Part shown: positions 1 through 64,000 of the stretch, in pieces
Layout of the letters: the number at the start of each line of letters is the position of its first letter
Position numbering within the stretch: position 1 is the first letter of the stretch
DNA from: Burkholderiales bacterium
Lineage (GTDB): Bacteria; Pseudomonadota; Gammaproteobacteria; Burkholderiales; JAEUOS01
Direction of reading: 5' to 3'
DNA: 64,000 nt
NCBI GenBank assembly: GCA_016790695.1
Contig: JAEUOS010000001.1
Span: 822-64,821, forward strand
Position numbers and translations under genes: made by a program
Notes under the pieces: generated by a model
What the model saw: the letters and a program-made list of their open reading frames with translations, nothing else
Told to the model about the DNA's origin: nothing
Databases searched by the model: none

Positions 1-106
1 TCCCGCGCGCGGCCCGGCTGATTGTTGTCACGGCCGTGCCGCGACCCGGTCGCGGTCGTGCCGCACGCGGGTCGCGCTCGCGGCGCCCGCCAGCCCGTGC
101 CGCCCC

Positions 107-2332
107 TCAGGCGGCTGCCGGCTCCGGCACGCTCAGTGTGCCGGGCTGGACCCGGACCACGCGCAGGCGGTCGCGGCCGTCGCGCTTGGCCTCGTAGAGC
201 GCCTCGTCGGCGGCATGCAGCAGCGCCGCCGGGTCGTCGGCGTGCTGCGGGAACAGCGCCAGGCCCATCGACACGGTGATCGGCGGCAGGACGCGGTTGC
301 CGAGGCGCACTTCGAGCGCGCGCACGTTCTGCATCAGGCGCTCGGACCAGGCGCCGGCCGCCGCGCCGTCGGCATCGACCAGGACGACGACGAATTCCTC
401 GCCGCCGTACCGGCAGACGATGTCGCTGCCGCGCGCGCACTTGCGCAGCTCGCGACCGAGTTCGCGCAGCGCGGCGTCGCCGGCATCGTGGCCGTGGGCG
501 TCGTTGTAGCGCTTGAAGTGGTCGACGTCGAGCATGAACACCGCGAGCGGCTGCCCGTCGCGCGCGCTGCGCGCCAGTTCGCGGCTGAGCGACTCCTCCA
601 GATAGCGGCGGTTGTGCAGGCCGGTCAGGGGATCGCGGATCGATTGTTCGCGCAGGCTCTCGCGCAGGCGCACATTGGCCAGCGCCAGCGACAGCTGCTC
701 GCTGACGCGCTTGGCCGCGGCCAGGCGCTCGGCGCGCGTGTCGGCGTCGCCTGGCTCGATGTAGACGATCTCCAGCAGGCCGAGCGATTCCCCCTGCGCG
801 ATCAGCGGCACGCACAGGGTGCCGCCCGGCGCGTCGGTCGCGGCGACGTGCGCGCATTCGAGGGGAACGGCGCCGTCGAGCGAACCGTGCGGCTGGCCGC
901 GGCGCATGCCCCAGCAGTGCGCGGGCGGAAAGCTCGCGGGAAACGCGGTGTCGCCCCACGCCGACAGGCGCTCGAGACTGTCGCGCGAGGCCCGCATCAG
1001 GTACAGCGCGCCCGCCAGCGTGCCGTGCAGGGCGACCGGCAGGTAGCGCGCGACCAGGCGGCCGGCCTCCTCGAGGTGTTCGGCGACCTGCAGCACGCCG
1101 GTCATCTCGCCGAGCACCGCCGCATCGCGCCCGCGCGCGGCGAGCAGCGCGCCGGCCCGCTCGCTGTGCGCGGTCCGCTCGGCAACGCGCCGCTCGAGGT
1201 CCTGGTTCAGGCGGCGGATCTGGTCCGCCGCCTCGACCCGCTCGGCGACGCTGCCGACATAGCCGCTCGCACGCTGCACCAGCGCGGTCAGCTCGGCATC
1301 CGGTTCCAGCGCGGCTTCCGAGAGGAACTCGAAGAACCCGATCGGATCGCGCCCCCGCAGGATCGGAAACGCCATTCCCGTGCGCACGCCGATCGACGCG
1401 AACTGCGCCGCGCGGGTCGCCCCCTGGGATCCCGACAGTTCGGCGATCCACACCGGCGCGCCGGTGCGCAGGACGCGGCCGACGAAGTTGCCGTTGGCGA
1501 CGTCGTGCCGGTGGCGGCCGTTCTCCTCGATGAAGCGGTCGTACCGCACGCCGGCGGGACGATGCCAGAAATCGAGGCGCGTGACGGCATGCTCGCCGTC
1601 GAATTCGACCAGCGCCGCGTGGCCGATCTGCCAGCCGGTGTACTCGCAGAGCTGCCGCAGGCATTGCGACATCGCCTCGCCCGGCGTGCGCGCGGTGTTC
1701 GACGCTGCCGCCAGCGCCTCGAGCAGCCGCTCCTGCGTCGATTGACGGCGCAGTTCCTGCTCGATGGCCGCCTTTTCCGCGAGCGCCGCCTCGGCGCGCT
1801 GCACCTCGGCCTTGAGCGCGGTCAGCGCGCTCTGCACCGCGTGCAGCAGCAACCGGCGCAGCAGCGTGAACACCAGCACCGCGGCCGCCAGCCCGGCGAG
1901 AGCGAACGGCACCGACCCGCGGATCAGCGGCCGCAGGCCGACCATGTGCTCGACCCGTGCCACCACGCGGCCGTCGACCTCGACCACCGCGACCTGCGCG
2001 AGCCGCGGCGCGGCCGGCCATGTGCCGGTGTCGACGATCGTCCTGCCGTCGGGCGCCAGCAGGCGTCGCGACTCCATGCGCGGCGGCGCATCGGTCGCTG
2101 CGCCCGTGCGCAGCACCTCGCGCAGCAGATCCGCGTGCGCAGACCAGGTCTCGGGATGGCTCGCCACCAGGCGCGCCACCGCCTGCGCCTGCGCGCGCGC
2201 CGCGCCGGCACTGTCCGCGCGCTGGCTCGAGACACCCTGGAGGAAATGCGACAGCGGCACCGCCAGGCCGATCAGGACTGCCGCCACCAGCGCGCCGCAC
2301 AACAGCAGGTTCTTGGCGCGCGCCGGATTCAT
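107..2332 (-). CDS. Membrane-anchored diguanylate cyclase (periplasmic sensor region, two GAF-like regions, GGDEF domain)
   Basis: 741-aa ORF. Two hydrophobic segments flank a ~120-aa N-terminal region. C-terminal GGDEF domain (RDPLTGLHNRRYL ... RYGGEEF) with an RxxD I-site (RGSD) 5 residues upstream. GGGAGA RBS precedes the ATG at 2332. Confidence 0.9.
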   Translation of the reverse strand: MNPARAKNLLLCGALVAAVLIGLAVPLSHFLQGVSSQRADSAGAARAQAQAVARLVASHPETWSAHADLLREVLRTGAATDAPPRMESRRLLAPDGRTIVDTGTWPAAPRLAQVAVVEVDGRVVARVEHMVGLRPLIRGSVPFALAGLAAAVLVFTLLRRLLLHAVQSALTALKAEVQRAEAALAEKAAIEQELRRQSTQERLLEALAAASNTARTPGEAMSQCLRQLCEYTGWQIGHAALVEFDGEHAVTRLDFWHRPAGVRYDRFIEENGRHRHDVANGNFVGRVLRTGAPVWIAELSGSQGATRAAQFASIGVRTGMAFPILRGRDPIGFFEFLSEAALEPDAELTALVQRASGYVGSVAERVEAADQIRRLNQDLERRVAERTAHSERAGALLAARGRDAAVLGEMTGVLQVAEHLEEAGRLVARYLPVALHGTLAGALYLMRASRDSLERLSAWGDTAFPASFPPAHCWGMRRGQPHGSLDGAVPLECAHVAATDAPGGTLCVPLIAQGESLGLLEIVYIEPGDADTRAERLAAAKRVSEQLSLALANVRLRESLREQSIRDPLTGLHNRRYLEESLSRELARSARDGQPLAVFMLDVDHFKRYNDAHGHDAGDAALRELGRELRKCARGSDIVCRYGGEEFVVVLVDADGAAAGAWSERLMQNVRALEVRLGNRVLPPITVSMGLALFPQHADDPAALLHAADEALYEAKRDGRDRLRVVRVQPGTLSVPEPAAA

Positions 2333-2704
2333 TCAGGTCTCCCATCGGTCCGGGCTGCCGGGACCGGAGCGCCCGCAGACGCTTCCGACGCGCGGCCACG
2401 CGACCGCCAACCATCCTGCCGGTCTTGCGCTATGCGCAACGTCGCATTCATTCTGCCTCCCCGCGGTGGCCGGGCACGCACAGCCGCAGGATTGCGGCTG
2501 CCGGACGCCGCCTCGCGCGCTGCCGCAGCGAAGGCGGACGCGGGAAGACGGTCAATCCGGATAACGGCGACGACGCGGCAAACCTGAGCCGGCGCGGCGC
2601 GCGGCAGGCGCGCCGCCGCCCTGGCCGGCCGCGTTCACCGCCGGCCGGCGCGGCACCTGTCGCGCGGATCGCGGCTCAGGCCGCGACGCGCACGGCGCCC
2701 TGCG

Positions 2705-5614
2705 CTACCCGCACGCGCCCACCGCCCCGCACGCGGTGCAGAACTCGCAGCCGTCCTTCCTGATCACGGTGTAGTTGCCGCACTCGGTGCACAGGCCGCC
2801 CTGCATCACCGCCACCTCGCCCTTGCGCGCGTCGCTGCGCGGCGCCTCGAGGATGCCCATCTCGCGGGTCGGAAAGCCTTCCTCGGTGAGCACGCCCAGC
2901 ATTGCGTAGCGGTGGATGATCAGGCGCGCGAGGTAGGCCACCGTCGACGGCCAGGTCTGCTGGCGGCGCTCGCCGGGCACGAACGCCATGAAGTCGCCCA
3001 GGGGCTCGGCGTAGTTGAGGAGCTTGCGCAGCTTCATGCCGATCCAGGCCGGGTCGAGCACGCGCATGTCGAGCGACAGGATGCGCGAGAGCCCGTCGAG
3101 CGCGCGCGGGTAGTTGCCCGAGAGCCACATCGAGTAGGGGCGCGTGACGCCGTCGGGCAGCGTGACCTCCTTCAGGCCGAGCACGAAGTCCTCGTCGGTC
3201 GCCGGGTTGACGATGTCGACCGTCCACGACAGCGTGCCGTCGGTGCCGGTGCGCGGCTCGTTCAGCGCGAACATGGCGTCGAGCACCGGGTGCGGGCGGC
3301 CTTCGGGCGAGAGCAGGTCGGGCGCCTTCTCGTCGAGCGCGCCCAGGCGGTCGCAGCGCCACTGCACGAGCTGGGCCAGGCCCGCCACCACGCTCGGGAT
3401 GAGCTTCTGCTCGCCGTGCGGCGGGAACGGCATCATGAAGCTCTTCTCGCCCGGCGTGCGCGCGAGCACCTCGAGCTTCAGCTTCAGCCACGCGCGGTCG
3501 TTGGCGCGCATGTCCATCGACAGGGTCTTGGCCACCGCGCCGAGGCCGCGCGGCTGGTCGGTGCCGTTGACCCACACCTCGAACGGAAAGGCCTGGCCTT
3601 CCTCCTCGATGTGGCCGACGAACAGGCCGAACTCGCCGCCGGGGTGGCTCATCATGTAGGTCCAGGCGGCGTTGCCGCCGGGCAGTTCGGGCCGCCCGGG
3701 CCAGCGCAGGCTCGCCAGCACCGGCGCCGGCAGGCTCTTGATCGACAGGCGCTTGTTGGCCTCGAGCAGTTCGACGTCCTGCGGCGCCCTGTTGACGTCC
3801 TTGTCGGCCGGCTTCTCGGGCGTCACCGACAGCACCGAGCCGAGCACGCTGTTGGGGCGGTAGGTGGCCAGGCCCTTCAGGCCGGACTTCCACGCCTTCA
3901 GGTAGAGGTCCTCGAACTCGCCATAAGGGTAGTCGGCCGGCACGTTGACGGTCTTGGAGATCGAGGTGTCGATCGCCGGCGCCACCGCGGCCACCATCTC
4001 CTCGTGCGCCGCGGCGGAGATCTCCAGCGCGGTGACGAAGTAGTCCGGCAGGCGGCTGGTGTCGCCGCCGAGGTGGCGGTACAGGCGCCAGGCGTAGTCC
4101 TCGACCGCGTATTCCTTGTGGGTGCCGTCGGCCATGCGCTTCTTGCGCGTGTAGGTCCACGAGAACGGCGGCTCGATGCCGTTCGACGCGTTGTCGGCGA
4201 ACGCCAGCGAGATCGTGCCGGTGGGCGCGATGGAGAGCAGGTGCGAATTGCGGATGCCGTGCTTGCGGATCCGGTCCTTCACCTCGACCGGCAGGCGCGA
4301 GGCGAAGTTGCCGCCGGCAAGATACATGTCGGCGTTGAACAGCTGGAACGCGCCGCGCTCGCGCGCCAGTTCCACCGAGTACAGGTAGGCGCGGTCGCGC
4401 ATCGCCTCGGTGATCCTGGCCGCCATCGCGCGCGCCGCCGCGGAGTCGTAGCGCAGCTTCAGCATGATGAGCGCGTCGCCCAGACCGGTGAAGCCCAGGC
4501 CGACGCGGCGCTTGGAATCGGCCTCGGCCTTCTGCGCCGGCAGCGGCCAGTGGGTGGCGTCGAGCACGTTGTCGAGCATGCGCACCGACACGTCGACGAC
4601 CTTGCCGAAGGCGGCGAAGTCGAACGACGCCGCGTCCGAGAACGCGTTGCGGACGAACTTGGTGAGGTTCACCGAGCCCAGGCAGCAGCAGCCGTAGGGC
4701 GGCAGCGGCTGCTCGGCGCAGGGGTTGGTGGCCTCGATGGTCTCGCAGTAATAGAGGTTGTTGTCCCGGTTCATGCGGTCGATGAACAGGATGCCGGGCT
4801 CGGCATGGTCGTAGGTGGAGCGCATGATCTGGTCCCACAGATCCTGCGCGCGCACCTTGCGGTAGACCCACTGGCCGTCGGCGCGCTGGTAGGCGCCGGA
4901 CTTCATGATGTCCGCCGAGGGCGGCGCCTTGTGCACCAGCTCGACCTCGGCATCGGCCTCCACCGCCTGCATGAACGCGTCGGTCACCCCGACCGAGATG
5001 TTGAAGTTGGTGAGGTCGCCGGCGTCCTTGGCGTGGATGAACTGCTCGACGTCCGGGTGGTCGCAGCGCAGCACGCCCATCTGCGCGCCGCGCCGCGCGC
5101 CGGCCGATTCCACCGTCTCGCAGGAGCGGTCGAACACGCGCATGTACGACACCGGCCCCGAGGCGCGCGAATTGGTGCCGCGCACGTGCGCGCCGACCGG
5201 ACGGATCGACGAGAAATCGTAACCGACGCCCCCGCCGCGGCGCATGGTCTCGGCGGCCTCGGCGAGCGCGGTGTAGATGCCGGGGCGGCCGTCGACGACC
5301 TCGGTGATCGAATCGCCGACCGGCTGCACGAAGCAGTTGATGAGGGTGGCCGTGAGGTCGGTGCCGGCGGCGGAATTGATGCGCCCGGCCGGCACGAAGC
5401 CGTTTTCCTGGGCCCAGAGGAACTGTCGTTCCCAATGTGAGCGTTTGCTTTCAGGCTCGACGGCGGCAAGCGCGCGGGCAACCCGTTTGCGCACCTCGGT
5501 GACCGTTCGTTCGGTCCCCTTGGCGTACTTCTCGCCGAGGACTTCGGCGGCGATCTCCTGCTCGGGGAGGTTGGCTTCGGAATTAATTAACCCTTTTGAT
5601 TCAATGGTTTGCAT
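2705..5614 (-). CDS. nrdJ: Adenosylcobalamin-dependent (class II) ribonucleoside-diphosphate reductase
   Basis: 969-aa ORF. Length and N-terminus (MQTIESKGL...[10 protein letters not shown]) fit the long proteobacterial NrdJ family. Cys-rich C-terminal tail (CTECGN...CEFCTACG). Confidence 0.93.
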
Positions 5615-5776
5615 AATTATCCTCGCCTATTGATGGAGGTAAGCCTACACCCGATTGGGCGTGCCAACACAGGCCGGAAGAAAAATTTTTTTGGGTGCCC
5701 GAACGGGCGCGAAATATGCAGTCAGGAAGGGGCCGGCGGCGCTTGCGCCGGCAGCGTTGCCGCAGCGCGGCGCGCT

Positions 5777-6715
5777 TTATACCGCAGTTCGGGGCGCGGC
5801 GTGCGCGCGGCCGGACTCTGCGAACCGGGCGGCCACCCGTTCTCGCAGCCAGCGATTGGCCGCGTCGTGCTGGTCGCGGCGATGCCAGTATTGGCGCAGC
5901 ACCACGTTCGGCACGCGCACCGGGGCGGGGATCGCGCGCACCCGCGCGAGCCGCGCGAACACGGCGGCGATTTCGCGCGGCAGGGTCGCGACCAGATCCG
6001 ATTGCTCGAGGATGGGTGCGACGGCCACGTAGTGCGGCAGCGTGAGCACGGCGCGGCGCGCCAGGCCGCGGCTGGCCAGGGCGCGGTCGACGGCGTCGCG
6101 GACGCGCACCGGACTCTTCACGACCACGTGATCCAGAGCCAGATAGCGCGCAAGCGTCAGGCGCTGGCCGATTCCCGGATGGTCGGCGCGAAACGCGCAG
6201 ACGTAGTCGCGCTCGTAGAGGCGCTGCTGATACAGGCTCTGCGGCGCGTCAGGGTAGTACCCGATGGCGAGATCGACCCGGCCGGACTCCAGCGCACCTT
6301 CCAGTTCGCTTGCCGACACCTGCACCGAGCGGAGCGTGCAACGCGGTGCCCGTGCGCGCAGTTCGGCGAGCAGGGCCGGCAGGAACACGAGCGCGCCGAG
6401 GTCGGTGAGCGCGACCGAGAACTCGCGCGCGGCGTGCTGCGGGTCGAACCCGCTGCCGCCGAGGATGCGGCGGCGCACCGTGTCGAGGACCTCCTGCACC
6501 GGCTGCGCCAGTTCGTGCGCGCGCGCGGTCGGCAGCATGGCGCGCCCGCTGCGCACGAACAGCGGGTCGCCGGCCTGGGCACGCAGGCGCTTCAAGGCAT
6601 AACTCATCGCCGGCTGCGACAGGCCCAGTTCGCGGCCGGCCAGGGTCACGCTGCCGTGGCGCAGCAGGGCCGCGAATACCGGCAGCAGATTGAGGTCGGC
6701 TTCCTGCCAATTCAT
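5777..6715 (-). CDS. LysR-family transcriptional regulator
   Basis: 312 aa. N-terminal wHTH (LNLLPVFAALLRHGSVTLAGRELGLSQPAMSYALKRLR). Divergent from the monooxygenase gene across an AT-rich 130-bp spacer. Confidence 0.9.
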   Translation of the reverse strand: MNWQEADLNLLPVFAALLRHGSVTLAGRELGLSQPAMSYALKRLRAQAGDPLFVRSGRAMLPTARAHELAQPVQEVLDTVRRRILGGSGFDPQHAAREFSVALTDLGALVFLPALLAELRARAPRCTLRSVQVSASELEGALESGRVDLAIGYYPDAPQSLYQQRLYERDYVCAFRADHPGIGQRLTLARYLALDHVVVKSPVRVRDAVDRALASRGLARRAVLTLPHYVAVAPILEQSDLVATLPREIAAVFARLARVRAIPAPVRVPNVVLRQYWHRRDQHDAANRWLRERVAARFAESGRAHAAPRTAV

Positions 6716-6720
6716 TTTTT

Positions 6721-6757
6721 GGATTCAAACAATCCAATTCATTGTATTGCCGAATCC
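6721..6757. promoter_or_regulatory. Candidate LysR-type operator in the divergent promoter
   Basis: GGATTC (6721-6726) / GAATCC (6752-6757) inverted repeat. It encloses the interrupted palindrome CAAT-N7-ATTG (6730-6744), directly upstream of the LysR start. Confidence 0.3.
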
Positions 6758-6847
6758 ATTTTCCTTCCCTATCCTGCAGCGCACCGTCGGCCCGCGAGCG
6801 CATCCGTCCGGCGGGAACCCGCATTCCTGCCGCAACCACGCCAGCCC

Positions 6848-8482
6848 GTGATCTATACCGACGTCCTCATCGCCGGCGGCGGGCCCGTCGGCCTCGCGCT
6901 CGCCTGCGAGCTCGGCTGGCGTGGCGTGCGCGCGCTGCTGGTCGAGCAGAATCCCGAATTCGGCGCCGAACCGGTGGCCAAGATCAATCTGGTCAACGTG
7001 CGCTCGATGGAATTCTGCCGGCGCTGGGGCATCGCCAACCAGGTGCGACACGGCGGCTTTCCCGACGACTACCCGATGTCGGTGCAGTTCCTCACCGCGC
7101 TGCGCGGCAAGCGCATCGCCCGGCTCGACTATCCCTCGATGGGCGCGCAGGGCGAGATTGCGCAGAGTCCGGTCAACCGCCAGCGCATCCCGCAGCACCT
7201 GCTCGATCCCATCCTGCGCCGCGCCGCGCAGACCTTCGAGTCGGTCGACGCGCGCTTCGCCACGCGCCTGGAGGCCTGCACCGACCACGGCACGCACGTC
7301 GAGGCCACCCTGGCCGACGTCGCGAGCGGCGCGCGCACCCCGGTGCGCGCGCGCTACCTCGCAGCTTGCGACGGCGCCGGCAGCGCGGTGCGCAAGGCGC
7401 TCGGCATCGAGCTGATCGGCGAGACGCTCAGCCATTCGCTGGGCATCTACTTCCGCTGCCCGCGCCTGTGGCAGGCGCATCCGCACGGCAAGGCGATCAT
7501 GAACGTGCTGGTCGATCGCGGCGGCATGTGGGCCAACCTCAACATGATCGACGGCTTCAAGACCTGGCGCCTGTCGATGGTGGGCGCCACCGGACCCGAC
7601 GGGAGACCGCCGGCGATGGACGCAGCCGATGTCGCTGCCGCCCTGCGACGCATGCTGGGCGAGGGGGACATGCCGGACCACGAGGTCGTCGGCCTGTTCC
7701 CGTGGACGAGGCGCGCGGTGGTGGCCGAGACCTACCGGCACGGCAGCTGCTTCCTGGTCGGTGACGCCGCGCACCAGCTCTCGCCGACCGGCGGCTTCGG
7801 CATGAACACCGGCTTCGGCGACGCAGTCGATCTCGGTTGGAAGATCGCAGCCACGCTCGCCGGCTGGGGCGGGCCGGGTCTTCTCGACAGTTACGATGCC
7901 GAGCGCCGGCCGATCGGCGCGCGCAATGTCGCCGAGGCCACCAGCAACTTCCGCAACCTGCGCGACTTGCCGACCTTCGACTGGATCGATGCCGACGGCG
8001 CCGAGGCCGACGCCCGCCGCGCGGCCCTGGGTGAGCGCTTCGCCGCCGAGACACGCAAGGAATGGGAATCGCTCGGGGTGCAACTCGGCTATCGCTACGG
8101 GGCCTCGCCAATCGTCGCCGAGGAGCCCGGCGCGCCGCCGACCGACGATCCGATCCGGTACGCGCCGAGCAGCTGGCCGGGCGCGCGCGCACCGCATGCC
8201 TGGCTTGCCGCCGGGCAGTCGACGCTCGATCTGTTCGGCCACGGCTTCCGCCTGCTCGACTTCGGCGCCGCGGCCGGATCGGCGGCGACCGTCCAGCGCG
8301 CCGCGGCGGATGCCGGCGTGCCGTTACGCGTCTCGGCGATCGGCGACCGCGGCATTGCCGCGCTGTACGAGCGCAACCTCGTCATGGTGCGGCCAGACGG
8401 CCACGTCGCCTGGCGCGGCGACGCCGCGCCGCCCGACCCGGCCGCCCTTCTCAACCGCCTGCGTGGAGGACCCACCGCATGA
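6848..8482 (+). CDS. FAD-dependent aromatic-ring monooxygenase (PheA/TfdB-type, with C-terminal thioredoxin-like extension)
   Basis: In-frame GTG at 6848 gives VIYTDVLIAGGGPVGLALA (GxGxxG). Also has the GDAAHQLSPTGGFGMNTG motif. The 5' part of the 5609..8482 track ORF is antisense to the LysR gene and was excluded. Start codon is uncertain. Confidence 0.85.
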   Translation: MIYTDVLIAGGGPVGLALACELGWRGVRALLVEQNPEFGAEPVAKINLVNVRSMEFCRRWGIANQVRHGGFPDDYPMSVQFLTALRGKRIARLDYPSMGAQGEIAQSPVNRQRIPQHLLDPILRRAAQTFESVDARFATRLEACTDHGTHVEATLADVASGARTPVRARYLAACDGAGSAVRKALGIELIGETLSHSLGIYFRCPRLWQAHPHGKAIMNVLVDRGGMWANLNMIDGFKTWRLSMVGATGPDGRPPAMDAADVAAALRRMLGEGDMPDHEVVGLFPWTRRAVVAETYRHGSCFLVGDAAHQLSPTGGFGMNTGFGDAVDLGWKIAATLAGWGGPGLLDSYDAERRPIGARNVAEATSNFRNLRDLPTFDWIDADGAEADARRAALGERFAAETRKEWESLGVQLGYRYGASPIVAEEPGAPPTDDPIRYAPSSWPGARAPHAWLAAGQSTLDLFGHGFRLLDFGAAAGSAATVQRAAADAGVPLRVSAIGDRGIAALYERNLVMVRPDGHVAWRGDAAPPDPAALLNRLRGGPTA

Positions 8483-9444
8483 GCCGATCGCTTGCCGTCG
8501 TCCTCGCCGTCCTGACAGTCGCCGGCCCCGCCCCGGCCCAGACCTGGCCGGAGCGGCCGGTGCGCTTCATCATCCCGTTCAGCCCCGGCGGCGGACCGGA
8601 TGTCGTCTTGCGGCTGGTGGCCGAACCGCTGGCGAAGCGCCTCGGACAGTCGGTCGTCGTCGAAAACCGGCCGGGCGGCTCAGGCATCGTCGCACTCGAT
8701 GCCATCGCCAAGGCAGTGCCCGACGGCCACACCGTTGGTCTGGGCGACAACGGCTCGCTGGCCATCAATCCGGCCCTTTTCAAGTCCCTGCCGTACAGCG
8801 CCGAGCGCGATTTGGCGCCCGTCACGCTCCTGTATGCGACACCCTTCTTCCTGGCCGTCAACGCGGCCCTTCCGGTACGCACCTATGCGGAGTTCGCCGA
8901 GCTCGTGCGCGCGAACCCCGGCAAGTACAACTATGGTTCGGCCGGTAGCGGGAGCCCGACCCACCTCGACTGGGAAGTGCTCAAGCAATCTACGGGCTTG
9001 GCGATCACCCATGTGCCCCACAAGGGTTTGCAGCCCATGCTGACCTCGGTTGTCAGCGGTGACGTTGCCGCGGTATTCCTCGCGATGACACCACTGCGCG
9101 GGCCAGTGCAACAGGGGCGGCTGCGCCTGTTGATGGTTGGCCAGGCGCAACGTTCGCCGGCCGCACCCGAGGTGCCGGCCGTCGGCGAGGCGGGCGCGCC
9201 GGCGGGATTCAGCTCAGGCGCTTGGGTCGCAGTGATCGCGCCGCGTGGCGTGCGGGCCGATATCGTCACACGCCTCAACGTGGAAATCGGCGCAGCCCTG
9301 CGCGAACCGGAAACGCGAACACGGATCGAGAGCCACGGGTTCACGCCGGGAGGCGGCCCTGCCGACGAGGTCGCACGCCTGATCGTCTCCGACTCCAGAC
9401 GGTACGCGGCCGCAGTCGCGTTTTCCGGGGCGAAAGCGGAGTGA
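8479..9444 (+). CDS. Bug/TctC-family tripartite tricarboxylate transporter substrate-binding protein (1 of 7)
   Basis: Signal peptide (MSRSLAVVLAVLTVAGPAPAQ), then the family signature WPERPVRFIIPFSPGGGPD...VENRPGGSG. ATGA overlap with the upstream monooxygenase stop. Confidence 0.9.
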   Translation: MSRSLAVVLAVLTVAGPAPAQTWPERPVRFIIPFSPGGGPDVVLRLVAEPLAKRLGQSVVVENRPGGSGIVALDAIAKAVPDGHTVGLGDNGSLAINPALFKSLPYSAERDLAPVTLLYATPFFLAVNAALPVRTYAEFAELVRANPGKYNYGSAGSGSPTHLDWEVLKQSTGLAITHVPHKGLQPMLTSVVSGDVAAVFLAMTPLRGPVQQGRLRLLMVGQAQRSPAAPEVPAVGEAGAPAGFSSGAWVAVIAPRGVRADIVTRLNVEIGAALREPETRTRIESHGFTPGGGPADEVARLIVSDSRRYAAAVAFSGAKAE

Positions 9445-9723
9445 CCAGGGCGTTGCCGGGGTTCCGGCTCAGTCGCGCTGACTTTCGGCGCCCCCGACCG
9501 CATCGGCTTGGGGCGCTGCCCCATTGGCGCTGCCGGCCGGGCGGCTCCAACAGTGGCGCAGTGCAGGGCGTGACCACCCCTTTTTCGCCCTGGCGCGCGA
9601 GGGCCGCAGTCACCATCGAACCGCAACGCTCGGCAGGCCCATCGCACCTAAGCCGAGGTTGCGGCCGACGGGTAACCGGGAAGGCGCGCCTGGTCGAAGC
9701 GTAGGAATTTCAGGAGATCATTT

Positions 9724-10833
9724 ATGAACGTGGCCGCGAAGCCCTTTCGCATCGACCATGTTGGCAGCCTGTTGAGGCCGCCGGCGCTTCGCCGGGCGCG
9801 CACCGACTGGATGGCCGGGCACCTGCGGCACGAGGCGCTGACCGCGATCGAGGATCAGGCGATTCGCGAGGCCGTCGTACTCCAGGAGCGCGCCGGGCTG
9901 GCGGTGATCACCGACGGCGAGTTCCGACGCGTCTCGTGGCGCGACGGCTTCTTCGAGAGTGTCGACGGCTTCTCGGCCGAGCGCGACCCAGCGGACTTCG
10001 AATTCCGCCTGGCCGGCGGCAAGCGCCAGCGTGCCGCGCCTGTGCCGCGAGTGATCGGGCGTCTCGTGCGCCGCAAGGGCATCGCCTCCCACGAGTTCGC
10101 CTTCCTCAAGACCGTCACGGATCGTACACCCAAGGTCACGCTGCCGGCGCCTTCGGTGATGCACTTCTTCCGCGGCCGGCAGGCGATCGATCCGGCGGTT
10201 TACCCGGACGTCGAGGCATTCATGTCTGATGTGTCTCGCATATATCGCGAGGAGTTGGCCGAATTGGCCGCGCTCGGCTGTACCTATGTGCAGTTCGATG
10301 AAGTCGCGCTGCCGATCCTTTGCGACGAGGGAATCCGTGCTTTTCTCGCTTCGCGCGGCGACGACGTCGACCAGACCATCGGACTCTACATCGATGCGCT
10401 CAACGCCGCCCTGGCCGACCGCCCCGCCGGCATGACCGTGGTGCTGCACATGTGCCGCGGCAACGTCGGTGAAGGCATGGGCTCCGGCGGTTACGAACCG
10501 ATCGCCGAGCGCGCCTTTAGCGAGATCAATGTGGACGGCTTCCTGCTTGAGTACGACCGTGCTGGTACGGGCGGGTTCGATCCGCTGCGCCACGTACCGA
10601 CGAACAAGATCGCCCTGCTCGGCCTGATCAGCACCAAGCAGCGTGAGATCGAAAGCGAGGACTACGTAAAGGCGCGCCTCGACGAGGCGGCGCGCCACCT
10701 CGATCTCAGGCGTGCGGGCCTGTGTCCCCAGTGCGGCTTTGCAAGTGGCTACCGCACCGACCGAATGTCGGTCGACGACGAGGAAAGGAAGCTCGCGCAG
10801 CTGGTGCGGCTGGGGGCATTGCTTCCGGACTGA
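9724..10833 (+). CDS. Cobalamin-independent methionine synthase (MetE C-terminal domain)-like methyltransferase family protein
   Basis: 369 aa. N-terminus FRIDHVGSLLRPP and single-domain length fit the COG0620 short family, not full-length MetE. AGGAG RBS 7 nt upstream. Confidence 0.82.
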   Translation: MNVAAKPFRIDHVGSLLRPPALRRARTDWMAGHLRHEALTAIEDQAIREAVVLQERAGLAVITDGEFRRVSWRDGFFESVDGFSAERDPADFEFRLAGGKRQRAAPVPRVIGRLVRRKGIASHEFAFLKTVTDRTPKVTLPAPSVMHFFRGRQAIDPAVYPDVEAFMSDVSRIYREELAELAALGCTYVQFDEVALPILCDEGIRAFLASRGDDVDQTIGLYIDALNAALADRPAGMTVVLHMCRGNVGEGMGSGGYEPIAERAFSEINVDGFLLEYDRAGTGGFDPLRHVPTNKIALLGLISTKQREIESEDYVKARLDEAARHLDLRRAGLCPQCGFASGYRTDRMSVDDEERKLAQLVRLGALLPD

Positions 10834-10969
10834 CGTGTACCGGCGCGGCCCGCGTGCGGCTAGCGCGCTCGCGCAGGTTTGTGAACCTTGACCAGCGTCG
10901 GCGCCAGCGTCGTGAAGCTTCGACCTGCTTGAGGTACCATGCCTGCAACGCATTCTTGGACCGGCGACC

Positions 10970-11200
10970 ATGACCTCCGTAACAATCGAATTGCCCGATG
11001 GCCTTGCCGAAGAAGCGCGCAAGCGCGGGTTGTTGTCGAGCGAAGTCCTTGCGCCGGTGCTCTCCGAAATGCTACGCCTCGAATCCGCGGCAGAATTGCG
11101 GGACCTGCTTGCCAGCCATCCGGCAACCGAGCCCACGCCAGCGGCTTCCGATACTAGGACAATCATCGATGCGGTGCGGCGCCAGTTCCGCGCGGCGTGA
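10970..11200 (+). CDS. Putative antitoxin of a PIN-type toxin-antitoxin pair
   Basis: 76-aa ORF. Its TGA stop is immediately followed by the ATG of the PIN gene (tgaatg). The call rests on size and position; I did not recognise a family. Confidence 0.55.
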   Translation: MTSVTIELPDGLAEEARKRGLLSSEVLAPVLSEMLRLESAAELRDLLASHPATEPTPAASDTRTIIDAVRRQFRAA

Positions 11201-11623
11201 ATGCGTGTCGTACTTGACACCAACATCCTGATCTCGGCTTTCGGCTGGGGTGGCGTTCCGGGCCAAGTGCTGCTCTCCGGGCTCACCGGGCAAGTGGAGC
11301 TTTGCACCAGCCCACAACTTTCTGCAGAGCTGAAACGCGTCTTCGCGCATCCCACGGTGGCGCATGCGTTGGCCAAGCGCGGGCTGTCGGCATCCGATCT
11401 TCACCGACGGTATCTGGCCAGTGTGCTGTCGCTTGAGGCTGCACCGCTGCCCAGACCGGTATGCCGCGATGCCGACGATGACCATGTGCTTGCATGCGCC
11501 ATCGCCGCGGACGCGGACCTGATTGTCTCGGGAGACGAGGACTTGCTGTCTCTGCGTACCTATGAAGGCATTCCCATCCTGACGGCGGCGGCGGCACTTG
11601 CCAGGATTGTCGCTACGCCCTGA
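11201..11623 (+). CDS. PIN-domain toxin (PIN_3 / TIGR00305-like putative ribonuclease)
   Basis: 140 aa. N-terminal MRVVLDTNILISA plus later acidic motifs (DADDDHVLACA, IVSGDEDLL) fit the PIN acidic quartet. Confidence 0.8.
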   Translation: MRVVLDTNILISAFGWGGVPGQVLLSGLTGQVELCTSPQLSAELKRVFAHPTVAHALAKRGLSASDLHRRYLASVLSLEAAPLPRPVCRDADDDHVLACAIAADADLIVSGDEDLLSLRTYEGIPILTAAAALARIVATP

Positions 11624-11658
11624 TCTGCTTCGCAGGCGCGAAGTCCGGCAGTAGTCCG

Positions 11659-11994
11659 CTAGGACCGCCGGTCCAGGCTCTGCCGGGCGCCCTCGTGGCG
11701 GCGCTCGCCGCCGAGGGCGTGCAGCAGGTGGTTGAGCGCGAGCTGGCATTGGCGCGCGCGGTTGTCGGCGGCGACGTCGCGCTCGTGCATGATCCAGCTG
11801 GCCAGCATCTGCCGCAGGGTCTGCCGGCCCTCGTCGGTCTGCGCGAGCACGTTCAACTCCATCAGCGCCGTGGTCGCGGTCAATCCCTCCTGGTGCACGA
11901 TCGCCTCGACGGCCACGTCCACATCCTCGACCGTGACTTCGCAGCCCAGGATCTCGCAGACCTCGTTGCGCAGATCTTCATATCCGCCAATCAT
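11659..11994 (-). CDS. Hypothetical small acidic protein
   Basis: High-GC3 ORF. I prefer the ATG at 11994 (MIGGYEDL...) because GGGAGA lies 5 nt upstream. The track ORF begins at a GTG at 12024. No family recognised. Confidence 0.5.
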   Translation of the reverse strand: MIGGYEDLRNEVCEILGCEVTVEDVDVAVEAIVHQEGLTATTALMELNVLAQTDEGRQTLRQMLASWIMHERDVAADNRARQCQLALNHLLHALGGERRHEGARQSLDRRS

Positions 11995-12019
11995 CGTTGT
12001 CTCCCGTCGTCTTCGGCGC

Positions 12020-12047
12020 GTCACATCGCTGTCACACGCCTGTCATC
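12020..12047. repeat. Three helically phased direct repeats GTCACA / GTCACA / GTCATC
   Basis: Repeat starts at 12020, 12031 and 12042 (exact 11-bp period). They lie just upstream of the preferred start of the small acidic ORF and in the divergent fbaB spacer. Confidence 0.3.
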
Positions 12048-12185
12048 GCCACCCTAGCCGCGCCGGCCCCGGCGAAGTTGATGCAGCGCAAGTCCGGCAC
12101 GAATCGTCGCGCGGCGCCCGGCGCGCCGGCGGCATAATCGCCGAATCGCGCGCCACGCGCGCCAACCCCTGCACCGGAGCATCCG

Positions 12186-13247
<1,062 letters not shown>

Positions 13248-13281
13248 GGCCGCGCGCCGGCGGCGGCCCCGCGGGCGCGGG

Positions 13282-14253
13282 TCAGTCGGCCCGGATGTTG
13301 CCCTTGCGGATGACCTGCGCCCACTTGTCGGACTCGGCCTGGACGAAACGCGCCAGGTCGTCCGGGCTGCCGGGACGCGTCTCGATGCCGGCATCGGCGA
13401 GCTTCTGCCGCACGTCGGGCTCGGCCAGCGCGAGGTTGAGCGCGCGGTTGAGCTGGTTCACCGCGGCCGGCGGCGTGCCCGCCGGCGCGAACATGGCGGC
13501 CCAGCCGATCACTTCGAACCCCGGCACGCCGGATTCCGCCACCGTGGGCACCTCCGGCGCCGAGGCGACGCGCCGTCCGGCGGTGACCGCCAGCGCGCGC
13601 AGCTTGCCGGCCTTGACCAGCGGGGTCGAGGACCCGATGTTGTCGAACATGAACTGCACCTGCCCGCCCACCAGGTCCTGCAGCGCCGGCGCGCTGCCCT
13701 TGTAGGGCACGTGCTGGTAGTCGAGGTTCAGGGTCTGCTTGAGCAGTTCCGCCGCGAGGTGCGAGGAACTGCCGATCGACGGCGTGCCGTAGTTGAGCTT
13801 GCCCGGATTCCTGCGCGCGTACTCGACGAATTCGGCGAAGCTCCTGATCGGCAGCCCCGGCGTCACCAGCAGCCAGGCCGCGTTGAAGCCGTGGAAGCCC
13901 ACGGGCGCGAAGTCGCGCTCGGCGTTGTAGGGCAGCTTGCCCATGTGGGGCGCGGTGGCGTGCGTGACGATGGTGCCGAGCAGCACCGTGTGCCCGTCGG
14001 GCGCGGCCTTGGCGACGAAATCGGCGCCGAGCGTGGCGCCGGCGCCCGGCCGGTTGTCGATCACCAGCGTCTGGCCGAGCTCGGCGCCCATGCGCGGCGC
14101 GATCAGCCGCGCCATCAGGTCGACCACGCCGCCGGCGGCGAACGGCACGACGATGCGCACCGGCCGCGTCGCGAAACTCTGCGCCTGCGCAGGCGGCAGC
14201 GCAAGCGCGGCCAGTGCCGCGCCCAGGAAGAAACGCGCAAGACGCGATCGCAT
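13282..14253 (-). CDS. Bug/TctC-family substrate-binding protein (2 of 7)
   Basis: ATG at 14253 gives MRSRLARFFLGAALAALALPPAQAQ, then RPVRIVVPFAAGG...IDNRPGAG. The rest of the 13282..15321 track ORF is a read-through artefact. Confidence 0.9.
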   Translation of the reverse strand: MRSRLARFFLGAALAALALPPAQAQSFATRPVRIVVPFAAGGVVDLMARLIAPRMGAELGQTLVIDNRPGAGATLGADFVAKAAPDGHTVLLGTIVTHATAPHMGKLPYNAERDFAPVGFHGFNAAWLLVTPGLPIRSFAEFVEYARRNPGKLNYGTPSIGSSSHLAAELLKQTLNLDYQHVPYKGSAPALQDLVGGQVQFMFDNIGSSTPLVKAGKLRALAVTAGRRVASAPEVPTVAESGVPGFEVIGWAAMFAPAGTPPAAVNQLNRALNLALAEPDVRQKLADAGIETRPGSPDDLARFVQAESDKWAQVIRKGNIRAD

Positions 14254-14255
14254 GG

Positions 14256-15236
14256 TCAGGCCTCCAGGATGAACTTGCCGAAATGCCGGTTCTCGCGCAT
14301 CGCCGCGTGCGCGCGGTCCGCCTCGGCGAGCGCGAACACCTTCTCGACCGGCATCGCGAACGCGCCGCTGGCCGCCGCGCCGCCGAAGTCGTCCCACGCC
14401 GCCCTGACCACCGCGGCGAACTCGGCGACATCGCGGGTGCGGAAGGTCACGCCGATCAGGGCGATGCGCTTGCGCGACAACTCGTTGAGATCGACCGGGC
14501 CGGAGATTCCGCCCATGCGCCCGATCTGGATCCAGCGCGCGCCCAGTGCGGCCATCGCGAGATGGTCGTCGATGGCCTTGGCGCCGACCATGTCGACGAT
14601 CACGTCGGCACCGGCGCCGCCGGTCGCGCGCATCACCGCCTCCGCGGCGCCGCCCTGGGCATGGTCGATGCCGTGCGTGAGTCCGTACTGCGCCAGGCGC
14701 GCGAGCTTCGCCGCGCTCGCGGTCCCCGCGATCACGCCGGCACCCCGGGCGCGCGCGATCTGCGCGGCCGCGATGCCGACGCCGCTGGAGGCCGCCTGGA
14801 TGAACACCGCCTCGCCCTTTGCCAGGCGGCCGTTGGTGACGATCGCATCGTGCGCGGTGAACAGCGCCACCGGGATCGCGGCCGCTGCCGCCCACCCCAG
14901 CCCGGCCGGTACGCGCACCGCAAGGCGGTGGTCCAGCAGCACCTGCTCCGCGTACGCACCGGCGGGCATGCCCATGACCCGATCGCCAATCGCGTAGCCC
15001 TTGACGTCGGCGCCCATGCCGATGACCTCGCCGGCCGCCTCCAGCCCGGCGATGGGATGGGGCGGCCTGGTCGGGATGCGCGCATAGTGCCCGGCGTTGA
15101 GCGCCAGGTCCGCGCGGTTGATGCCGACCGCGCGCACCTTGACCAGCAGGTCGTTGGCGCCGGGCACCAGGTCGGCGACATCGCGCCACGCCAGGCGCGC
15201 CGCGCCCTCGGTCTTCTCCACCAGCCATGCCTTCAT
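14256..15236 (-). CDS. Zinc-independent MDR-family NAD(P)H:quinone oxidoreductase-like protein
   Basis: MKAWLVEK...LLVKVRAVGINRADL... and AASSGVGIAAAQIA nucleotide-binding motif. Start at 15236 makes an ATGA overlap with the upstream gene. Confidence 0.88.
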   Translation of the reverse strand: MKAWLVEKTEGAARLAWRDVADLVPGANDLLVKVRAVGINRADLALNAGHYARIPTRPPHPIAGLEAAGEVIGMGADVKGYAIGDRVMGMPAGAYAEQVLLDHRLAVRVPAGLGWAAAAAIPVALFTAHDAIVTNGRLAKGEAVFIQAASSGVGIAAAQIARARGAGVIAGTASAAKLARLAQYGLTHGIDHAQGGAAEAVMRATGGAGADVIVDMVGAKAIDDHLAMAALGARWIQIGRMGGISGPVDLNELSRKRIALIGVTFRTRDVAEFAAVVRAAWDDFGGAAASGAFAMPVEKVFALAEADRAHAAMRENRHFGKFILEA

Positions 15237-15667
15237 TTCGCGCGCTCCCATTCGACCACCGCAGCGCGGCGCTTGTCGCCGATCTGCCATTCCCCGACCA
15301 GGTCGACCCGGTCAGGCCCATGCCAGCGCGCGTGGCGGCGCTGGCTCTCGCCGATCCAGTTGGGCAACAGGCTCAGCTCGATGTGATGGATCATGTCCTC
15401 GCCGTCGGCGTCCCAGCGCCCGCAATAGGTGACGTAGTCGTCGAAGGCGCGCACCTTTTCCTCGACGGTTGCCTGCAGGCGGTCGGACACCGCGAACCGC
15501 GGCGCCGCCGCGCGCTGCATGGTGCCCATCATGAAGCCCGCCGCAGTGTAGGTGATGTAGCCGCGCGCATCGCGCCCGAGCGGATAGAACTTCTCGCCGC
15601 CGGTGTACTGGGTCCAGTAGCCGAGCAGCGTCCAGGTGCCGATGATGGGATGGGTTCGCGCTGTCAT
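15233..15667 (-). CDS. Lipocalin-like domain protein (PF13924-like)
   Basis: 144 aa. N-terminus HPIIGTWTLLGYW...PLGRDARGYITYTAAGFMMG matches the lipocalin-like family. Confidence 0.7.
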   Translation of the reverse strand: MTARTHPIIGTWTLLGYWTQYTGGEKFYPLGRDARGYITYTAAGFMMGTMQRAAAPRFAVSDRLQATVEEKVRAFDDYVTYCGRWDADGEDMIHHIELSLLPNWIGESQRRHARWHGPDRVDLVGEWQIGDKRRAAVVEWERAK

Positions 15668-15702
15668 GAACTTCCTTCCATTGCCGCCGCGGCGACGCCC
15701 GC

Positions 15703-16431
15703 CTACGCGAGATAGTGGCCGCCATCGACGTACAGGATGTTGCCGGTCGAATAGGCATTCTGCATCAGGAACAGCGCCGCTGCTGCGGCGTCCTCCGGCA
15801 GCCCGATGCGCGCGACCGGCAGGCCGGCCGCCCACTTGTCGAGCATTTCCTGGCGCGCGGCCTCCGGCATGTCGCCAAAGCTCGACGAGGCGATGCGCCC
15901 CGGCGCCACCGCATTGACGCGCACCGGCGCCAGGTCCAGCGCCATGCCGCGCGTGAGCCCCTCGATGGCTGCCTGCACCGCGGCCAGCGCGGCCATCGCC
16001 TTGATCGGCCGGCGGCTGGCGCCGCCGCCGAACAGGGTGATCGAGCCGCCTTTGGCGATGTGCGGCGCCGCCAGCTTGGCGCACAGGTACTGCGCCCAGA
16101 ACTTGTTGTCGAACAGCGCGCGGGCGTCTGCCGTCGGCTGCTCCAGAAAGCTGGTGTAGCGCTGGCGCGTCGACCCCGGGCCGACGGTGACCACCAGGTG
16201 GTCGATCGGCGCCTGCGCAGCAAAGAGCGCCGCGAGCTGGCCTTCGTCGCGCGCGTCGACCGGCGCGGTGGCCACGCCTGCGCCGACGTCGCGCGCCGCG
16301 GCGGCGAGCTTGCCGGCGTCGCGCCCCGCGATCACCACCCGCGCGCCGGCCGCGGCGGCCGCCTTCGCCACCGCGAGGCCGATGCCGCTGCCGCCGCCGA
16401 CCGCGACCACCTTGCTGTCCGCCAGTTTCAT
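15703..16431 (-). CDS. SDR-family oxidoreductase
   Basis: MKLADSKVVAVGGGSGIGLAVAKA (TGxxxGxG-like motif). Classical short-chain dehydrogenase length. Confidence 0.85.
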   Translation of the reverse strand: MKLADSKVVAVGGGSGIGLAVAKAAAAAGARVVIAGRDAGKLAAAARDVGAGVATAPVDARDEGQLAALFAAQAPIDHLVVTVGPGSTRQRYTSFLEQPTADARALFDNKFWAQYLCAKLAAPHIAKGGSITLFGGGASRRPIKAMAALAAVQAAIEGLTRGMALDLAPVRVNAVAPGRIASSSFGDMPEAARQEMLDKWAAGLPVARIGLPEDAAAAALFLMQNAYSTGNILYVDGGHYLA

Positions 16432-16462
16432 CGCTTTTCCCTTCGTCGCGCCCCTCGGCCGG

Positions 16463-17116
16463 TCAACGCAGCGGCGAGATCGCCAGCGGCCGCAGGAAAC
16501 GCCGCGCATGAGCGCGGGTCAGGCCCTGCGTCTCCCGCTGCGCGCGCTGCCAGGAACGGTCGGCGGCAAGCGCGGCCTGCGCGCGGTCGCGCGCGGCCAT
16601 GCCCTCCCAATACCACAGGTGCACCACTTCGCCGGTCATGCCGGTAAGGCCGCGCATGGAGCACACCAGGCGCGCGCCCGCCGCCGCCATCCGCGGCAAC
16701 AGCCGGCGTGCGAATTCCGCCTCGAAGGCGGCAGTATCGCCGGGTTCGGTGAGGGTGACGCATTCCTCGACGAAGGCGTGCGGATCCGCCGCGCCGGCCA
16801 CGGCGAACGGCGGGACCACGTCATGTGTCTCAAACAGGCGCACTTCCTGGCGGAGGACGCGCCCGCGCGCACCGGCCTGGTACGCGCGCCAGGCCGGATC
16901 GGCGTCCCGCAATGCGCGCCGGCTCTCGCGATCGGCGAGGCTGTCGTGCTTCCAGTAATGCACCACCTGGTGCAGATTGCCGGCCTCGACGCCGAAGTAG
17001 CCCGCCAGCGCCAGGCCGTGGCGCAGCGACACCGGCAGCCCGTGCAGGGCATAGTTGGCGACATAGTCGCCCACCTGCCCCACGGCGATGTCGTAGGTGC
17101 GCGCCTCGACGATCAT
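16463..17116 (-). CDS. NIPSNAP-family protein (two NIPSNAP repeats)
   Basis: 217 aa. MIVEARTYDI...GNLHQVVHYWKHDSLADR, and a second repeat with GEVVHLWYWEGMAARD. Confidence 0.75.
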   Translation of the reverse strand: MIVEARTYDIAVGQVGDYVANYALHGLPVSLRHGLALAGYFGVEAGNLHQVVHYWKHDSLADRESRRALRDADPAWRAYQAGARGRVLRQEVRLFETHDVVPPFAVAGAADPHAFVEECVTLTEPGDTAAFEAEFARRLLPRMAAAGARLVCSMRGLTGMTGEVVHLWYWEGMAARDRAQAALAADRSWQRAQRETQGLTRAHARRFLRPLAISPLR

Positions 17117-18087
17117 CCGTCGACCTTGAGGTTGATGCGCCGCGCCAGGCCACCCCAGCGCTCGGTGGCTTCCTTGAGCGCGGCCGCGAGGGCTTCCGGG
17201 CTGCTGCCGACCGGCTCGCTGCCCAGCGCGTTGTAGCGCTCGCGGATCTCGGGGGTCTTGAGCGCTGCGGCGATCTCGGCGGAGAGCCGGTCGACGACCG
17301 CGCGCGGCGTTGCCGCCGGCGCATAGACCGCGTGGAACGAGCTCGAGTCGTAGCCTGCCACCCCCGCTTCCTCCATGGTCGGCAGGTCGGGAACCTGGGC
17401 CAGCCGCCGCTTCGCGCCGGTGGCCAGCATGCGCACCTTGCCGGCGCGCGCCTGGTTGAGCGCCGCCGCGGTCGAGTCGAACATCATCGTCACCTGGCCG
17501 CCGATCAGGTCGGTCATCGCCGGCGCGCCGCCCTTGTACGGCACGTGCACGATGTCGATCCCGCCCAGATGCCGGAGCTGCTCGCCGAGCAGGTGCACCA
17601 CGCTGCCGGTGCCGGGCGAGGCGAAGGTCAGCCGGCCGGGGTTGGCCCTGGCGTCGGCGATGAGCTCGCGCACCGTCCTGTACGGCGAGGCCGCGGCGAC
17701 GATCAGGATGCCCTCGACGGTGGCGACCAGGCTCACCGGCGCGAAGTCCTTGACCGGGTCGAACCCGAGCTTCGGATAGATCGCGGGATTGACCGCCATG
17801 GTGCCGGTCGGCGACCAGAAGAACGTGTGGCCGTCGGGCGCCACCCGCGCCACATGCTCGGCGCCGATGTTGCCGTTGGCGCCGGCACGGTTGTCGATCA
17901 CGAACTGCTGGCCCATGCGCTCGGACAGGCGCTGCAGCAGGGGGCGCGCGAGGTTGTCGGTCGGGCCGCCGGGCGGAAACGGAATCACCACGCGGACCGG
18001 CTTGGCCGGCCAGGACTGCGCGACCGCGCGCCCGGCGGCAAGGCCGGCACCGGCGACGGCGGCGGCAACGAAAGTGCGTCTGTTCAT
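17113..18087 (-). CDS. Bug/TctC-family substrate-binding protein (3 of 7)
   Basis: Tat/Sec-like leader MNRRTFVAAAVAGAGLAAGRAVAQ, then WPAKPVRVVIPFPPGGPTD...IDNRAGANG. ATGA overlap with the next gene. Confidence 0.9.
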   Translation of the reverse strand: MNRRTFVAAAVAGAGLAAGRAVAQSWPAKPVRVVIPFPPGGPTDNLARPLLQRLSERMGQQFVIDNRAGANGNIGAEHVARVAPDGHTFFWSPTGTMAVNPAIYPKLGFDPVKDFAPVSLVATVEGILIVAAASPYRTVRELIADARANPGRLTFASPGTGSVVHLLGEQLRHLGGIDIVHVPYKGGAPAMTDLIGGQVTMMFDSTAAALNQARAGKVRMLATGAKRRLAQVPDLPTMEEAGVAGYDSSSFHAVYAPAATPRAVVDRLSAEIAAALKTPEIRERYNALGSEPVGSSPEALAAALKEATERWGGLARRINLKVDG

Positions 18088-18106
18088 GGTCCCTCCTTGC
18101 CTGCGG

Positions 18107-18988
18107 TCAGTGCACGGGCGCGAGGCCGCGCGCCTGCGCGAAGCGCCGCGCGAACGCCTCGTACTGCGTCGGTTCGCGGCCCAGCATCAGCGCCAGCGTG
18201 CGCCAGTTGCCGCCCGGCGCGCCGTGGCGGTCGAATTCCTCGAACATGGTGCGAAGGATCGCCATCTCGCGCGGATCGCGGCCCGCCCAGTGCGGCAGCG
18301 CCATGTACGCGTCGAGCGGCATGGCGACGGCGCGGATCGCGCGGCCGGTGACCCGCGACCAGATCGCGGCCAGTTCGTGCCGGGTCAGCGGCGTCTTGGC
18401 GCTCGCCATTTCGTAGACCCCGTAGTCCCAGCCCGGCTCGGTGAGCACGCGCGCCACCGCTTCGGCGTAGTCGTCGAGGTCGAGCCAGGAGATCAGCGAA
18501 TCGGCCGAATAGGGAAAGACGAACTCGCCGGCATCGATCATGCGCTCCCAGTTCCAGGCGACGTTCTGCATGTAGTTGGTCGGCTGGAAGATGCGCCAGG
18601 GCAACCCCGCGTGCATCGCCAGTTCCTCGACCGCGCGCTTGTGGTTGTGGAAGCGGATCGCGCTGACCTGCGAGTTGATGACGCTGTGGAGCGCGATCGT
18701 GCGCACGCCCGCCGTGACGGCGGCGTCGATGACGTTGCGCCCGTTCTGCACCTCGTCGGGCTTCATGCGCGGCGGAATGTGGAACACGGTCGCGGCGCCG
18801 GCGAAGGCGCGCACGAGCGCAGCGCGGTCGGCGAAGGTGGCCAGCGCGGTCCGGTCCGCGCCGGCGTCCCGGCAGGCCGCCGCCGAGGACGCGCGCGTCA
18901 CCACCGCGCAGACCGCCACGCCGCGCGCCTTGAGCGCGGCGATCACCGCGCGCCCGGTGACGCCGCCGGCGCCGGTGATGGCGATCAC
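18107..18988 (-). CDS. NmrA-like NAD(P)-binding protein (paralogue A)
   Basis: GTG at 18988 gives VIAITGAGGVTGRAV (Rossmann motif). GTGA overlap with the stop of paralogue B. Shares VLTEPGWD and overall collinearity with the neighbour. Confidence 0.8.
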   Translation of the reverse strand: MIAITGAGGVTGRAVIAALKARGVAVCAVVTRASSAAACRDAGADRTALATFADRAALVRAFAGAATVFHIPPRMKPDEVQNGRNVIDAAVTAGVRTIALHSVINSQVSAIRFHNHKRAVEELAMHAGLPWRIFQPTNYMQNVAWNWERMIDAGEFVFPYSADSLISWLDLDDYAEAVARVLTEPGWDYGVYEMASAKTPLTRHELAAIWSRVTGRAIRAVAMPLDAYMALPHWAGRDPREMAILRTMFEEFDRHGAPGGNWRTLALMLGREPTQYEAFARRFAQARGLAPVH

Positions 18989-19851
18989 GCCGCGCCGCGC
19001 TCGCGCGCCACGCGCGCGACGAACTCGCGATAGGTCGTCGGCGTCCGCCCGAGGATCATCGCCAGCACGCGCGCATTGCCGCCCGACAGGCCGTACCGGT
19101 CGTAATGCGCGTACATGGTGGCGACGCGCTCGACCTGGAACGGGGTGCGCGTCTTCGCGCCGATCGGCCGCCATTCATCGATCGCATACGCCTCGGCGCG
19201 CACCGGCCTGCCGAGCACGTCGCCGATGGTGGCGGCCATCTCGTCGCGCGTCAGGTTGTCGCCGCTGCACAATTCGAAGCCGCCGCCGTCCCAGCCGGGC
19301 TCGGTCAGCACCGTCGCCGCCGCACATGCGATGTCCTCGAGGTCGACCAGGCTCATGCGCGCGCCGGTCGCGTAGGGCGCCCGGTAGACACCGCGCTGCG
19401 TGACGTTGTCCCACTCCCACAGCATGTTCTGCATGTACATGGTCGGCTGCAGGAACGTGTAGGGGATCAGCGACTCGATGATCAGTCCCTCGACCACGCG
19501 CTTGTCGCGGTGGTGCAGCAGGGCGTCGACCTGGGCGTGGATCAGGCTGTGGAACACCAGCTGATCGACCCGTTCCGCGCGCGCCGCCGCGATCACGTTC
19601 TGCCCGATCGGGATCTCCGCGTCGCTCATCACCGGGCAGATGTGATAGACGCGGCTGGCGCCTTCGAGGGCGCGGCGCACGTCCGCGGCGCTCTTCAGGT
19701 TGCCGAGCACCACGTCGGTGGCGCCGGCCGCGCGCACCTTGTCGGCGGACTCCGGGCGGCTCACCATCGCGCGCGCCGGCACGCCCAGGGCCTTCAGGCG
19801 CCGCAGCGCCGCCGTGCCGGTCTGGCCGGCGGCGCCGAGGATGACGATCAC
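18985..19851 (-). CDS. NmrA-like NAD(P)-binding protein (paralogue B)
   Basis: GTG at 19851 gives VIVILGAAGQTGTAA. GTGA overlap with the cupin gene stop. The remainder of the 18985..21606 track ORF is a read-through artefact. Confidence 0.8.
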   Translation of the reverse strand: MIVILGAAGQTGTAALRRLKALGVPARAMVSRPESADKVRAAGATDVVLGNLKSAADVRRALEGASRVYHICPVMSDAEIPIGQNVIAAARAERVDQLVFHSLIHAQVDALLHHRDKRVVEGLIIESLIPYTFLQPTMYMQNMLWEWDNVTQRGVYRAPYATGARMSLVDLEDIACAAATVLTEPGWDGGGFELCSGDNLTRDEMAATIGDVLGRPVRAEAYAIDEWRPIGAKTRTPFQVERVATMYAHYDRYGLSGGNARVLAMILGRTPTTYREFVARVARERGAA

Positions 19852-20411
19852 GCCGCGCCCTTGGCGTAGGGATCGACGCCGGCGGCGCGGTCGGCATCGA
19901 TCACTTCCTGCGGCACGAACAGGCCGCGGTTCGGATCCTCGACGTTGTCGTAGATCACCATCACCATGCCGGCCTCGCCGGGCTCGCCCTGCTGCTCGAC
20001 GCGGCGCCACAGCATCGGCGGCACCGAGAAGGTGTCGAACGGGCCGAGCTCGACGAACTCCTCGGGGTCCTTGTTGAAGAAGATGCGGTAACGCCCCTTG
20101 ATCGGCATGAAGATCTCGCGGTACTCGTGGGCGTGGATCACCGGCGAGTTGCCGGCCTTCGACTCGATGAAGCACATGTGGAAGCTGTGCGGGGTGGAGA
20201 TGCCGGCCGGCGCGGCCTTGTTGCCGGTCGAGATCACGTACTTGATCGGCAGGCGCCTGGTCGGGTCGCCCTTGTCGACGAAGGCGTTCGGGTCGACCTT
20301 CAGGTCGCGGTAGAAGGCGACGTTCTTCATCACCTCGGCGGTCGGCATCTCGACGCCGGGGCCGGCGACGCGGGTGTACAGCGTGGTGCCTTCGGCGGTG
20401 GTCTGGCTCAT
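19848..20411 (-). CDS. Cupin-domain protein
   Basis: 187 aa. His-rich beta-barrel core (PHSFHMCFIE...VIHAHEYREIFMPIKG) fits the cupin metal motifs. Confidence 0.72.
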   Translation of the reverse strand: MSQTTAEGTTLYTRVAGPGVEMPTAEVMKNVAFYRDLKVDPNAFVDKGDPTRRLPIKYVISTGNKAAPAGISTPHSFHMCFIESKAGNSPVIHAHEYREIFMPIKGRYRIFFNKDPEEFVELGPFDTFSVPPMLWRRVEQQGEPGEAGMVMVIYDNVEDPNRGLFVPQEVIDADRAAGVDPYAKGAA

Positions 20412-20423
20412 GGCATGCTCCTT

Positions 20424-21188
20424 TCAGGCGAGGCGTGCGGCGAGGAGGCGGTTGTACTCGTCGGCGCAGAGGATGTAGGGGTAGTGGCCGCCGCCGGCCA
20501 GGTTGTGCGCCGCGGCCTGCGGATAGCGTTCGCGCACCGCCGCGCGCACCGGCGCCGGGATCACCGGGTCGTTGTCGCAGTCGATCACGGTGATGCGCGC
20601 CTGGTCGAGCCCGAGCGGCGGCACCGGCGCGGCCAGCTGCACGGCGAGCATGCGCGCGCGCAACAGCGCCGCGTCCTGCTTCGCGCCGATCAGGTCGAGC
20701 TGGATGTCGCGCAGCTCGCTCGCCGGGGCGGCGCGCACGCGCGCGAGCACCTGCTCCTTCAGGGTCTCGGCCGGCGTGTCGCGCGCGCTCGCGAGCTTGT
20801 CGGGCGCCTGCACCGGCCCGGGGTCGACGAAGGTGCAGGTGAGGACGAGCCGGTCGACGCGCGCGGGATGCCGCGCGGCGAACAGCTGCGCGACATAGCC
20901 GCCCAGCGAGGTGCCGGCCACGCTTGCCCGCGCGATGCCCAGGCGGTCGAGGAACGCCGCCAGGCCGTCGGCGAGCGTCGCACCGTCGGTCTCGGCCGGA
21001 TAGGTCACCGACACCAGGCGCAGGCGCCCGGCCAGCGCGAACTGCTTGTGGAAGATCTCGGCGGTGCCCTGCGCACCCGGCAGCAGGACCACGCACGGGC
21101 CGCTGCCGGCATCCACGCAGGGCCAGGCGACGCCGTTCACGTCGATGCTGCGGACCGCGTGCCCGCGGCGGAACTCCTCGAGCGTCAT
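20424..21188 (-). CDS. Alpha/beta-fold hydrolase
   Basis: Nucleophile elbow GTSLGG plus an oxyanion-region LLPG motif. Start chosen at MTLEEF (21188); the alternative is 21236. Confidence 0.8.
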   Translation of the reverse strand: MTLEEFRRGHAVRSIDVNGVAWPCVDAGSGPCVVLLPGAQGTAEIFHKQFALAGRLRLVSVTYPAETDGATLADGLAAFLDRLGIARASVAGTSLGGYVAQLFAARHPARVDRLVLTCTFVDPGPVQAPDKLASARDTPAETLKEQVLARVRAAPASELRDIQLDLIGAKQDAALLRARMLAVQLAAPVPPLGLDQARITVIDCDNDPVIPAPVRAAVRERYPQAAAHNLAGGGHYPYILCADEYNRLLAARLA

Positions 21189-21289
21189 GCTGTTTCCCGA
21201 TGTCCGGTTGATGGGTCGGACGATTGTAGGAACCACCCCGCGGTGACGCTATCTGCGTCTCGACATAGTTAATATCTCCTTGGTGGATA

Positions 21290-22213
21290 ATGGTGCGCAT
21301 GCCTGCCGACCGTCTCCCCGACCTGCAGCTGATCGCGGCGCTCGAGGCCCTCGTCGCCGAAGGCCACGTCTCGCGCGCGGCCGAGCGCATGGGCCTGAGC
21401 CAGCCGGCGATGAGCACGCTGCTCGGCCGGCTGCGCCGCACCTTCGACGACCCGCTGCTCCTGCGGACGTCGCGCGGCATGGTGCCGACGCCGCGCGCGC
21501 TCGAGCTCGCGGCGCAGGGGGGCGCGCTCCTCGAGCAGGCGCGCATGCTGATGCAGGGCGCGCGCGCGTTCGAGCCGGTGCGCGCCGAGCGCACCTTCCG
21601 CGTCATCGCGACCGACTACGTGCTCTCGGTGATGCTGCCGCCGCTGCAGGCGCTGCTGGAGGCGCGCGCGCCGGGCATCGGCATCGACGCGCAGCCGCCG
21701 AACCCGCGGCGCGTGCAGGAGCTGCTCGCGTCGGGCCAGGTCGACCTCGGCATCGGCTACCTCATCGATCCGCCGAAGGGACTGCGCACCCGCCTCCTGT
21801 TCCGCGAGAGCTCGGTGTGCATCGCGCGCCGCGGCCACCCGGCGGTGCGCGGCCGGCTGGGCCTCGCGCAATACCAGGCCGCCGACCACGTGCGCATCAG
21901 CCCCGCCGGCACGGGGCAGTACGGGCGCATGGTCGAGGCCGCGCTCCTCGACCTGCGCATCCGGCGCTCGGCCGGTCTGACGGTGCCCAACTTCCTGGTC
22001 GCGCCGGCCGTCGTCGCCCGGAGCAACCTGCTGGCCACCGTGCCGGCACGGATCGCGCGCACCTTCGCGGCATCGCTGCCGCTGCAGGTGCTGGAGCCGC
22101 CGGTGCCGCTGCCGGTGCTCGAGGTGTCGCTGTACTGGCACGAGCGCGCGCACAAGGACGCGCTGCACCGCTGGATGCGCGCGCTGGTGATCGAGGCGGC
22201 GCGCGAGGTGTGA
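21290..22213 (+). CDS. LysR-family transcriptional regulator
   Basis: LQLIAALEALVAEGHVSRAAERMGLSQPAMSTLLGRLR wHTH. Divergent from the 10-gene minus-strand operon. Confidence 0.9.
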   Translation: MVRMPADRLPDLQLIAALEALVAEGHVSRAAERMGLSQPAMSTLLGRLRRTFDDPLLLRTSRGMVPTPRALELAAQGGALLEQARMLMQGARAFEPVRAERTFRVIATDYVLSVMLPPLQALLEARAPGIGIDAQPPNPRRVQELLASGQVDLGIGYLIDPPKGLRTRLLFRESSVCIARRGHPAVRGRLGLAQYQAADHVRISPAGTGQYGRMVEAALLDLRIRRSAGLTVPNFLVAPAVVARSNLLATVPARIARTFAASLPLQVLEPPVPLPVLEVSLYWHERAHKDALHRWMRALVIEAAREV

Positions 22214-22224
22214 GGCGCCGCGGC

Positions 22225-22977
22225 CTAGGGCATGATCTCGCCGCCGTTCGGGTGCAGCAGCTGGCCGCAGTAGTAGCGCCCCTCGTCGGAGGCCAGGAAC
22301 ACGAAGGCCGAGGTCATGTCCTCGGGGGTGCCGAGGCGCTTGAGCGGCAGGCTCGCGGCGTGCGCGGCCTTGACCGCCTCGGGCAGCGGGTCGAAGCCGG
22401 TGTCGACCAGGCCGGGCGCGACGCCGTTGACGAGCACGCCGTGGGGCGCCAGCTCCTTGGCCAGCGCGCGCGTGAAGGCGATCACCCCGCCCTTGGCGGT
22501 CGAGTACGCGGTGTAGTTCTCGCGCCCGATGTAGCCCAGCTGCGAGCACAGGTTGATGATGCGCCCGGACTTCGCCGCCATCATGTGGCGCGCGGCGGCG
22601 CGCGAGCACAGGAAGGCGCCGCGCAGGTGCACGGCCATCATGCGGTCCCAGTCGGCGACGCTCATCTCGACGATCGGCTGCGGGCGCTGGATGCCGGCGT
22701 TGTTGACGAGGATGTCGAGCCGGCCGAAGCGGGCGACCACCTCGGCGAAGGCCGACTCGACCTCGGATTCCTGGGTGACGTCGGCGCGCAGCGCCTGCGC
22801 GTGGCGGCCGCGTGCCTCGATCTCGCGCACCAGCGTCGCCGCCTCCTCCTCGCGGGCGACGAACAGCACCGCGACGTCCGCACCTTCGTCGGCGTAGGCC
22901 AGCGCCACCGCGCGGCCGATGCCGGTGTTGCCGCCGGTGATCACGGCGACACGCCCGGCGAGTCGTTGCATGCTCAT
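22225..22977 (-). CDS. SDR-family oxidoreductase
   Basis: MSMQRLAGRVAVITGGNTGIGRA (TGxxxGxG), NNAG, YxxxK (YSTAKGG). ATGA-type overlap with the upstream gene. Confidence 0.9.
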   Translation of the reverse strand: MSMQRLAGRVAVITGGNTGIGRAVALAYADEGADVAVLFVAREEEAATLVREIEARGRHAQALRADVTQESEVESAFAEVVARFGRLDILVNNAGIQRPQPIVEMSVADWDRMMAVHLRGAFLCSRAAARHMMAAKSGRIINLCSQLGYIGRENYTAYSTAKGGVIAFTRALAKELAPHGVLVNGVAPGLVDTGFDPLPEAVKAAHAASLPLKRLGTPEDMTSAFVFLASDEGRYYCGQLLHPNGGEIMP

Positions 22978-23717
22978 TGGACCTCCTGGAACAGCCGCCC
23001 CCAGCCGCGCACGCGGCGGGTGTCGACGCCGGCGAGCTTCAGGCACTTCCACACCGCCGTGGCGATGCTGTCGTAGATCGGGATGCCGGTCTCGGCCTCG
23101 AGCGCCTCGACCAGGGGCGCGGCCTTGAGATTCGTGCACAGCGGGATGATCGCCTGCGGACGCGCGCGCGCGACCGCGCGCACCATGCCGGCGATCGCCT
23201 CCGGCGTCACCTCGGAGAACGAGAAATTGTGCGACAGGCCGAGGTGCTGCTCGGCCACCACCCGAAAGCCCGCCTGCGCGTAGTTGGCGTCGATGCGCGC
23301 CTGCACGTCGTCGGTGTAGGGGGTGACGAAGGCGATGTCGCGCGCCCCGGTGAGGCGCAGGATCTCGTTGATCGCCAGCACCGACGTGCCGGCCGGGATG
23401 CCGGTCGTCGCGGTCAGCTCGCGGCACAGCGTCTCGTCGGTGCCGAAGCCGAGCCAGGACGAGGAGGTGCCGTTCCAGGCGATCGCATGCAGCTCCGCGT
23501 CGGCCAGCAGGTCGGCCGCCGCGAGGATGTTGGCGCGGTCGAACTGGCCGAGCGCGGCGTCGGACAGCGCGATCGTGCGCACGCGAAAGCGCCCGAAGTG
23601 CGCGGTCACCTCCGGCAGGCCGGCGAGCATCATCGTCGTGATCGGCTCGAGCGCCGTGTTCGATGACGGCGTCAGCATGCCGATCAGGGTGCGTCGCGGC
23701 ATCGTCGTGGATTCCAT
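22974..23717 (-). CDS. Maleate isomerase / arylmalonate decarboxylase-like protein (Asp/Glu racemase superfamily)
   Basis: 247 aa. LIGMLTPSSNTALEP N-terminal motif and a second-half CTNL motif fit the two-Cys maleate isomerase/AMDase family. Confidence 0.78.
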   Translation of the reverse strand: MESTTMPRRTLIGMLTPSSNTALEPITTMMLAGLPEVTAHFGRFRVRTIALSDAALGQFDRANILAAADLLADAELHAIAWNGTSSSWLGFGTDETLCRELTATTGIPAGTSVLAINEILRLTGARDIAFVTPYTDDVQARIDANYAQAGFRVVAEQHLGLSHNFSFSEVTPEAIAGMVRAVARARPQAIIPLCTNLKAAPLVEALEAETGIPIYDSIATAVWKCLKLAGVDTRRVRGWGRLFQEVQ

Positions 23718-23744
23718 GAATGGGCTGCGGGCGGCCGGCGGCGC

Positions 23745-24440
23745 TCAGCCGGCGAGCGCCTCGGCCAGGTCGAAGGCGGCCTCGGGAGGCGGCGCCATGT
23801 CGAGCCCCTCCTCGACCTCGTTGAGATGGGCGAGCATCAGGCGCGCGGCGCGCGCGCCGTCGCCGCGCGCGATCGCGGCCGCGATCTCGACATGGTCGTC
23901 GCCGCGGCAGGCGGGCGTGTTGGGACTCTCGTAGAGGTAGATGACGAGGCTGGTCAGGGTCTCGAGTTCGCGCAGCATGCGCAGCATCAGCTGGTTGCCG
24001 GCCAGCTCGGCGAGCAGCAGGTGGAACTCGCCGGTCAGCCGGATCAGCGCACGATGGTCGTCGCGCGCCGCCGCCTCGGCCTCGCGCTTCAGGTGCGCCT
24101 CGAGGCGGCGCTCGACCGCGCGGTCGGTGCGCGCCGCCAGCGTCTGCACGATCGCCGGCTCGAGCAGCCGGCGCAATTCGAACACCTCGCGCGCCTGCTC
24201 GGCGGTCGGCTCGCTGATCGCCGCGCCGCGGTTGGGATGCAGGGTGACGATGCCCTCGTGCGCGAGCCGCGCCAGCACCGGCCGCACGCGCGCGCGATTG
24301 ACGCCGAACACCTGCGCCAGGCGGTCCTCGACCAGGCGGGTCCCCGGCGGCAGCCGGTGCTCGACCACCGCGGCCATGATGCGCTCGACCATCTGTTCCT
24401 GGGTCGGCGGGCGGTTGGCGTGGGTGGTCTTGGCAGGCAT
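23745..24440 (-). CDS. GntR-family (FCD/FadR-subfamily) transcriptional regulator
   Basis: wHTH LPPGTRLVEDRLAQVFGVNRARVRPVLARLAHEGIV plus an all-helical C-terminal FCD-like domain. Start chosen at MPAKTT. Confidence 0.85.
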   Translation of the reverse strand: MPAKTTHANRPPTQEQMVERIMAAVVEHRLPPGTRLVEDRLAQVFGVNRARVRPVLARLAHEGIVTLHPNRGAAISEPTAEQAREVFELRRLLEPAIVQTLAARTDRAVERRLEAHLKREAEAAARDDHRALIRLTGEFHLLLAELAGNQLMLRMLRELETLTSLVIYLYESPNTPACRGDDHVEIAAAIARGDGARAARLMLAHLNEVEEGLDMAPPPEAAFDLAEALAG

Positions 24441-24530
24441 GGCGTCGCCGCATTCTAATCGCGCCCCCGGCAGGGCACGCACCGAACCGGGTCATCGATG
24501 CACCCGAATGGTGTACAAACAATTTGACGT

Positions 24531-24564
24531 ATTGTTGACAAAATGCGTGATGTTAGTCAACAAT
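24531..24564. promoter_or_regulatory. Candidate GntR operator: perfect 9-bp inverted repeat
   Basis: ATTGTTGAC (24531-24539) and GTCAACAAT (24556-24564), 16 bp apart, in the AT-rich divergent GntR/racemase spacer. A third TTGAC lies at 24524-24528. Confidence 0.4.
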
Positions 24565-24620
24565 CTTTCGGTCCCGGAGCCGCGCCGCATCACGGCGCGC
24601 TGCCGGAGGAAGGGGGGGCG

Positions 24621-25355
24621 ATGAAGCTGCTGCTGGTCAACGGCAACCGCACACGGGCGGTGACGGCCGCCGTGCTGGCCGAGGCGCAGGCGACGGCCGC
24701 GGACGGCACCGAGCTGGTCGCCGTCGAGGCGGCGTTCGGCGCCGACATCGTGTTCTCCCACGCCGAGAACGCGGTCGCCACCCACGCGGTGCTCGACGCG
24801 CTCGCGCGCCACGCCGGCGGCTGCGACGCGGCGATCCTCGCGATCTCGTTCGATTCCGGCCTTGCCGCGGCGCGCGAGCTGCTGCCGATGCCGGTGCTGG
24901 GCATCACCGAAGCCGCGCTCCTGACCGCGTGCCAGCTCGCCCGCCGCGTCGGCGTCGTCACGGTCGGCCGCGTCTCGAGCAGCCTGTATGCCGAGGTGTT
25001 CGCGCAGACCGGCCTCGGCGACCGGATCGCGGCGGTCGGCACGGTCGACATGGCGTCGGCCGGCGAGTACCTGTCGCCGCAGGATTTCGACGCGCGCGTC
25101 GTCGCCGAGGCCAATCGCCTCGCCGCCGAGGCCGGCGCCGAAGCCGTCGTCGCCTGCGGCGCGGCCCTCGCGGGCATCGCGCGGCGCGCGCGCGCGGCGG
25201 TCGCGGTGCCGCTGGTCGACGGTGTCGGCGCCGCGGTGCGCCAGGCCGAGGCGCTGGTGCGCGGCGGCTATCGCGCGCGCGCGCGGCCCGCGGGCCCGCG
25301 CGCCACCATGGCCGGGGTGTCGGCCGAACTCGCCGCGCTGTTCGCGCGCCCCTAG
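24621..25355 (+). CDS. Hydantoin/allantoin racemase-family protein (Asp/Glu/hydantoin racemase superfamily)
   Basis: MKLLLVNGN... start with GGAGGAAGGGG RBS. 244 aa, with conserved AAILAISFDSG and VVACGAAL segments as in HyuE/HpxA-type racemases. Confidence 0.78.
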   Translation: MKLLLVNGNRTRAVTAAVLAEAQATAADGTELVAVEAAFGADIVFSHAENAVATHAVLDALARHAGGCDAAILAISFDSGLAAARELLPMPVLGITEAALLTACQLARRVGVVTVGRVSSSLYAEVFAQTGLGDRIAAVGTVDMASAGEYLSPQDFDARVVAEANRLAAEAGAEAVVACGAALAGIARRARAAVAVPLVDGVGAAVRQAEALVRGGYRARARPAGPRATMAGVSAELAALFARP

Positions 25356-25363
25356 CTGCGGCC

Positions 25364-26875
25364 ATGGCGCGCATCCTGATCCGGCGCGCCCGCGTGCTCA
25401 CGCTCGATGGCGACGACCGCGAGCTCGACCGCGCCGACATCCTGGTCGACGGCGCGCGCATCGCCGCGATCGGCGCGCAGCTCGACGCCGCCGGCGTCGA
25501 CCGGGTGATCGAGGCCGACGGCAAGCTCGCGATGCCCGGCCTCGTCAACGGCCACTTCCATTCCCCGGGCAACATGATGTGCGGCGCGCTCACCGACATG
25601 CCGCTCGAGCTGTTCATGCTCTACGAGGTGCCGCCCGGCGGCGAGGGCGCGATGGGCCATCGCCTCGCCTACGTGCAGACCCTGCTCGGCGCGGTGGAGA
25701 TGCTCAAGGCGGGCATCACCGCGGTGCACGACGACCCGTACCACAATCCGGCGCCGACCACCGACGGCATCGACGCGATCATGCAGGCGTACGCGGATGC
25801 CGGCATCCGCGCGACGGTCTCGATCAACCATCCGAACAGGATCGAGTACGAGAAGTACCCGTTCCTCGCCGACCTGCTGCCGGACGCGGTCAAGGCGCGC
25901 ATGGCCGCGGTGCGGCGCTGGCCGGCCGCCGAGATCGGCGCGCTGTACCGCTGGTTCCTCGAGCGCTGGCACGGCCAGGCCGACGGTCGCCTGCGCATCG
26001 CGGTGTCGAACTCGGCGCCGCAGCGGGTCACCGACGACTACTTCGCGACCCTGTCGGAGTTCAGCCGCGCGCACGACCTGCCGTTCGACATCCACATGCT
26101 CGAGACGCGCCTGCAGCGGGTGTTCGGCCAGGAGGTGTGGGGCAAGTCCCTGGTGCGCCAGGTCCACGACCTCGGATTCCTCGACCGGCGCATGCTGGTC
26201 ATCCATGCGATCTGGGTCGACGAGGCCGACATGGAGCTGCTGGCCGCCGCCGGCTGCACGGTCGCGCACAACCCGGTGTGCAACCTCAAGCTGGGCAGCG
26301 GGGTGATGCCGTTCCGGCGGCTTTCCAGACATGGCATACCGATTGCATTGGGCACCGATGAACGCAACACCGACGACACCACCAACGTCTGGGGCGCCAT
26401 GAAGACCGCCGGCCTGATCCACAAGATTGCCGAGCCCGACTACCGCGACTGGCCGAGCGCCGCGGAGGTCCTCGCCTGCGCCACGCGCGGCGGCGCGCGC
26501 GGCATGGGCCTCGAGGGCCGGATCGGCGTCCTCGCGCCCGGCGCGCAGGCCGACCTGATCCTGGTCGACCTCGACACCCTGCCGTTCACGCCCCTGAACG
26601 ACCTGCGGCGCCAGCTGGTGTTCTGCGAGAACGGCGCGTCGGTGCGCCTGACCATGGTCGCCGGGCGCGTCGTGGTGGAGGACGGCCGCGTCCTCAGCGT
26701 CGACGAGCCCGCGCTCAGGGCCGAGGTGCGCGCGCTCGCCGCCGAGTTCCGCGACAGCCTCGCCGCCACCGACCGCGCCGCCGCCGCGCTCGAACCCTTC
26801 TACCGCGCGATGCTCATGCGCGCGCTCGACGTGCCGGTCGGCATGGAGCGCCGCGCCGGGCCGATGACGCCGTGA
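25364..26875 (+). CDS. Metal-dependent amidohydrolase (ATZ/TRZ, guanine/cytosine-deaminase-like)
   Basis: 503 aa. N-terminal beta-sandwich, then PGLVNGHFHSP (HxH metal ligands) and a late GTDE motif. 4-nt overlap with the next gene. Confidence 0.85.
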   Translation: MARILIRRARVLTLDGDDRELDRADILVDGARIAAIGAQLDAAGVDRVIEADGKLAMPGLVNGHFHSPGNMMCGALTDMPLELFMLYEVPPGGEGAMGHRLAYVQTLLGAVEMLKAGITAVHDDPYHNPAPTTDGIDAIMQAYADAGIRATVSINHPNRIEYEKYPFLADLLPDAVKARMAAVRRWPAAEIGALYRWFLERWHGQADGRLRIAVSNSAPQRVTDDYFATLSEFSRAHDLPFDIHMLETRLQRVFGQEVWGKSLVRQVHDLGFLDRRMLVIHAIWVDEADMELLAAAGCTVAHNPVCNLKLGSGVMPFRRLSRHGIPIALGTDERNTDDTTNVWGAMKTAGLIHKIAEPDYRDWPSAAEVLACATRGGARGMGLEGRIGVLAPGAQADLILVDLDTLPFTPLNDLRRQLVFCENGASVRLTMVAGRVVVEDGRVLSVDEPALRAEVRALAAEFRDSLAATDRAAAALEPFYRAMLMRALDVPVGMERRAGPMTP

Positions 26876-27798
26876 TCCCGCCCGCCATGCTCGCCACCCA
26901 CGGCCGGTTCGCCTACTCCGCCATCACCGAGCGGCCGCGCTTCGCCTGGCCGGAAGGCAGGCGCCTGGCCGTCTACGTCGCGCTGAACCTCGAGGCCTAT
27001 GCCTTCGGCGAAGGCCTGATCGAGGAGATCGCCGCGCCCGGACCGGGCCCGGCGCCGGACGTGATGAACTGGTCGTGGCTCGAGTACGGCAATCGCGTCG
27101 GCGGCTGGCGCCTGCAGCGCCTGTTCGCCGAGCTGCGCCTGCCGTGCACGCTGCTGGTCAACGCCGCGGTCTATCGCCACTGCCCGCAGTTGCCGGCCGC
27201 CTTCGCCGCCGCCGGCGCCGAGATCGCCGCGCACGGACGCACCAATTCGGAGCGCCAGGGCAACCTGCCCGAGCCCGCCGAGGCCGCGCTGATCGCCGAG
27301 GCGACCGCCGCCATCGCGGCCGGCGCCGGGACGCGGCCGCGCGGCTGGCTCGGCCCCTGGATCTCCGAAAGCCGCGTCACGCCGGACCTGCTGCACGAAG
27401 CCGGCTACCGCTACGTGCTCGACTGGTGCTGCGACGACCAGCCGTTCTGGCTCGCCACCCGCGGCGGGCGGCTCCTGGCCGTGCCGTACCCGCAGGAGCT
27501 CAACGACAGCAATACCGTGATCGGCCGGCGCGTCAATCCCGACGATTTCGCCGACATGATCGTCGACAACTTCGCCGAGATGCGCCGCCAGGCCGAGGAC
27601 GCGCCGCTGGTGATGGGCGTCTCGCTCCATGCGCACTGCGCCGGCCAGCCGTTTCGCCTCGTGCATTTCCGGCGCGCGCTGGCGGCGCTGGCGCAGGCGC
27701 TGCCCGACGTCTGGGTCACGACCGCCGGCGCCATCGCCGACCACTTCATAGCCACCACGACCGGCACGACCGAGGCCGCGGGAGACAAAGCGCGGTGA
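26872..27798 (+). CDS. Polysaccharide-deacetylase-fold hydrolase, PuuE-allantoinase-like
   Basis: 308 aa, collinear with the PuuE family (EYGNRVGGWRL, EIAAHG, PRGWLGPW, DDQPFW, VPYPQELND, SLHAHCAGQPFR). Substrate not assignable. Confidence 0.82.
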   Translation: MIPPAMLATHGRFAYSAITERPRFAWPEGRRLAVYVALNLEAYAFGEGLIEEIAAPGPGPAPDVMNWSWLEYGNRVGGWRLQRLFAELRLPCTLLVNAAVYRHCPQLPAAFAAAGAEIAAHGRTNSERQGNLPEPAEAALIAEATAAIAAGAGTRPRGWLGPWISESRVTPDLLHEAGYRYVLDWCCDDQPFWLATRGGRLLAVPYPQELNDSNTVIGRRVNPDDFADMIVDNFAEMRRQAEDAPLVMGVSLHAHCAGQPFRLVHFRRALAALAQALPDVWVTTAGAIADHFIATTTGTTEAAGDKAR

Positions 27799-27833
27799 GG
27801 CGCGTTCCTCACGATCACGACATGGAGAACCGC

Positions 27834-28292
27834 ATGCATCCGATCGATCCGCAGCGACGGGACGTCCTCGCCGCCGGCACGCTGGCCGCCGGCGCCCTGC
27901 TGGCCGCCGCCTCCGGCGCGCAGGCCCAGCCGGCCCTGCCGCCCAAGCTTTCCACCCACGCGCTCGACACCTACAACGGCAAGCAGGCCGCCGGCATCCG
28001 CATCGACCTGTACCAGATCGAGGGCGACAGCCGGCGGCTCATCAAGACCGTGCGCGCCAACGAGGAAGGGCGGGTCACCGCCAACCTGCTCGAGGGCGAC
28101 GCACTCAAGGTGGCGCGCTACGAACTGGTGTTCCACGTCGCCGAGTACTACAAGGCGATGGGCGTGGCCCAGTCGAATCCGGAGTTCCTCGACGTGGTGC
28201 CGCTGCGGGTGGCGATCTGGGACGCGCGGCAGCGCTACCACGTGCCGCTGTACTTCTCGCCATGGGGCTACATGACCTACCGCGGCAGCTGA
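27834..28292 (+). CDS. hiuH: Transthyretin-like 5-hydroxyisourate hydrolase with twin-arginine-type signal peptide
   Basis: Signal MHPIDPQRRDVLAAGTLAAGALLAAASGAQA. HALD...GKQAAG N-terminal motif, HVPL, and the diagnostic C-terminal YRGS tetrapeptide. GGAGAA RBS. An alternative ATG lies at 27822. Confidence 0.8.
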   Translation: MHPIDPQRRDVLAAGTLAAGALLAAASGAQAQPALPPKLSTHALDTYNGKQAAGIRIDLYQIEGDSRRLIKTVRANEEGRVTANLLEGDALKVARYELVFHVAEYYKAMGVAQSNPEFLDVVPLRVAIWDARQRYHVPLYFSPWGYMTYRGS

Positions 28293-28344
28293 GCCGCCCG
28301 CGCCCGCCCTGCCCCCACGACCCACGCTTTCCGGAGAATTCACC

Positions 28345-28803
28345 ATGGACCAGACCGACACCCGGCGCCGCGACTTCATCGCCGCCGCCATCGCCGCCGG
28401 CGGCACGCTTGCCGCCTCGAAGGACGCCGCCGCCCAGGCCCCGGCCGGCGGCCGCGTCACCGCCCACATCCTCGACCTCTACTTCGGCACCCCCGCGAGC
28501 GGGCTCCGGCTCGACTTCTATGCCGTCGGCAGCGCCGGCCAGACCCTGATCAAGTCGACCGTGACCAACGCCGACGGGCGCCCGCCCGAGGGGCCGCTGG
28601 TGCAGCCGGCCGACATGAAGGCCGGGCGCTACCGCATCGACGTGCACGTCGGCGACTACTACAAGAAGGCCGGCGCCAAACTGCCGGGCGGCTACCACAC
28701 GCGCCTGTCGATGGAGTTCGACATCTACGACCCGAAGCAGCCGCACCACCTGCCGTTCCAGATCACGCCCTGGACGCAGTCGTCGTCGGTGCTGCCCGGC
28801 TGA
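28345..28803 (+). CDS. Divergent transthyretin-like protein with twin-arginine signal peptide (lacks the C-terminal YRGS)
   Basis: TRRRDFIAAAIAAGGTLA Tat motif. HILD...GTPASG and HHLPF are conserved, but the C-terminus is ...SSSVLPG instead of YRGS. Confidence 0.75.
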   Translation: MDQTDTRRRDFIAAAIAAGGTLAASKDAAAQAPAGGRVTAHILDLYFGTPASGLRLDFYAVGSAGQTLIKSTVTNADGRPPEGPLVQPADMKAGRYRIDVHVGDYYKKAGAKLPGGYHTRLSMEFDIYDPKQPHHLPFQITPWTQSSSVLPG

Positions 28804-28837
28804 CCCCACCCCACCCTCGCGATCGAAAGGATCCACC

Positions 28838-29836
28838 ATGCCCTCCCCCCTCAAGGCCCTCGCCGCCGGCCTCGCCGCGGCACTCGCCTTCGCCCACGCC
28901 GGCGCGCAGGCGCAGGACAAGATCCGGCTCGCCGGCAACTTCGAGACCGCGCATTCGTCCAGCGTCGCCATGGAACAGGTGTTCAAGGCCGAGCTGGCCA
29001 AGCTGACCAGGAACCAGTTGCAGGTCGACATCTTCCCCGCCATGCAGCTCGGCGGCGCCAAGGAGAACGTCGACGCCGTGCGCGCCGGCTCGCTGCTCAT
29101 GACCTGGGTCGGCGCGGCCTACCTGTCGCGCATCATCCCCGAGCTCGAGGCGGTCAGCCTGCCCTTCCTGTTCCCGAGCCGCGAGGCGGCGTTCCGCGTC
29201 ATGGACGGCAACGTCGGCAAGCTGATCGACCAGAAGATGGCCGACAAGAACTTCACCGTGCTCGGCTGGATGGAGCTGGGTTCGCGCAACATCACCAACA
29301 ACAAGAAGCCGATCCGCAGCATCGAGGACCTGAAGGGCCTGAAGATCCGCCTGCAGCCCAACGAGACCCATCTCGCGACCTTCCGCGCGCTCGGCGCCAA
29401 CGCGGTGGCGATGGACGTCAAGGAGCTGTACTCGGCGCTCGAGCAGAAGGTGCTCGACGGCCAGGAGAACCCGTTTCCGATCATCCGCGCCGCGCGCTAC
29501 ATGGAGGTGCAGAAGTACCTCTCCAACAGCGGGCACTTCTTCGACTTCATCGTCATCGTCGCCAACAAGAAGTCCTTCGAGGGCCTGAAGCCCGACTACC
29601 AGAAGGCGATCCGCGAGGCGATGGCGGCGACCGTCGCCGCGCAGCGCGCGAGCGCCGCGAAGGCCGACGCCGACGCGCTCGAGGAGCTCAAGAAGCGCAT
29701 GGAGTACACCGAGCTCTCGCCGCAGGTGCGCGAGGCGATGCGCAAGGCCACGGCCGGCGTGATCGACGACGTGAAGAAGCGCGCCGGCGCGGCGCTGGTC
29801 GACAGCGTGCTCGCCGAGGTGGCGAAGTCGCGCTAG
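28838..29836 (+). CDS. dctP: TRAP transporter substrate-binding protein (DctP family), system 1
   Basis: 332 aa. Signal peptide, DctP-family length and motifs (GGAKENVDAVRAGSL, LKGLKIR). Confidence 0.88.
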   Translation: MPSPLKALAAGLAAALAFAHAGAQAQDKIRLAGNFETAHSSSVAMEQVFKAELAKLTRNQLQVDIFPAMQLGGAKENVDAVRAGSLLMTWVGAAYLSRIIPELEAVSLPFLFPSREAAFRVMDGNVGKLIDQKMADKNFTVLGWMELGSRNITNNKKPIRSIEDLKGLKIRLQPNETHLATFRALGANAVAMDVKELYSALEQKVLDGQENPFPIIRAARYMEVQKYLSNSGHFFDFIVIVANKKSFEGLKPDYQKAIREAMAATVAAQRASAAKADADALEELKKRMEYTELSPQVREAMRKATAGVIDDVKKRAGAALVDSVLAEVAKSR

Positions 29837-29855
29837 ACGCGCCCAGGCACGGGAG

Positions 29856-30347
29856 ATGGCGATGTTCAAGTCGATGCTCGACGGGTTCGACCGGCTGGTC
29901 TGCTGGACCATCATGCTGGCGATGGCCCTGATGGTGGCCGTGGTGTCGGCGCAGGTGCTGCTGCGCTACGGCTTCAATTCCTCGTTCGACTGGGCCGACG
30001 ACGTCGGCCGCCTGCTGTTCGTCGCCTCGGTGTTCCTCGCCATCCCGATCGGCGTCAAGCACAGCGCGCACATCAGCATCGAGCTGCTGGTGGCGCGCCT
30101 GCCCGCGTCCGTGCGCGGCGGGCTGGCGCGCCTCGTCGCCCTGCTCTCGGCGGCGATGATGGCGCTGATCTGCTGGTACGGCGTGCGCGTCGCGGCCGAG
30201 CAGTGGACCGAGATGCTGCCGACGGTCGAGCTGACCGTCGCCAGCTTCCTGATCCCGGTGATCGTCGGCGCCGCGCACAGCGCGATCCATCTCGCGCGCA
30301 TCGTCGTGGCCGGTCCGCCCGCGAGCGCGGGCCTGGCCGCCGAATGA
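29856..30347 (+). CDS. dctQ: TRAP transporter small permease (DctQ family), system 1
   Basis: 163 aa, four hydrophobic segments. Lies between the DctP and DctM genes. Confidence 0.85.
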   Translation: MAMFKSMLDGFDRLVCWTIMLAMALMVAVVSAQVLLRYGFNSSFDWADDVGRLLFVASVFLAIPIGVKHSAHISIELLVARLPASVRGGLARLVALLSAAMMALICWYGVRVAAEQWTEMLPTVELTVASFLIPVIVGAAHSAIHLARIVVAGPPASAGLAAE

Positions 30348-30357
30348 GGAGACCGCG

Positions 30358-31644
30358 ATGAGCCTCGGCATCTTCCTCGGCTTCCTGCTGCTCGGGGTGA
30401 TCGGCATGCCGATCGCCTTCTCGCTGGGCTTTGCGGCCATGGTCGCGCTCGCGTTCTCGGACGTCGGGCTCGCGATCATCCCGCAGCGCATGATGCACGC
30501 GGTCAATTCGTTCCCCCTGATGTCGATCCCGTTCTTCATCCTGGCCGGCGAGCTGATGGTCAAGGCCGGCATCGTCGAGCGCCTGATCGAGCTCGCCAAC
30601 GCGGTGGTCGGGCGGGTGCGCGGCGGCCTCGCGCACGTGACCATGCTCTCCGGCGCCGGCCTGGCCACGGTCTCGGGCGCGGCGGTTTCCGACGCCAGCG
30701 CGCTGTCGACCATCCTCGGCCCGTCGCTCACGCGCGCCTACGACAAGCCGTTCGCCTCGGCGATCATCGCCGCGGCCGGCAACCTGGGCCCGATCATCCC
30801 GCCTTCGGGCGCGATGATCGTCTACGCGTTCATGGCCGGGCCCTCGGTCTCGGTCGGCGGCATGTTCATGGCCGGCGTCGTGCCCGGCATCCTGATCACC
30901 ACCGGCTTCATGCTGCTGTGCACCTGGTACGTCGGGCGCCGCGGCTACCCCGCGACCGGCGACGCGTTCAGCTTCCGCAACGTGTTCGTGCAATTGCGCC
31001 GCTCGTTCATCATCTTCATGATGCCGGTGGTGGTGATCGGCGGCATCGTCGGCGGCGCCTTCACCGCGACCGAAGGCTCGGCGATCGCGGTGGTCTACGC
31101 GCTCGTCATCGGGTTCGCCGTCACCCGCCGCCTCAGGCTGGCGGACCTGCCCGAGATCCTGCTGCGTTCGGCGATCACCACCGCGATGGTCGGCGCGCTG
31201 ATCGCCTTCGCCTCGGTCGTCACCTACATCCTCACCGTCGACCTGCTGCCGCAGCAGCTCGCGACGCTGGTCAAGTCGATCACCTCGAGCCCGCTCGGCT
31301 ACATGGCGCTGGTGGCGGTGCTGCTGTTCGTGGTCGGCATGTTCCTCGAGTCGAATGCGGCCTACATCATGCTGGTGCCGCTGCTGCACCCGATCGCGCT
31401 GCAGTACGGCATCGACCCGCTGCACTTCGGCTTCCTGTTCGTGCTCAACCTGGTGATCGGCATGCTCACCCCGCCGGTCGGCGTGGTGCTGTTCGTGGTG
31501 TGCGGGATCAACAAGATCTCGATGCGCGAGATCGTGGTCGCGCTGTGGCCGTTCATCACCCTGATGTACGGCGTGCTCGTGCTGTGCATGCTGTTCCCGC
31601 CGGTGGTCACCTGGCTGCCGCGCCTGCTCGGGTACGGCGCATGA
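30358..31644 (+). CDS. dctM: TRAP transporter large permease (DctM family), system 1
   Basis: 428-aa polytopic membrane protein with DctM-type sequence (SIPFFILAGELM). Confidence 0.9.
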   Translation: MSLGIFLGFLLLGVIGMPIAFSLGFAAMVALAFSDVGLAIIPQRMMHAVNSFPLMSIPFFILAGELMVKAGIVERLIELANAVVGRVRGGLAHVTMLSGAGLATVSGAAVSDASALSTILGPSLTRAYDKPFASAIIAAAGNLGPIIPPSGAMIVYAFMAGPSVSVGGMFMAGVVPGILITTGFMLLCTWYVGRRGYPATGDAFSFRNVFVQLRRSFIIFMMPVVVIGGIVGGAFTATEGSAIAVVYALVIGFAVTRRLRLADLPEILLRSAITTAMVGALIAFASVVTYILTVDLLPQQLATLVKSITSSPLGYMALVAVLLFVVGMFLESNAAYIMLVPLLHPIALQYGIDPLHFGFLFVLNLVIGMLTPPVGVVLFVVCGINKISMREIVVALWPFITLMYGVLVLCMLFPPVVTWLPRLLGYGA

Positions 31645-31714
31645 TTCGTCCGTCGGGCACCCCCGTCGCCGGCGCGGCTCGCGCCCTGTCGGCCCGCGGC
31701 GAGGCGGGGCACGC

Positions 31715-32443
31715 ATGAGCGCCGACGCCCTGCGCCTGGGGATGATCCTGCCGTCGTCGAACACCGTCGTCGAGCCGGTCGCCTGCGAGATGGTCGCCGC
31801 GCTGGCCCCGACGCTGCCGGCGAGCGTGCACTTCTCGCGCTTCGCGCTCACCGCGGTGCAGGTGGCCGACCCGGCCGCCGCCTACTACGACTCGGGCGCC
31901 CTGCTGGGCGCCGCACGCCTGCTCGCCGACGCGCGCTGCCACGCGATCTGCTGGAACGGCAGCGCCGGCGGCCTGGTCGGCTTCGCGCGCGACCGCCGCC
32001 TGTGCGACGAGATCCGCGCGGCGACCGGCAGCGCCGCCACCACCTCCAGCCTCGCCATCCTCGATGCCCTGCGCGCGGCGCGCGCGCGCACCTTCGGGCT
32101 GGTGACGCTCAACCCGCCGGCGATGAACCGCACCATCCTGGCGAGCTTCGCGGCCGAGGGCTTCACCGGCATCGCCTCGACCGACCGCGACGACATCGCC
32201 GACAACTTCGCGATGGCCGCGGTCGGCGCCGCGGAGATCGCCGCCGCCGTGCGCCGCTGCGCGCGCGACCGTCCCGACGCGGTCGTCATCTACGGCACCA
32301 ACACGCGCGGCGCCGCGCTCGCCGGCCCGCTCTCGCGCGAGCTCGGGCTGCCGGTGCTCGATTCGGTCGCGATGGGCGTGATCGGCGCGGTGCGCGTGGC
32401 CGGGCGCGACGCGGCGGCCCTCGCCCGCTGGCTGCCGCCGTAG
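31715..32443 (+). CDS. Maleate isomerase / arylmalonate decarboxylase-like protein (Asp/Glu racemase superfamily), second copy
   Basis: 242 aa. LGMILPSSNTVVEP N-terminal motif parallels the 22974..23717 product. Confidence 0.75.
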   Translation: MSADALRLGMILPSSNTVVEPVACEMVAALAPTLPASVHFSRFALTAVQVADPAAAYYDSGALLGAARLLADARCHAICWNGSAGGLVGFARDRRLCDEIRAATGSAATTSSLAILDALRAARARTFGLVTLNPPAMNRTILASFAAEGFTGIASTDRDDIADNFAMAAVGAAEIAAAVRRCARDRPDAVVIYGTNTRGAALAGPLSRELGLPVLDSVAMGVIGAVRVAGRDAAALARWLPP

Positions 32444-32520
32444 ACCGGCACCGCGCATGTTCTAATGACCGATTCCGAACGCCTTCCGCCTTCCGCCAAC
32501 CCGCCCCCAGGAGCCATGCC

Positions 32521-33561
32521 ATGCGATTGATGCCACTCGTACTCACCGCCGCCGCGCTCGCCGCCGCGCTGCCGGCAGCCGCGCAGGAGAAGATCAAGCT
32601 GCGCGTCATGGGCATGCCGCTCTCGACCGGCATGATCCACAAGAACAAGGAACAGCCGTTCTTCGAGACCCTGGCCGCGAAGACGGGCCTGCCGCTCGAC
32701 GTCGACTACAAGCCGCTCGATTCCACCGGCGTCAAGGAGTTCGAGCAGCTGCGGGTGATGAAGACCGGCATCTACGACATCGTCGGGCTGCGCATGGGCC
32801 AGGTCTCACGCGACGAGCCGACCATCCTCGGCCTCGATCTCGTCGGCCTGAACACCGACTACAAGACCGCGAAGAAGGTCGTCGGCGCCTACCAGAGCTT
32901 CGTCGACCTGCGCCTGCAGGAGCAGTTCAACCTGAAGCTGCTCGGGGTCTGGCCGTTCGGCCCGCAGGTGATCTTCTGCAAGCCCCCGATCAAGGACCTC
33001 GCGAGCCTCAAGGGAATGAAGGTGCGCATCCTCGACGGCGTGATGGCCAAGTTCATGGAGCGCGTCGGCGCCACCCCGGTGACGATGGCCTTCGGCGAGG
33101 TCGCGCAGGGCCTGAAGCTCGGCACCATCGACTGCGCCGTCACCGGCCCGTCGTCGGCCAATTCGGCCGGCTGGCCCGAAACCGCCACCCACATGTACGT
33201 GCTCGGCCTGCAGGTGGCGGTGCAGGGCTACGCGATCAACATGAACTCCTGGAAGAAGATGTCGTCCGACCAGCAGATCAAGCTGCGCGGCGCCATCGAG
33301 GGGCTCACCGACGACATCTGGAAGTACTCGGAGGAGCTGTGGAGCGACGGCGTGCGCTGCAACACCGGCCAGGAGCCCTGCACCACCGGCAAGAAGTTCA
33401 AGATGACCCTGGTCAAGCCCACCCCGAAGGACGTCGCCTTCGTGCAGAACGCGGTGAAGGACATCTCGCTGCCGGCCTGGGCCGAGGCCTGCGACAAGGT
33501 CAATCCGAACTGCTCGGCGAACTGGAAGAAGACCGTCGGCCCGATCATCGGCATCAAGTGA
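32521..33561 (+). CDS. TRAP transporter substrate-binding protein, system 2
   Basis: Signal MRLMPLVLTAAALAAALPAAAQ. 346 aa, immediately upstream of DctQ/DctM-type genes. Cys-rich C-terminal third (four Cys). Confidence 0.82.
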   Translation: MRLMPLVLTAAALAAALPAAAQEKIKLRVMGMPLSTGMIHKNKEQPFFETLAAKTGLPLDVDYKPLDSTGVKEFEQLRVMKTGIYDIVGLRMGQVSRDEPTILGLDLVGLNTDYKTAKKVVGAYQSFVDLRLQEQFNLKLLGVWPFGPQVIFCKPPIKDLASLKGMKVRILDGVMAKFMERVGATPVTMAFGEVAQGLKLGTIDCAVTGPSSANSAGWPETATHMYVLGLQVAVQGYAINMNSWKKMSSDQQIKLRGAIEGLTDDIWKYSEELWSDGVRCNTGQEPCTTGKKFKMTLVKPTPKDVAFVQNAVKDISLPAWAEACDKVNPNCSANWKKTVGPIIGIK

Positions 33562-33607
33562 CACCGCGCCCGGGCGGCGCCGCGCCGCCCGGGCGTCAGG
33601 AGACCGC

Positions 33608-34186
33608 ATGAAACGTCTCGAGCAGGTCGCCGCCACGCTGTTCGGCGCGGTGTTCCTCATCCTCTCCTTCGCCGTCGCGCTGGAAACCTTCATGCGCAAG
33701 GTGTTCAACGTCTCGCTGCAGGGCGTCGACGAGCTCGGCGGCTACATCCTGGCCGTCGGCGCGTCGCTCGCATTCACCCTGGCGCTGATCTCGCGCGCGC
33801 ACATCCGCATCGACCTCGTGCACGACCGTCTCGCGCGCGCGCCGCGCCTGGCGCTGAACGTGATCGCGGTCCTGTTCATCACCGCCACCGCCGCGTTCAT
33901 GCTGGCGATGGCCTACTACAGCCTGCGCGACTCGATCGCCCTCAACAGCACCGCGCAGACGCCGTGGGCGACGCCGATCAAGTACCCGCAGATGGTGTGG
34001 ATCGCCTGCCTCGGCCTGTTCGCGGCGGTCTCCGCGGGCTACGGCCTGCGCGTCCTGCTGCTGGCGGCGAGCGGCCGCAGCGCGGAGATCGAGGCGCGCT
34101 ATTCCCCCAAGGGCGCGAAGGAGGAACTGCAGGAAGAGCTCGATGACGTGCGCGCGCGCGGCGCGGCCGGCGGGAGCGCGCCATGA
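33608..34186 (+). CDS. TRAP transporter small permease, system 2
   Basis: 192 aa, four hydrophobic segments. AGGAG RBS. 4-nt overlap with the large permease gene. Confidence 0.85.
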   Translation: MKRLEQVAATLFGAVFLILSFAVALETFMRKVFNVSLQGVDELGGYILAVGASLAFTLALISRAHIRIDLVHDRLARAPRLALNVIAVLFITATAAFMLAMAYYSLRDSIALNSTAQTPWATPIKYPQMVWIACLGLFAAVSAGYGLRVLLLAASGRSAEIEARYSPKGAKEELQEELDDVRARGAAGGSAP

Positions 34187-35478
34187 GCATGGTCGCGGTG
34201 GGCATGACCAGCTTCGTGGTCATGGTCGGGCTGATGCTCCTCGGCATGCCGATCGCCGCGGTGATGATGCTGCTCGCGGTGGCGGGCGGCATGGCCGCCT
34301 TCGGCGAGGCGTTCCTGATCTCCGCGGCCTCGGTGCTGTGGGGCACGATGAGCGAGAACGGCCTGACCGCGATCCCGCTGTTCGTCCTCCTGGGCGAGCT
34401 GCTGCTGCGCAGCGGCATGGCGGACCGCATGTACCAGGCCTTCGCGGCCTGGCTCGGCCGCCTGCCCGGCGGCCTGCTGCACACCAACATCGGCTGCTGC
34501 GCGCTGTTCGCCGCCACCTCGGGATCGTCGGTCGCCACCGCGGCGACCATCGGCACGGTGGCGCTGCCCTCGCTGCAGCGCCACGGCTACCCGATGAAGG
34601 AGGCGCTCGGCAGCCTGGCCGCGGGCGGCACGCTGGGAATCCTGATCCCGCCGTCGGTGAACATGATCATCTACGGCTCGATGACCAACAATTCGGTCGG
34701 CAAGCTGTTCATCGCCGGCATCCTGCCGGGGCTGCTCCTCACGGGCCTGTTCATGCTCTGGATCTTCATCATGGCCAAGGCCACCGGCATGGCGGTCAGG
34801 CACGAGCCGGTGCCGCTCGGCGAGCGCTTCCGCGTCCTGGGCGGGGTGATCCAGCCGCTGATCATCTTCGCCATCGTCATGGGCAGCCTGTACTTCGGCA
34901 TCGCCACGGCGACCGAGTCCGCGGCCATCGGCGTCGTGGTGGCGGTGGTGTTCATCGCCTTCTCCGGCCGGCTCACGCCCGCGCTGCTGCAGGGCTGCTT
35001 CCTGTCGTCCGCACGCACCACCGGCATGATCCTGCTCATCACGACCGCGGCCTTCGTGCTCAACCTCGCGCTCAGCCTGACGGGCATCGGCGAGGCGCTC
35101 ACCAAGTGGGTCACCGGCTTCGGCCTGTCCAAGACCGCGCTGCTGCTCGCGCTGATCCTGTTCTACCTGCTGCTGGGCATGTTCATGGACACGCTGTCGA
35201 TGATGGTGGCGACGATTCCGCTGACCTACCCGATCGTCACCGCCGTCGGCGTGGACCCGATCTGGTTCGGCATCTTCATCGTCATCATGTGCGAACTCGG
35301 CCTCATCACCCCGCCGGTGGGCATGAACCTGTTCGTGGTCCAGGGCATCCGGCCCGACCGCGGCAGCGTCGGCGACGTGATCCGCGGCGCGTTGCCCTAC
35401 GCGGTGATCATGATCCTGTTCACCTTCATCCTGATGGCGTTCCCCGGGATCGTCACGTTCCTGCCGGAGAACATGTAG
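34183..35478 (+). CDS. TRAP transporter large permease, system 2
   Basis: 431-aa polytopic protein, DctM-type (AIPLFVLLGELLL). Confidence 0.9.
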   Translation: MSMVAVGMTSFVVMVGLMLLGMPIAAVMMLLAVAGGMAAFGEAFLISAASVLWGTMSENGLTAIPLFVLLGELLLRSGMADRMYQAFAAWLGRLPGGLLHTNIGCCALFAATSGSSVATAATIGTVALPSLQRHGYPMKEALGSLAAGGTLGILIPPSVNMIIYGSMTNNSVGKLFIAGILPGLLLTGLFMLWIFIMAKATGMAVRHEPVPLGERFRVLGGVIQPLIIFAIVMGSLYFGIATATESAAIGVVVAVVFIAFSGRLTPALLQGCFLSSARTTGMILLITTAAFVLNLALSLTGIGEALTKWVTGFGLSKTALLLALILFYLLLGMFMDTLSMMVATIPLTYPIVTAVGVDPIWFGIFIVIMCELGLITPPVGMNLFVVQGIRPDRGSVGDVIRGALPYAVIMILFTFILMAFPGIVTFLPENM

Positions 35479-37042
35479 CGACGGCGGCCGCGAACTCGCC
35501 GACGAGGGCGGCGATCGCCGTCGGCGTCGCCGCCACGCCGTAGACGTAGTGGTCCGGCCGCACCAGCGCGGCGGCGGCTTCGTGGCGCGCGAACCAGGCG
35601 GCGGCGATGCCGTCCTGCTCCGCGGCGTCGATCACGCCCGCGGCGCGCACACCGGGCGGTGCGCCGAACCGCACCACCCCGAGGCCGGCCGCGGCGGCAG
35701 GGCCAAGGACCGCCGCCGCGTCGACGTCGCCGCGCAGCATCAGCCGCGCGCCGGCGCCGGCGACGTCGTCGAGCAGTGCCGTGGCGCCCGCATGCGCGAT
35801 CCGCGGCTGCGGAAACAGCGTGCCGTTGGCCGGATGCGCGCGCGCCGACAGCAGGCCGCATTCCAGCGGCGGAATCAGGTCCTGGCGCGGCACGCTCCTG
35901 ACCGTCCCGCCCGCGGCGGCGATCAGGTCGGCGTCGCGCCGGCGCGCGCGCACCGGATCGCGTTCGCAGATCGTCTCGCCGATGTGCTTGATGGTCGTCG
36001 TGAGGCGCCGCACGTGGGCGGCGCGCTCGTCGCCGTAGGTGTCGAGCAGCGCGTCGCCGGCGCGCCCGCGCAGCACCGCGTCCAGCTTCCAGCCGAGGTT
36101 GGCGACGTCGCGCACGCCCTGGCACATGCCCTGGCCCAGGAACGGCGGCTGCTGGTGCGCCGCGTCGCCGGCCAGGAACACCCGGCCCGCGCGCCAGCGC
36201 GACGCGACCAGCGCATGGAAGCGGTAGCTCGCGCGGCGCCACAGCCGCCCTTCCTCCGGCGCGATCCAGCGCGACAGGAGCTTCCAGACCTGCGCGTCCT
36301 GCTCCATCGCGGCGGGATCCTCGCCGGGCAGCAGCATGATCTCCCAGCGCCGATGGTTGCCGGTGCCGATCAGGTAGGTGGTCGGGCGCGCGGGCTCGCA
36401 GAACTGCGCGCTGGTCGGCGGCAGGCGCGCGCCGTCGCCTTGGTTCACGAGCACGTCGACGACCAGCCAGGGTTCGTCGAAGCCGAGGTCGTCGTGCGCG
36501 ATGCCGAGCTGGCGGCGCACGGTCGAGCTCGCGCCGTCGCAGCCGATCAGGTAGCGCGCCGTCGCGCGGCGCGCCGCGCCGTCGGCCGCGCGGTAGCGGA
36601 CCGCCACCGCGCCTGCCTCCTCGTCCCCCGCCTCCTCGTCGAATTCCAGCAGTTCGCAGCCCAGCGCGAGATCGACGCCCTTCTGCGCGCGCACCTGCAC
36701 GCGCAGCGCCTCCTCGATCGGCGGCTGCAGGAACACCACCGACGGCGTCCAGCCGAGCGGATACGGCGGATCGACCATCGTGAGCCGCCGGATCAGCTGC
36801 CCGTCGACGCCGTAGTGTTCCGAGGCGGAGAACGGGGCGATGTGCGGCAACATCGCCTCGATCGCGCCGAGGTTCTGGTAGACGCGCAGGATCTCGTGGT
36901 CCATCGCGAACGCGCGCGGCCTGTCGTACACCGCCGTCAGGCGGTCGATCACCAGCACGCGGTGGCCGAGCCGCCCGAGCAGCAGCGCGGCGGTGGCCCC
37001 GGCGGGGCCGTAGCCCGCGATGGCGACGTCGTAGTCGGCCAT
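35453..37042 (-). CDS. FAD-dependent aromatic hydroxylase (MhpA-like 3-(3-hydroxyphenyl)propionate hydroxylase family)
   Basis: MADYDVAIAGYGPAGATAALLL (GxGxxG) and GDAAHQQPPFLGQGMCQGVRD. This is the only credible part of the 35453..39004 track ORF. Its 3' end overlaps the convergent TRAP gene by 26 nt. Confidence 0.85.
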   Translation of the reverse strand: MADYDVAIAGYGPAGATAALLLGRLGHRVLVIDRLTAVYDRPRAFAMDHEILRVYQNLGAIEAMLPHIAPFSASEHYGVDGQLIRRLTMVDPPYPLGWTPSVVFLQPPIEEALRVQVRAQKGVDLALGCELLEFDEEAGDEEAGAVAVRYRAADGAARRATARYLIGCDGASSTVRRQLGIAHDDLGFDEPWLVVDVLVNQGDGARLPPTSAQFCEPARPTTYLIGTGNHRRWEIMLLPGEDPAAMEQDAQVWKLLSRWIAPEEGRLWRRASYRFHALVASRWRAGRVFLAGDAAHQQPPFLGQGMCQGVRDVANLGWKLDAVLRGRAGDALLDTYGDERAAHVRRLTTTIKHIGETICERDPVRARRRDADLIAAAGGTVRSVPRQDLIPPLECGLLSARAHPANGTLFPQPRIAHAGATALLDDVAGAGARLMLRGDVDAAAVLGPAAAAGLGVVRFGAPPGVRAAGVIDAAEQDGIAAAWFARHEAAAALVRPDHYVYGVAATPTAIAALVGEFAAAVATCSPAGT

Positions 37043-37947
37043 CAGGCGGTCCACTGCGCCGCGAAGCCGATCGCGCGCTGCGCCGCCTTGAGCTCGGGCG
37101 TCGGCCCGACCGCGATGCCCCACTGGTCGATGCGCCCGGGCGGCCATTTCCAGTCCTCGGGGCGGCCGACGCGGTAGCTGTCGTCGACCGTCGACACTTC
37201 GGCGGTGTACTCGATCGGGAAGCCGAACGGCCCGAGGAAATAGTTGAACAGGTTGTTGCCGGGTCCGTGGCGTCCCGGCCCCCAATGGATCGGGTAGCCG
37301 GCGTCCTTCATGCGCCCGCCGCCGCGCATGACGTCGTCGAGGCCCGGCATGACGAAGGCGATGTGGTTCAGGCAGTCGTTGTCGGCGTCGGCCAGCGCGA
37401 TGCTGTGGTGGTCGGTGTTGCAGCGCATGAAGGCCATGATGCGCGTGCGGTCCGAGAGCTTCATGCCGAGGGCGCCCTCGTAGAAGGCCTGGGCCGCGGC
37501 GACGTCGCGGCTGTTGACGACCACGTGCGCGAGGCGCTCGGGGCGGTCGCGCGCCGGCCCGGCGTCGGCATGGCGCGCGCCGTCGCTGACCGCGCGCAGG
37601 ATGCGGCCTTGGGGATCGCGAAAGACGACACCGTAGCCGCCGGCCGGATCCGCCTGCGGCGCCGGGGCGCGCAGGACGGTGCCGCCGTTCGCCGGCACGC
37701 GCTCGGCCAGCGCATCGACGGCCGCGCGCGACGGCGCGCCGAGGGTGATCGCGAGCACCACCGGTTGCGGCGACTGCTCCACCGACAGCAGGTGGTGGTC
37801 GGCGCCGCTGCCGCGCAGGTAGACCGCGCGCGCGTCGCGCGCGACCTCGGCGAGGTGCCAGGTGTCGACGTAGAAGCGCACGGCGGCGGCGACATCGGGA
37901 ACGCCGATGGCGACGCTGCGCAAACCGTTGACCAGGGGTGTGCTCAT
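37042..37947 (-). CDS. Type I extradiol ring-cleavage dioxygenase (VOC/glyoxalase-fold, two-domain)
   Basis: 301 aa with two VOC modules. The C-terminal module has HIAFV and ...IEY metal-ligand context as in catechol/dihydroxybiphenyl 2,3-dioxygenases. Confidence 0.82.
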   Translation of the reverse strand: MSTPLVNGLRSVAIGVPDVAAAVRFYVDTWHLAEVARDARAVYLRGSGADHHLLSVEQSPQPVVLAITLGAPSRAAVDALAERVPANGGTVLRAPAPQADPAGGYGVVFRDPQGRILRAVSDGARHADAGPARDRPERLAHVVVNSRDVAAAQAFYEGALGMKLSDRTRIMAFMRCNTDHHSIALADADNDCLNHIAFVMPGLDDVMRGGGRMKDAGYPIHWGPGRHGPGNNLFNYFLGPFGFPIEYTAEVSTVDDSYRVGRPEDWKWPPGRIDQWGIAVGPTPELKAAQRAIGFAAQWTA

Positions 37948-37974
37948 GCTGTTGCTCCTCTTGCGGTGGCTTGG

Positions 37975-38979
37975 CTATTCCGGCTCGATCGCGGCCGCCT
38001 TCATGGTGCGGCGGGTCTCCTCGATGTCGCGCACCAGAAACGCGCGAAACTCGGCCGGCGAGCTCAGGTGGGGAATCGCGCCGTTGGCGGCCAGGGTCGC
38101 CTCCAGCGCCGGCACGCGCATCGCCGCGGCAAGCGCGGTGCGCAGCTTGTCCAGCGCAGCCGCGGGCACCCCGCGCGGCGCGACGATGCCGATCCAGCCG
38201 TTGAAGGCGAAGCCAGGCACGGTCTCGGCCAGGCTCGGCATGCCTTCCAGAACCCTGGCGTCGCGCCCCATGCTGTGCCCGAGCGCCTTCAGACGCCCCG
38301 CCTTGACCAGACCCATCGCCGCGGGCGCCGGCGTGAGCGTCCAGTGCGTCTGCCCGGAAACCACCGAGGCGACGGATTGCGCGCCGCCGGTGTGCGGCAC
38401 GTGCAGCGCATCGAAACCGGCGGCGACGCCGAAGTTCACACCGGCCAGATGGCTCACCGAGCCCACGCCGGCGGACGCCATGTTGACGCGGCCGGGATTG
38501 GCACGGGCCCAGGCGACGAACTCGCGCACGCTGCCCACCCCCAGTGCCGGATTGACCGCCAGCACATTGGGCAACAGCGCGACCGGCGAGACGAAATCGA
38601 AATCCTTCAGCACGTCGAATGGAACCGCCTTCTTCATCAGCGGCGCGGCGGTCATCGAACTCGACGAGGCGACGATGAAGGTGTAGCCGTCGGCCGCCGC
38701 GGTGCGTCCTGCCTCCATGCCCAGCAGGCCGGCGGCGCCGGCACGGTTCTCGGCAAACACCGACTGGCCGAGCGTCGTGCTCAGGTGGGCGGCCAGCGCG
38801 CGGCCGACGGTGTCGATCGAACTGCCGGGCGCGTTCGGCAGGATCAGGCGCACCGGGCGGGACGGATAGTCGGCCTGGGCGTGCGCGGGCGCGGCGAGCG
38901 CCGGCGCGGCGACGGCGGCGATCAGGACACACAGGCGCAAGGCAAACATGGCACGCGGCCTTCGAAGCGAAAGGTTCAC
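37975..38979 (-). CDS. Bug/TctC-family substrate-binding protein (4 of 7)
   Basis: Signal peptide, then YPSRPVRLILPNAPGSSID...ENRAGAAG. Start may be 38979 or the internal ATG at 38949. Confidence 0.88.
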   Translation of the reverse strand: MNLSLRRPRAMFALRLCVLIAAVAAPALAAPAHAQADYPSRPVRLILPNAPGSSIDTVGRALAAHLSTTLGQSVFAENRAGAAGLLGMEAGRTAAADGYTFIVASSSSMTAAPLMKKAVPFDVLKDFDFVSPVALLPNVLAVNPALGVGSVREFVAWARANPGRVNMASAGVGSVSHLAGVNFGVAAGFDALHVPHTGGAQSVASVVSGQTHWTLTPAPAAMGLVKAGRLKALGHSMGRDARVLEGMPSLAETVPGFAFNGWIGIVAPRGVPAAALDKLRTALAAAMRVPALEATLAANGAIPHLSSPAEFRAFLVRDIEETRRTMKAAAIEPE

Positions 38980-39000
38980 AGCATACTGCGTCGGTCCGTG

Positions 39001-40737
39001 TCACCCCGCCGCGCCGGTCAGGGCCTCGAACCCGTAGCGATTCATCGCGCCGAATCCCGGCATGCAGGGGTGCGGGACGAATCGCGTGCGGCAGTCGAGC
39101 ACCGCCGGCAGGCCGGAGGCGAGCGAGCGCCCCACCGCACCGGCGACCTCATCGGCACGCGTGACGGTTTCGCCATGGCAGCCGAACCCGCGCGCGATCG
39201 CCGCGTAGTCGGTGTCTTCCAGGCTGGTGGCGAAATCGAAGCCCTGGTGCTTCTGGCCGGCGCGGATCACGCCCCACGACGCGTTGTTGTGGATGATCGT
39301 CACCACACCCAGGCGATAGCGACGCGCGGTGTCGAGTTCGCCCACCGTAAAGCCGAACGAGCCGTCGCCGGTGAGATTGAACACCGGCCGGTCAGGCAGT
39401 ACCCGCTTGAGCGCCAGCGCGTGCGGCAGGCCGAAGCCCAGATGGCTCATGCCGGGCTCGTGAAAGCGGGTGCGCAGCGCGGCCACGCCGGTGAAGTCGT
39501 TGCTCCAGAACGTCGTGTGGCCGCCGTCGTAGACCGCGAGAGCGTCGCGCGGCAGGGCTTGCGCGACCGCGCGTGCCAGCGCCGCCGGATGCATCACCTC
39601 GCCCGCCTCGTCGGCCATCGCATCGAGGCGGGCGCGGTAGTCGCGGCGCGCGGCGCGCGCGCCGTCGAGCCAGCCGGTCTCGACCGCCAGCGCCGGCGCC
39701 GGCCCCAGCGCCGCGAGCAGGTCGTCGAGCGCGGCGCGCGCATCGGCCTGCATGGCGACCTCGTGCAGCACCGGATGGCCGAGGGCGGCCGGGTCGATGT
39801 TGATGCTGACCACGCGGTGCGTGCGGCGCACCATCGGCCCCTTGTCGTCCCACATCCAGGACGAGTGCCGGCAGCCGATCGCGACGATGACGTCGGCCGC
39901 GGCGATCGCCTGCCACACCGGCGACCCGGCGATGAGCCCGCCATGGCCGATGAAGTGCGCGCTGTCGCTCGCCACCACGCCCAGGGCCATCTGGGTCGGC
40001 AGGACCGGCGCGCCGAGGCGCGCAGCCAGGGCACGCACCTGCCCCGCAGCGTCCGCCGCGACCACCCCGCCGCCGGCGACGATCAGCGGACGGCGCGCTT
40101 GGCCGATGCACGCGACCGCGCGCGCCACCGCGTCGGCGCACGGGCGCGGACGGTCGAGGGCGCGATAACGTTCCGGCGCAATGGCGTCTTCGCCATCGGC
40201 GAGCATGCACGGCGAGGAAAGGACATCCTGCGGCACATCGAGATGCACCGGCCCGGGACGCCCCGAAAGCGCCTCGCGAAACGCCCGCCGCACCAGGTCC
40301 GGAAGGCGCCGCGCATCGTGGACCACGGCGTTCCACTTGGTCACCGGCCGCGTCAGCGCGACGCTGTCCAGGTCCATGAACATGCCGGCATGCGGATAGG
40401 CCGCGGCGCGGTGCTGGTTGGTGGTGATCGCCAGCAGCGGCAGGTTGTTCGCGAAGGCACCGCCCAGGCCCGCGGCCAGGTTGAGCGCGCCCGGCCCCAT
40501 TTCGCCGATCGCCACCGCGATGCGGCCGCGGCCCGCGAATGCAGCGGCCGCCATCATCGCGGCGCTGGATTCGTGGCGCACGCCGGTGAAGGTGATCGCG
40601 CGTTCCTGCGCGAGCGCCTTCAACAGCGGCGCCAGCTTGCCGCCAACCAGGCCGAACACGTGGTCGACGCCCTCGGCGCGCAGACAGCGCACCAACATGG
40701 TGGCGCCGTCGGCACCTCCGCCAGCAGCGGCAGCCAC
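39001..40737 (-). CDS. Thiamine-diphosphate-dependent enzyme (acetolactate synthase large-subunit / benzoylformate decarboxylase-like)
   Basis: GTG at 40737 preceded by GGAGGA. LVRCLRAEGVDHVFGLVGG N-terminal Pyr domain and GDGSFGF ThDP-binding motif. The upstream part of the track ORF is excluded. Confidence 0.85.
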   Translation of the reverse strand: MAAAAGGGADGATMLVRCLRAEGVDHVFGLVGGKLAPLLKALAQERAITFTGVRHESSAAMMAAAAFAGRGRIAVAIGEMGPGALNLAAGLGGAFANNLPLLAITTNQHRAAAYPHAGMFMDLDSVALTRPVTKWNAVVHDARRLPDLVRRAFREALSGRPGPVHLDVPQDVLSSPCMLADGEDAIAPERYRALDRPRPCADAVARAVACIGQARRPLIVAGGGVVAADAAGQVRALAARLGAPVLPTQMALGVVASDSAHFIGHGGLIAGSPVWQAIAAADVIVAIGCRHSSWMWDDKGPMVRRTHRVVSINIDPAALGHPVLHEVAMQADARAALDDLLAALGPAPALAVETGWLDGARAARRDYRARLDAMADEAGEVMHPAALARAVAQALPRDALAVYDGGHTTFWSNDFTGVAALRTRFHEPGMSHLGFGLPHALALKRVLPDRPVFNLTGDGSFGFTVGELDTARRYRLGVVTIIHNNASWGVIRAGQKHQGFDFATSLEDTDYAAIARGFGCHGETVTRADEVAGAVGRSLASGLPAVLDCRTRFVPHPCMPGFGAMNRYGFEALTGAAG

Positions 40738-40739
40738 GC

Positions 40740-41723
40740 TCAGTCCTCCGCGACGAAGCCGGTGGCGCGCGCGATGCCGCCCCAGCGCTCGTGCTCGCGC
40801 CGCACCAGGGCGGCGAAATCCTCCGGCGACTGATGGATCGCCACCAGGCCGCGGGTGGCCAGACCTTCGGTCAGTTCCGGCGAGGCGAGGCCGTCGCGGA
40901 CGATCGCGTTCAGGCGTCGTACCGTCTCGGCCGGCGTCTTCGCCGGCAGGAACCAGCCCAGCCATTCGTGGAGCAGGAGATCCTTGTAGCCCAGTTCGAC
41001 GAAGGTCGGCACGTCGGGCAGGAAGCGCGAGCGCTTCTCGGTGGCCACTGCCAGCGAGCGCAGCTTGCCGGCGCGGATGTGCGGCAACACCTCGCCCAGC
41101 ACGTTGAAGCTCACCGGAATCTGCCCGCCCAGCAGATCCTGCAGCAGCGGCGCGCCGCCCTTGTAGGCCACGGTCGTGAACTCGAAGTTCTCCGCGCGCC
41201 GCAGCATCATGCCGGCGAAATTGAGCGCCGACCCGGCCGCCGGCACGCCGTAGCTGGCGAGCTTCGGATTGGCCCTGGCCCAGCGCAGGTAGTCCGCCAC
41301 CGTGCGGATCTCCGCCGGCAGGCCGGGGCCGGCCGTGAACGAGATGTCATAGGTCGCCGTCGATGTGACCGGAATGAAGTCGGCGAGCGGGTCGTAGGAG
41401 AGCTTCTTGTAGATGTGCGGGTAGAGCACCATGATCGAACTCGGAATCTGCAGGATGGTGAGCCCGTCGGGCGCGGCGCGGCGCACGTAGTCCACCGCGA
41501 TGCGTCCGCCGGCGCCGACCCTGGCTTCGACGATCACGTTGGCCGCATAGCGGCCGCGCAGGCGCTCGGCCAGCGGCCGCGAGATCGCATCGCCCATGCC
41601 GCCGGCGGGAAAGCCGGAAATGATGCTGGCGGTGCCGGCAAGCTGCGCGCACGCCGTGCGCGTTGCGGCCAGGGCGACGCCGGCCCCGGCGGCGGCGAGC
41701 AGGATGCGGCGTTGGCGATCCAT
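40740..41723 (-). CDS. Bug/TctC-family substrate-binding protein (5 of 7)
   Basis: MDRQRRILLAAAGAGVALAATRTACAQ leader with GAGGAG RBS. Bug-family body, with a slightly atypical N-terminal motif (IISGFPAGGMGD). Confidence 0.88.
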   Translation of the reverse strand: MDRQRRILLAAAGAGVALAATRTACAQLAGTASIISGFPAGGMGDAISRPLAERLRGRYAANVIVEARVGAGGRIAVDYVRRAAPDGLTILQIPSSIMVLYPHIYKKLSYDPLADFIPVTSTATYDISFTAGPGLPAEIRTVADYLRWARANPKLASYGVPAAGSALNFAGMMLRRAENFEFTTVAYKGGAPLLQDLLGGQIPVSFNVLGEVLPHIRAGKLRSLAVATEKRSRFLPDVPTFVELGYKDLLLHEWLGWFLPAKTPAETVRRLNAIVRDGLASPELTEGLATRGLVAIHQSPEDFAALVRREHERWGGIARATGFVAED

Positions 41724-41870
41724 CGTGGTCTCCTCGTCTGGGAACGACGGCACCTGCCGTCATCGTCGCCGCACGATACGCGGCGGCCCGCGCGAAGGCC
41801 ATGGACGAATCCCGACCCGCCTTGTACATTTCCGGCCAAGGTTCTCCCGCCGCGCCCGCGTCGCCCGCCC

Positions 41871-42806
41871 ATGCCCCCCGCTGCCGCCCCCCAGGTCGTC
41901 GCCTACCGCGAGGTGCGCCATTTCCAGCCCGACGACTGGCTGCACCACGAGACCATCGCGGTGCGCGGACGCCTGCACGATTGGACGATTCCGGCACACC
42001 GGCATCAGGGCCTGCACCAGATCCACCTGCTGGCCAGCGGCCGCGTCCGCGCCACCATCGACGGCACCGCGCATCGGCTCGATGCGCCCGCCCTGTGGAT
42101 GATCGCCCCCGGCACCGTGCACGGCTTCGCGTATGCGGCCGACAGCGCGGGCCAGCAGGTCACCGTGCCGACGCCGGCGCTGGCGCAGGCGCTGGCCCCG
42201 TCGCCGGCCCTTGCCGCGCGCCTGACGCGCTCGATCATCCTCGGCAGGGAGGCGGTCGCGCCCGATGTCGACGCGTGCGCGCTGCTGTTCGCGCGCATCG
42301 CCGAGGAATTCGGCCAGAGCCGGCCCGGGCGCGCCGAGGCGCTCGCGGCGCTCGCCACGCTGCTCGTGGTGTGGGTGCTGCGCCAGGGCGGCGCGGCGGA
42401 CGGCCCGCTGCAGCGCCAGGCCGCACGCGACGCGCTCACGCACCGCTACCGCGCGCTGATCGAACTGCATTTCCGGCGCCGGCATCAGCTCGCGTTCTAC
42501 GCCGATGCGCTGGGCGTCACCGCGGACCATCTGAGCCGCGTCTGCCGCGCCACCACCGGGCAGCCGGCGCTCGCGCTGCTGCACGAGCGCCTCCTGCTCG
42601 AGGCGCGCCGCGCGCTCGCCTATTCGGGGGCCACGGTCGAGGCGGTCGCGCGCGACCTGGGCTTCGAGGACCCCGCCTACTTCAGCCGGTTCTTCGGGCG
42701 CCACGCCGGCAGGCCGCCGTCGCGCTATCGCGCCGCGGTCGGCGACGGGCGCGACGCCCCGCCCGACGGCGGCGTTGACGGCACGGCGGGTGCGCGGAGA
42801 TACTGA
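41871..42806 (+). CDS. AraC-family transcriptional regulator with N-terminal cupin-like sensor domain
   Basis: HRHQGLHQIHLL...VHGF cupin-like region. C-terminal double HTH (FYADALGVTADHLSRVCR ... VARDLGFEDPAYFSRFF). Confidence 0.85.
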   Translation: MPPAAAPQVVAYREVRHFQPDDWLHHETIAVRGRLHDWTIPAHRHQGLHQIHLLASGRVRATIDGTAHRLDAPALWMIAPGTVHGFAYAADSAGQQVTVPTPALAQALAPSPALAARLTRSIILGREAVAPDVDACALLFARIAEEFGQSRPGRAEALAALATLLVVWVLRQGGAADGPLQRQAARDALTHRYRALIELHFRRRHQLAFYADALGVTADHLSRVCRATTGQPALALLHERLLLEARRALAYSGATVEAVARDLGFEDPAYFSRFFGRHAGRPPSRYRAAVGDGRDAPPDGGVDGTAGARRY

Positions 42807-42879
42807 GCCGCTGTGCGCGGCCGCCCGGCCGCGCGCCGGCACCGCGGCAGCGGGGCTGCAACAACGCATGGGAGACCGG

Positions 42880-44079
42880 ATGTCCGCGACCACCGAATCG
42901 CTGTTCCGCGGCACGATCGCCGACCTGCCGGCGCGCATCGACGTCGCCGCGCAGATCGCGCCCGAGCACTACGCCCTCGAACGCGAGCGCATCTGGCGCC
43001 GCGCCTGGCTCGCGATCGGCCACACGCAGGACCTGCCGGCGAAGGGCAGCTACTTCGTCTACGACATCCCGACCTTCAGCATGTCGCTGCTGGTGGTGCG
43101 CGGCCAGGACGACCGGGTGCGCGTGTTCCACAACATCTGCCGGCACCGCGGCAACAAGCTCGAGCGCGGCGGCGCCGGCTGCAAGTCGCACTTCACCTGC
43201 AACTTCCACGGCTGGGTGTTCAACAACGACGGCGCGCTGCGCCTGATCACCGACGAGAAGGAGTTCGAGGACTGCGACAAGAGCGCGCTCGGCCTGATCC
43301 CGGTGCACAGCGCGGTCTGGAACACGATGATCTTCATCAACCTCGCCGAGGAGCCGCACTGCTCGCTCGCCGAGTGGCTCGGCGACCTGCACGGCCAGTA
43401 CGACGGCTACTTCGAGGAGCGCGAGAAGGTCGCGGCGTTCAAGGCGGTGGTCCACGCCAACTGGCACCTCGCGGTCAACGCCTTCACCGAGGGCTACCAC
43501 ACGCTGTACCTGCACAAGAGCACCGCGCGCGACTACCAGGGCGGTCGCACCAACCCGGAGCGCCATCGGCCGCACATCGAGATCCTCGAGCGCCACCACC
43601 GCTACTCCGCGCCCGGCAATCCGGACAAGGTGTTCGTGCGCGGGGAGAAGGTCGCCGCGAAGTACGGGCGCCTGATGATCCCGGCGTTCGACTTCGACTC
43701 CTCGGCGCTGCCGCCCGGCGTCAACGCCGCGCGCCACGACAAGTGGGCGTTCGACGTGGTCGAGTTCTTTCCCAACCTCGTGATGCTGCAGGGCAACTGC
43801 TGGCAGAACGAGATCACCTACTGGCCGATCGACGCCGGGCGCACGCTGATCCTCAACCAGGCCTGGGCCTACAAGGCGAAGAACCTGGGCGAGCGCCTGA
43901 GCCGGTCGTACTTCCGCGCGCGCGTGCGCGACGTGTTCCGCGAGGACCTCAACACGCTCGAGGCGCAGCAGGCCGCGCTGTCGACCGGCGCGATGCGCGA
44001 GGTGGTGCTGTCGCGCCAGGAGATGGCGCTGCGCCACCACTACAAGGTCAGCGCCCGGATGCTCGGAGGCGAACTGTGA
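42880..44079 (+). CDS. Rieske [2Fe-2S] non-haem-iron aromatic-ring-hydroxylating oxygenase, alpha subunit
   Basis: Rieske motif CRHRG...CNFHGW. Catalytic-domain motif NAFTEGYHTLYLH. GGGAGA RBS before the ATG at 42880. Confidence 0.9.
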   Translation: MSATTESLFRGTIADLPARIDVAAQIAPEHYALERERIWRRAWLAIGHTQDLPAKGSYFVYDIPTFSMSLLVVRGQDDRVRVFHNICRHRGNKLERGGAGCKSHFTCNFHGWVFNNDGALRLITDEKEFEDCDKSALGLIPVHSAVWNTMIFINLAEEPHCSLAEWLGDLHGQYDGYFEEREKVAAFKAVVHANWHLAVNAFTEGYHTLYLHKSTARDYQGGRTNPERHRPHIEILERHHRYSAPGNPDKVFVRGEKVAAKYGRLMIPAFDFDSSALPPGVNAARHDKWAFDVVEFFPNLVMLQGNCWQNEITYWPIDAGRTLILNQAWAYKAKNLGERLSRSYFRARVRDVFREDLNTLEAQQAALSTGAMREVVLSRQEMALRHHYKVSARMLGGEL

Positions 44080-44453
44080 AGACCACCCTGCCGCCGCCGT
44101 TCCGCGCGCTCGAGCCCTGGGTCGCCGACTGGTCGATCCCGCACGAGGCGGGCCGCTTCAACAAGCGCGTCGCGACGCCCGCGCGCGAGCTCGATCGCTT
44201 CGTCGCCGCGGTGTTTCCGCAGATCGAGGCGATCGTCGACTTCCTGAACCGCATCCCGACCGCCGATCCGGACGCGCTCGACGCGCCCGAGCGCCGGCTG
44301 TTCGACCTCGCGCTGATGTGCATGGAAGCCTCGATTCCCGGCGACCTCGGCTGGGACGGCAACGACATCGAGGATGCCTGGCCCGCCGAGCGCCTGACCT
44401 TCCTCGCCCCGAGCCTGTTCGCGGAACCGGCCAACCGCCACAAGGACGACTGA
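44076..44453 (+). CDS. Hypothetical 125-aa protein translationally coupled to the Rieske oxygenase
   Basis: GTG at 44076 overlaps the oxygenase stop (GTGA), with GGAGG 8 nt upstream. High-GC3 frame. One Cys only, so not a ferredoxin. Too short and dissimilar to be an NTF2-like beta subunit. Confidence 0.55.
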   Translation: MKTTLPPPFRALEPWVADWSIPHEAGRFNKRVATPARELDRFVAAVFPQIEAIVDFLNRIPTADPDALDAPERRLFDLALMCMEASIPGDLGWDGNDIEDAWPAERLTFLAPSLFAEPANRHKDD

Positions 44454-44454
44454 C

Positions 44455-45423
44455 ATGATGCGCACCTGTCGCGGGCTCGCCCGTTCGCTCGCCTTCGCCC
44501 TTGTCGCGCTCGCCGGCGCCGCGGCCGCGCAGTCGTGGCCGTCGAAGCCGGTCCGCTGGATCGTGCCGTTCCCGCCCGGCGGCCCGGGGGACACGGTGGC
44601 GCGGCAGATCGCGACGCCGCTCGCCGAGCGCCTCGGCCAGTCGGTGGTCATCGACAACCGGCCGGGCGCCAACAGCAACATCGGCTTCGAGGCGGGCGCG
44701 CGCGCCGCGCCCGACGGCTACACCATGCTCTTCGCGGTTGCGGCGCTGGTGACCAACCCGCACCTGTACAAGGTGAACTACGACCCGCTCAGGGACCTGG
44801 TGCCGGTGGCCCAGATGAACCGGCTGCAGGCGATGCTGGTGGCCAGCACGCGCTTCGCGCCGTCGACGCTGCAGGAGGTCGTCGCGCACGCGCGCGCCAA
44901 CCCGGGCAAGGTCAAGTGCGCCTGGGGCGGGTCGATCCTCCTGGGCCTGGGCTGCGAGGTGCTCAAGTCCGAGGGCAAGCTCGACGTGACCGTGGTGTCC
45001 TACAAGGGCTCGGCCCCGGCGCTGACCGACCTCCTCGGCGGGCACGTCGACCTGATGATCGACGTCTCCAACACCGCCGCGCCGCAGATCCGCGCGGGCA
45101 AGATCAAGCCGATCGCCATGCTCAACCCGGCGCGCGGGCAGCAGCCGTTCCCCGACCTGCCCGCGCTGAGCGAGTTCATCCCGGGATTCGAGATGGTCAC
45201 CTGGCAGGGCATCGTGATGCCCGCCGGCACGCCGAAGGAGATCGTCGCGCGCCTGAACCGCGAGGTCAACGCGGTGCTGCAGTCGCCGGAGGTGCGCCAG
45301 AAATTCCAGGAGACCGGCGTCGACCCGGTGACCGGGACGCCCGAGCAGTTCGGCGAGGTGATGCAGCGCGACTACGCGAAGTACGGCCGGATCATCAGGG
45401 CGGCCAACATCAAGGTCGACTGA
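44455..45423 (+). CDS. Bug/TctC-family substrate-binding protein (6 of 7)
   Basis: Signal peptide, then WPSKPVRWIVPFPPGGPGD...IDNRPGANS. Confidence 0.9.
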   Translation: MMRTCRGLARSLAFALVALAGAAAAQSWPSKPVRWIVPFPPGGPGDTVARQIATPLAERLGQSVVIDNRPGANSNIGFEAGARAAPDGYTMLFAVAALVTNPHLYKVNYDPLRDLVPVAQMNRLQAMLVASTRFAPSTLQEVVAHARANPGKVKCAWGGSILLGLGCEVLKSEGKLDVTVVSYKGSAPALTDLLGGHVDLMIDVSNTAAPQIRAGKIKPIAMLNPARGQQPFPDLPALSEFIPGFEMVTWQGIVMPAGTPKEIVARLNREVNAVLQSPEVRQKFQETGVDPVTGTPEQFGEVMQRDYAKYGRIIRAANIKVD

Positions 45424-45469
45424 GCCCGCATCGCCGGCGACGCGCCGGCCGCGACGCCTCCTCCCGCCG

Positions 45470-46696
45470 ATGTCCGCCGCGACGCCCGCCCAGGCCCCCG
45501 TTCCCGCCGGTCCGCAGGCGGCGGTGTTCCCGGTCATCCTCGCGCTGTCGTTCAGCCATCTGCTCAACGACCTGATGCAGGCGCTGATCCCGGCGCTGTA
45601 TCCGATGCTGAAGCAGCAGCTGCAGCTCGACTTCACCCAGATCGGGATCATCACGCTGGCCTTCCAGCTCACCGCCTCGCTGCTGCAGCCGACGATCGGC
45701 ATCTACACCGACCGCCGTGCGCAGCCGTATTCGCAGGCCGTCGGCATGGCAGCCACGGCCGTCGGGCTCCTCCTGCTGTCGCGCGCGGACAGCTTCCCGA
45801 TGGTGCTCGTCGCCGCGGCGCTCATCGGCAGCGGCTCGGCGGTGTTCCACCCCGAGGCGTCGCGGGTCGCGCGCATCGCCTCCGGCGGGCTCTATGGCAC
45901 CGCGCAGGCGCTGTTCCAGGTCGGCGGCAACCTCGGCAGCGCGTTCGGCCCGCTGCTGGCGGCCTTCATCGTGCTGCCGCGCGGCCAGGGCGCGATCGCC
46001 TGGGTCGCGCTGTTCGCGCTCCTCGGCATGATCATCCTGGCCCGCGTCGGCCGGTGGTACGCGGCGCGGCTGCGGCAGGCGCATCCGACAGTGCATGCGC
46101 ACGCCGGCGCGCCGCCGGCGCCGCACGCGCGCGTCGGCTTCCTCTTCACCATCCTCATGCTCCTGGTCCTGTCGAAGAACGTCTACAGCGCCGGGCTGAC
46201 CTCCTATTTCACCTTCTACCTGATCGAGCGCTTCGCCCTGCCGGTGCAGACGGCGCAGATCCACCTGTTCATCTACATGGCCGCCGTCGCGGTCGGCACC
46301 GTCGCCGGCGGCGCGCTCACCGACCGCGTCGGGCGCCTGCCGATGATCTGGATCTCGATCCTCGGCGCGCTGCCGTTCACCGCGGCCCTGCCGCACGCGA
46401 GCCTCGCCGGCACCGCGGTGCTCACGGTCATCATCGGCCTGCTGACCGCGTCGGCGTTTCCGGCGATCCTGGTCTACGCGCACGAGCTCATGCCGGGCCG
46501 GGTCGGCATGGTCTCCGGGGTGTTTTTCGGCCTGGCCTTCGGTCTCGGCGGCCTCGGCGCCGCGGCGATGGGCCGGCTCGCGGACAGCCACGGCATCGTG
46601 CTGGTGTTCCAGCTCTGCGCCTACCTGCCGGCGATCGGCCTGGCGGCCTGGTTCCTGCCCAACCCGGCCGGCAGCCGCGCGCGGGCCGCCGCCTGA
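45470..46696 (+). CDS. MFS transporter (Fsr/fosmidomycin-resistance-like subfamily)
   Basis: 408 aa, 12 predicted hydrophobic segments. N-terminal SFSHLLNDLMQALIPALYPML fits the Fsr-type MFS. Confidence 0.82.
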   Translation: MSAATPAQAPVPAGPQAAVFPVILALSFSHLLNDLMQALIPALYPMLKQQLQLDFTQIGIITLAFQLTASLLQPTIGIYTDRRAQPYSQAVGMAATAVGLLLLSRADSFPMVLVAAALIGSGSAVFHPEASRVARIASGGLYGTAQALFQVGGNLGSAFGPLLAAFIVLPRGQGAIAWVALFALLGMIILARVGRWYAARLRQAHPTVHAHAGAPPAPHARVGFLFTILMLLVLSKNVYSAGLTSYFTFYLIERFALPVQTAQIHLFIYMAAVAVGTVAGGALTDRVGRLPMIWISILGALPFTAALPHASLAGTAVLTVIIGLLTASAFPAILVYAHELMPGRVGMVSGVFFGLAFGLGGLGAAAMGRLADSHGIVLVFQLCAYLPAIGLAAWFLPNPAGSRARAAA

Positions 46697-46729
46697 TTCA
46701 TCGCCGCGCCGCGCGGACGGCGCCGGGCG

Positions 46730-49700
46730 TCACGCCGCCCGCGCCGCCCGGCCCGGGTTGCGCCAGGCCTCGAGCAGCGCGGCCTCCTTGGCCTGCGCCG
46801 CCTTGAGGTGACGCTCCTTGACATGCCCGTAGCCGCGGATCTCCTCGGGGATCGAGGCGATCGCCACGGCGGTGTCGATGTTCTCCTTCGACAGACCGCC
46901 GAGGAGCCCGGACACGGTGGCCTGGTAGGCGCCGATCAGCGCGCGCTCGGTGCGCCGCTCCTCGGTGCGTCCGAAGATGTCGAAGGCCGTGCCGCGCAGG
47001 CCCTTGAGCTTCGCCAGCAGGCCGAAGGCCTTGAACACCCACGGCCCGTAGGCCTTCTTGACGAGCTCGCCCTTGTCGTTGCGCCGCGCCAGGAGCGGCG
47101 GCGCGAGGTGGAACCGGAGCTTGTAGTCGCCGTCGAACTGGCCGCGGACCTTCTCCATGAACGCCGGGTCCGCGTACAGGCGCGCGACCTCGTACTCGTC
47201 CTTGTAGGCCATGAGCTTGAAGCAGTAGCGCGCGACCGCCTCGGCCAGGCGCGTGCCGCCGACCTTGGCCGCCTCGGCCTGGCGCACCGTCTCGACGAAA
47301 TCGGCGTAGCGCTTCGCGTAGGCGGCGTCCTGGTAGGCGGTGAGGAATTCGACGCGGCGCGCGACGATCTCCTCGAGGTTGCGCGCGAAGCCCGCGGCCG
47401 GCTTGAGCGCGGCGATCGACACCACCTGCGCCGGGGTGGCGATGCGCTCGACGGCGGCGGCGTCGACGGCCGCGTAGCGGCCCCAGTCGAAGGCGCGCTT
47501 GTTGAAGTCGACCGCCACGCCGTTCAATTCGATCGCGCGCATCAGCGCGGCCTCGCCGACCGGGATCGCGCCGTTCTGGAACGCGTAGCCGAGCATGAAC
47601 ATGTTGGTCGCGATCGCGTCGCCCATCAGCGCGGTGGCGAGGCGATTGGCCGGCACCAGCGACACCGCGTCCCGGCCCGCGGCCTCGACGAGCGCGTGCT
47701 CGAGCGCGTCGACCGGCGGCTTCCAGTTCGGATCCTTGACGAAGGCGGCGGTCGGCGAGAGCGTGCTGTTGACCAGCACCCGGGTGCGGCCGGCGCCGAC
47801 GCGCGAGAGCACGTCCTTGCCGGCGGTGACGACGAGGTCGGCGCCGACCACCAGGTCGGCCGCCGCGGTGCCGACGCGGGTCGCGTGCAGGTCGTCCGCG
47901 GCAGCGGCGATCTGCACATGGCTGGTCACCTGGCCGCCCTTCTGCGCCAGGCCCGACATGTCGAGCACCTGCGCGCTCTTGCCCTCGATGTGCGCGGCCA
48001 CCGCGACGATCTGCCCGATGGTGATCACGCCGGTGCCGCCGATGCCGGTGACCAGGATGTTGAACGGCCGCGCGACGTCGGGCACCGCCGGCGCCGGGAA
48101 GGCCGGCATCGCGGTCGCGTCGGCGCCGGCCTTGGCGCTCGCCGCCAGCTTCGGCGCCGCCGGCTTCCGCAGGCCGCCGCCCTCGACGGTGACGAAGCTC
48201 GGGCAGAAGCCGTTGACGCAGGAATAGTCCTTGTTGCACGAGGACTGGTTGATCCGGCGCTTGCGCCCGAACTCGGTCTCGAGCGGCTCGACCGAGATGC
48301 AGTTCGACTTCACCGAGCAGTCGCCGCAGCCCTCGCAGACCGCGTCGTTGATGAAGGCGCGCCTGGCCGGGTCGGGGAACTGCCCGATCTTGCGGCGCCG
48401 GCGCTTCTCCGAGGCGCAGGTCTGGTCGTAGATCACCGCCGAGATCCCGGGCATCTCGCGCAGGCGCTTCTGCACCGCGTCGAGCTCGTCGCGGTGGTGC
48501 ACGGTGGTGTCGGGCGCCCAGGGCGTGCCGGGACCGTACTTCGCGGGCTCGTCGGTGACCACCATGATCGGCTTGACGCCCTCGGCGTGCAGCTGCTGCG
48601 AGATCAGCCAGGGATTGAGCGGGCCGTCGTGGCGCTGGCCGCCGGTCATCGCGACCGCGTCGTTGAACAGGATCTTGTAGGTCGCGTTGACCTTCGAGGC
48701 GACCGCGGCGCGGATCGCGAGCAGGCCGGAGTGGAAGTAGGTGCCGTCGCCGAGGTTGACGAAGACGTGCTTCTCGTCGGTGAAGTGGGCGGCGCCGGCC
48801 CAGGTGACGCCCTCGGCGCCCATGTGGGTGAACGTCGCGGTCTCGCGGTCCATCCACTGCGCCATGTAGTGGCAGCCGATGCCGGCCAGCGCGCGCGAGC
48901 CTTCGGGCACGCGGGTCGAGGTGTTGTGCGGGCAGCCCGAGCAGAAGTACGGGGTGCGCACCGCCACCGGCAGCGCCTTCGCGACGGCGCCCTCGCGCGC
49001 GTCGAGGAAGGCGATGCGCGCCTCGAGCCGGGCGCGCAGGTCGCTGCCGGCCAGCGGCAGCAGGCGCCGGACCACCGCGCGCGCGATCATCGACGGCGTG
49101 AGCTCGCCGTTCAGCGGCAGGAGCGGCGCGCCGGTGTCGTCCTGCTTGCCGGTCACGCGCGGCGCGCCCGGCATGCCGTACAGGATCTCCTTGAGCTGCG
49201 ACTCGATCAGCGGGCGCTTCTCCTCGACCGCGAGGATCTCGGAGAGGCCCTGCGCGAACTCGCGCGCGCCGCTCTCCTCGAGCGGCCAGGTGACGGCGAT
49301 CTTGAACAGGCGCAATCCGAGTTCGCCCGCCGCCGTCTCGTCGATGCCCAGGTCGGCGAGCGCCTGGCGCAGGTCCGCATAGGCCTTGCCGGCCGACGCC
49401 AGGCCCAGCGTCGGCTTGACGCCGGGCTTCTCGCGCCACAGCACGCGGTTGAGCCGGTTGGCGCGCACGTAGGCCTTGACGGCGGGCAGCTTGTAGTTGA
49501 GCAGCCGCGCCTCCTCGCCGAGGAAGTCGATGAAGTTGAAGCGGATCGACAGCCCGTCGGGCGGCAGCGCGAAGTCCGCCGGCAGCACCGGCGCGACGCG
49601 CGCGGGCGACAGGTCGACGGTGGCGCCCGACTCGACGATGTCGGTCACGCACTTGACGCCGCTCCACAGCGAGGCGTAGCGCGACATCGCGAAGCCGTGG

Positions 49701-50272
49701 ATGCCGTAGTCGAGGATGTCCTGCACCGAGGCCGGATAGAACACCGGCGTCGAGACCGCGATGAAGATCTGCTCGCTCTGGTGCGCGGTGGTCGACGACT
49801 TGGCGCCATGGTCGTCGCCGGCCAGGGCCAGCACGCCGCCCCAGGGCGAGGTGCCCGCCATGTTGGCGTGCTTGAACACGTCGCCGCAGCGGTCGACGCC
49901 CGGGCCCTTGCCGTACCAGATGCCGAACACGCCGTCGTAGCGCGCGCCCTGGAACAGGTTGACCTGCTGCGTGCCCCAGATCGAGGTGGCGGCGAGGTCC
50001 TCGTTGACGCCCGGCTGGAACACCAGATGGTGTTCCTGGAGATGCTTCTTCGCCTTCGCCAGCGCCTGGTCGTAGCCGCCCAGCGGCGAGCCGCGATAGC
50101 CGGAGATGAAGCCGGCGGTGTTCTTGCCGGCCGCCAGGTCGCGCTTGCGCTGCAGCATCGGCAGGCGCACCAGCGCCTGCGTGCCGGTCATGAAGGCCGT
50201 GCCGCTGTCGTGGGTGTATTTGTCCTCCAGCGAGACGGACTCGAGGAGCTTGGGATCGACCGGTGCGTTCAT
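46730..50272 (-). CDS. Fused indolepyruvate:ferredoxin oxidoreductase-family protein (IorA-IorB fusion)
   Basis: 1180 aa. N-terminus LEDKYTHDSGTAFMTGTQALVRLP. Ferredoxin-type cluster motif CEGCGDCSVKSNC. C-terminal IorB-like Rossmann region (ILVTGIGGTGVIT). Confidence 0.9.
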   Translation of the reverse strand: MNAPVDPKLLESVSLEDKYTHDSGTAFMTGTQALVRLPMLQRKRDLAAGKNTAGFISGYRGSPLGGYDQALAKAKKHLQEHHLVFQPGVNEDLAATSIWGTQQVNLFQGARYDGVFGIWYGKGPGVDRCGDVFKHANMAGTSPWGGVLALAGDDHGAKSSTTAHQSEQIFIAVSTPVFYPASVQDILDYGIHGFAMSRYASLWSGVKCVTDIVESGATVDLSPARVAPVLPADFALPPDGLSIRFNFIDFLGEEARLLNYKLPAVKAYVRANRLNRVLWREKPGVKPTLGLASAGKAYADLRQALADLGIDETAAGELGLRLFKIAVTWPLEESGAREFAQGLSEILAVEEKRPLIESQLKEILYGMPGAPRVTGKQDDTGAPLLPLNGELTPSMIARAVVRRLLPLAGSDLRARLEARIAFLDAREGAVAKALPVAVRTPYFCSGCPHNTSTRVPEGSRALAGIGCHYMAQWMDRETATFTHMGAEGVTWAGAAHFTDEKHVFVNLGDGTYFHSGLLAIRAAVASKVNATYKILFNDAVAMTGGQRHDGPLNPWLISQQLHAEGVKPIMVVTDEPAKYGPGTPWAPDTTVHHRDELDAVQKRLREMPGISAVIYDQTCASEKRRRRKIGQFPDPARRAFINDAVCEGCGDCSVKSNCISVEPLETEFGRKRRINQSSCNKDYSCVNGFCPSFVTVEGGGLRKPAAPKLAASAKAGADATAMPAFPAPAVPDVARPFNILVTGIGGTGVITIGQIVAVAAHIEGKSAQVLDMSGLAQKGGQVTSHVQIAAAADDLHATRVGTAAADLVVGADLVVTAGKDVLSRVGAGRTRVLVNSTLSPTAAFVKDPNWKPPVDALEHALVEAAGRDAVSLVPANRLATALMGDAIATNMFMLGYAFQNGAIPVGEAALMRAIELNGVAVDFNKRAFDWGRYAAVDAAAVERIATPAQVVSIAALKPAAGFARNLEEIVARRVEFLTAYQDAAYAKRYADFVETVRQAEAAKVGGTRLAEAVARYCFKLMAYKDEYEVARLYADPAFMEKVRGQFDGDYKLRFHLAPPLLARRNDKGELVKKAYGPWVFKAFGLLAKLKGLRGTAFDIFGRTEERRTERALIGAYQATVSGLLGGLSKENIDTAVAIASIPEEIRGYGHVKERHLKAAQAKEAALLEAWRNPGRAARAA

Positions 50273-50412
50273 TGCGTTCGCCTTCGTCGGCGCCTGCCTG
50301 GCGGATGCGCAAGTATAGAAGCCGGGGCGCGGAATGTTTTTCCTATTTTTGCGCCGAGCACCGCGATTGCGCTACATTTTGCATCGCATCATCGCCGCTT
50401 TCGGGAAAAACC

Positions 50413-50913
50413 ATGTCGCCTTCGACCGCCCACCCGTCCCTCGACCGCACCGACCTGCGCATCCTCGACGCCCTGCAGAGCGACGGCCGACTCACCAACG
50501 CCGAGCTGGCCGAGAAGGTCGGCCTGTCGCTCTCGCCGTGCTGGCGGCGCCTGAAGCGCCTCGAGGAGTCCGGCGTGATCGCCGGCTACCGCGCGGAACT
50601 CAACCGCAAGGCCCTGGGCCTGGGCGTGACCGCCTTCGTGCGCATCGACATCGAGCGCCACACGCCGGCGATGGAGCGCCGCTTCGAGGAGGCGATCGCC
50701 GACCTGGACGAGATCGTCGCCTGCCACGTGATCTCCGGCGAGGGCGCGTTCATGCTGGTCGTGATGAGCGAGTCGCTGGAGACGTTCTCGAAGTTCGCGC
50801 TCGACGTGCTGATGGCCCTGCCCGGCGTCAAGGACACGCGCACCAGCTTCTCGCTCAAGGAGGTCAAGTCGAGCCCGGCGCTGCCGCTCCGGCACCTGCG
50901 CGGCGGACGCTAG
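50413..50913 (+). CDS. Lrp/AsnC-family transcriptional regulator
   Basis: LDRTDLRILDALQSDGRLTNAELAEKVGLSLSPCWRRLKRLEESGVI HTH plus a RAM domain. Divergent from the IOR gene. Confidence 0.9.
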   Translation: MSPSTAHPSLDRTDLRILDALQSDGRLTNAELAEKVGLSLSPCWRRLKRLEESGVIAGYRAELNRKALGLGVTAFVRIDIERHTPAMERRFEEAIADLDEIVACHVISGEGAFMLVVMSESLETFSKFALDVLMALPGVKDTRTSFSLKEVKSSPALPLRHLRGGR

Positions 50914-53258
50914 CGGGGCGGTGCGCCGTCGTCCTGCCGGGCCGGCGGCGGCACGGCGTCCTCGCGCGCGAGGGGCGGCGGCCGGTAGGCCTCGACCGCG
51001 GGCGCGGCGCCGTTCCAGCGCTCGACCTCGACCAGCACCGACAGCGCGCTCGGCCCCTGGGTCAGCGACGAGGTGCCGACGTCGAGCGAGAGCACGTTGG
51101 GATTGCCGCCGCGCTCGAGCCCGTCGGGGCCGGGGTCGTACCAGGCGCCGGTGGCCATCACCACCACGCCGGGACGCACGGCCGCGTCGACGGCGACGCC
51201 GGCCAGGCACGCGCCGCGGCGGTTGAACACGCGCGCGAGCGCGCCGTCGGCCAGGCCGCGCGCCCGCGCGTCGTCGGGATGGATGCGCAGCCGCTCGCGC
51301 CCGGCGACCTTGCCGGCCTGCGACAGCGGGCCCGGATCCATCTGGCTGTGCAGGCGGTCGCGCGGCTGCACGGTCACCAGGTGCAGCGGGAACGCGCGCG
51401 CGGCCGCGTCGCCCAGCCATTCGGCCGGCGCGAGCCACGCCGGATGCGGCGGGCAGTCCGCGTAGCCGAAGGCGGCGATGGTCGCCGACGCCAGTTCGAT
51501 CCGGCCCGACGGCGTGCGCAGCGGATGCGCCGCCGGGTCGGCGCGAAACGCCTCGAACATCACGTGATCGCGCGCCGGCGCCGGCAGCTCGACCCAGCCG
51601 CGCGCGACGAAGGCGTCGTAGTCGGGCAGGTCCGCGCCCGCCGCGCCCGCCCCCTCGACCACCCGGCGCCACAGTTCGCGCAGCCAGCCCGGCGTGTCGC
51701 GCCCCGCGGTGAACGCGTCCTCGTGGCCGGCGCGCGCGGCGAGCTCGCGAAAGATGTCGACGTCGTCGCGCGCGGCCCCGACCGGCGCGATCGCGCGCTG
51801 CATCGCGAAGAGGTAGGCGTCGCGCGACGAGCCGCCGATGTCGTCGCGCTCGAGCGGCGTGGTGGCCGGCAGCACGATGTCGGCGCGGCGCGCGGCGGGC
51901 GTCCACCAGCTTTCGTGCACCACGATCGTTGACGGCTTGTCCCAGGCCCGCACCAGGCGGTTCAGGTCCTGGTGATGGTGGAACGGATTGCCGCCCGCCC
52001 AGTAGACGAGGTCGATGTCCGGGTAGGTGTCGCGCCGGCCGTTGAAGTCGAACGCGGCGCCCGGCCGTTCGAGCATGTCGGTCAGGCGCGCCACCGGAAC
52101 CGCGCGGCCCGCGGGATTCGGACCGCTCGGGAACTCCGGCGACGGCACGTCGCGGCGCGGATTGCCGACGCCGTTCATCGAGCCGTGCCCGAAGGCGAAG
52201 CCGCCGCCGGGCAGGCCGATCTGCCCCAGCATCGCGGCCAGCGCGACCAGCGCCCAGTACGGCTGCTCGCCGCGATGCGCGCGCTGCAGGGCCCAGGCCA
52301 TGGTGAGCAGCGTTCGCGTCGCGGCGGCCTGGCGCGCGAGGGCGCGGATGGTCGCGGCATCGATGCCGCAGATCGCCGCAGCCCAGTCCGCGTCCTTCGG
52401 CCGGCCGTCGTCGGTCCCCGCCAGATAGCGCGCCAAGGTCGGGAAGCCGCTGCAATGGCTGTCGAGGAACGCGCGCGCATGCAGGCCCTCGGCGAGCAGC
52501 GTGTGCGCCATGCCGAGCAGCAGCGCGGTGTCGGTGTTCGGCCGCGGCGCGAGCCACTGCGCCTCGAGGAAGGCGGGCGTGTCGGCACGGTCCGGGCTGA
52601 TCACCACGAACGCGATGCCGGCCGCGCGCGCGCGGCGCAGCCAGGCCTCCATGGTGTGCGCGCCGGCGCCCCCCGAGGTGACCTGGCCGTTCTTCAGCGC
52701 CAGGCCGCCGAACGCGATGACGAGCCGCGTGCTGCCGATCACGCTGTTCCAGTCGGTGACGCGGCCCGACACCGGCTCGTGGGTGCCGATCACGTGCGGC
52801 AGCAGGAACTGCGCGGCGCCCCAGCTGTAGTTGCCCACGGCATCGGTGCAGCCGCCGCCGGAAAACAGAAAGCGCCGCACCTGGGTGCGCGCATGATGGA
52901 AGCGCCCGGCGGACGACCAGCCGTAGGAACCGCCGAAGATCGCCTCCGGCCCGCGTTCGGCGCGCACGCGCGCGAGCTCCTCGGCCACCAGCGACAGGGC
53001 CCGGTCCCACGACACCTCGACGTAGCCGTCGGCGCCGCGGCCGCCCGTCGCGCGCCGCGCGAGCCAGCCCGTGCGCACCGCGGGCCGCTGCACGCGCAGC
53101 GGCGAATGCACCATCGCCGGGATCGCCGCGAGCATCGGCGACGGCGCCGGGTCGCGCGCGAACGGCTCGCAGGCGGCGAGGCGCCCGTTCTCGACCACCG
53201 CGGTGTAGGCCCCCCAGTGCGCGAGCTGCTGGAATCGTCCGCTGGTCATCGCCGGCAC
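50910..53258 (-). CDS. Cytoplasmic molybdopterin (bis-MGD) S-/N-oxide reductase-family oxidoreductase (BisC/TorZ-like)
   Basis: 782 aa with no signal peptide. N-terminus LAHWGAYTAVVENGRL parallels BisC (AAHWGPMLVETDG). Length and domain order match the DMSO-reductase family. Confidence 0.82.
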   Translation of the reverse strand: MPAMTSGRFQQLAHWGAYTAVVENGRLAACEPFARDPAPSPMLAAIPAMVHSPLRVQRPAVRTGWLARRATGGRGADGYVEVSWDRALSLVAEELARVRAERGPEAIFGGSYGWSSAGRFHHARTQVRRFLFSGGGCTDAVGNYSWGAAQFLLPHVIGTHEPVSGRVTDWNSVIGSTRLVIAFGGLALKNGQVTSGGAGAHTMEAWLRRARAAGIAFVVISPDRADTPAFLEAQWLAPRPNTDTALLLGMAHTLLAEGLHARAFLDSHCSGFPTLARYLAGTDDGRPKDADWAAAICGIDAATIRALARQAAATRTLLTMAWALQRAHRGEQPYWALVALAAMLGQIGLPGGGFAFGHGSMNGVGNPRRDVPSPEFPSGPNPAGRAVPVARLTDMLERPGAAFDFNGRRDTYPDIDLVYWAGGNPFHHHQDLNRLVRAWDKPSTIVVHESWWTPAARRADIVLPATTPLERDDIGGSSRDAYLFAMQRAIAPVGAARDDVDIFRELAARAGHEDAFTAGRDTPGWLRELWRRVVEGAGAAGADLPDYDAFVARGWVELPAPARDHVMFEAFRADPAAHPLRTPSGRIELASATIAAFGYADCPPHPAWLAPAEWLGDAAARAFPLHLVTVQPRDRLHSQMDPGPLSQAGKVAGRERLRIHPDDARARGLADGALARVFNRRGACLAGVAVDAAVRPGVVVMATGAWYDPGPDGLERGGNPNVLSLDVGTSSLTQGPSALSVLVEVERWNGAAPAVEAYRPPPLAREDAVPPPARQDDGAPPR

Positions 53259-53262
53259 GCCC

Positions 53263-54036
53263 TCAGAACGTGCCGGGATAGCCGCCGCCGTCGATCATCA
53301 GGTTCTGCCCGGTGATGTAGCCGGCGTGCGCCGAGCACAGGAAGGTGATGCAGGCGCCCGCTTCCTCGGCGCGGCCGTAGCGCCCCGCCGGATTGCCGCG
53401 GCCGCGCTCCTCCCAGAGCTGCTCGTAGGTCTTGCCCGACTCGGCGAGCATGCCGAGGATGTGGTTCCTCTGCGCGTCGGTGGCGAACACGCCGGGCAGC
53501 AGGTTGTTGATGGTGACGTTGTGGCGCACCGTCTGGCGCGCCAGGCCGGCGACGAAGCCCACCAGCCCGAGCCGCGCGCTGTTCGACAGCGGCATCTCGG
53601 CCTGCGGCGTCTTCACCGAGCGCGAGCTGATGTTGACGATGCGCCCGAACCTGCGCGCGATCATGCCGTCGACCACCGCGCGGATCATCTCGATCGGCCC
53701 CAGCATCATCGAGTCGAGCGCGGCGATCCATTCCTCGCGCCCGACGTTGCGGAAATCGCCCGGCCTGGGACCGTCGGCGTTGTTGACCAGGATGTCCGGG
53801 TCGGGGCAGGCGGCGCGGGCGGCGGCGCGCCCCGCCACCGTGGTGAGATCGGCCACCACCGGCGTGACCGGCACGCCGGTCGCCGCCGCGATCGCCGCGG
53901 CGGCCTGCGCGAGCGTATCGGGATTGCGTGCCGCGATGGTCACCTGCACGCCCTCGGCGGCGAGGCACTGCGCGGCCGCGCGACCCATGCCGCGGCTGCC
54001 GCCGAATACCAGCGCGCGCCGGCCCCTGATGCCCAT
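53263..54036 (-). CDS. SDR-family oxidoreductase
   Basis: MGIRGRRALVFGGSRGMGRAAA (glycine-rich NAD(P) motif). Its stop is 4 nt from the molybdoenzyme start, so they are probably co-transcribed. Start could be a few codons upstream. Confidence 0.82.
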   Translation of the reverse strand: MGIRGRRALVFGGSRGMGRAAAQCLAAEGVQVTIAARNPDTLAQAAAAIAAATGVPVTPVVADLTTVAGRAAARAACPDPDILVNNADGPRPGDFRNVGREEWIAALDSMMLGPIEMIRAVVDGMIARRFGRIVNISSRSVKTPQAEMPLSNSARLGLVGFVAGLARQTVRHNVTINNLLPGVFATDAQRNHILGMLAESGKTYEQLWEERGRGNPAGRYGRAEEAGACITFLCSAHAGYITGQNLMIDGGGYPGTF

Positions 54037-54060
54037 GTCCACGGCGCACTCCGCCTCGAT

Positions 54061-54179
54061 GATGCGACCGCGCGAGTTTAGCGCGCGCGGCGGGCCGGCC
54101 GCTGCACGATGCACGATGCGACCCGGCGCCAACGAGCGTCGGCGCCAATGTTGTTAGACTCGCGGGGCTGCGATGCGAC
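54061..54179. repeat. Three direct copies of the octamer GATGCGAC in one intergenic region
   Basis: Copies at 54061-54068, 54115-54122 and 54172-54179 (spacing 54 and 57 bp), plus the near-copy GATGCAC at 54108-54114. Confidence 0.35.
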
Positions 54180-54219
54180 GGCGGCGGTCGGGCTTTCTCG
54201 TCGAGAGGGGGAGGGATCG

Positions 54220-55200
54220 ATGGACAGGCGCAACGCGGTGCTTGGATTGCTTGCGACATTCGCCGGGCCATTGCCTGCCGTTGCGCAAACCGCGCGCCGG
54301 CCGCGCCGGATCGGCTTCCTGGCCATCGGCGGCGCGCAGGCCGATGCCCCGTTTCTCGCCGCGTTCCGCGCCGGCATGCAGGAGCTCGGCTGGGTTGACG
54401 AGCGCGACTACGTGCTCGACGTGCGCGACGGCAAGGGTGTCCTGGCGTCCGCGCCCGGCATGGCCGACGAACTGATCGCAAGCGGCCCCGACCTGCTGCT
54501 CGGCGTCGCCGACGGCAGTTCGCGCCTGATGGCGCAAAGGACGAAAGCCATTCCGATCGTGTTCGCCATCACCCAGGATCCGGTCGGCGCCGGCCTGGCG
54601 GAGAACCTGCGCAAACCCGGCGGCAACGCCACCGGCCTCACCAGCATGACCACCGAACTGTGGGGCAAGCGCCTGCAGTTGCTCAAGGAAGTACTGCCGC
54701 GCGTGACGCATGTCGCCTTGCTTTATGCGCCCAACGATCAGGGCGCCGTCTCGCAGCTGAAGGAAATCCGGACGGTCGCTCCGCGCCTCGGCATCAGCGT
54801 GACGCCACTCGATCTCAGGCAGCCGGCCGACATCGAGCCGGCGATCAGGCGCGCCACCGCAATCGGTGCGCAGGCCTGTGCGGTGACCTTCGACGCCTTC
54901 ACCAACAACCAGCGCCAGGCGATCGCCGACCATCTGGCGCGCCAGAAGCTGCCGGCCATGTTCGCCGGCAGCCTGTGGGTGGAGGCCGGCGGACTGATGG
55001 CCTACAGCACCTCGTTCGCGGACAACTTTCGCCGCGCCGCCGCCTACGTCGACAAGATCCTGAAGGGGGCGAAGCCGGGCGATCTGTCGATCGAACAGCC
55101 GACCAAGTTCGATCTGGCGGTGAACATGAAGACCGCCACGGCGCTCGGCATCAGGTTCCCGGAGGCATTCTTGCTCAGCGTCACGCGCGTCATCGACTGA
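54220..55200 (+). CDS. ABC-transporter-type periplasmic binding protein (COG2984 / PF04392 family), orphan
   Basis: Signal peptide. RIGFLAIGG..., KPGGNATGL and GAKPGDLSIEQPTKFDLAVNMKTA motifs fit this family. GGGGGAGGGA RBS. Confidence 0.8.
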   Translation: MDRRNAVLGLLATFAGPLPAVAQTARRPRRIGFLAIGGAQADAPFLAAFRAGMQELGWVDERDYVLDVRDGKGVLASAPGMADELIASGPDLLLGVADGSSRLMAQRTKAIPIVFAITQDPVGAGLAENLRKPGGNATGLTSMTTELWGKRLQLLKEVLPRVTHVALLYAPNDQGAVSQLKEIRTVAPRLGISVTPLDLRQPADIEPAIRRATAIGAQACAVTFDAFTNNQRQAIADHLARQKLPAMFAGSLWVEAGGLMAYSTSFADNFRRAAAYVDKILKGAKPGDLSIEQPTKFDLAVNMKTATALGIRFPEAFLLSVTRVID

Positions 55201-55284
55201 GCGCGGGGCGGCCCGAGGCGCGGTCGCGGCGAAGGCGGGCCGGATCAGCGGATCGCGGGCCCGCGATGCGCGGCCTGCACGGCC

Positions 55285-56262
55285 CTACTCGAACACCCTG
55301 TCGACGCGCGCGAGAAACGCCGGCGGAACCGCGAGGCCGATCTCCTTGGCCGATTTCAGGTTGAGCGCGATCTCGAACTTGCGCGGCTGCTGCACCGGCA
55401 GATCCGCCGGCTTCGCGCCCTTCATGATCCGGTCCACGTAGTAGGCCGCCAGGTGCGCCTGTTCTTCCCTGGAACTCGAATAGGACAGGAGGCCGCCCAC
55501 ATTCGAGAACAATTGCCCGGGTGCGCCCGCCGGCAGGCGATGCCGTTGCGCCAGTTCGGCCACGCGTCGCTGCGGCAGGCTGGGCTGCACGACCAGCGCG
55601 TCGACCCGTGCCTTCGCCAGGGTCTCGACGGCTGCCTCCAGCTGGTCCGGGCCCCGCACCGCATGGACCATGAGCGTGACGCCCAACCGGCGACCGGCCG
55701 CCTCCACGTGCTCGAGAAAGATCCGTGTGAACGAGTCATCCGCGTTGGCCAGCACGCCGATGCGCCTGGCGGCGGGCATCATGTCCTTGAGGAGCTCGAG
55801 CGTCTTGCCCGCCAGTTCCCCCACTGCCGCGGACACGCCGGTCACATTGCCGCCGGGGCGCGCCAGGCTCGCCACCAGGCCGGTCGCCACCGGATCGGCC
55901 GTCGGGGCCATCACGATCGGGATCGTCGCGGTCGCCCGCTTGGCGGCCAGCGCGAACGGGGTCTGCACCGCAACGATGACATCGACGTTGAGCGCGAGCA
56001 GTTCGGCGGCGAGCCGGGGCAGCGCGTCGCCCCCGCCCTCCACCCAGCGCGCCTCGATCGTGAGGTTCCTGCCTTCCACGTAGCCCAGGGCGCGCATCTG
56101 TCCGGCGAACGACACCAGCCATTCGGCGTTGCCGGCCGCCGATCCGGGCCCGAAGATGCCGATGCGCGCGGTGCGCGCGCCTTGTGCGCGCACCGCGCAA
56201 GACAGCGGGCCGGCAAGCATGCCCGCGCCGATCGCGAGTACCGCCTGGCGACGACCCTTCAT
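55285..56262 (-). CDS. ABC-transporter-type periplasmic binding protein (COG2984 / PF04392 family), orphan paralogue
   Basis: RIGIFGPGS..., RPGGNVTGV and GAKPADLPVQQPRKFEIALNLKSA. GGAGG RBS before the ATG at 56262. The rest of the 55285..58422 track ORF is an artefact. Confidence 0.8.
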   Translation of the reverse strand: MKGRRQAVLAIGAGMLAGPLSCAVRAQGARTARIGIFGPGSAAGNAEWLVSFAGQMRALGYVEGRNLTIEARWVEGGGDALPRLAAELLALNVDVIVAVQTPFALAAKRATATIPIVMAPTADPVATGLVASLARPGGNVTGVSAAVGELAGKTLELLKDMMPAARRIGVLANADDSFTRIFLEHVEAAGRRLGVTLMVHAVRGPDQLEAAVETLAKARVDALVVQPSLPQRRVAELAQRHRLPAGAPGQLFSNVGGLLSYSSSREEQAHLAAYYVDRIMKGAKPADLPVQQPRKFEIALNLKSAKEIGLAVPPAFLARVDRVFE

Positions 56263-56382
56263 CGAACCTCCGCGTGGTTGGCGGACATTATGCCTGCGCC
56301 CGCCGCGAAGCCCGTTTCGGGTGGATAATGCTGCATTGCGGCCGGGGATTCCGGCGCCCTGTTCTTCCGCCGGGAGGTTTCC

Positions 56383-57324
56383 ATGTCCAAACTGCGCATC
56401 GAAGGTTCCTTCGTCGCCTCCGTCACCCCGTTCAACGCCCAGGGCGGCATCGATTTCGGCGCGTTTCGCGAGCTGATCGATTTCCAGCGCCGCAACGGCA
56501 CGGTCGCCATGCTGTTCATGGGCTCGACCGGCGAGCCGTCGCTGCTGACGCCGGAGGAGAAGAAGACGCTGGTGGTCGAGACGGCGAAGATGAAGCCGGC
56601 CGGCATGCACTTCTTCTACGGCTGCACCGGCAACACGCCCGAGCAGGTGATCGACAACATCAAGTGGGCCCGCGCCAACGGCGGCGACGGCGCCATCATC
56701 GCGGCGCCGCCCTACATCTGCGGCCCGGAAGACGACATCGAGGCGTTCTTCCTGGAAGTCGCCGACGCCACCGACCTGCCGCTGGGCATCTACAACAACC
56801 CGCCGCGCATCAAGACCGATCTGCACTGGGATCACCTGCTGCGCATCTTCAGGCATCCGAACTACGTGATCCACAAGGAATCGACCACGCGCGTCGGCCA
56901 GGTCGCGCAGATCCTCGCGGCGCGACCGGACGTCACGGTGATGTGCTGCGATTCGCCGAGCCTGGGCCTGGTGGTGCCGACCATGTCGCTGGGCGGGCAC
57001 GGCACCGCCAACATGGGCGGCAACATCATGCCGGCCGAGATGGCGGCGATCTCGGCGCCGTGGAAGAGCTATGCCGAGGCCGCGACCTTCCGCGACACCT
57101 ACCTGCGCGTGCTGCCGCTCCTGCACTTCAACTACTCGGCGATCAACCCGGTCGCGATCAAGAGCCTGATGCGCGCGGTCGGGCTGCCGGTGGGGGCGCT
57201 GCGCAAGCCGCTCAAGCCCCTCGAGGGCGAGGCGCTGGCGCGCGGCGTGCGCATCGTGCGCGACCTGGGACTGGACAAGCAGTACGGCTGGTCGATCGAG
57301 CCCAAGCTCGCGCGCGCTGCCTGA
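56383..57324 (+). CDS. Dihydrodipicolinate synthase/N-acetylneuraminate lyase-family (DapA-like) class I aldolase
   Basis: 313 aa. VTPFNAQGGIDF...GSTGE motif and an active-site-lysine context in the (beta/alpha)8 body (HKES). Specific substrate not assignable. Confidence 0.82.
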   Translation: MSKLRIEGSFVASVTPFNAQGGIDFGAFRELIDFQRRNGTVAMLFMGSTGEPSLLTPEEKKTLVVETAKMKPAGMHFFYGCTGNTPEQVIDNIKWARANGGDGAIIAAPPYICGPEDDIEAFFLEVADATDLPLGIYNNPPRIKTDLHWDHLLRIFRHPNYVIHKESTTRVGQVAQILAARPDVTVMCCDSPSLGLVVPTMSLGGHGTANMGGNIMPAEMAAISAPWKSYAEAATFRDTYLRVLPLLHFNYSAINPVAIKSLMRAVGLPVGALRKPLKPLEGEALARGVRIVRDLGLDKQYGWSIEPKLARAA

Positions 57325-57384
57325 ACGCGCGCCGCAGCGCCACCAGGCCGCCCGGGGGCGGCCTTTTTTGACCCTGGAGCATCG

Positions 57385-58353
57385 ATGACGCCGATCCTGA
57401 AGTCCTTCCTGGCCGCCGGCCTCGTGGCCCTCGCCGCGGGCGCGGGCGCGCAGACCTATCCCGCGAAGCCGGTGCGCATCGTCGTGCCCTACCCGCCCGG
57501 CGGCACCGTCGACGTGGTCGCGCGGGTGGTCGCGCAGCGCCTCGGCGAGCAGACCGGCCAGCAGTTCATCGTCGACAACCGCGCCGGCGCCAACGGCACG
57601 GTGGGCAGCGACCACGTCGCCAAGGCGGCGCCGGACGGCTACACGCTGCTGGTGCAGGCATCGATCTTCGTCGCCAACCCGCTGTTCCTGCCCAACGTCC
57701 CCTACGACGTGCAGAAGGACTTCACGCCGGTGGTCAACCTCGGGTCGGTGCCGCTGCTGGTGACGGCGCACCCGTCGGTGCCGGCGACGAACCTGCGCGA
57801 GTTCCTCGCGCTGGTCAAGGCCGACGTCAAGAAGTATGCGTTCGCGACCTCGGGCCTGGGCTCGGCCGGGCATCTGTCCGAGGAGACCATCAAGCGCCAG
57901 GCCGGCGTCGCCGACATGCTGATCGTGCCCTACAAGGGCGCCGGGCCGGCGCTGTCGGACCTGGTCGGCGGCCAGGTGAGCGCGATGATCGACCCGCTGC
58001 CGTCGTCCTACCCGCTGGTCCGCGGCGGCAAGCTCAAGGCGCTCGCGGTCACCGGCGCGAAGCGCGTGCCCTTCCTGCCCGCCGTGCCGACGGTGGCCGA
58101 ATCCGGGCTGCCCGGCTTCGAGATGGTGTCCTGGTACGGCATCTGGGGGCCGCCGGGCCTGCCGCGCGAGATCGTCAGCCGACTGGCGGGCGAGGCGGCG
58201 AAGGCGGTGCGCTCGCCGCAGGCCGGCGAGCGCCTCGGCGACCAGGGCTTCGAACCGTCGGGCGCCGGACCCGAGGCGTTCGCCGCCTACATCCGCGACG
58301 AGATCGGCCGCTACGCGAAGATCATCCGCGAGGCCAACATCAAGGTCGAGTAG
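57385..58353 (+). CDS. Bug/TctC-family substrate-binding protein (7 of 7)
   Basis: Signal peptide, then YPAKPVRIVVPYPPGGTVD...VDNRAGANG. Confidence 0.9.
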   Translation: MTPILKSFLAAGLVALAAGAGAQTYPAKPVRIVVPYPPGGTVDVVARVVAQRLGEQTGQQFIVDNRAGANGTVGSDHVAKAAPDGYTLLVQASIFVANPLFLPNVPYDVQKDFTPVVNLGSVPLLVTAHPSVPATNLREFLALVKADVKKYAFATSGLGSAGHLSEETIKRQAGVADMLIVPYKGAGPALSDLVGGQVSAMIDPLPSSYPLVRGGKLKALAVTGAKRVPFLPAVPTVAESGLPGFEMVSWYGIWGPPGLPREIVSRLAGEAAKAVRSPQAGERLGDQGFEPSGAGPEAFAAYIRDEIGRYAKIIREANIKVE

Positions 58354-58422
58354 GCAGGGCCCGCGCCGCGCGCGCCGCCGCGGCGGCGGCAGCGGCCCCG
58401 CGCCGTGGCACGACAGTTGCAT

Positions 58423-58450
58423 CGGCTCCTGCTCAACGTAGCAGGAGCCG
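58423..58450 (+). promoter_or_regulatory. Perfect 10-11 bp stem-loop that sequesters the nasT Shine-Dalgarno sequence
   Basis: cGGCTCCTGC-tcaacgta-GCAGGAGCCg. The 3' arm contains AGGAG, 7 nt upstream of the ATG at 58455. There is no U-tract after it. Confidence 0.5.
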
Positions 58451-58454
58451 CGCG

Positions 58455-59027
58455 ATGCGCATTCTGGTGGTCGACGAGAACGCGGAGCGTGCCGACATCG
58501 TGGCGCAGGGCCTGGCCGGCGCGGGGCACGAACTGATCGTGCGCCAGGAGTCCGCGCTCGAACTGCTGCGCGCGATCGACGAACACCGGCCGGACGCGAT
58601 CATCATCGGCGCCGATTCGCCCTCGCGCGACACGCTCGAGCACGTCGCGCTGGCCACGCGCGACACGCCGCGCCCGATCGTCATGTTCGTCGACGACAGC
58701 GACGCGGACGACATCGCCGCCGCGATCGGCTCGGGCGTGTCCGCCTACATCGTCGACGGGCTCGGCACCTCGCGGGTCAAGTCGATCGTCGACGTCGCCG
58801 TCGCGCGCTTCGCGGCGCACCGGCGCCTGGTCGAGGAACTCGACCAGACGCGCGAGAAACTCGCCGAGCGCACGCTGATCGAGCGCGCCAAGGGCATCCT
58901 CATGCAGCGCCGCAACCTCGCGGAGGACGAGGCGTTCCGCGTCCTGCGCTCGCAGGCGATGAAGAAGCAGCAACGCCTGGCGGACGTCGCGCGCGCGCTG
59001 ATCGACTCGGCCGACCTCCTCGGCTGA
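58455..59027 (+). CDS. nasT: ANTAR-domain antiterminator with pseudo-receiver domain (NasT)
   Basis: 190 aa. REC-like N-terminus (MRILVVDEN...). C-terminal ANTAR (LAERTLIERAKGILMQRRNLAEDEAFRVLRSQAMKKQQRLADVA). Located upstream of nrtABD-nirB. Confidence 0.9.
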   Translation: MRILVVDENAERADIVAQGLAGAGHELIVRQESALELLRAIDEHRPDAIIIGADSPSRDTLEHVALATRDTPRPIVMFVDDSDADDIAAAIGSGVSAYIVDGLGTSRVKSIVDVAVARFAAHRRLVEELDQTREKLAERTLIERAKGILMQRRNLAEDEAFRVLRSQAMKKQQRLADVARALIDSADLLG

Positions 59028-59265
59028 CGCGCGCGACGCCCCGGTTTTGTGCGTCGCAGCACCGCAACTGCGCGTGCGCTTGCGGGCCGCGCGCTGCGGC
59101 AGGCGACACCGACCAGCGGGAACACGGGCACGGACGTCACGGACGGCCCGGCGAACACGAGCGGCGACGGCCCTCGCGCCGTCCGTTGACCGATGACTGG
59201 CACGGCGTTTGCATGATCCCATGCAGAGACGGCGCGCCAACGGCGGTGCGCCGTCCGTGGACAAA

Positions 59266-59330
59266 GGCGTTCATTCGTGTCGCGCGCGCTGCCTGGCAGC
59301 CGCGAGCGGTTCGAGTGCACGCCTTTTTTG
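59266..59330 (+). terminator. Intrinsic terminator in the nrtA leader (candidate NasT-controlled attenuator)
   Basis: Long imperfect hairpin (GGCGT...GCTGCC-T-GGCAGC...ACGCC) followed directly by TTTTTTGCTTTCG. It ends ~30 nt before the nrtA start codon. Confidence 0.6.
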
Positions 59331-59359
59331 CTTTCGTTGCCCGTGACAAGGAAGACGCC

Positions 59360-60661
59360 ATGACCATCCCCGCAAGCAACGCCGCCGACACCGGCGCGCC
59401 GGCTGCGCCCGCCGCCGCCCCCGACACCCGGCGGCGCTTTCTCTCCGCCGCCACCACCCTGACAGGAGCAGGACTGATGAGCATGCTGACACCGGGCATC
59501 CGCGGCGCGGCCTACGCGGCCGGCTCCGACGCGCCCGAGAAGAAGGAAGTCAAGGTCGGCTTCATCCCGCTCACCGACTGCGCCTCGGTGGTGATGGCCT
59601 CGGTGCTCAAGATCGACGAGAAGTACGGCGTCAAGATCATCCCGACCAAGGAGGCCTCGTGGGCCGGCGTGCGCGACAAGCTCGTCAACGGCGAACTCGA
59701 CATGGCGCACGTGCTGTGGGGCCTGATCTACGGCGTGCAGATGGGGATCGGCGGCCCGAAGAAGGACATGGCGATCCTGATGAACCTCAACCACAACGGC
59801 CAGGCGATCACGCTGTCGAAGAAGCTCGCCGACAAGGGCGCGGTCGACGGGCCGGGCCTGGCCAAGCTGATGGCCGCGGAAAAGCGCGACTACACGTTCG
59901 CGCAGACCTTCCCGACCGGCACCCACGCGATGTGGCTGTACTACTGGCTCGCCGCGCACGGCATCAACCCGATGAAGGACGCCAAGGTGATCACCGTGCC
60001 GCCGCCGCAGATGGTCGCCAACATGCGGGTCGGCAACATGGACGGCTACTGCGTGGGCGAGCCCTGGAACCACCGCGCGATCGCCGACGGCATCGGCATC
60101 ACCGCGACCACCACCCAGGACATCTGGCGCGACCATCCGGAGAAGGCGCTCGGCGCCCAGCTGGACTTCGTGAAGAAGAACCCGAACACCTGCCGCGCGG
60201 TCGTCGCCGCAATCATCGAGGCCGGCAAGTGGATCGACGCCAGCCTGTCGAACAAGAACCGGATGGCCGAGACCGTCGCCGACCGCGCCTACGTCAACAC
60301 CTCGGTCGACGTGATCAACCAGCGCATCCTCGGCCGCTACCAGAACGGCCTCGGCAAGACCTGGGACGATCCCAACCACATGAAGTTCTACAACGACGGC
60401 GCGGTCACCTTCCCCTATCTGTCCGACGGCATGTGGTTCCTGACCCAGCACAAGCGCTGGGGCCTGCTCAAGGAGGACCCCGACTATCTCGCCGTCGCGC
60501 GCCAGGTCAACCAGATCGCGCTCTACAGGGAGGCCGCGGCCGCCGCCAAGGCCAGCGTGCCGAAGAGCGAGATGCGCGCCGCGAAGCTGGTCGACGGCGT
60601 GGTGTGGGAAGGCAAGGACCCGAAGAAGTACGCGGCCGGATTCAAGATCCACGTCGCTTGA
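59360..60661 (+). CDS. nrtA: Nitrate/nitrite ABC transporter substrate-binding protein (NrtA/CmpA family) with Tat signal
   Basis: RRRFLSAATTLTGAGL Tat motif. KVGFIPLTDCA... NrtA-family core. AAGGAAG RBS. Confidence 0.9.
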   Translation: MTIPASNAADTGAPAAPAAAPDTRRRFLSAATTLTGAGLMSMLTPGIRGAAYAAGSDAPEKKEVKVGFIPLTDCASVVMASVLKIDEKYGVKIIPTKEASWAGVRDKLVNGELDMAHVLWGLIYGVQMGIGGPKKDMAILMNLNHNGQAITLSKKLADKGAVDGPGLAKLMAAEKRDYTFAQTFPTGTHAMWLYYWLAAHGINPMKDAKVITVPPPQMVANMRVGNMDGYCVGEPWNHRAIADGIGITATTTQDIWRDHPEKALGAQLDFVKKNPNTCRAVVAAIIEAGKWIDASLSNKNRMAETVADRAYVNTSVDVINQRILGRYQNGLGKTWDDPNHMKFYNDGAVTFPYLSDGMWFLTQHKRWGLLKEDPDYLAVARQVNQIALYREAAAAAKASVPKSEMRAAKLVDGVVWEGKDPKKYAAGFKIHVA

Positions 60662-60686
60662 GGCCGCGATGGCCAGGGAGGACAGC

Positions 60687-61622
60687 ATGAGCGCAGTACT
60701 GAATCCCGCGATCGGCAAGACGCCGATGCGGGCGATCGACGGCGCGGCTCCGGTGACGCCGCGCACCGGGACGGCGCCGGCCGCGGCGCCCCCGGCCGCG
60801 TCCGCCGCGGCACCGGCGCCGCGGCCCGCGGCGGTCCCCGCATCGGTCCTGGCCGAACGCCGCGCGCGCGCCGCGCGCGTGGTCGCGCCGCTGGCCGGCT
60901 TCGCCGTGTTCGTTCTCGTGTGGCAGATGATCGCGCACGGCAACAGCGCGATTCCCGGCCCGGCGAAGGTGTGGGACGCGGCGCTCGCGATCTTCGGCGA
61001 CCCGTTCTATCGCAAGGGCCCGAACGACCAGGGCATCGGCTGGAACGTGCTCGCGAGCCTCGGCCGCGTCGGCATCGGCTTCGGGCTGGCCGCCGCGATC
61101 GGCATCCCGCTGGGCTTCATGATCGGGCGCTTCCGCTTCCTCGACCACATGTCGGGCCCGATCATCAGCCTGCTGCGCCCGGTCTCGCCGCTGGCCTGGC
61201 TGCCGATCGGCCTGCTGGTGTTCAAGGCCGCCAATCCGGCGGCGATCTGGACCATCTTCATCTGCTCGGTGTGGCCGATGATCATCAACACCGCGGCCGG
61301 CGTGCGCCAGATCCCGCAGGACTACATGAACGTCGCCAAGGTGCTCAACCTCTCCGAGTGGAAGGTGTTCACGAAGATCCTGTTCCCCGCGGTCCTGCCG
61401 TTCGTGCTCACCGGGGTGCGGCTGTCGATCGGCGTCGCCTGGCTGGTGATCGTCGCCGCCGAGATGCTCACCGGCGGCGTCGGCATCGGCTTCTGGGTGT
61501 GGGACGAGTGGAACAACCTGAACGTCGCCCACATCATCATCGCGATCTTCACCATCGGCATCGTCGGCCTCGCGCTCGAGGTCGGCATGGTGGCGCTCGC
61601 GCGCCGTTTCGAATACGCCTGA
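60687..61622 (+). CDS. nrtB: Nitrate ABC transporter permease
   Basis: Polytopic protein with the EAA-like loop of the NrtB/SsuC family. I prefer the ATG at 60687 (GGGAGGA RBS) over 60669. Confidence 0.85.
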   Translation: MSAVLNPAIGKTPMRAIDGAAPVTPRTGTAPAAAPPAASAAAPAPRPAAVPASVLAERRARAARVVAPLAGFAVFVLVWQMIAHGNSAIPGPAKVWDAALAIFGDPFYRKGPNDQGIGWNVLASLGRVGIGFGLAAAIGIPLGFMIGRFRFLDHMSGPIISLLRPVSPLAWLPIGLLVFKAANPAAIWTIFICSVWPMIINTAAGVRQIPQDYMNVAKVLNLSEWKVFTKILFPAVLPFVLTGVRLSIGVAWLVIVAAEMLTGGVGIGFWVWDEWNNLNVAHIIIAIFTIGIVGLALEVGMVALARRFEYA

Positions 61623-61639
61623 TCCCGCAAGGAGCCGCC

Positions 61640-62476
61640 ATGGTACCGATCTCCCAGCCCCCCAAGCCGGCACCGGTCAAGGACCCCGCCCGCTACCTGT
61701 CGGTCCAGGGCGCCGGCATGGTGTTCGACACGCGCAACGGCGCGTTCTGCGCCCTCCGCGACATCGACCTCGACGTCGCGCGCGGCGAGTTCGTGTCCCT
61801 GATCGGCCACTCCGGCTGCGGCAAGTCGACGCTGCTCAACCTCGTCGCGGGGCTCGCGCGCCCCACCAGCGGCGCGCTGCTGTGCGCCGAGCGCGAGATC
61901 GCCGGGCCCGGGCCCGACCGCGCGGTGGTGTTCCAGAACCACTCGCTCCTGCCGTGGATGACCTGCTTCGACAACGTCCACCTCGCCGTCGAGCGGGTGT
62001 TCGGCGGCAGCGAGCCGAAGGCGCGGCTCAAGGCGCGCACCCACGACGCGCTCGCGCTCGTCGGGCTCGCGCACGCCGAGCACAAGCGCCCGGGCGAGAT
62101 CTCCGGCGGCATGAAGCAGCGCGTCGGCATCGCGCGCGCGCTGGCGATGCAGCCCAACATGCTGCTGCTCGACGAGCCGTTCGGCGCGCTCGACGCGCTC
62201 ACCCGCGCCACGCTGCAGGACGAGCTGATGCGCATCGTCGCGGCCACCGGCAGCACCGTGCTGATGGTGACCCACGACGTCGACGAGGCGGTGCTGCTGT
62301 CGGACCGCATCGTGATGATGACCAACGGCCCGGCGGCCACCATCGGCGAGATCCTGCCGGTGCCGCTGCCGCGGCCGCGCGACCGGCTCGCGCTCTCGCA
62401 CGACCCGGTGTTCATCGACTGCCGCTCGGCCGTGCTCGAGTTCCTCTACCAGAAGCAGAAGAAGACGGCCGCCTGA
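61640..62476 (+). CDS. nrtD: Nitrate ABC transporter ATP-binding protein
   Basis: Walker A GHSGCGKST, signature ISGGMKQRV, Walker B LLLDEPFGALD. AAGGAG RBS. Confidence 0.9.
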   Translation: MVPISQPPKPAPVKDPARYLSVQGAGMVFDTRNGAFCALRDIDLDVARGEFVSLIGHSGCGKSTLLNLVAGLARPTSGALLCAEREIAGPGPDRAVVFQNHSLLPWMTCFDNVHLAVERVFGGSEPKARLKARTHDALALVGLAHAEHKRPGEISGGMKQRVGIARALAMQPNMLLLDEPFGALDALTRATLQDELMRIVAATGSTVLMVTHDVDEAVLLSDRIVMMTNGPAATIGEILPVPLPRPRDRLALSHDPVFIDCRSAVLEFLYQKQKKTAA

Positions 62477-62514
62477 GTCCCGCGCGCCCGTCTCCCCCCA
62501 GGTCAGACCACCCC

Positions 62515-64000
62515 ATGAGCAAACCCCGCCTCGTCGTCGTCGGCAACGGCATGGCCGGCATCCGCACCCTCGAGGAACTGCTGCGCCTCGCGCCCGGCAA
62601 GTACGAGGTCACCGTGTTCGGCGCGGAGCCGCGGCCCAACTACAACCGCATCCTCCTCTCCCCGGTGCTCGCGGGCGAGCAGGACTTCGACGCCATCGTC
62701 CTCAACGGCTACGACTGGTATCGCGAACACGGCGTGACCCTCCGCGCCGGCGTGCGCGTCACCCGCATCGACCGCGCGCGCCGCCGGGTGATCGGCGCGG
62801 ACGGCAGCGAGGCGCCCTACGACCGGCTGCTGCTCGCCACTGGGTCGGACCCGTTCCTGCCGGACATCCCGGGCATTCGCCTGCCGGGCGTGCTGGCCTA
62901 CCGCGACATCGCCGACACCGAGGCGATGATCGAGGCCGCGCGCGCGCATCGTCGCGCCGTGGTCATCGGCGGCGGGCTGCTCGGCCTCGAGGCGGCCAAC
63001 GGCCTGGCCGCGCGCGGCATGCAGGTCACGGTCGTGCACCTGGCGGACTGGCTGATGGAGCGGCAGCTCGACGCCGCCGCCGGCGCGCTGCTCCGGCAGT
63101 CGCTGGAGGCGCGCGGCATCGCCTTCCTCACCGGCGCGGCCACCGAGGCCCTGGTGCCGGGCGAGAGCGGGCGGGTCGCCGCGGTGCGCGTCCGCGGCAT
63201 GGACCCGATCCCGGCGGACCTGGTCGTGGTCGCCGTCGGCATCCGCCCGAGCGTCGCGCTCGCGCGCGACGCCGGCCTGCCCGCCGAGCGCGGCATCCGC
63301 GTCGACGACACGCTGCAGACCTTCGACCCGCGCATCTACGCGGTCGGCGAATGCGTCAGCCATCGCGGCGTCGTCTACGGCCTGGTCGCGCCGCTGTTCG
63401 AGATGGCCCGGGTGTGCGCCAACCACCTGGCCGGGCACGGCATCGCCCGCTACACCGGCTCGGTCACCTCGACCCGGCTCAAGGTCACCGGCATCGACCT
63501 GTTCTCGGCCGGCGACTTCATGGGCGGCGCCGGCAAGGAGGAGATCACGCTCGCGGACCCGGTGGGCGGGGTCTACAAGAAGCTGGTGATCCGCGACGAC
63601 CGGCTGGTCGGCGCGTGCCTGTACGGCGACACCGCCGACGGCGCCTGGTACTTCCGGCTGCTGCGCGAGGCGCGCCCGGTGGGGGAGATCCGCGACGCGC
63701 TGATGTTCGGCGAGACCAACCTCGGCGACACCGGCCACCAGGGCCAGAGCCGCGCCGCGGCGATGGCCGACGACGCCGAGGTGTGCGGCTGCAACGGCGT
63801 GTGCAAGGGGACCATCGTCGCGGCGATCAAGGCGCAGGGCCTGTTCACCCTCGAGGACGTGCGCCGGCACACCAAGGCCTCGGCCTCGTGCGGTTCGTGC
63901 ACCGGCCTGGTCGAGCAGATCCTGATGGCCACGGCCGGCGGCGACTATTCGGCCGCGCCGGCGCAGAAGGCGATGTGCGGCTGCACCGAGCGCTCGCACG
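62515..64000 (+). CDS. nirB: NAD(P)H-dependent assimilatory nitrite reductase large subunit (5' part; runs off the window)
   Basis: This frame is open to the window edge and is absent from the ORF track because it has no stop. MSKPRLVVVGNGMAGIRTLEELL matches the E. coli NirB N-terminus. It has a second GGGLLGLEAA dinucleotide motif and a BFD-like [2Fe-2S] motif (CGCNGVC...CGSC). Confidence 0.9.
   Translation, partial: MSKPRLVVVGNGMAGIRTLEELLRLAPGKYEVTVFGAEPRPNYNRILLSPVLAGEQDFDAIVLNGYDWYREHGVTLRAGVRVTRIDRARRRVIGADGSEAPYDRLLLATGSDPFLPDIPGIRLPGVLAYRDIADTEAMIEAARAHRRAVVIGGGLLGLEAANGLAARGMQVTVVHLADWLMERQLDAAAGALLRQSLEARGIAFLTGAATEALVPGESGRVAAVRVRGMDPIPADLVVVAVGIRPSVALARDAGLPAERGIRVDDTLQTFDPRIYAVGECVSHRGVVYGLVAPLFEMARVCANHLAGHGIARYTGSVTSTRLKVTGIDLFSAGDFMGGAGKEEITLADPVGGVYKKLVIRDDRLVGACLYGDTADGAWYFRLLREARPVGEIRDALMFGETNLGDTGHQGQSRAAAMADDAEVCGCNGVCKGTIVAAIKAQGLFTLEDVRRHTKASASCGSCTGLVEQILMATAGGDYSAAPAQKAMCGCTERSH

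Follow-up and report, generated by a model that had tools for sequence, protein, structure and literature searches.

One of the closest described counterparts to this locus is the 5-nitroanthranilate pathway of Bradyrhizobium JS329. There, NaaB, a monocupin of ~180 aa, attacks a hydroxy-aromatic carboxylate; its cleavage yields a lactone, for which the pathway has a lactonase of its own, NaaC (PMC4539516). Further points of comparison are the 3-oxoadipate enol-lactonase PcaD (TIGR02427), the NmrA-like NAD(P)H:quinone oxidoreductase YtfG/QorB of E. coli, the meta-cleavage lower pathways (mhp, dmp, xyl) and the orphan Bug/TctC periplasmic solute-binding proteins BugD, BugE, Bug27, TphC (terephthalate-binding protein) and AdpC. 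Literature searches found no characterised cluster with the whole gene set of the operon described here, in agreement with an earlier note on this DNA that had matched it to no characterised pathway.

The window (the whole 64-kb stretch of DNA that was analysed) carries ten consecutive coding segments on the minus strand at 13282-21188, delimited by GC3 phasing, with starts placed by inspection of start codons and ribosome-binding sites. Pfam and NCBIfam profile searches assign them, from g1 to g10, to an alpha/beta-hydrolase, a monocupin, two NmrA-like NAD(P)H-binding reductases, a Bug/TctC solute-binding protein (Bug1), a double-NIPSNAP protein, an atypical SDR, a lipocalin-like beta-barrel, an MDR quinone-oxidoreductase-like protein (QOR) and a second Bug/TctC protein (Bug2). 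The successive junctions measure 12, -4, -4, 19, -4, 31, 35, -4 and 2 nt, and a terminator scan found no terminator-like site in any intergenic gap of g1-g10. Translational coupling and the lack of internal terminators suggest co-expression, and the ten genes are probably transcribed as one unit. The earlier note had described a tightly packed, LysR-flanked operon of ten co-directional minus-strand genes from poorly characterised families, with junctions of -4 to +35 nt and four ATGA/GTGA overlaps; coordinates and profile searches bear out this description, including every family assignment and the gene order. A convergent gene of the DeoC aldolase family ends 34 nt past g10. No operon enzyme reaches a curated equivalog cut-off, and all chemical roles are therefore assigned by analogy, a point against the catabolic reading given below.

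A LysR-type transcriptional regulator (HTH_1, 59.5 bits; LysR_substrate, 92.3 bits) is encoded divergently on the plus strand at 21290..22213, as previously proposed, and is separated from g1 by 101 nt. The intergenic region contains a perfect CTAT-N12-ATAG dyad (21249..21268), a candidate LysR binding site that occurs only once in the window and is found with identical spacing in the intergenic regions of the related loci L001 and L005. A TACAAT -10-like box on the minus strand (21223..21228) may belong to the operon promoter. It is conserved in the window, L001 and L005, where it reads TTCCTACAAT or TTTCTACAAT; a generic sigma-70 scan returned no full promoter. We infer from this arrangement that the LysR protein would control the g1-g10 operon.

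The cupin g2 (19848..20411, minus strand) is the anchor of a recurring module. It scores 21.8 bits against Cupin_2, below the 27.2-bit cut-off, a profile search gave no NCBIfam match, and profile and sequence searches placed it in no named family, dioxygenases included. Only 11 representatives among 1.84 billion match it at E<=1e-30. The family is 55-93% identical over 83 clusters, and the orthologues in related loci retain 60-93% identity, by far the highest conservation of any module member. H75, H78, E83, H93, H95, E99 and R136 are invariant. The HxHx3E metal motif is thus kept (H93-x-H95-x3-E99), and the motif-2 histidine is replaced, with an invariant Arg-x-x-Glu instead. Foldseek searches with an AlphaFold2 model (pLDDT 85.5) returned generic cupins only, at TM-scores of 0.47 or lower. 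The top match was 8ch4, a monocupin 5-nitrosalicylate 1,2-dioxygenase of the same size (TM 0.38), and sugar ketoisomerases and isomerases were among the top matches as well. As in the NaaB/NaaC pathway, a monocupin adjoins a lactonase-like hydrolase, NaaC being likened by role. However, g2 is only 18% identical to NaaB (TM 0.38, no sequence-level match), its motif 2 is without the histidine, and that pathway has no verifiable NmrA-like, Bug or LysR components.

Co-occurrence was scored in the 8 kb on each side of the cupin orthologue, at the 33 loci whose flanks reach at least 5 kb; the percentages are approximate, as many of the loci lie on short metagenomic contigs and a few nearly duplicate one another. 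The companions are Bug proteins (79%), NmrA-like proteins (64%), LysR regulators (61%; orthologues of the window regulator at 40-81% identity), the hydrolase (61%), the hydratase MhpD (33%) and a GMC oxidoreductase (27%). MhpD adjoins the module in 11 of the 33 loci and meets its equivalog cut-off (350.4 and 354.4 vs 350). A DmpH-like paralogue accompanies it in some of these loci, and a single locus also carries DmpF/DmpG-type genes together with a dehydrogenase similar to 2-hydroxymuconic semialdehyde dehydrogenase. A 4-hydroxy-2-oxovalerate aldolase (588 vs 286) and an acylating acetaldehyde dehydrogenase (460 vs 282) beside the module likewise exceed their equivalog cut-offs. At another locus, L017, the module lies next to a PnpCD-type hydroquinone pathway, with a gene that contains PnpD_N and genes for an aldehyde dehydrogenase and an Fe-ADH. 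Between them, these relatives share with the mhp, dmp and xyl pathways the MhpD/DmpE hydratase, DmpH decarboxylase, DmpG aldolase and DmpF acetaldehyde dehydrogenase types, but the dioxygenase would be a cupin instead of a VOC or LigB type, and the hydrolase resembles PcaD and not MhpC, BphD or XylF. In one architecture (II), the lower-pathway genes stand beside the cupin module and no other dioxygenase was identified. Because HxHx3E is kept and one third of relatives place g2 beside meta-cleavage lower-pathway genes, the cupin is the foremost candidate to perform the cleavage and, by analogy, probably an oxygen-dependent cleavage enzyme. The earlier statement that the operon contains no oxygenase or ring-cleavage enzyme was for the same reasons too strong.

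It is less likely that g2 instead works directly on an imported carboxylate as a metal-dependent isomerase, tautomerase, decarboxylase or lyase, with its neighbours as incidental tailoring enzymes. The altered motif 2, the position outside all named dioxygenase families and the isomerases among the structural matches would fit such an enzyme, as would the minimal three-gene operons of cupin, Bug and Bug at four loci, including that of cultured Ramlibacter pallidus. These operons indicate that the cupin can work without hydrolase and reductases, which counts against the catabolic reading given below, as do the missing histidine, the lack of a named dioxygenase family and the low TM-scores. The classical metal site, the monocupin dioxygenase as top structural match and the tie to ring-cleavage lower-pathway genes in architecture II argue for an oxygenase.

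The hydrolase g1 (20424..21188, minus strand; Abhydrolase_6, 49.6 bits) has an intact Ser-Asp-His set (GTSLG, DNDP, GGGHYP), residues it has in common with PcaD. Its best NCBIfam models are those of PcaD-containing enol-lactonases, at 56.8-58.2 bits vs cut-offs of 255.85 and 390. TIGR02427 is best or second-best for g1 and best for five of six orthologues, aligned over most of their length, and no PDB relative was found below 1e-8. A true PcaD was rejected: g1 and its orthologues score 45-68 bits vs 255.85, and no pca/cat genes lie nearby. The g1-type hydrolases resemble lactonases and not meta-cleavage C-C hydrolases, even when co-operonic with MhpD, a point against the catabolic reading. We regard g1 as a candidate lactone or ester hydrolase.

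The NmrA-like proteins g3 (paralogue B, 18985..19851, minus strand; 79 bits) and g4 (paralogue A, 18107..18988, minus strand; 91 bits) are 42% identical and form a translationally coupled pair. They share with YtfG/QorB the NmrA family and the N-terminal GxxGxxG (GAAGQTG in g3, GAGGVTG in g4). YtfG/QorB is the nearest PDB entry to g4 (1.5e-16), and those nearest to g3 are 5f5n, YtfG/QorB, triphenylmethane reductase and SimC7. The pair is nevertheless remote from YtfG/QorB (E 1e-16), and its quinone reductase role is only predicted. It is g4 that is the conserved paralogue, with orthologues (59-72% identity) in most related loci.

Both solute-binding proteins, g5 (Bug1, 17113..18087, minus strand; TctC, 230 bits) and g10 (Bug2, 13282..14253, minus strand; TctC, 262.6 bits), have signal-peptide-like N-termini. 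Like the described orphan Bug/TctC systems, they are full-length TctC proteins embedded in a catabolic operon with no adjacent TctA/TctB, and they belong to a multi-copy set: the window holds seven orphan TctC genes and no TctA or TctB, and other aromatic-catabolic clusters abound in it, each with its own orphan TctC. The absence of a membrane transporter therefore stands as the earlier note reported it, but it is no peculiarity, as orphan TctC genes without TctA/TctB are the usual Bug arrangement in Burkholderiales. By sequence, g5 and g10 are equidistant from all structurally characterised members (E 1e-57 to 1e-72; for g5, BugE, terephthalate-binding protein, Bug27, BugD and AdpC), and no ligand can therefore be transferred. 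The g5 orthogroup is present in L001, L005, L032 and L033. Bug partners of the cupin module fall into three different orthogroups, which also counts against the catabolic reading.

The NIPSNAP protein g6 (16463..17116, minus strand; 116.6 bits over two stretches) retrieved only four homologues. Its type is found among cupin loci only in L001 and L006, homologues of 54% and 44% identity occur in other contexts, and g6 is a lineage-specific accessory. The SDR g7 (15703..16431, minus strand; adh_short_C2, 126.6 bits) is PRK07041-like (242.4 bits vs a 257-bit cut-off). Alignment to a classical SDR shows that it lacks the canonical Ser/Tyr/Lys, with L...Q at the YxxxK position. The lipocalin-like g8 (PF13924, 15233..15667, minus strand; Lipocalin_5, 104.7 bits) has as its top Foldseek match 4gzv, a lipocalin of unknown function (AlphaFold2 model pLDDT 89, TM 0.56), and its homologues head other Bug-containing operons. 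The QOR g9 (14256..15236, minus strand; ADH_N, ADH_zinc_N, ADH_zinc_N_2) is zinc-free, with no cysteines, carries an AxxGxxG motif and is closest to the PIG3 family (TIGR02824, 247 bits vs a 296.8-bit cut-off).

The front module (LysR, hydrolase, cupin, NmrA-like and Bug) recurs on ~50 contigs, mostly metagenomic, in at least five gene orders, which argues for functional and not merely inherited linkage. The order of the full ten-gene set is not conserved, an outcome that the earlier note had named as evidence against its proposal; only the front-module genes recur, and they do so shuffled. The back half (NIPSNAP, SDR, lipocalin, QOR, Bug2) is lineage-specific: NIPSNAP, lipocalin and QOR occur at one locus each among the 33, and among the closest relatives L005 lacks hydrolase and NIPSNAP, and L001 and L006 lack the lipocalin. 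In L061 a lipocalin homologue lies next to a Bug2 orthologue of 76% identity, and L063 carries LysR and lipocalin genes with a QOR orthologue of 58% identity; no g2 orthologue was mapped in either. These orthologues, found without a detected cupin orthologue, indicate that the operon is a composite.

The two halves may even be unrelated pathways that share a promoter, with different substrates and no common chemistry, although we consider this unlikely. Nearly all relatives have the front module without the back one, back-half orthologues live elsewhere, each half ends in its own solute-binding protein, and a decayed MDR fragment with extra Bug and SDR genes in the corresponding region of L001 shows rapid turnover. 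Yet SDR and QOR are kept downstream of the front module in all three closest relatives, L064 again unites the hydrolase, NmrA-like, lipocalin and QOR types, in another arrangement and together with LysR and a cupin paralogue, and translational coupling without internal terminators suggests co-expression. Less probable still is a quinone/electrophile detoxification regulon, in which LysR would sense an electrophile and induce quinone/enone reductases (both NmrA-like proteins, QOR, SDR), proteins for binding or sequestration (lipocalin, NIPSNAP) and the hydrolase: it would suit the YtfG/QorB- and triphenylmethane reductase-like NmrA pair, the PIG3-like QOR, the lack of a lower pathway in the window and the redox-heavy, variable back half, as stress regulons are often of this kind, but two periplasmic solute-binding proteins inside the operon point to uptake, relatives pair the module with MhpD, DmpH-like, DmpF/DmpG and PnpCD-type catabolic genes, and conservation is highest in the cupin rather than in any reductase.

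At roughly even confidence, we favour a catabolic operon, probably a single transcript under a divergent LysR activator, assembled from modules in a metagenome-assembled, Rubrivivax/Ramlibacter-like Burkholderiales genome. The orphan Bug proteins would capture an aromatic or quinonoid carboxylate, the substrate class we infer, in the periplasm, and entry would be via a TctAB channel whose genes lie at another place in the genome. The metal-binding cupin would carry out oxygen-dependent ring or C-C cleavage, and the PcaD-like hydrolase could open the resulting lactone, enol-lactone or ester. The QorB-like NmrA reductases, QOR and SDR may hold the substrate as a hydroquinone or reduce enone/keto intermediates, and LysR may sense the substrate or an intermediate. 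The earlier suggestion of a quinone, lactone or enone-type carboxylate, brought in by the Bug proteins, fits the QorB-like pair, the PIG3-like QOR and the hydrolase with its weak PcaD match. MhpD, DmpH, DmpG and DmpF genes are absent from the 64-kb window, which leaves the presumed product with no way into central metabolism there and counts against the catabolic reading; the operon has extra reductases in place of lower-pathway genes. In relatives with MhpD (sometimes with the DmpH-like protein, and once with DmpF/DmpG), the products would proceed to pyruvate and acetyl-CoA. Most likely, the locus is a catabolic operon of an ordinary kind with an unstudied enzyme, the cupin, at its centre.

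Raw ORF lists for the window are mostly noise because its GC content is ~72%. Coding segments were resolved by third-codon-position GC (GC3) phasing, and starts by inspection of start codons and ribosome-binding sites. GC3 phasing yields ten consecutive coding segments on the minus strand (13282-21188), and Pfam and NCBIfam confirm all ten families in the order given by the earlier note. From the regulator outwards these are an alpha/beta-hydrolase (g1, 20424-21188, assigned by Pfam/NCBIfam), a cupin (g2, 19848-20411, Cupin_2 below threshold), two NmrA-like proteins (g3, 18985-19851, domain 79 bits; g4, 18107-18988, 91 bits), a Bug protein of the TctC family (g5 or Bug1, 17113-18087, 230 bits), a cytoplasmic double-NIPSNAP protein (g6, 16463-17116), an SDR (g7, 15703-16431), a lipocalin-like protein (g8, 15233-15667, PF13924), an MDR QOR-like protein (g9, 14256-15236) and a second Bug protein (g10 or Bug2, 13282-14253, TctC 263 bits). 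The recomputed junctions (12, -4, -4, 19, -4, 31, 35, -4 and 2 nt from g1 to g10) agree exactly with the spacing first described. No terminator-like sites were found in the intergenic gaps, and the ten genes probably share one transcript. A hairpin past g10 considered as a terminator folds no better than shuffled sequence, and the end of a convergent DeoC-family aldolase gene lies 34 nt past g10. Rfam and tRNA scans found no RNA genes in the window.

The divergent LysR gene is present on the plus strand (21290-22213) and encodes HTH_1 and LysR_substrate domains. It shares an intergenic region of 101 nt with g1, and its orthologue adjoins the module in 61% of related loci. A CTAT-N12-ATAG dyad at 21249-21268 occurs only once in the window; it is a candidate LysR binding site, with its tetramers separated by N12 where LysR recognition sites are of the T-N11-A type. 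The dyad and a TACAAT box (21223-21228) are kept in L001 and L005, two related loci from other genomes or metagenomic contigs, and the dyad is not obviously kept in more distant loci. A generic scan found no sigma-70 promoter in this 72% GC DNA. Together, the dyad and the TACAAT box suggest that LysR controls the operon.

Window proteins were mapped onto all loci found. In 33 loci with a cupin identity of 60% or more and flanks of 5 kb or longer, the genes within 8 kb on each side of the cupin include Bug (79%), NmrA-like (64%), LysR (61%), g1-type hydrolase (61%), MhpD (33%), GMC oxidoreductase (27%), DmpH-like (15%), double-DUF1330 (12%), SDR (9%) and a second cupin paralogue (9%), with NIPSNAP, lipocalin and QOR in one locus each; these percentages are approximate given near-duplicate contigs in the set. 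The emphasis that the earlier note placed on a ten-gene unit therefore does not survive comparison with relatives, where only a five-gene core recurs, with its order shuffled. This core is found in at least five gene orders, which shared function explains better than shared ancestry alone. One new element is a five-gene module anchored by the cupin and comprising LysR, the g1 hydrolase, the cupin, an NmrA-like protein and Bug.

The closest loci illustrate how the remainder varies. L001 and L006, with cupins 86% identical to g2, have the same flanking genes as the window, lack the lipocalin and carry three extra Bug genes, an extra SDR and a 99-aa piece of an MDR N-terminal domain. L005, whose cupin is 93% identical, is missing both the hydrolase and NIPSNAP, and four loci, including Ramlibacter pallidus, consist of cupin, Bug and Bug only. 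Bug proteins encoded next to the cupin belong to three orthogroups. The window NIPSNAP is 100% identical to a protein of a metagenome-assembled 'Burkholderiales bacterium' genome. It was rejected as a synteny anchor: its search gave at least four homologues, the more distant of which lie in unrelated contexts.

Two further observations concern the variable genes. In the variable downstream half of L001, the 99-aa ORF (14301-14600) retains part of an MDR ADH_N domain. Apparently a decayed gene, it points to rapid turnover in this half of the operon. A double-DUF1330 protein (L032 5032-5811) lies close to the cupin in six loci (L032, L010, L017, L024, L030 and L033), directly downstream of it in most of them, and has a lipoprotein- or Tat-like N-terminus in L032 and L024. 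The window NIPSNAP was discarded as its counterpart because the two have no detectable sequence similarity.

The cupin at the center of the module has a sub-threshold Pfam match to Cupin_2, no match among NCBIfam models and none among the dioxygenase families of Pfam and NCBIfam. The family alignment contains the invariant motif G-x5-H93-x-H95-x3-E99-x6-G and further invariant residues H75, H78, E83, R136 and E139. The classical motif-2 histidine is absent from this alignment; motif 2 reads P-x-x-L-W-R-R-V-E, with R136 and E139 invariant in place of the histidine. An AlphaFold2 model predicts a confident beta-barrel (pLDDT 85.5), for which Foldseek retrieves generic cupins only (TM <=0.47). 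The top match is the monocupin 5-nitrosalicylate 1,2-dioxygenase (8ch4, TM 0.38, 18% identity). PDB sequence and profile searches return 3ibm alone, a structural-genomics protein without an assigned function. Of the features that define a cupin dioxygenase, g2 has the barrel and the motif-1 metal ligand set, and it lacks the motif-2 histidine and a significant match to a family model or solved member.

Homologues of g2 form 83 clusters (55-93% identity), nearly all of them from metagenomes. When 185,579 species genomes were scanned with a profile, only 11 loci were returned; all those with an order-level classification are Burkholderiales (Rubrivivax and Ramlibacter lineages), and one belongs to the cultured Ramlibacter pallidus HM2. 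A metagenome scan provided 37 additional loci. When 1.84 billion representatives were searched exhaustively with a HMMER profile, 11 proteins scored E<=1e-30 and 115 scored E<=1e-10. Many of these matches are 300-390 aa long with two matched stretches and are thus fused bicupins, which themselves have generic Cupin_2 matches only. The family is a rare, tightly conserved and unnamed one, newly recognized here in mono-, split- and fused-bicupin forms.

A g2 paralogue, cupin2 (L032 5753-6430), is 26% identical to g2 and has the same HxH-x3/4-E motif and motif-2 Arg. It also accompanies the cupin in L010, L011, L017, L056-L059 and L064, and immediately adjoins it in the distant loci L056-L059. This adjacency and the fused bicupin relatives suggest a split or fused two-domain enzyme.

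Genes beside the module in other architectures provide clues to its chemistry. Gaps there are occupied by a GMC flavoprotein oxidoreductase, an MhpD hydratase and a DmpH-like decarboxylase paralogue. The hydratase scores 350.4 and 354.4 bits against the 2-keto-4-pentenoate hydratase (MhpD) equivalog, whose cut-off is 350. L042 encodes an acylating acetaldehyde dehydrogenase (460 versus a cut-off of 282), a 4-hydroxy-2-oxovalerate aldolase (588 versus 286) and a third enzyme, a dehydrogenase similar to 2-hydroxymuconic semialdehyde dehydrogenase. In L017, the module adjoins LysR, a gene containing PnpD_N (from the large subunit of hydroquinone dioxygenase), an aldehyde dehydrogenase and an Fe-ADH. 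Such neighbors are signatures of aromatic ring-fission pathways. The earlier note stressed the absence of a cleavage enzyme, an emphasis that fails against these relatives: the only candidate for the cleavage step identified beside their ring-fission genes is the cupin or its paralogue. Meta-cleavage lower-pathway genes (hydratase, aldolase, acetaldehyde dehydrogenase) occur nowhere in the 64-kb window.

The L017 neighborhood has a composition of its own. A 169-aa ORF, the PnpD_N protein, the aldehyde dehydrogenase and the Fe-ADH (12970-17134) stand beside LysR-hydrolase-cupin and constitute a hydroquinone-pathway set. On the other side lies a second block of NmrA, NmrA, TctC, cupin paralogue and SDR.

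In the g1 hydrolase, GTSLG is the nucleophile elbow, DNDP the acid motif, and the histidine lies in GGGHYP. Its best model, and that of six orthologues, is the PcaD enol-lactonase (45-68 bits; g1 56.8), and neither g1 nor the orthologues reach the TIGR02427 cut-off of 255.85 bits. Its likeness to PcaD is drawn as an analogy, with no claim of membership. The C-C hydrolases BphD and HsaD score lower on g1 (26.6 and 37.5 bits versus 56.8 for PcaD), and the orthologues prefer PcaD over meta-cleavage C-C hydrolases even when co-operonic with MhpD. A meta-cleavage-product C-C hydrolase of the MhpC/BphD/XylF type was rejected for g1 on these scores, which are alike in the orthologues.

Among known cupin enzymes, 3-hydroxyanthranilate dioxygenase gave only noise-level matches (~20 bits), in two bicupin relatives. 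The 4-amino-3-hydroxybenzoate pathway of Bordetella 10d was considered because its dioxygenase has subunits of ~21 kDa. This pathway was dropped as a model; its second enzyme is a YjgF-type deaminase (PMC6449761) and not an alpha/beta-hydrolase as found here. A mercaptosuccinate/cysteine dioxygenase-type cupin, described with LysR and TctC (PMC5373536), was set aside because g2 matches no CDO family. NaaB, the 5-nitrosalicylate 1,2-dioxygenase, offers an attractive precedent: its ring-fission product lactonizes and is then opened by a dedicated lactonase (PMC4539516); by analogy, the window likewise pairs its cupin with the lactonase-like g1.

In our preferred reading, held with about even confidence, LysR activates a catabolic operon for an aromatic or quinonoid carboxylate, which Bug proteins deliver and which cupin cleavage, the hydrolase and the reductases process. 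The cupin would carry out oxygen-dependent cleavage, g1 would open a lactone or ester, and the reductases would hold the substrate as a quinol or reduce enone/keto intermediates. Against this reading, no enzyme has an equivalog-level assignment and the window lacks a lower pathway. The missing motif-2 histidine and the existence of minimal cupin + Bug operons also count against it. The cupin may instead be no oxygenase and work as an isomerase, a decarboxylase or a lyase, which we rate as the less probable case; the relatives in which the cupin or its paralogue is the sole cleavage candidate point back to cleavage.

The accessory genes have associations of their own. Lipocalin homologues (57-66% identity) lead other Bug-containing operons. 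In one such locus (L061), lipocalin is accompanied by a glyoxalase-fold protein and by a Bug 76% identical to Bug2, and another has LysR, lipocalin, TctC and a QOR 58% identical to g9 (L063). L064 combines LysR, QOR, TctC, the cupin paralogue, orthologues of g1 (51%) and g4 (64%) and lipocalin (60%) in an order that differs again from the other arrangements. The back half (g6-g10) is thus probably a separate mobile module, and the description that best fits the window operon is a front module, itself conserved, fused to lineage-specific accessory genes. Two unrelated pathways under a common promoter would also produce such a layout, and we consider this explanation doubtful yet worth retaining; L064, where genes of both halves stand together, fits a joint role.

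In an alignment with a classical SDR from the window, Leu and Gln replace the catalytic Tyr and Lys in g7, which so lacks the Ser-Tyr-Lys set with canonical YxxxK of classical SDRs. It retains the cofactor motif GGGSGIG and still reaches 242 bits with PRK07041; its catalytic residues may be different ones, or it may be non-catalytic. Over its full length g9 is near the PIG3 family at 247 bits, below the TIGR02824 cut-off of 296.8, and has an AxxGxxG motif and no cysteines, so that it is zinc-free. A structure search with the lipocalin g8 returned only barrels without an assigned function, and the literature on PF13924 holds nothing functional for bacteria.

The NmrA-like g3 and g4 are paralogues (42% identity). 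Both have the NmrA domain and the intact N-terminal, dinucleotide-binding GxxGxxG (GAAGQTG in g3, GAGGVTG in g4) expected of a QorB-type reductase. Their nearest PDB entries are all remote: YtfG/QorB (E. coli YtfG, E 1e-16), 5f5n (a kosinostatin-type 'monooxygenase'), triphenylmethane reductase and SimC7. A regulon for detoxification of quinones or electrophiles would accommodate these reductases, and with two Bug proteins in the operon and ring-fission genes beside the module in relatives we consider it unlikely.

Bug1 and Bug2 have signal-peptide-like N-termini and are equidistant from every structurally characterized family member, so their ligand cannot be deduced from similarity. The earlier note recognized no membrane transporter in the operon, and TctA and TctB are likewise absent from all window genes scanned; the channel must be encoded elsewhere. 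The window carries seven TctC/Bug genes, at 8506-9444(+), 13282-14253(-), 17113-18087(-), 37975-38979(-), 40740-41753(-), 44455-45423(+) and 57385-58353(+). The source genome has a strongly expanded orphan Bug family, and lacking a membrane component is normal for orphan Bug genes.

The surrounding DNA contains several analogous clusters. A second LysR divergon (5777-10833) has its LysR at 5777-6715(-), facing a FAD-dependent aromatic-ring hydroxylase (+, ending at 8482), TctC and a MetE-like Meth_synt_2 protein (9724-10833). GC is lower (0.62-0.70) and the GC3 signal weak at 8.6-11.6 kb, which may thus be acquired DNA, and two ORFs, 11072-11749(-) and 11659-12024(-), have no family match. Directly past the operon's LysR, the region 22225-35478 encodes an SDR, an Amdase/maleate-isomerase-like protein and a GntR regulator on the minus strand. 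A plus-strand cluster follows with hydantoin-racemase-like, amidohydrolase and polysaccharide-deacetylase-like proteins, two transthyretin/HIUase-like proteins, two TRAP transporters and a second Amdase-like protein. The predicted content of this region resembles N-heterocycle or ureide catabolism.

Two aromatic-catabolic clusters, each with orphan TctC genes, occupy 35453-46696. The first (-) comprises a FAD monooxygenase, a VOC/glyoxalase-fold dioxygenase, TctC, a TPP enzyme and TctC, and adjoins an AraC regulator. The second comprises a Rieske oxygenase alpha subunit, a 125-aa ORF, TctC and an MFS transporter. The region 46730-53258 encodes an 1180-aa 2-oxoacid:ferredoxin oxidoreductase-like protein (TPP_enzyme_C + POR + DUF6537) that adjoins an Lrp/AsnC regulator and a 782-aa molybdopterin oxidoreductase.

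Members of the Burkholderiales often play an important part in degrading aromatic organic matter, and a LysR divergon with orphan Bug solute-binding proteins and a mosaic of catabolic genes is a familiar architecture in this order. To our knowledge, its many orphan Bug-linked operons are largely without an assigned role. The searchable literature contains no characterized cluster matching this gene set, in line with the earlier note, whose description was accurate and whose chemical guess was reasonable. We tentatively propose, as a single joint claim at the lower end of our confidence, that the cupin family, together with cupin2 and the fused bicupin relatives, all outside named families, may be an undescribed class of metal-dependent cleavage enzyme serving an unrecognized Burkholderiales route for a natural aromatic or quinonoid carboxylate. 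One version of the route would feed an MhpD/DmpH/DmpFG lower pathway, and in the second, reductive version, that of the window, NmrA-like, QOR and SDR reductases would replace it.

The analysis turns a puzzling ten-gene list into a testable five-gene core around one small, rare and very conserved cupin. Should the cupin prove to be something other than an oxygenase, what remains is a routine mosaic catabolic operon. Ramlibacter pallidus HM2 is a cultured carrier of the minimal cupin + Bug + Bug version, and the substrate of the cupin, once identified, would annotate the whole mono-/bicupin clade and give ligands for three Bug orthogroups.

Follow-up and report, generated by a model that had tools for sequence, protein, structure and literature searches.

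A co-conserved GntR-racemase-PuuE-like hydrolase block in a Burkholderiales bacterium, probably devoted to cyclic-amide or ureide catabolism

Background

We take Klebsiella to carry the order hpxS-hpxA-hpxB beside a cog0402 deaminase gene, which matches a layout of GntR regulator, racemase and PuuE-like hydrolase. In PMC4609117, which cites Guzman 2011 by title, HpxS appears as a GntR protein. The deacetylase-fold enzymes PuuE and BpIH open hydantoin or imide rings and PuuE-type enzymes hydrolyse glutarimides (PMC11424739), while DdaH, of the same fold, mediates the transformation of a hydantoin intermediate (PMC12927932). The Gly/Cys pattern of AMDase defines decarboxylative protonation (PMC4996985). 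One paper places the Salmonella HIU-hydrolase homologue in the periplasm (PMC3528726), as a review does E. coli HiuH(YedX) (PMC5270733), but the title of a 2026 paper calls YedX a cytoplasmic protein (PMC12925577). A characterised orthologous cluster with a defined substrate and pathway, which an earlier note on this DNA had named as a point to check, was not found in the literature.

In this study, we analyzed a locus within a window of 64,000 nucleotides (contig JAEUOS010000001.1), focusing on its gene content, conservation and possible function. The GntR-racemase-hydrolase order of this island resembles that of Klebsiella hpxS-hpxA-hpxB, a layout missed by the earlier note.

Results

Gene content and arrangement

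Because the window has about 72% GC and many spurious ORFs, genes were called by GC3 and start-codon choice. The locus proposed in the earlier note is real: 15/15 genes were recovered in place, their Pfam and NCBIfam families match its labels, and the GntR gene lies between a minus-strand and a plus-strand group as it had said. The features are as follows.

22225-22977, minus: SDR oxidoreductase (PF00106/PF13561, E about 1e-62)
22974-23717, minus: MI1, AMDase/maleate-isomerase-like (PF17645 Amdase, 90 bits)
23745-24440, minus: GntR/FCD regulator (PF00392 and PF07729)
24531-24564: divergent promoter region with candidate GntR operator (inverted repeat and palindromes)
24621-25355, plus: Asp/Glu/hydantoin-racemase-family protein (PF01177, 116 bits)
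25364-26875, plus: TRZ/ATZ (cog0402)-type metal amidohydrolase (PF01979, 157 bits)
26872-27798, plus: PDA, PuuE-paralogue deacetylase-fold amidohydrolase (TIGR03212, 122 bits; alternative start ATG 26887)
27822-28292, plus: TTR1, transthyretin-like (TIGR02962, 108 bits; PF00576 1-109/109)
28345-28803, plus: TTR2, divergent transthyretin-like (TIGR02962, 67 bits; PF00576 1-104/109)
28838-31644, plus: TRAP transporter 1 (DctP1 28838-29836, DctQ1 29856-30347, DctM1 30358-31644; PF03480, PF04290, PF06808)
31715-32443, plus: MI2, AMDase/maleate-isomerase-like (PF17645, 46 bits)
32521-35478, plus: TRAP transporter 2 (DctP2 32521-33561, DctQ2 33608-34186, DctM2 34183-35478; PF03480 82 bits, PF04290, PF06808)

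Intergenic gaps on the plus strand are -4 to 77 nt, and SDR and MI1 overlap by 4 nt. The flanks of the block in the window are a mosaic of unrelated catabolic genes.

Conservation of the gene set

The comparison set comprised 80 loci (numbered with L) around PDA homologues, among which 53 were long (at least 16 kb). GntR, racemase, PDA, TRZ/ATZ amidohydrolase and MI genes occur together in 19 of the 53 long loci, and both TRAP systems are also present in 16 of these 19. The 13-kb block is thus conserved in many Burkholderiales. At least five gene orders were found, in Betaproteobacteria and one Hyphomicrobiales MAG, with the regulator gene usually followed on the same strand by racemase and then hydrolase; a search for a further gene family conserved in the core loci found none. 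This shows that the regulator, racemase, PDA, amidohydrolase, an AMDase-like protein with a single Cys and, in most cases, two TRAPs are co-conserved through several orders, and the view of the locus as one unit is borne out. The TTR pair, SDR and MI1, which had been counted in that set, are on locus comparison lineage-specific additions outside the conserved core. SDR orthologues (79-81% identity) occur in L002, L004, L005 and L007 only, and by this distribution the SDR is an accessory gene confined to the close relatives of the window.

Regulator and divergent promoter

Only two sigma-70-like sites were found in 21800-36200, back-to-back in the divergent intergenic region. The inverted repeat there, ATTGTTGACAAA / TTAGTCAACAAT, contains TTGT-N2-ACAA palindromes; this motif occurs twice in the window, both times in the divergent region (0.14 expected), and L002, L004-L008, L012, L016, L018, L021 and L024 carry the same palindrome ahead of their GntR genes. 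Orthologues of the regulator are present in 34/80 loci, immediately before the racemase-PDA pair at most of them and divergent from it in the window's clade. The repeat is a candidate GntR operator and the block is probably under the control of its own GntR/FCD regulator, which would probably repress both divergent promoters through the palindromes and be released once a pathway carboxylate occupies the FCD domain.

Amidohydrolases and their neighbourhoods

PDA scored 122 bits against TIGR03212 (PuuE; cut-off 424.6) and 21 bits, below cut-off, against PF01522, and its PDB relatives are PuuE (3cl6/1z7a) and 3s6o. Glu36, His116 and His248 are kept, but an invariant Asn120 stands where PuuE has Trp131, giving Glu-His-Asn in place of the PuuE triad Glu-His-Trp. 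In L021 and L040 the core adjoins genes for OHCU decarboxylase, HIU hydrolases and a class-V aminotransferase, together with an IclR regulator gene; in Afipia loci, PDA homologues lie beside the AllG/AllH subunits of oxamate carbamoyltransferase, an FdrA-like CoA-ligase protein and a gene of the amino-acid-kinase family that is probably a carbamate kinase. The neighbours of plasmid-borne homologues include a racemase-family gene, ureidoglycolate lyase, an AtzD-type ring-opening amidohydrolase, dihydropyrimidinase, N-carbamoyl-amino-acid hydrolase and hydantoinase A/B. Some loci, such as L030 and a Sulfitobacter plasmid, hold a second PDA paralogue beside PDA. Against a ureide reading stand about 40 PDA homologues, most of them from Alphaproteobacteria, whose neighbouring genes are unrelated.

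The TRZ/ATZ enzyme carries the deaminase signature HxH ... HxxE ... H ... D, with NGHFH, HMLE, VIHAIW and GTDE visible in the translation. It fell below every NCBIfam equivalog cut-off (8-oxoguanine deaminase 209/532, guanine deaminase 99.5/375.4), and in the PDB it is related to AtzA, MTA/SAH deaminases and 8-oxoguanine deaminase.

Racemase-family and AMDase-like proteins

Among solved structures, the racemase-like protein comes closest to two allantoin racemases, 5lfd (87 bits) and 3qvj (80 bits). In the alignment, all orthologues have Ser in place of Cys79 of Kp HpxA, the second Cys is retained only in the window's clade and L024, and most core orthologues lack both; judged from sequence, the active site is of a non-canonical Ser/Cys type.

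MI1 scored 81 bits against NCBIfam arylmalonate decarboxylase (cut-off 225). Aligned to AMDase 3dg9, Gly-Thr-Ser at 74-76, Tyr126 and Cys188 are conserved and Gly189/Gly190 are not, and the AMDase Gly/Cys pattern recurs in the motif columns of the MI proteins. Gly stands in 35/35 MI-like sequences at the position of Cys76, which we take to be the maleate-isomerase nucleophile. MI1 and MI2 were therefore excluded as maleate isomerases or two-base racemases. The suggestion that three racemase-superfamily members perform stereo-inversion or decarboxylation thus needs narrowing, since inversion is limited at most to the hydantoin-racemase-like gene, itself with Ser at the first Cys site. MI2 has lost both catalytic Cys ('WNGSAGG ... 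YGTNTR'); it follows DctM1, the position of the core-type MI at other loci, and its type occurs in five loci with 54-69% mutual identity. As most core racemases and MI2 lack both Cys, some of these proteins may be non-catalytic. Because L021 holds a canonical OHCU decarboxylase together with a core MI, MI is not simply a replacement for that enzyme.

Transthyretin-like pair

TTR1 exceeds the TIGR02962 HIU-hydrolase equivalog cut-off (108 vs 87.45 bits) and ends in ...TYRGS, while TTR2 (67 bits) falls below it, lacks the C-terminal YRGS and ends in ...SSVLPG, an ending kept in L002, L004, L005, L006 and L008 (a remnant only in L009). Twin-arginine motifs stand at both N-termini (QRRDVL in TTR1, TRRRDFI in TTR2), followed by Ala-rich h-regions, and both proteins are predicted to be Tat-exported. 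Export of this HIUase-like pair had been noted before and agrees with these motifs, but it is not unusual, HIU-hydrolase homologues elsewhere being described as periplasmic. TTR genes were found in only about 10/80 loci, most core loci being devoid of them, and the pairs stand at two different operon positions in two lineages, into which they appear to have entered independently, twice. With TTR so restricted, and OHCU and HIU short-lived, the core cannot depend on them.

TRAP transporters

DctP1 keeps the carboxylate-binding Arg150/Arg171/Asn211, equivalent to Arg152/Arg173/Asn213 of 4P47, and DctP2 keeps the salt-bridge Arg with Gln and Thr at the two supporting positions. Orthologues of TRAP 1 (58-86% identity) occur in 28 loci and true orthologues of TRAP 2 (53-89%) only in L002, L021, L055 and L057, the second TRAP of other loci being 35-42% identical. 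The closest matches of the second SBP type, weak ones, are Bordetella DctP6/7 and orotate-binding 4NN3 (PMC11668362). At the site where an acidic residue in relatives binds a ligand hydroxyl (PMC11668362), DctP1 has Ala, which weakly disfavours an alpha-hydroxy acid such as OHCU as ligand.

Discussion

Uricase, OHCU decarboxylase, allantoicase, allantoate amidohydrolase and a ureidoglycolate enzyme were absent from the approximately 50 scanned window proteins, and tblastn with two OHCU decarboxylases against the window gave no match; the absence of a canonical urate-to-allantoate pathway, already proposed, is thus upheld. The adjacent FAD monooxygenase was considered as the urate hydroxylase HpxO and rejected (54 bits vs cut-off 500), being MhpA-type (496 bits). 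As the enzymes fall below the cut-offs of characterised families (TTR1 passes TIGR02962), function rests on context, and import and degradation of a ureide- or hydantoin-type heterocycle, as the earlier note suggested, is the best available reading. We put the probability that the block is one functional cyclic-amide/ureide catabolic unit at about 0.85.

As substrate we tentatively propose, at somewhat below even odds, a purine-derived carboxylated ureide other than plain allantoin. In the periplasm, TTR1 and TTR2 would hydrolyse a 5-hydroxyisourate-type bicyclic acyl-urea to an OHCU-type ring carboxylate; lineages without the pair would import a related carboxylate directly. After uptake by DctPQM, the AMDase-like protein would perform a one-base step at the carboxylated carbon, most likely CO2 loss and then Cys-mediated stereoselective protonation to a 5-substituted hydantoin. 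The racemase-family protein would equilibrate the enantiomers, the PuuE paralogue would open the ring without metal, and the TRZ/ATZ enzyme would free ammonia from an amidine, ureido or amino group. The specific OHCU-type route is itself quite doubtful.

A substrate with no link to purines, namely a carboxylate of a hydantoin, cyclic imide or lactam such as hydantoin-5-acetate or -propionate, a dihydroorotate-like ureide or a substituted pyroglutamate, is a rather unlikely alternative, in which racemisation and opening of the ring would give a dicarboxylate of the N-carbamoyl or half-amide kind on which the TRZ/ATZ and MI-like proteins act next, with TTR genes as later, functionally separate additions. 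The MI motifs PSSNT and Tyr, presumably carboxylate-binding as in maleate isomerase, suggest a succinate-like moiety, and the nearest relatives of the second SBP type are orotate-binding 4NN3 and DctP6/7, which we take to be pyroglutamate binders. The absence of TTR from most core loci fits as well, as do PDA homologues in generic hydantoin clusters (dihydropyrimidinase, N-carbamoyl-D-amino-acid hydrolase, hydantoinase A/B), which from N-terminal sequence only probably hold a creatininase-family protein, and the known glutarimide (PMC11424739) and DdaH (PMC12927932) reactions. However, two independent entries brought TTR pairs into the operon at different positions, L021 and L040 have canonical urate genes right beside the core, the AllG/AllH and ureidoglycolate lyase contexts point to purine ureides, and no carbamoylase is conserved with the core.

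Plain allantoin utilisation is unlikely. The GntR-racemase-PDA genes would then be the functional equivalent of Klebsiella hpxS-hpxA-hpxB, whose order beside a cog0402 deaminase we assume to be the same, with PDA as a further allantoinase type, the racemase-like protein as allantoin racemase, the TRZ/ATZ enzyme as a purine-base deaminase feeding the pathway like GuaD, the TTRs as ordinary HIU hydrolases and the TRAPs importing allantoate or another ureide acid. The best solved relatives (allantoin racemases and PuuE), the JGI label 'allantoinase' on many PDA homologues, the lack of the first Cys also in Pseudomonas allantoin racemase 5lfd, and L040, where the trio and amidohydrolase abut OHCU decarboxylase and HIU hydrolase genes with TRAP and MI absent, agree with this. 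Against it, PDA is far below the PuuE cut-off with the triad Trp changed to Asn, and allantoin has no carboxylate, yet TRAPs with a carboxylate-binding Arg are conserved and an allantoin permease is absent. Enzymes that degrade allantoate or ureidoglycolate are not conserved alongside the core, the conserved AMDase-like protein is left without a role, and the second PDA paralogue of L030 and the Sulfitobacter plasmid suggests different substrates.

That unrelated operons came together by chance in a gene-dense, high-GC genome is very improbable: TRAP and racemase-family genes are abundant in Burkholderiales and the flanks are mosaic, but the set recurs rearranged in many genomes, in 19 long loci of different genera, which places the arrangement far beyond chance, and the window genes are tightly packed around a single divergent promoter region. 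A route of the maleate, maleamate or nicotinate type, with the MI genes making fumarate as maleate cis-trans isomerases, is scarcely credible. The proteins do resemble maleate isomerases 2xec and 4fq7 in Pfam and PDB comparisons and have PSSNT and CTN motifs like those we presume for such enzymes, but the presumed nucleophile is Gly throughout, MI2 has also lost the second Cys, and the core is not accompanied by a conserved ring-cleavage dioxygenase, deformylase or maleamate amidase.

Returning to the cyclic-ureide reading, the ring is most likely a carboxylate-bearing cyclic ureide of hydantoin/imidazolone type, probably derived from oxidised purine rings and akin to products of uric-acid breakdown, rather than allantoin taken through the canonical route, and the island most likely imports and degrades it with diverged copies of known enzymes.

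Gene content and organization of the island

Genes in the window were called from the codon-position G+C pattern together with start-codon context; the window has a G+C content of about 72% and its raw ORF lists consist mostly of spurious frames. Gene calling and the Pfam and NCBIfam profiles confirmed the gene set at the positions read earlier from the sequence alone, and each family label given then was upheld. The genes of the island are as follows:

22225-22977, minus strand, SDR
22974-23717, minus strand, AMDase/maleate-isomerase-like protein (MI1), overlapping the SDR gene by 4 nt
23745-24440, minus strand, GntR/FCD regulator
24621-25355, plus strand, racemase-family gene
25364-26875, plus strand, TRZ/ATZ-type amidohydrolase
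26872-27798, plus strand, PuuE-like deacetylase-fold hydrolase (PDA)
27822-28292, plus strand, transthyretin-like protein (TTR1)
28345-28803, plus strand, transthyretin-like protein (TTR2)
28838-31644, plus strand, DctPQM-1 (TRAP system 1)
31715-32443, plus strand, AMDase/maleate-isomerase-like protein (MI2)
32521-35478, plus strand, DctPQM-2 (TRAP system 2)

The plus-strand intergenic gaps in the island range from -4 to 77 nt. Just two promoter-like sites were found in 14.4 kb, located back-to-back between the GntR and racemase genes, and both overlap a 12-nt inverted repeat holding TTGT-N2-ACAA palindromes. Within the window this motif occurs only at the GntR/racemase intergenic site; close relatives as well as several distant loci also have it upstream of their regulator gene. 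The genes form a single island that is probably controlled by GntR and combines TRAP carboxylate uptake with four enzyme types: the racemase-family protein, the PuuE-paralogue hydrolase, the deaminase-type amidohydrolase and an AMDase-like protein with a single Cys.

ORF length alone is a misleading guide to genes in this high-G+C window. A 765-aa minus-strand ORF (22225-24522) crosses the SDR, MI1 and GntR genes, mostly in another frame, and is a high-G+C artefact. Another ORF at 5609-8482 has 957 aa, yet its match to FAD_binding_3 aromatic-ring hydroxylases begins at residue 417; translation probably starts much further downstream, unless the N-terminal stretch is a spurious high-GC extension.

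Distribution and conservation of the gene set

A total of 14 diverse PDA homologues were aligned, 80 loci around PDA relatives were fetched and tblastn was carried out with all window proteins. The racemase-family gene was detected in 36 of the 80 loci, GntR in 34, an MI-like gene in 30, the amidohydrolase in 29 and a DctP1-type TRAP system in 28. Of the fetched loci, 53 span 16 kb or more, and 19 of these contain GntR, racemase, PDA, amidohydrolase and MI together (the core), 16 of them with two TRAP systems. The core genes occur in at least five orders, the commonest being TRAP2-amidohydrolase-MI-TRAP1 divergent from GntR-racemase-PDA; in the clade of the window, the amidohydrolase is placed between racemase and PDA and the regulator is inverted. 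The neighbourhood conservation that the earlier note had proposed as a check was thus found. About ten loci have the transthyretin pair, four have high-identity SDR orthologues and a minority have MI1-type genes; these three are accessories rather than core members. All-against-all ORF clustering yielded no further conserved family in the core loci, and the extra clusters look like antisense shadows of known genes.

The island is carried by many Burkholderiales, and the closest loci belong to Burkholderiales MAGs (up to 86% identity). Its cultured carriers include Hydrogenophaga luteola KCTC 42501, Variovorax robiniae KACC 18901, Uliginosibacterium sediminicola or silvisoli, and Viridibacterium curvum JCM 18715. 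No exact match to the PDA sequence was found with either start codon, and the exact TTR2 sequence was present in one 1.6-kb Logan contig only. The literature searches turned up neither a description of the gene set nor an orthologue with a defined substrate; the earlier claim that the locus matches no canonical pathway, which such an orthologous cluster would contradict, stands.

PDA hydrolase

PuuE carries a Glu-His-Trp triad in place of the Asp-His-His metal site, plus a catalytic His259 (Ramazzina 2008, as summarised in PMC11424739). In a profile alignment to PuuE structures, PDA keeps Glu36, His116 and His248 (equivalent to His259 of PuuE), and Trp131 of PuuE is replaced by Asn120, an Asn invariant in the 14 family members, so that the triad becomes Glu-His-Asn. 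PDA scored 122.1 bits against the PuuE allantoinase equivalog TIGR03212, under the cut-off of 424.6 bits. By this score and the Trp131 replacement, PDA belongs to a sister family and is distinct from PuuE.

The PDA homologues were found in various contexts. In two loci (L021 and L040), the core adjoins genuine OHCU decarboxylase genes and three transthyretin-like genes, together with a class-V aminotransferase, an IclR regulator and a TPP enzyme. In Afipia-type loci, PDA homologues lie beside AllG and AllH (oxamate carbamoyltransferase subunits), an FdrA-like CoA-ligase protein and an amino-acid-kinase-family gene, probably carbamate kinase. On a Polaromonas and a Sulfitobacter plasmid, the PDA homologue adjoins a racemase-family gene or is one gene away from it, in islands with ureidoglycolate lyase, AtzD-type ring-opening amidohydrolase, dihydropyrimidinase, N-carbamoyl-amino-acid hydrolase and hydantoinase A/B. 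Other PDA loci contain a creatininase-family protein, an AtzD-type enzyme and dihydropyrimidinase (assigned by N-terminal sequences only). For about 40 homologues, most of them from Alphaproteobacteria, the contexts are heterogeneous and no racemase gene lies nearby. Deacetylase-fold enzymes are known to open hydantoin or imide rings, as PuuE and BpIH (PMC11424739) and DdaH (PMC12927932) do. Because of these neighbours and precedents taken together, the PDA family may be expected to have cyclic ureides, hydantoins or imides as substrates, purine-derived ureides being favoured.

The island also resembles hyu clusters (hydantoin racemase, hydantoinase and carbamoylase) in combining a racemase-family gene, a ring-opening cyclic amidohydrolase and a transporter, and PDA homologues occur within such clusters on plasmids. 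However, its ring-opening enzyme has the deacetylase fold and is not a dihydropyrimidinase-type or ATP-dependent hydantoinase, and no carbamoylase is conserved with the core, which has the TRZ/ATZ enzyme and the AMDase-like protein instead.

Locus L040 further holds a 592-aa ORF (15620-17398) with an N-terminal OHCU decarboxylase domain and an M20 peptidase domain; it is either a true fusion or the product of a frameshift in the MAG assembly, and it overlaps with another M20 ORF, which is of ArgE/DapE type. Assignment of the M20 genes as allantoate amidohydrolases was dropped, as the one tested falls in the ArgE/DapE group of NCBIfam.

Racemase-like protein and amidohydrolase

The closest matches of the racemase-like protein are the allantoin racemases 5lfd and 3qvj. 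Allantoin/hydantoin racemases were judged by the two-Cys dyad (Cys79/Cys184 of Klebsiella pneumoniae HpxA) or the Gly/Cys variant of AllR. In the window protein, Ser occupies the Cys79 site and Cys the Cys184 site; in most core orthologues the first site is likewise Ser, whereas the second has lost its Cys. These replacements are no proof of inactivity, because 5lfd (Pseudomonas, deposited as allantoin racemase) has Gly at the first site and the C90S mutant of OpaE retains 4.8% activity (PMC12661438); judging by these residues, activity is possible but not assured. A second hydantoin-racemase paralogue directly 3' of PDA was observed in some core loci (L055, 10994-11734; L062, about 4.1 kb), and that of L055 has 'AAFGDPG' at the first site and Cys at neither catalytic site.

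The amidohydrolase is a member of the cog0402 clan, because it carries the HxH, HxxE, His and Asp signature of these deaminases. Compared with cog0402 equivalogs of known substrate (guanine, 8-oxoguanine, MTA/SAH, formiminoglutamate and the atrazine family), it stayed under every cut-off (252/609, 240/522, 209/532, 99.5/375.4 and 85/413 bits, score/cut-off, in descending order of score), and guanine deaminase was excluded as its identity (99.5 bits against 375.4).

AMDase/maleate-isomerase-like proteins

The MI-like proteins fall into three subfamilies with about 36-40% mutual identity, and the identity matrix gave no answer as to whether MI2 derives from the core-type MI of other loci or from MI1. 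Maleate cis-trans isomerase has a nucleophilic Cys76 plus Cys194 (Nocardia farcinica numbering). All 35 MI-like sequences have Gly at the first Cys site, which we take to be the nucleophile position of maleate isomerase and which corresponds to Gly74 of AMDase. A maleate isomerase function was therefore rejected; MI2 has Gly at the second site as well. MI1 and the core-type MI keep the second Cys and so have the single-thiol Gly74/Cys188 pattern of Bordetella bronchiseptica AMDase (3dg9/3ip8).

MI1 conserves the Gly74, Thr75, Ser76, Tyr126 and Cys188 positions of AMDase, where the dioxyanion hole presumably consists of Thr75, Ser76, Tyr126 and Gly189 and the aryl pocket of Pro14, Pro15, Gly189 and Gly190. 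The aryl-pocket residues are replaced in MI1 (TPSS, CTN); across the MI proteins, Pro14-Pro15 and Gly189-Gly190 give way to PSSNT and CTN motifs, which we take to be of the kind found in maleate isomerases. Against the arylmalonate decarboxylase equivalog NF052327 (cut-off 225 bits), MI1 scored 80.8, MI2 44.1 and the core-type MI from L043 41.7 bits. The MI proteins share the catalytic pattern of AMDase, MI2 without the Cys, but are not members of the AMDase family. In AMDase, the Gly74/Cys188 pattern defines decarboxylative protonation, the genes are often flanked by TRAP/TTT transporter genes and the natural substrate is unknown (PMC4996985).

MI2, in which both Cys are missing and whose motif includes YGTNTR, occupies the operon position of the Cys-bearing MI of other genomes. 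Its type is intact in L002, L005, L006, L008 and L009, five loci in which it is conserved at 54-69% identity. MI2 may be a pseudo-enzyme or use another mechanism.

Transthyretin-like proteins

Assignment to 5-hydroxyisourate (HIU) hydrolase was based on TIGR02962 (cut-off 87.45 bits) and a C-terminal YRGS. TTR1, with 107.8 bits and the ending TYRGS, qualifies as HIU hydrolase, whereas TTR2 reached 67.1 bits, ends in SSVLPG, covers Pfam positions 1-104 of 109 and does not qualify. Both begin with twin-arginine motifs and are predicted to be Tat-exported, in agreement with the earlier note. Exported members of this family include TLP of Salmonella, which acts outside the cytoplasm (PMC3528726), and the periplasmic HiuH/YedX of E. 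coli (PMC5270733). Unlike the enterobacterial TLPs, the predicted exported proteins of the island form a pair of paralogues that each carry a twin-arginine signal motif; one of them has no YRGS C-terminus, and they are encoded inside the operon, directly 5' of the TRAP binding-protein gene.

Transthyretin-like pairs were also observed in other Betaproteobacteria (L027, 3637-4555; L029, 3710-4576; L021, 16225-17033), each with one cytoplasmic protein (117 aa) and one with a twin-arginine leader (160-171 aa). The Uliginosibacterium and Viridibacterium proteins end in YRGQ and YRWKE and not in YRGS. In L009, a short remnant of the TTR2 C-terminus (...HHLPFQITPWTQSTSVLPG) lies at 10982-11083 between PDA and DctP1, which suggests that this locus recently lost the pair.

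TRAP binding proteins

In DctP-type solute-binding proteins, Arg152, Arg173 and Asn213 (4P47 numbering) bind the carboxylate, and an acidic position in the group of DctP1 normally binds a ligand hydroxyl (PMC11668362). DctP1 has the full triad of this group (Arg150, Arg171 and Asn211) and Ala at the acidic position. Its closest solved relative, 4P47, is ligand-free and thus gives no ligand clue. DctP2 keeps the salt-bridge Arg (equivalent to Arg173), with the supporting Arg and Asn replaced by Gln and Thr; absence of the carboxylate-binding Arg from DctP2 was ruled out by mapping onto 4P47 and 4n8y. DctP2 and the commoner second binding protein are weakly nearest to orotate-binding 4NN3 and to Bordetella DctP6/7, which presumably bind pyroglutamate.

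Absent genes and flanking regions

Canonical uricolysis proceeds from urate oxidase through HIU hydrolase and OHCU decarboxylase to allantoinase (PuuE or AllB). The island resembles it in the qualifying TTR1, in the PuuE-like and allantoin-racemase-like genes and in the OHCU decarboxylase genes adjoining the L021 and L040 cores. However, the window does not hold a canonical uricolytic cluster: the absence of urate- and allantoate-pathway genes noted earlier held up, as no uricase, OHCU decarboxylase, allantoicase, allantoate amidohydrolase or ureidoglycolate enzyme was found among about 50 window proteins scanned, and tblastn with OHCU decarboxylases was negative in the window. Urate oxidase/HpxO, OHCU decarboxylase, allantoate and ureidoglycolate enzymes are likewise not conserved with the core, and the window differs further in that both HIU-hydrolase-like proteins, by their signal motifs, would be Tat-exported.

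Genes in the flanks specify TctC receptors as well as aromatic or redox enzymes. On the minus strand at 35453-37947 lie an MhpA-type FAD monooxygenase (496 bits, 3-(3-hydroxyphenyl)propionate hydroxylase subfamily), whose 3' end convergently overlaps the DctM2 end by 26 nt, and an extradiol-dioxygenase-like gene, an aromatic-acid module unrelated to the island. HpxO was rejected as the identity of the monooxygenase (53.6 bits against a cut-off of 500). Directly upstream of the island (19848-22213) are a cupin-like protein (187 aa, no NCBIfam match), an alpha/beta hydrolase with weak similarity to 3-oxoadipate enol-lactonase, and a LysR regulator in divergent orientation, none of which is conserved with the core in other loci. 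Five TctC ('Bug') receptor genes were found in the 64 kb (17113-18087, 37975-38979, 40740-41753, 44455-45423 and 57385-58353); abundance of these tripartite-tricarboxylate receptors is typical of Burkholderiales genomes. The minus strand also encodes a 1180-aa TPP/POR/DUF6537 protein (46730-50272), presumably an indolepyruvate-ferredoxin-oxidoreductase-like enzyme, beside an AsnC-family regulator, then a 782-aa molybdopterin oxidoreductase (50910-53258).

Proposed pathway and alternative explanations

We consider the island to be one functional cyclic-amide/ureide unit, with a probability of about 0.85. A purine-derived carboxylated ureide other than plain allantoin is its possible substrate, at somewhat less than even odds. 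The substrate would be a carboxylate-bearing cyclic ureide of the hydantoin or imidazolone type. In the lineage of the window, the HIU-hydrolase-like pair, encoded directly upstream of its TRAP importer, would generate this carboxylate in the periplasm, starting from a precursor of the 5-hydroxyisourate type. The cytoplasmic steps would begin with a one-base reaction of the AMDase-like protein, most plausibly decarboxylative protonation; the racemase-like protein would equilibrate the hydantoin formed, PDA would open the ring and the TRZ/ATZ enzyme would free ammonia. Several observations run counter to this route: most core loci have no TTR genes, the acid that would bind a hydroxyl is missing from DctP1, MI occurs alongside a canonical OHCU decarboxylase in L021, and several family members lack the catalytic Cys. 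A specific OHCU-type route is quite unlikely, and the instability of OHCU counts against it. It is a long shot that the single-Cys AMDase-like proteins are cofactor-free decarboxylases converting an OHCU-type carboxylate to one hydantoin enantiomer by decarboxylative protonation; with the Tat-exported pair and the TRAP importer, they would then serve an 'outside-in' salvage of urate oxidised extracellularly, followed by a new PuuE-paralogue/TRZ-ATZ ureide branch.

Alternatively, the substrate could be a non-purine hydantoin, imide or lactam carboxylate and the TTR genes unrelated add-ons, a reading to which we give a minor share.

Utilisation of plain allantoin, equivalent to Klebsiella hpxS-hpxA-hpxB plus guaD, is rather unlikely. 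The hpxS-hpxA-hpxB genes are reportedly an allantoin module; in Klebsiella pneumoniae/oxytoca they encode a GntR regulator, a racemase and a ring-opening hydrolase, with the hpxC permease and guaD adjacent. For HpxS, PMC4609117 gives the GntR family and cites Guzman et al. 2011 (J Bacteriol 193:2197). The island matches this arrangement in the same order of GntR, hydantoin/allantoin-racemase-family gene and deacetylase-fold metal-independent ring-opening hydrolase, and in the company of a cog0402 (TRZ/ATZ clan) deaminase and of genes for uptake; the likeness is one of gene order, HpxA (3qvj) being the sole protein compared (80 bits). However, the hydrolase is a distant paralogue that does not pass as PuuE, Ser takes the place of Cys79 in the racemase, and guanine deaminase is excluded as the identity of the deaminase. 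Uptake relies on TRAP systems, whose ligand must be an anionic carboxylate, and not on an allantoin permease; PDA paralogues co-occur, and plain allantoin leaves the extra conserved AMDase-like protein without explanation. By analogy, the island appears to work like a ureide/hydantoin utilisation cluster whose closest layout is hpxSAB.

Chance juxtaposition, raised as an alternative in the earlier note, is rejected as very improbable, since the core gene set recurs across loci in at least five orders. A maleate or nicotinate-type pathway is hardly credible, as the MI proteins lack the nucleophile.

Significance

Purine-ring and ureide breakdown is a major nitrogen-recycling route in soil and water and has repeatedly yielded unrecognised enzymes, such as PuuE, HIU hydrolase, OHCU decarboxylase and AllFGH. 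Among the profiles of characterised families, only HIU hydrolase (TTR1) and generic clan or transporter assignments fitted the island proteins, and its enzymes look like diverged paralogues of known ureide enzymes, several with altered catalytic residues. The island is widespread and coherent in itself, and its cultured hosts make it accessible to experiment. AMDase-like enzymes are used as biocatalysts, and the island offers a concrete physiological setting in which to test their natural role. If the substrate is plain allantoin, the result would be a modest one, another non-orthologous allantoinase system. Once defined, the substrate would establish a new branch of ureide/hydantoin catabolism and allow widespread annotations as 'allantoinase', 'maleate isomerase' and 'chlorohydrolase' to be corrected.

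Follow-up and report, generated by a model that had tools for sequence, protein, structure and literature searches.

The evolution of transthyretin from 5-hydroxyisourate (HIU) hydrolase (HIUase) is a textbook example of a new function gained when a C-terminal tail located at an oligomer interface underwent small changes. Vertebrate transthyretin is the one well-studied HIUase in which the C-terminal Tyr and tail were lost and a new role was gained; its catalytic residues are lost as well, and it is a homotetrameric hormone carrier with a deep hormone-binding channel. Hydrolysis of HIU yields OHCU, a carboxylate. Canonical HIUases, such as B. subtilis PucM, K. pneumoniae HpxT/kpHIUH, Brucella 4q14, and Herbaspirillum 8uw4, are single-gene homotetramers and are mostly cytoplasmic. 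Their triad consists of His14/Arg49/His105 in PucM and His7/Arg41/His92 in kpHIUH, located in the H-x-L-D, D-G-R, and H-V/L-P motifs, respectively. Two chains together form the active site, which lies on a two-fold axis (PMC8272043), and deletion of the PucM tetrapeptide strongly reduces catalysis, according to a work cited within the same paper. Moreover, the Y111F exchange in E. coli HiuH abolishes its in vitro activity on urate hydroperoxide (PMC13252058), and HIUase activity is lost when the Tyr of the C-terminal tail is changed to Thr (PMC4324301).

In enterobacteria, HIUase/transthyretin-like proteins of the periplasm have been described before: HiuH (E. coli YedX, Salmonella TLP) acts outside the cytoplasm in both HIU hydrolysis and the degradation of periplasmic urate hydroperoxide (PMC4324301, PMC3528726, PMC13252058). 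The latter compound is the proposed periplasmic substrate of E. coli HiuH (PMC13252058). HiuH comes from one gene, which shares an HprSR-controlled stress operon with msrPQ; the protein has the YRGS end and contains no methionine. The HIUase fold also works in multi-part assemblies, as in (S)-allantoin synthase (5z5m), a fusion of HIUase and OHCU decarboxylase. In addition, uncharacterised proteins with two HIUase domains (P0245, P0248, and others) were found; the YRG of their first domain is internal and leaves no free terminal carboxylate, and therefore these assemblies must be asymmetric.

The locus described here lies in a 64,000-nucleotide stretch of a Burkholderiales contig (the window) and encodes two adjacent HIUase-fold proteins, T1 and T2. 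The His/Arg/His triad is common to both, whereas the YRGS tetrapeptide and a passing score for the HIUase equivalog model are found only in T1. In contrast to the canonical enzymes, T1 and T2 carry export leaders and are always encoded as a pair. Unlike HiuH, they are encoded in an operon of catabolic type, alongside transporter and hydrolase genes. The fused HIUases differ from them in being leaderless single polypeptides with Y-R-G in both domains and the SVLPG tail of T2 in none. The literature searched described neither a bacterial clade without YRGS nor a heteromeric HIUase; exported HIUases are already known, but the tail-swapped, obligately paired clade appears to be undescribed.

Fold, leaders, and C-terminal tails of T1 and T2

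Both open reading frames were located on the forward strand at the positions given in Table 1. A GGAGAA Shine-Dalgarno sequence stands 4 nt 5' of the T1 ATG at 27834, a second in-frame ATG at 27822 being the less likely start, and the same GGAGAA precedes the T2 ATG by 6 nt. The spacer between the two genes contains no terminator. The initial annotation had read the genes as tandem members of the transthyretin/HIUase family, and the adjacent PF00576 matches of T1 (E=1.6e-29, 103.2 bits) and T2 (E=5.1e-17, 62.9 bits; gathering cut-off 25.3) confirm this far beyond chance. An open-reading-frame artefact of GC-rich DNA was rejected in view of these strong Pfam matches, the ribosome-binding sites, and the orthologues of both genes. 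T1 scores 107.8 bits against TIGR02962, above the cut-off of 87.45, and is thus classed as an HIUase by this NCBIfam model; its closest PDB match by sequence is 4q14 (E=1.4e-31). T2 reaches 67.1 bits and stays below the same cut-off.

T1 and T2 are 31% identical across 108 residues. They share the H-x-L-D, G-x-(P/Q)-A-x-G, and H-(V/L)-P motifs, as had been noticed earlier, and an alignment with HIUases places the catalytic His/Arg/His at His42, Arg80, and His136 in T1 and at His41, Arg79, and His135 in T2. The reported difference in their ends also holds: T1 terminates in YRGS and T2 in ...TPWTQSSSVLPG, with the Tyr, Arg, and terminal Ser of the tetrapeptide missing from T2 whichever of two possible alignments is used. 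Since the Tyr and the tetrapeptide are required in characterised HIUases, a site built from T2 alone would be without a needed residue. To our knowledge, the VLPG end matches neither the LPXTG nor the PEP-CTERM sorting signal.

The AlphaFold2 model of T2 has a mean pLDDT of 80, with a core above 90 and a tail of moderate confidence at about 61-75, and predicts a transthyretin-type beta-sandwich. Its top Foldseek matches are the HIUases 4q14 and 8uw4 (TM 0.88-0.92, rmsd 1.1-1.9). The closest sequences and structures are HIUases, and transthyretins rank below them; T2 also has His/Arg/His in place, whereas vertebrate transthyretin has lost its catalytic residues. The changes specific to T2 are a T-Q insertion after Pro-Trp, RPPEGP after the catalytic Arg, and PFQ replacing PLL. 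T-Q lengthens the G-H loop by two residues, and strand H is rewritten. T1 departs invariantly from the HIUase family by G-K-Q-A for G-x-P-A, PLY for PLL, and Met147. One Leu that the family conserves is replaced throughout both clades, by Tyr140 in T1 and by Gln139 in T2. The clade-specific invariant changes are therefore located in the AB-loop G-K-Q-A of T1 and in the G-H-loop insertion and strand H of T2, elements which we take to form the dimer-dimer interface and active site of transthyretin/HIUase tetramers.

Generic HIUases outscore T1 in matches to T2. Together with the 31% identity, this led to the rejection of a recent tandem duplication of T1. T2 was earlier called a degenerate copy, a term that does not suit it, as T2 forms a distinct clade of deep divergence whose invariant motifs are its own. 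T2 is a second and independent remodelling of the C-terminal element changed in transthyretin. This remodelling is strongly conserved and took place in bacteria, in a protein that groups with HIUases and, unlike transthyretin, is tied to a canonical partner. An enterobacterial HiuH orthologue or oxidative-stress module was also considered and rejected: T1 and T2 score 58.9 and 26.3 bits against NF011610 (enterobacterial HiuH, cut-off 217 bits), msrPQ is absent, and the mature proteins contain two Met residues each.

Both proteins carry Tat-type leaders, as initially annotated, and are predicted to be exported. By inspection, each leader has an RR-x-hydrophobic-hydrophobic motif (Q-R-R-D-V-L in T1, R-R-R-D-F-I in T2), an h-region rich in Ala, Gly, and Leu, and an AxA site (AQA/AAA), in keeping with the S/T-R-R-x-F-L-K-like pattern and moderately hydrophobic h-region of Tat signals. 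The N-terminus of T1 reads MHPIDPQRRDVLAAGTLAAGALLAAASGAQA up to the predicted cleavage point, after which Q follows, and that of T2 reads MDQTDTRRRDFIAAAIAAGGTLAASKDAAA before the predicted cleavage and QA after it. Tat-signal profile models give weak matches, and PF10518 is annotated on some homologues. RR-x-[FLIV]-[LIVF] occurs in 77/118 leaders of the T1 clade and 88/119 of the T2 clade, the remainder looking Sec-type. Within pairs, the leader types are mostly concordant (15 Tat/Tat, 2 Sec/Sec, and 2 ambiguous). The initial annotation regarded two exported copies as unexpected, a view not borne out by the periplasmic HIUases already known (PMC4324301, PMC3528726, PMC13252058).

Conservation and pairing across loci

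Members of the T1 clade are 68-100% identical and share the invariant motif LPPKLSTHALDTY.GKQAAGI and PLYFSPW..MTYRGS, with YRGS kept in 100%. T2 has more than 200 homologues, of which the best 120 all end in VLPG. The median dN/dS values of 0.17 (T1) and 0.23 (T2) indicate purifying selection on both. The T2 tail occurs in 20 distinct DNA versions; in its 11 fixed codons all changes but one are synonymous, and over the tail codons one variable position is the exception. His41, Arg79, and His135 are conserved at 99-100% in the T2 clade, except for a distant lineage (loci L051-L053 and L058) in which PVQIP replaces PHHLP while the tail and the T1 partner are kept. The catalytic His is Gln in this lineage, and its T2 is thus without the canonical catalytic His. 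The T2 reading frame is intact in 19/19 genome loci with an intact pair, from which the truly decayed copies (L020-L022) differ clearly. A score below the HIUase equivalog cut-off and the missing YRGS are what a decaying or redundant T1 duplicate with no function of its own might show, and a pseudogene with dN/dS near 1 had been envisaged. The number of homologues, the dN/dS of about 0.23, the conserved tail, and the intact frames make this extremely improbable, and it was rejected.

In each genome locus where T2 is intact and the upstream sequence is available (18/18), a T1 orthologue ends 13-57 nt 5' of T2, and the same holds for the window (19/19 in total). In a T1-seeded scan, a T2-type gene lies directly downstream in each of 30 testable metagenome loci, including pairs in which T1 is only 53-57% and T2 only 41-48% identical to the proteins of the window. 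The pair persists in at least four different neighbourhoods. Where T1 is absent, T2 sequence was seen only in remnants left by deletion (L020, L022) or in a copy with a frameshift (L021), and no intact gene of either clade occurs singly in about 49 testable loci. Pairwise distances of T1 and T2 correlate with r=0.84, which is not counted as evidence because shared phylogeny alone could yield it; the sample of about 50 closely related pairs is too small for coevolution analysis. Since T2 is a real gene that always accompanies T1, the two most likely cooperate in the periplasm.

Operon and genomic neighbourhood

T1 and T2 stand in a run of forward-strand genes that opens with a racemase-family gene and continues through two TRAP transporters, the first of them immediately 3' of T2 (Table 1). 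The TRZ/ATZ-type amidohydrolase scores below every equivalog cut-off, and the PuuE-like protein is a distant relative at 122 bits against a cut-off of 424.6 bits. No urate oxidase, PuuD, HpxO-like partner, xanthine dehydrogenase, or OHCU decarboxylase gene was found in the window between about 12 and 53 kb. The PDB matches of both TRAP binding proteins bring no informative ligand names, and a search for further encoding contigs returned only a 1.6-kb duplicate contig.

Table 1. Coordinates of T1, T2, and neighbouring features in the window.
Feature	Position	Strand	Remarks
SDR gene	22225-22977	-	near GntR gene, opposite strand to operon
Second AMDase-like gene	22974-23717	-	adjoins GntR gene; position conserved in related loci
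GntR/FCD-family regulator	23745-24482	-	divergent; conserved beside cluster
Promoter-like site TTGACA-18-AACAAT	24535-24564	+	divergent intergenic region between GntR and first gene; consensus match only
Asp/Glu/hydantoin-racemase family protein	24621-25355	+	nearest solved relative allantoin racemase 5lfd, E=2.2e-23
TRZ/ATZ-type amidohydrolase	25364-26875	+	deaminase/chlorohydrolase family including 8-oxoguanine deaminase
PuuE-allantoinase-like protein	26872-27798	+	polysaccharide-deacetylase fold; 3cl6, E=2.3e-26
T1	27834-28292	+	predicted exported, canonical HIUase-type protein, 152 aa
T1 Tat-type leader	27926 as last position from 27834	+	about residues 1-31
T1 catalytic equivalents	27957-27959, 28071-28073, 28239-28241	+	His42, Arg80, His136
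T1 tail Y149-R-G-S152	28278-28289	+	
T1-T2 spacer	28293-28344	+	52 nt; holds T2 GGAGAA ribosome-binding site
T2	28345-28803	+	predicted exported, tail-swapped HIUase-fold protein, 152 aa
T2 Tat-type leader	28345-28440	+	about residues 1-30/32
T2 retained residues	28465-28467, 28579-28581, 28744-28749	+	His41, Arg79, His134-His135
T2 tail T144-Q-S-S-S-V-L-P-G152	28774-28800	+	clade-defining
TRAP transporter 1	28838-31644	+	DctP 28838-29836, DctQ 29856-30347, DctM 30358-31644
Arylmalonate-decarboxylase/maleate-isomerase-like protein	31715-32443	+	Asp/Glu racemase superfamily
TRAP transporter 2	32521-35478	+	divergent DctP-type 32521-33561, DctQ 33608-34186, DctM 34183-35478

A FAD monooxygenase gene (35453-37054) lies with an extradiol dioxygenase gene on the other strand. 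Its product has the FAD_binding_3 fold, presumably also that of the flavin urate hydroxylase HpxO, and on the basis of this common fold it may be a candidate oxidase.

Possible joint function and competing explanations

The favoured explanation, to which we assign a probability of about 0.45, is that T1 and T2 form a periplasmic hetero-oligomer that opens the ring of HIU or a similar heterocycle to a carboxylate imported by a TRAP system. One GntR-controlled operon would produce both proteins, which would be exported through Tat-type leaders here and Sec-type leaders in some relatives and would then assemble as a mixed tetramer. HIUase sites span two chains at the dimer-dimer interface, and therefore a site at a T1/T2 interface would be asymmetric. 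His/Arg/His would come from both chains, the Tyr and the YRGS terminal carboxylate from T1 alone, and the hydrophobic SVLPG tail and the two-residue G-H-loop insertion from T2. At this site, the ring amide of HIU, or of a closely similar compound arising outside the cytoplasm, would be hydrolysed to an OHCU-like carboxylate. The adjacent TRAP system would take up the product, and cytoplasmic relatives of allantoin racemase and PuuE, the TRZ/ATZ amidohydrolase, and the AMDase-like enzymes would break it down further. The absence of HIU-source and OHCU decarboxylase genes from the region covered counts against this explanation, as does the moderate confidence of the modelled T2 tail, and the substrate may be one other than HIU. 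The neighbouring TRAP binding-protein genes, initially seen as odd, would suit such a route, as OHCU-type organic acids are likely to be the usual cargo of DctP-type systems.

Among a hetero-tetramer, a binding or chaperone role, and a different substrate, the three possibilities raised in the initial annotation, the hetero-tetramer seems to fit the all-or-none pairing best. The purifying selection on both genes, the needed residue missing from T2, the T2 lineage without the catalytic His, the places of the clade-specific changes, the mostly concordant leaders, and the two-chain active site of HIUases also speak for it. Strict pairing, co-loss, and concordant leaders are also expected of two homotetramers in linked steps, which makes it possible, if less probable, that T1 and T2 are separate periplasmic enzymes of one pathway. 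T1 would then be an ordinary HIUase, and T2 would act on a related molecule such as the other enantiomer of racemic, non-enzymatically formed HIU, urate 5-hydroperoxide, an N-substituted analogue, or the product of T1. The near-invariant His/Arg/His of the main T2 clade could equally well belong to an autonomous enzyme, and the many clade-specific invariant residues and the distance of T2 from T1 point the same way. In addition, operons rich in racemase-superfamily genes are suited to stereoisomers, and a periplasmic HIUase acting on urate hydroperoxide provides a precedent (PMC13252058). However, the Tyr that T2 is missing is required in characterised enzymes (PMC13252058, PMC8272043), the pair is kept even where the catalytic His of T2 is Gln, and a separate enzyme would be expected to occur singly somewhere among the testable loci.

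It is quite unlikely that T2 is a non-catalytic binding or hand-over protein of the periplasm, a bacterial parallel to vertebrate transthyretin that would bind the labile substrate or the T1 product and hand it on, either to T1 or to the TRAP binding protein. The missing Tyr, the L051 lineage without the catalytic His, and the position of T2 directly 5' of a TRAP binding-protein gene in loci of the window type agree with such a role. The vertebrate HIUase also became a binder through remodelling of the C-terminal strand and tail, and Tyr-to-Thr kills activity (PMC4324301). On the other hand, pure binding does not need the near-invariant His/Arg/His of the main clade, and in other contexts the pair is found away from TRAP binding-protein genes. 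Moreover, we know of no bacterial precedent for a non-catalytic transthyretin-like binder, which counts against this role.

Returning to the mixed T1/T2 enzyme, a bolder version, which we consider doubtful, would make it the first natural hetero-tetramer of the transthyretin/HIUase fold, with a symmetry-broken periplasmic site acting on a heterocycle other than (S)-HIU, for example a racemic or peroxidised product of urate oxidation or a substituted analogue. Such an enzyme would catalyse the entry step of an 'outside-in' ureide-like pathway so far undescribed and confined to uncultured Burkholderiales, in which periplasmic ring opening would be followed by TRAP uptake and by divergent racemase, PuuE-like, and amidohydrolase steps. 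If T1 and T2 do form a mixed tetramer, it would show how gene duplication can turn a symmetric interface active site into an asymmetric one, and it would mark a nitrogen-heterocycle pathway that begins in the periplasm of uncultured but abundant Burkholderiales of soil and freshwater. More than 200 T2-type database entries labelled 'hydroxyisourate hydrolase' are probably mis-annotated, because they are without the motif that the enzyme needs.

Gene pair, fold and neighbourhood

The two tandem open reading frames reported in the initial annotation, T1 and T2, are confirmed as real genes. T1, the upstream one, ends in YRGS, the C-terminal catalytic tetrapeptide of 5-hydroxyisourate (HIU) hydrolases (HIUases), and T2 ends in SVLPG. 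The spacer between them contains a second GGAGAA and no terminator-like structure. Both proteins, which are 31% identical, match Pfam PF00576 (HIUase/transthyretin family; T1 E=1.6e-29, T2 E=5.1e-17). With the NCBI HIUase equivalog model TIGR02962, T1 scores 107.8 bits, above the cut-off of 87.45, and T2 scores 67.1 bits, under it. The source contig is from an uncultured Burkholderiales MAG, and both proteins are present in NCBI at 100% identity as 'hydroxyisourate hydrolase'. In the AlphaFold2 model of T2, pLDDT exceeds 90 in the core, and superposition with HIUases 8uw4 and 4q14 gives TM 0.88-0.92. T2 has the fold and the catalytic triad but fails two defining HIUase features, the equivalog score and the YRGS tail, and should not be filed as an HIUase.

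The pair lies within a same-strand gene run that starts after a divergent GntR/FCD regulator gene and comprises allantoin/hydantoin-racemase-like, TRZ/ATZ amidohydrolase and PuuE-allantoinase-like genes, T1, T2, TRAP DctPQM, an arylmalonate decarboxylase (AMDase)/maleate-isomerase-like gene and a second TRAP system. No convincing terminator was found to interrupt the run, and the promoter-like region between the GntR and racemase genes is likely the operon control region. The best solved relatives of three cluster enzymes are ureide-pathway enzymes (HIUase, allantoin racemase 5lfd and PuuE 3cl6). Because the allantoin-racemase-like and PuuE-like proteins fall far under the equivalog cut-offs, the cluster looks less like the standard urate pathway than like a diverged, ureide-like one that handles a nitrogen heterocycle. 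Urate oxidase, xanthine dehydrogenase and OHCU decarboxylase (OHCU being the HIUase product) were not found between 12 and 53 kb of the window. Several AMDase/maleate-isomerase-like paralogues per cluster, together with the allantoin-racemase-like gene, form an unusual concentration of the Asp/Glu-racemase superfamily, one member of which could be a non-canonical decarboxylase for an imported carboxylate. TctC/Bug receptors among aromatic-catabolism-type genes, as seen here, are typical of Burkholderiales catabolic regions.

Coordinates of features in the window and in related loci (L0xx) from genome and metagenome scans
Feature	Source	Position (strand)	Remark
T1	window	27834-28292 (+)	152 aa; GGAGAA ribosome-binding site 4 nt 5' of ATG
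T1 Met147 codon	window	28272-28274	
T2	window	28345-28803 (+)	152 aa; 52 nt after T1
Promoter-like sites, overlapping divergent	window	24535-24564 (+), 24560-24531 (-)	TTGACA/TTGACT-18-AACAAT; GntR-racemase intergenic region
AMDase/maleate-isomerase-like paralogues	window	22974-23717 (-), 31715-32443 (+)	
AMDase/maleate-isomerase-like paralogue	L011	8491-9246	
AMDase/maleate-isomerase-like paralogue	L016	10164-11599	
TctC/Bug-family periplasmic receptors	window	13282-14253, 17113-18087, 37975-38949, 40740-41753, 44455-45423	five within 32 kb
FAD monooxygenase	window	35453-37054	among TctC/Bug receptors
Extradiol dioxygenase	window	37042-37947	among TctC/Bug receptors
Rieske oxygenase	window	42775-44079	among TctC/Bug receptors
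T1-T2 fusion	L020	7947-8228	
T1-T2 fusion	L022	about 7890-8105	
Frameshifted T2	L021	about 7900-8330	
Genes after the pair	L011	9251-14618	rearranged context
Diverged pair	L051	3914-4910	
Three-domain multicopper oxidase	L051	5208-6560	

Pairing, conservation and export

T1 and T2 are an obligate pair. A T2-seeded scan of 185,579 species-representative genomes gave 22 loci, every one in a MAG of uncultured Burkholderiales or Betaproteobacteria. In the window, and in 18/18 loci where T2 is intact and its upstream sequence is available, the end of a T1 orthologue (67-90% identical) lies 13-57 nt upstream of T2. The remaining three T2-like sequences are damaged: L020 and L022 have a deletion that fuses the T1 leader with T2's C-terminal part in an otherwise intact cluster, and in L021 T2 is frameshifted and T1 absent. 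Conversely, in metagenome contigs scanned with T1 as the seed, a T2-type gene lies immediately downstream of T1 in 30/30 testable loci (T2 complete in 25 and running off the contig end in 4; T1 cut by the contig start in 1). These include deeply diverged pairs, 53-57% (T1) and 41-48% (T2) identical to those of the window, and at two additional loci both genes are disrupted. No intact T1-clade gene without T2, or intact T2 without T1, occurs among the scanned loci. Two homologous proteins are also chimeric and possibly assembly artefacts: P0110 is full-length and in-frame, with the T1 leader and first ~25 mature residues followed by T2, and P0249 has 108 aa. The two paralogues have recombined.

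A T2 search of 5.8 billion proteins returned 217 homologues, the best 120 of which (54-100% identical) share without exception the C-terminus PFQ(I/V)(T/S)PWTQ(S/A)xSVLPG. Further T2-specific invariant motifs are D-G-R-P-P-E-G-P following the catalytic Arg, G-D-Y-Y-K-K-x-G-A-K-L-P in the helix region, and P-H-H-L-P-F-Q. In a 50%-identity representative library the tail is kept to about 47% identity (TPWTQ[SA]xSV[LF]PG); the next-best matches, at ~40%, are ordinary YRGS enzymes, which outscore the representative of T1's cluster. Across 20 genomic sequences the median dN/dS (Nei-Gojobori) is 0.23 for T2 and 0.17 for T1, and the 12 tail codons of T2 occur in 20 DNA versions whose amino-acid changes are confined to one variable position and a single Thr-to-Lys. 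The conserved clade, the invariant tail and the dN/dS of 0.23 make a decaying copy extremely improbable; the alternative raised initially, a pseudogene with dN/dS near 1 or no conservation in relatives, is excluded. The best 120 T1 homologues are 68-100% identical, and their mature N-terminal segment LPPKLSTHALDTY.GKQAAGI and PLYFSPW..MTYRGS are invariant, with G-K-Q-A for the family's G-x-P-A and P-L-Y for P-L-L at positions otherwise 87-98% conserved. T1, like T2, is thus a specialised clade.

Every clade member has a predicted N-terminal signal peptide by its sequence features, with an almost universal AxA-type site. The RR-x-[FLIV]-[LIVF] motif is present in about 65-75% of leaders and the others appear Sec-type; within pairs the two leaders usually agree in type (15 Tat/Tat, 2 Sec/Sec, 2 ambiguous). 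Since leaders are universal but of mixed type, the conserved property is probably the predicted periplasmic location, not the export route. Enterobacteria are known to export HIUases (PMC4324301, PMC3528726), and periplasmic degradation of urate hydroperoxide was recently reported for E. coli HiuH (PMC13252058). HIUase export alone is thus not novel, and the earlier premise that it is unexpected is out of date.

At least four gene contexts keep the pair: the window type; a rearranged TRAP/amidohydrolase type with CDA-type deaminase, cyclic amidohydrolase, hydantoin racemase and asparaginase; an ABC-transporter/CoA-transferase type; and one in which the pair adjoins a three-domain multicopper oxidase. 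Downstream of the pair, the rearranged locus L011 encodes an AMDase-like protein, a zinc deaminase of the CDA type, a cyclic amidohydrolase of 482 aa, a hydantoin racemase, a protein of 605 aa without Pfam match and an asparaginase_2 enzyme, which is again a nitrogen-heterocycle catabolic theme. In L051, L052, L053 and L058 a deeply diverged pair lies directly upstream of the oxidase, with a TetR gene adjoining; this oxidase could act in the periplasm to oxidise urate-like substrates. T2 of these four loci has PVQIP for PHHLP and so has lost the catalytic His, with the pair and CTPWTQACSVLPG kept. In a distant T2 subclade (L046-L048, L051-L053, L055, L057; P0246, P0276, P0307), two Cys flank the tail loop (C-T-P-W-T-Q-A-C-S-V-L-P-G), which would suit a periplasmic disulfide pinning the tail onto strand G.

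Active-site residues and possible partnership

Residues were assigned by alignment to the solved HIUases 4q14, 8uw4 and B. subtilis PucM (2h0e) and by a family-wide alignment. This check against characterised enzymes finds three catalytic side chains kept in both proteins (T1 His42, Arg80, His136; T2 His41, Arg79, His135), equivalent to PucM His14/Arg49/His105 and K. pneumoniae kpHIUH His7/Arg41/His92. T1 ends in SPWGYMTYRGS and T2 in TPWTQSSSVLPG; as first noticed, T2 has lost YRGS, and it is without Tyr, Arg and terminal Ser under any tail alignment. Characterised HIUases have two active sites at the dimer-dimer interface, each two-fold symmetric and formed from two chains that each supply His, Arg, His, the tail Tyr and the terminal Ser, whose backbone and carboxylate hold substrate and Arg (PMC8272043). 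Tetrapeptide deletion strongly reduces catalysis and the S108A effect is mild (PMC8272043, citing Jung et al.), and in vitro a Tyr-to-Phe mutant of E. coli HiuH has no activity on urate hydroperoxide (PMC13252058). A site built from T2 only would thus be without elements required by the canonical mechanism.

The reading tentatively preferred, at a probability of about 0.45, is a T1/T2 hetero-oligomer with T2 as the partner subunit of T1. It fits best because pairing is all-or-none, T2 has lost essential tail residues, and the PVQIP lineage has lost the T2 catalytic His with the pair kept. The initial interpretation stands in part: its hetero-oligomer idea is favoured though unproven and its pseudogene alternative is gone, but its export premise falls. 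Clade-specific invariant changes occur in three places, the T1 AB loop (G-K-Q-A), the T2 G-H loop (T-Q insertion) and T2 strand H; in transthyretin-fold tetramers, such elements form the contact between dimers as well as the lining of the active site. At one strand-G position where the family conserves Leu, all T1 proteins have Tyr and all T2 proteins Gln. The sites of a mixed tetramer would be asymmetric, each with one YRGS and one SVLPG tail. Two separate enzymes with related substrates, such as the other HIU enantiomer, urate hydroperoxide or T1's product, are rather unlikely; the triad retained in most T2 proteins would suit them, and the missing tail and the PVQIP lineage would not. A non-catalytic binding role for T2 would accommodate that lineage and is less probable still, the triad being kept elsewhere. 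The adjoining TRAP genes would have a simple explanation, because HIU hydrolysis gives OHCU, a carboxylate, and organic acids are the main substrates of DctP-type TRAP systems.

T1 is no orthologue of E. coli HiuH (58.9 bits versus 217 with the enterobacterial HiuH model NF011610) and lies in a catabolic-type operon, whereas HiuH belongs to a stress operon. For HiuH, the absence of methionine is reported as an adaptation to oxidants (PMC13252058); T1, in contrast, has an invariant Met147 directly preceding the catalytic tail (Y-M-T-Y-R-G-S), at a position that is usually Ser in the family. A full-text literature search brought up no account of a bacterial clade lacking YRGS, of an SVLPG tail or of heteromeric HIUases. 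Seven uncharacterised single chains of 260-283 aa (P0245, P0248, P0256, P0260, P0261, P0265, P0282) carry two HIUase domains but lack a leader. An internal YRG(V/A)PP and a linker close the first domain, and YRGS closes the second; as the first domain has no free terminal carboxylate, these proteins should form intrinsically asymmetric assemblies.
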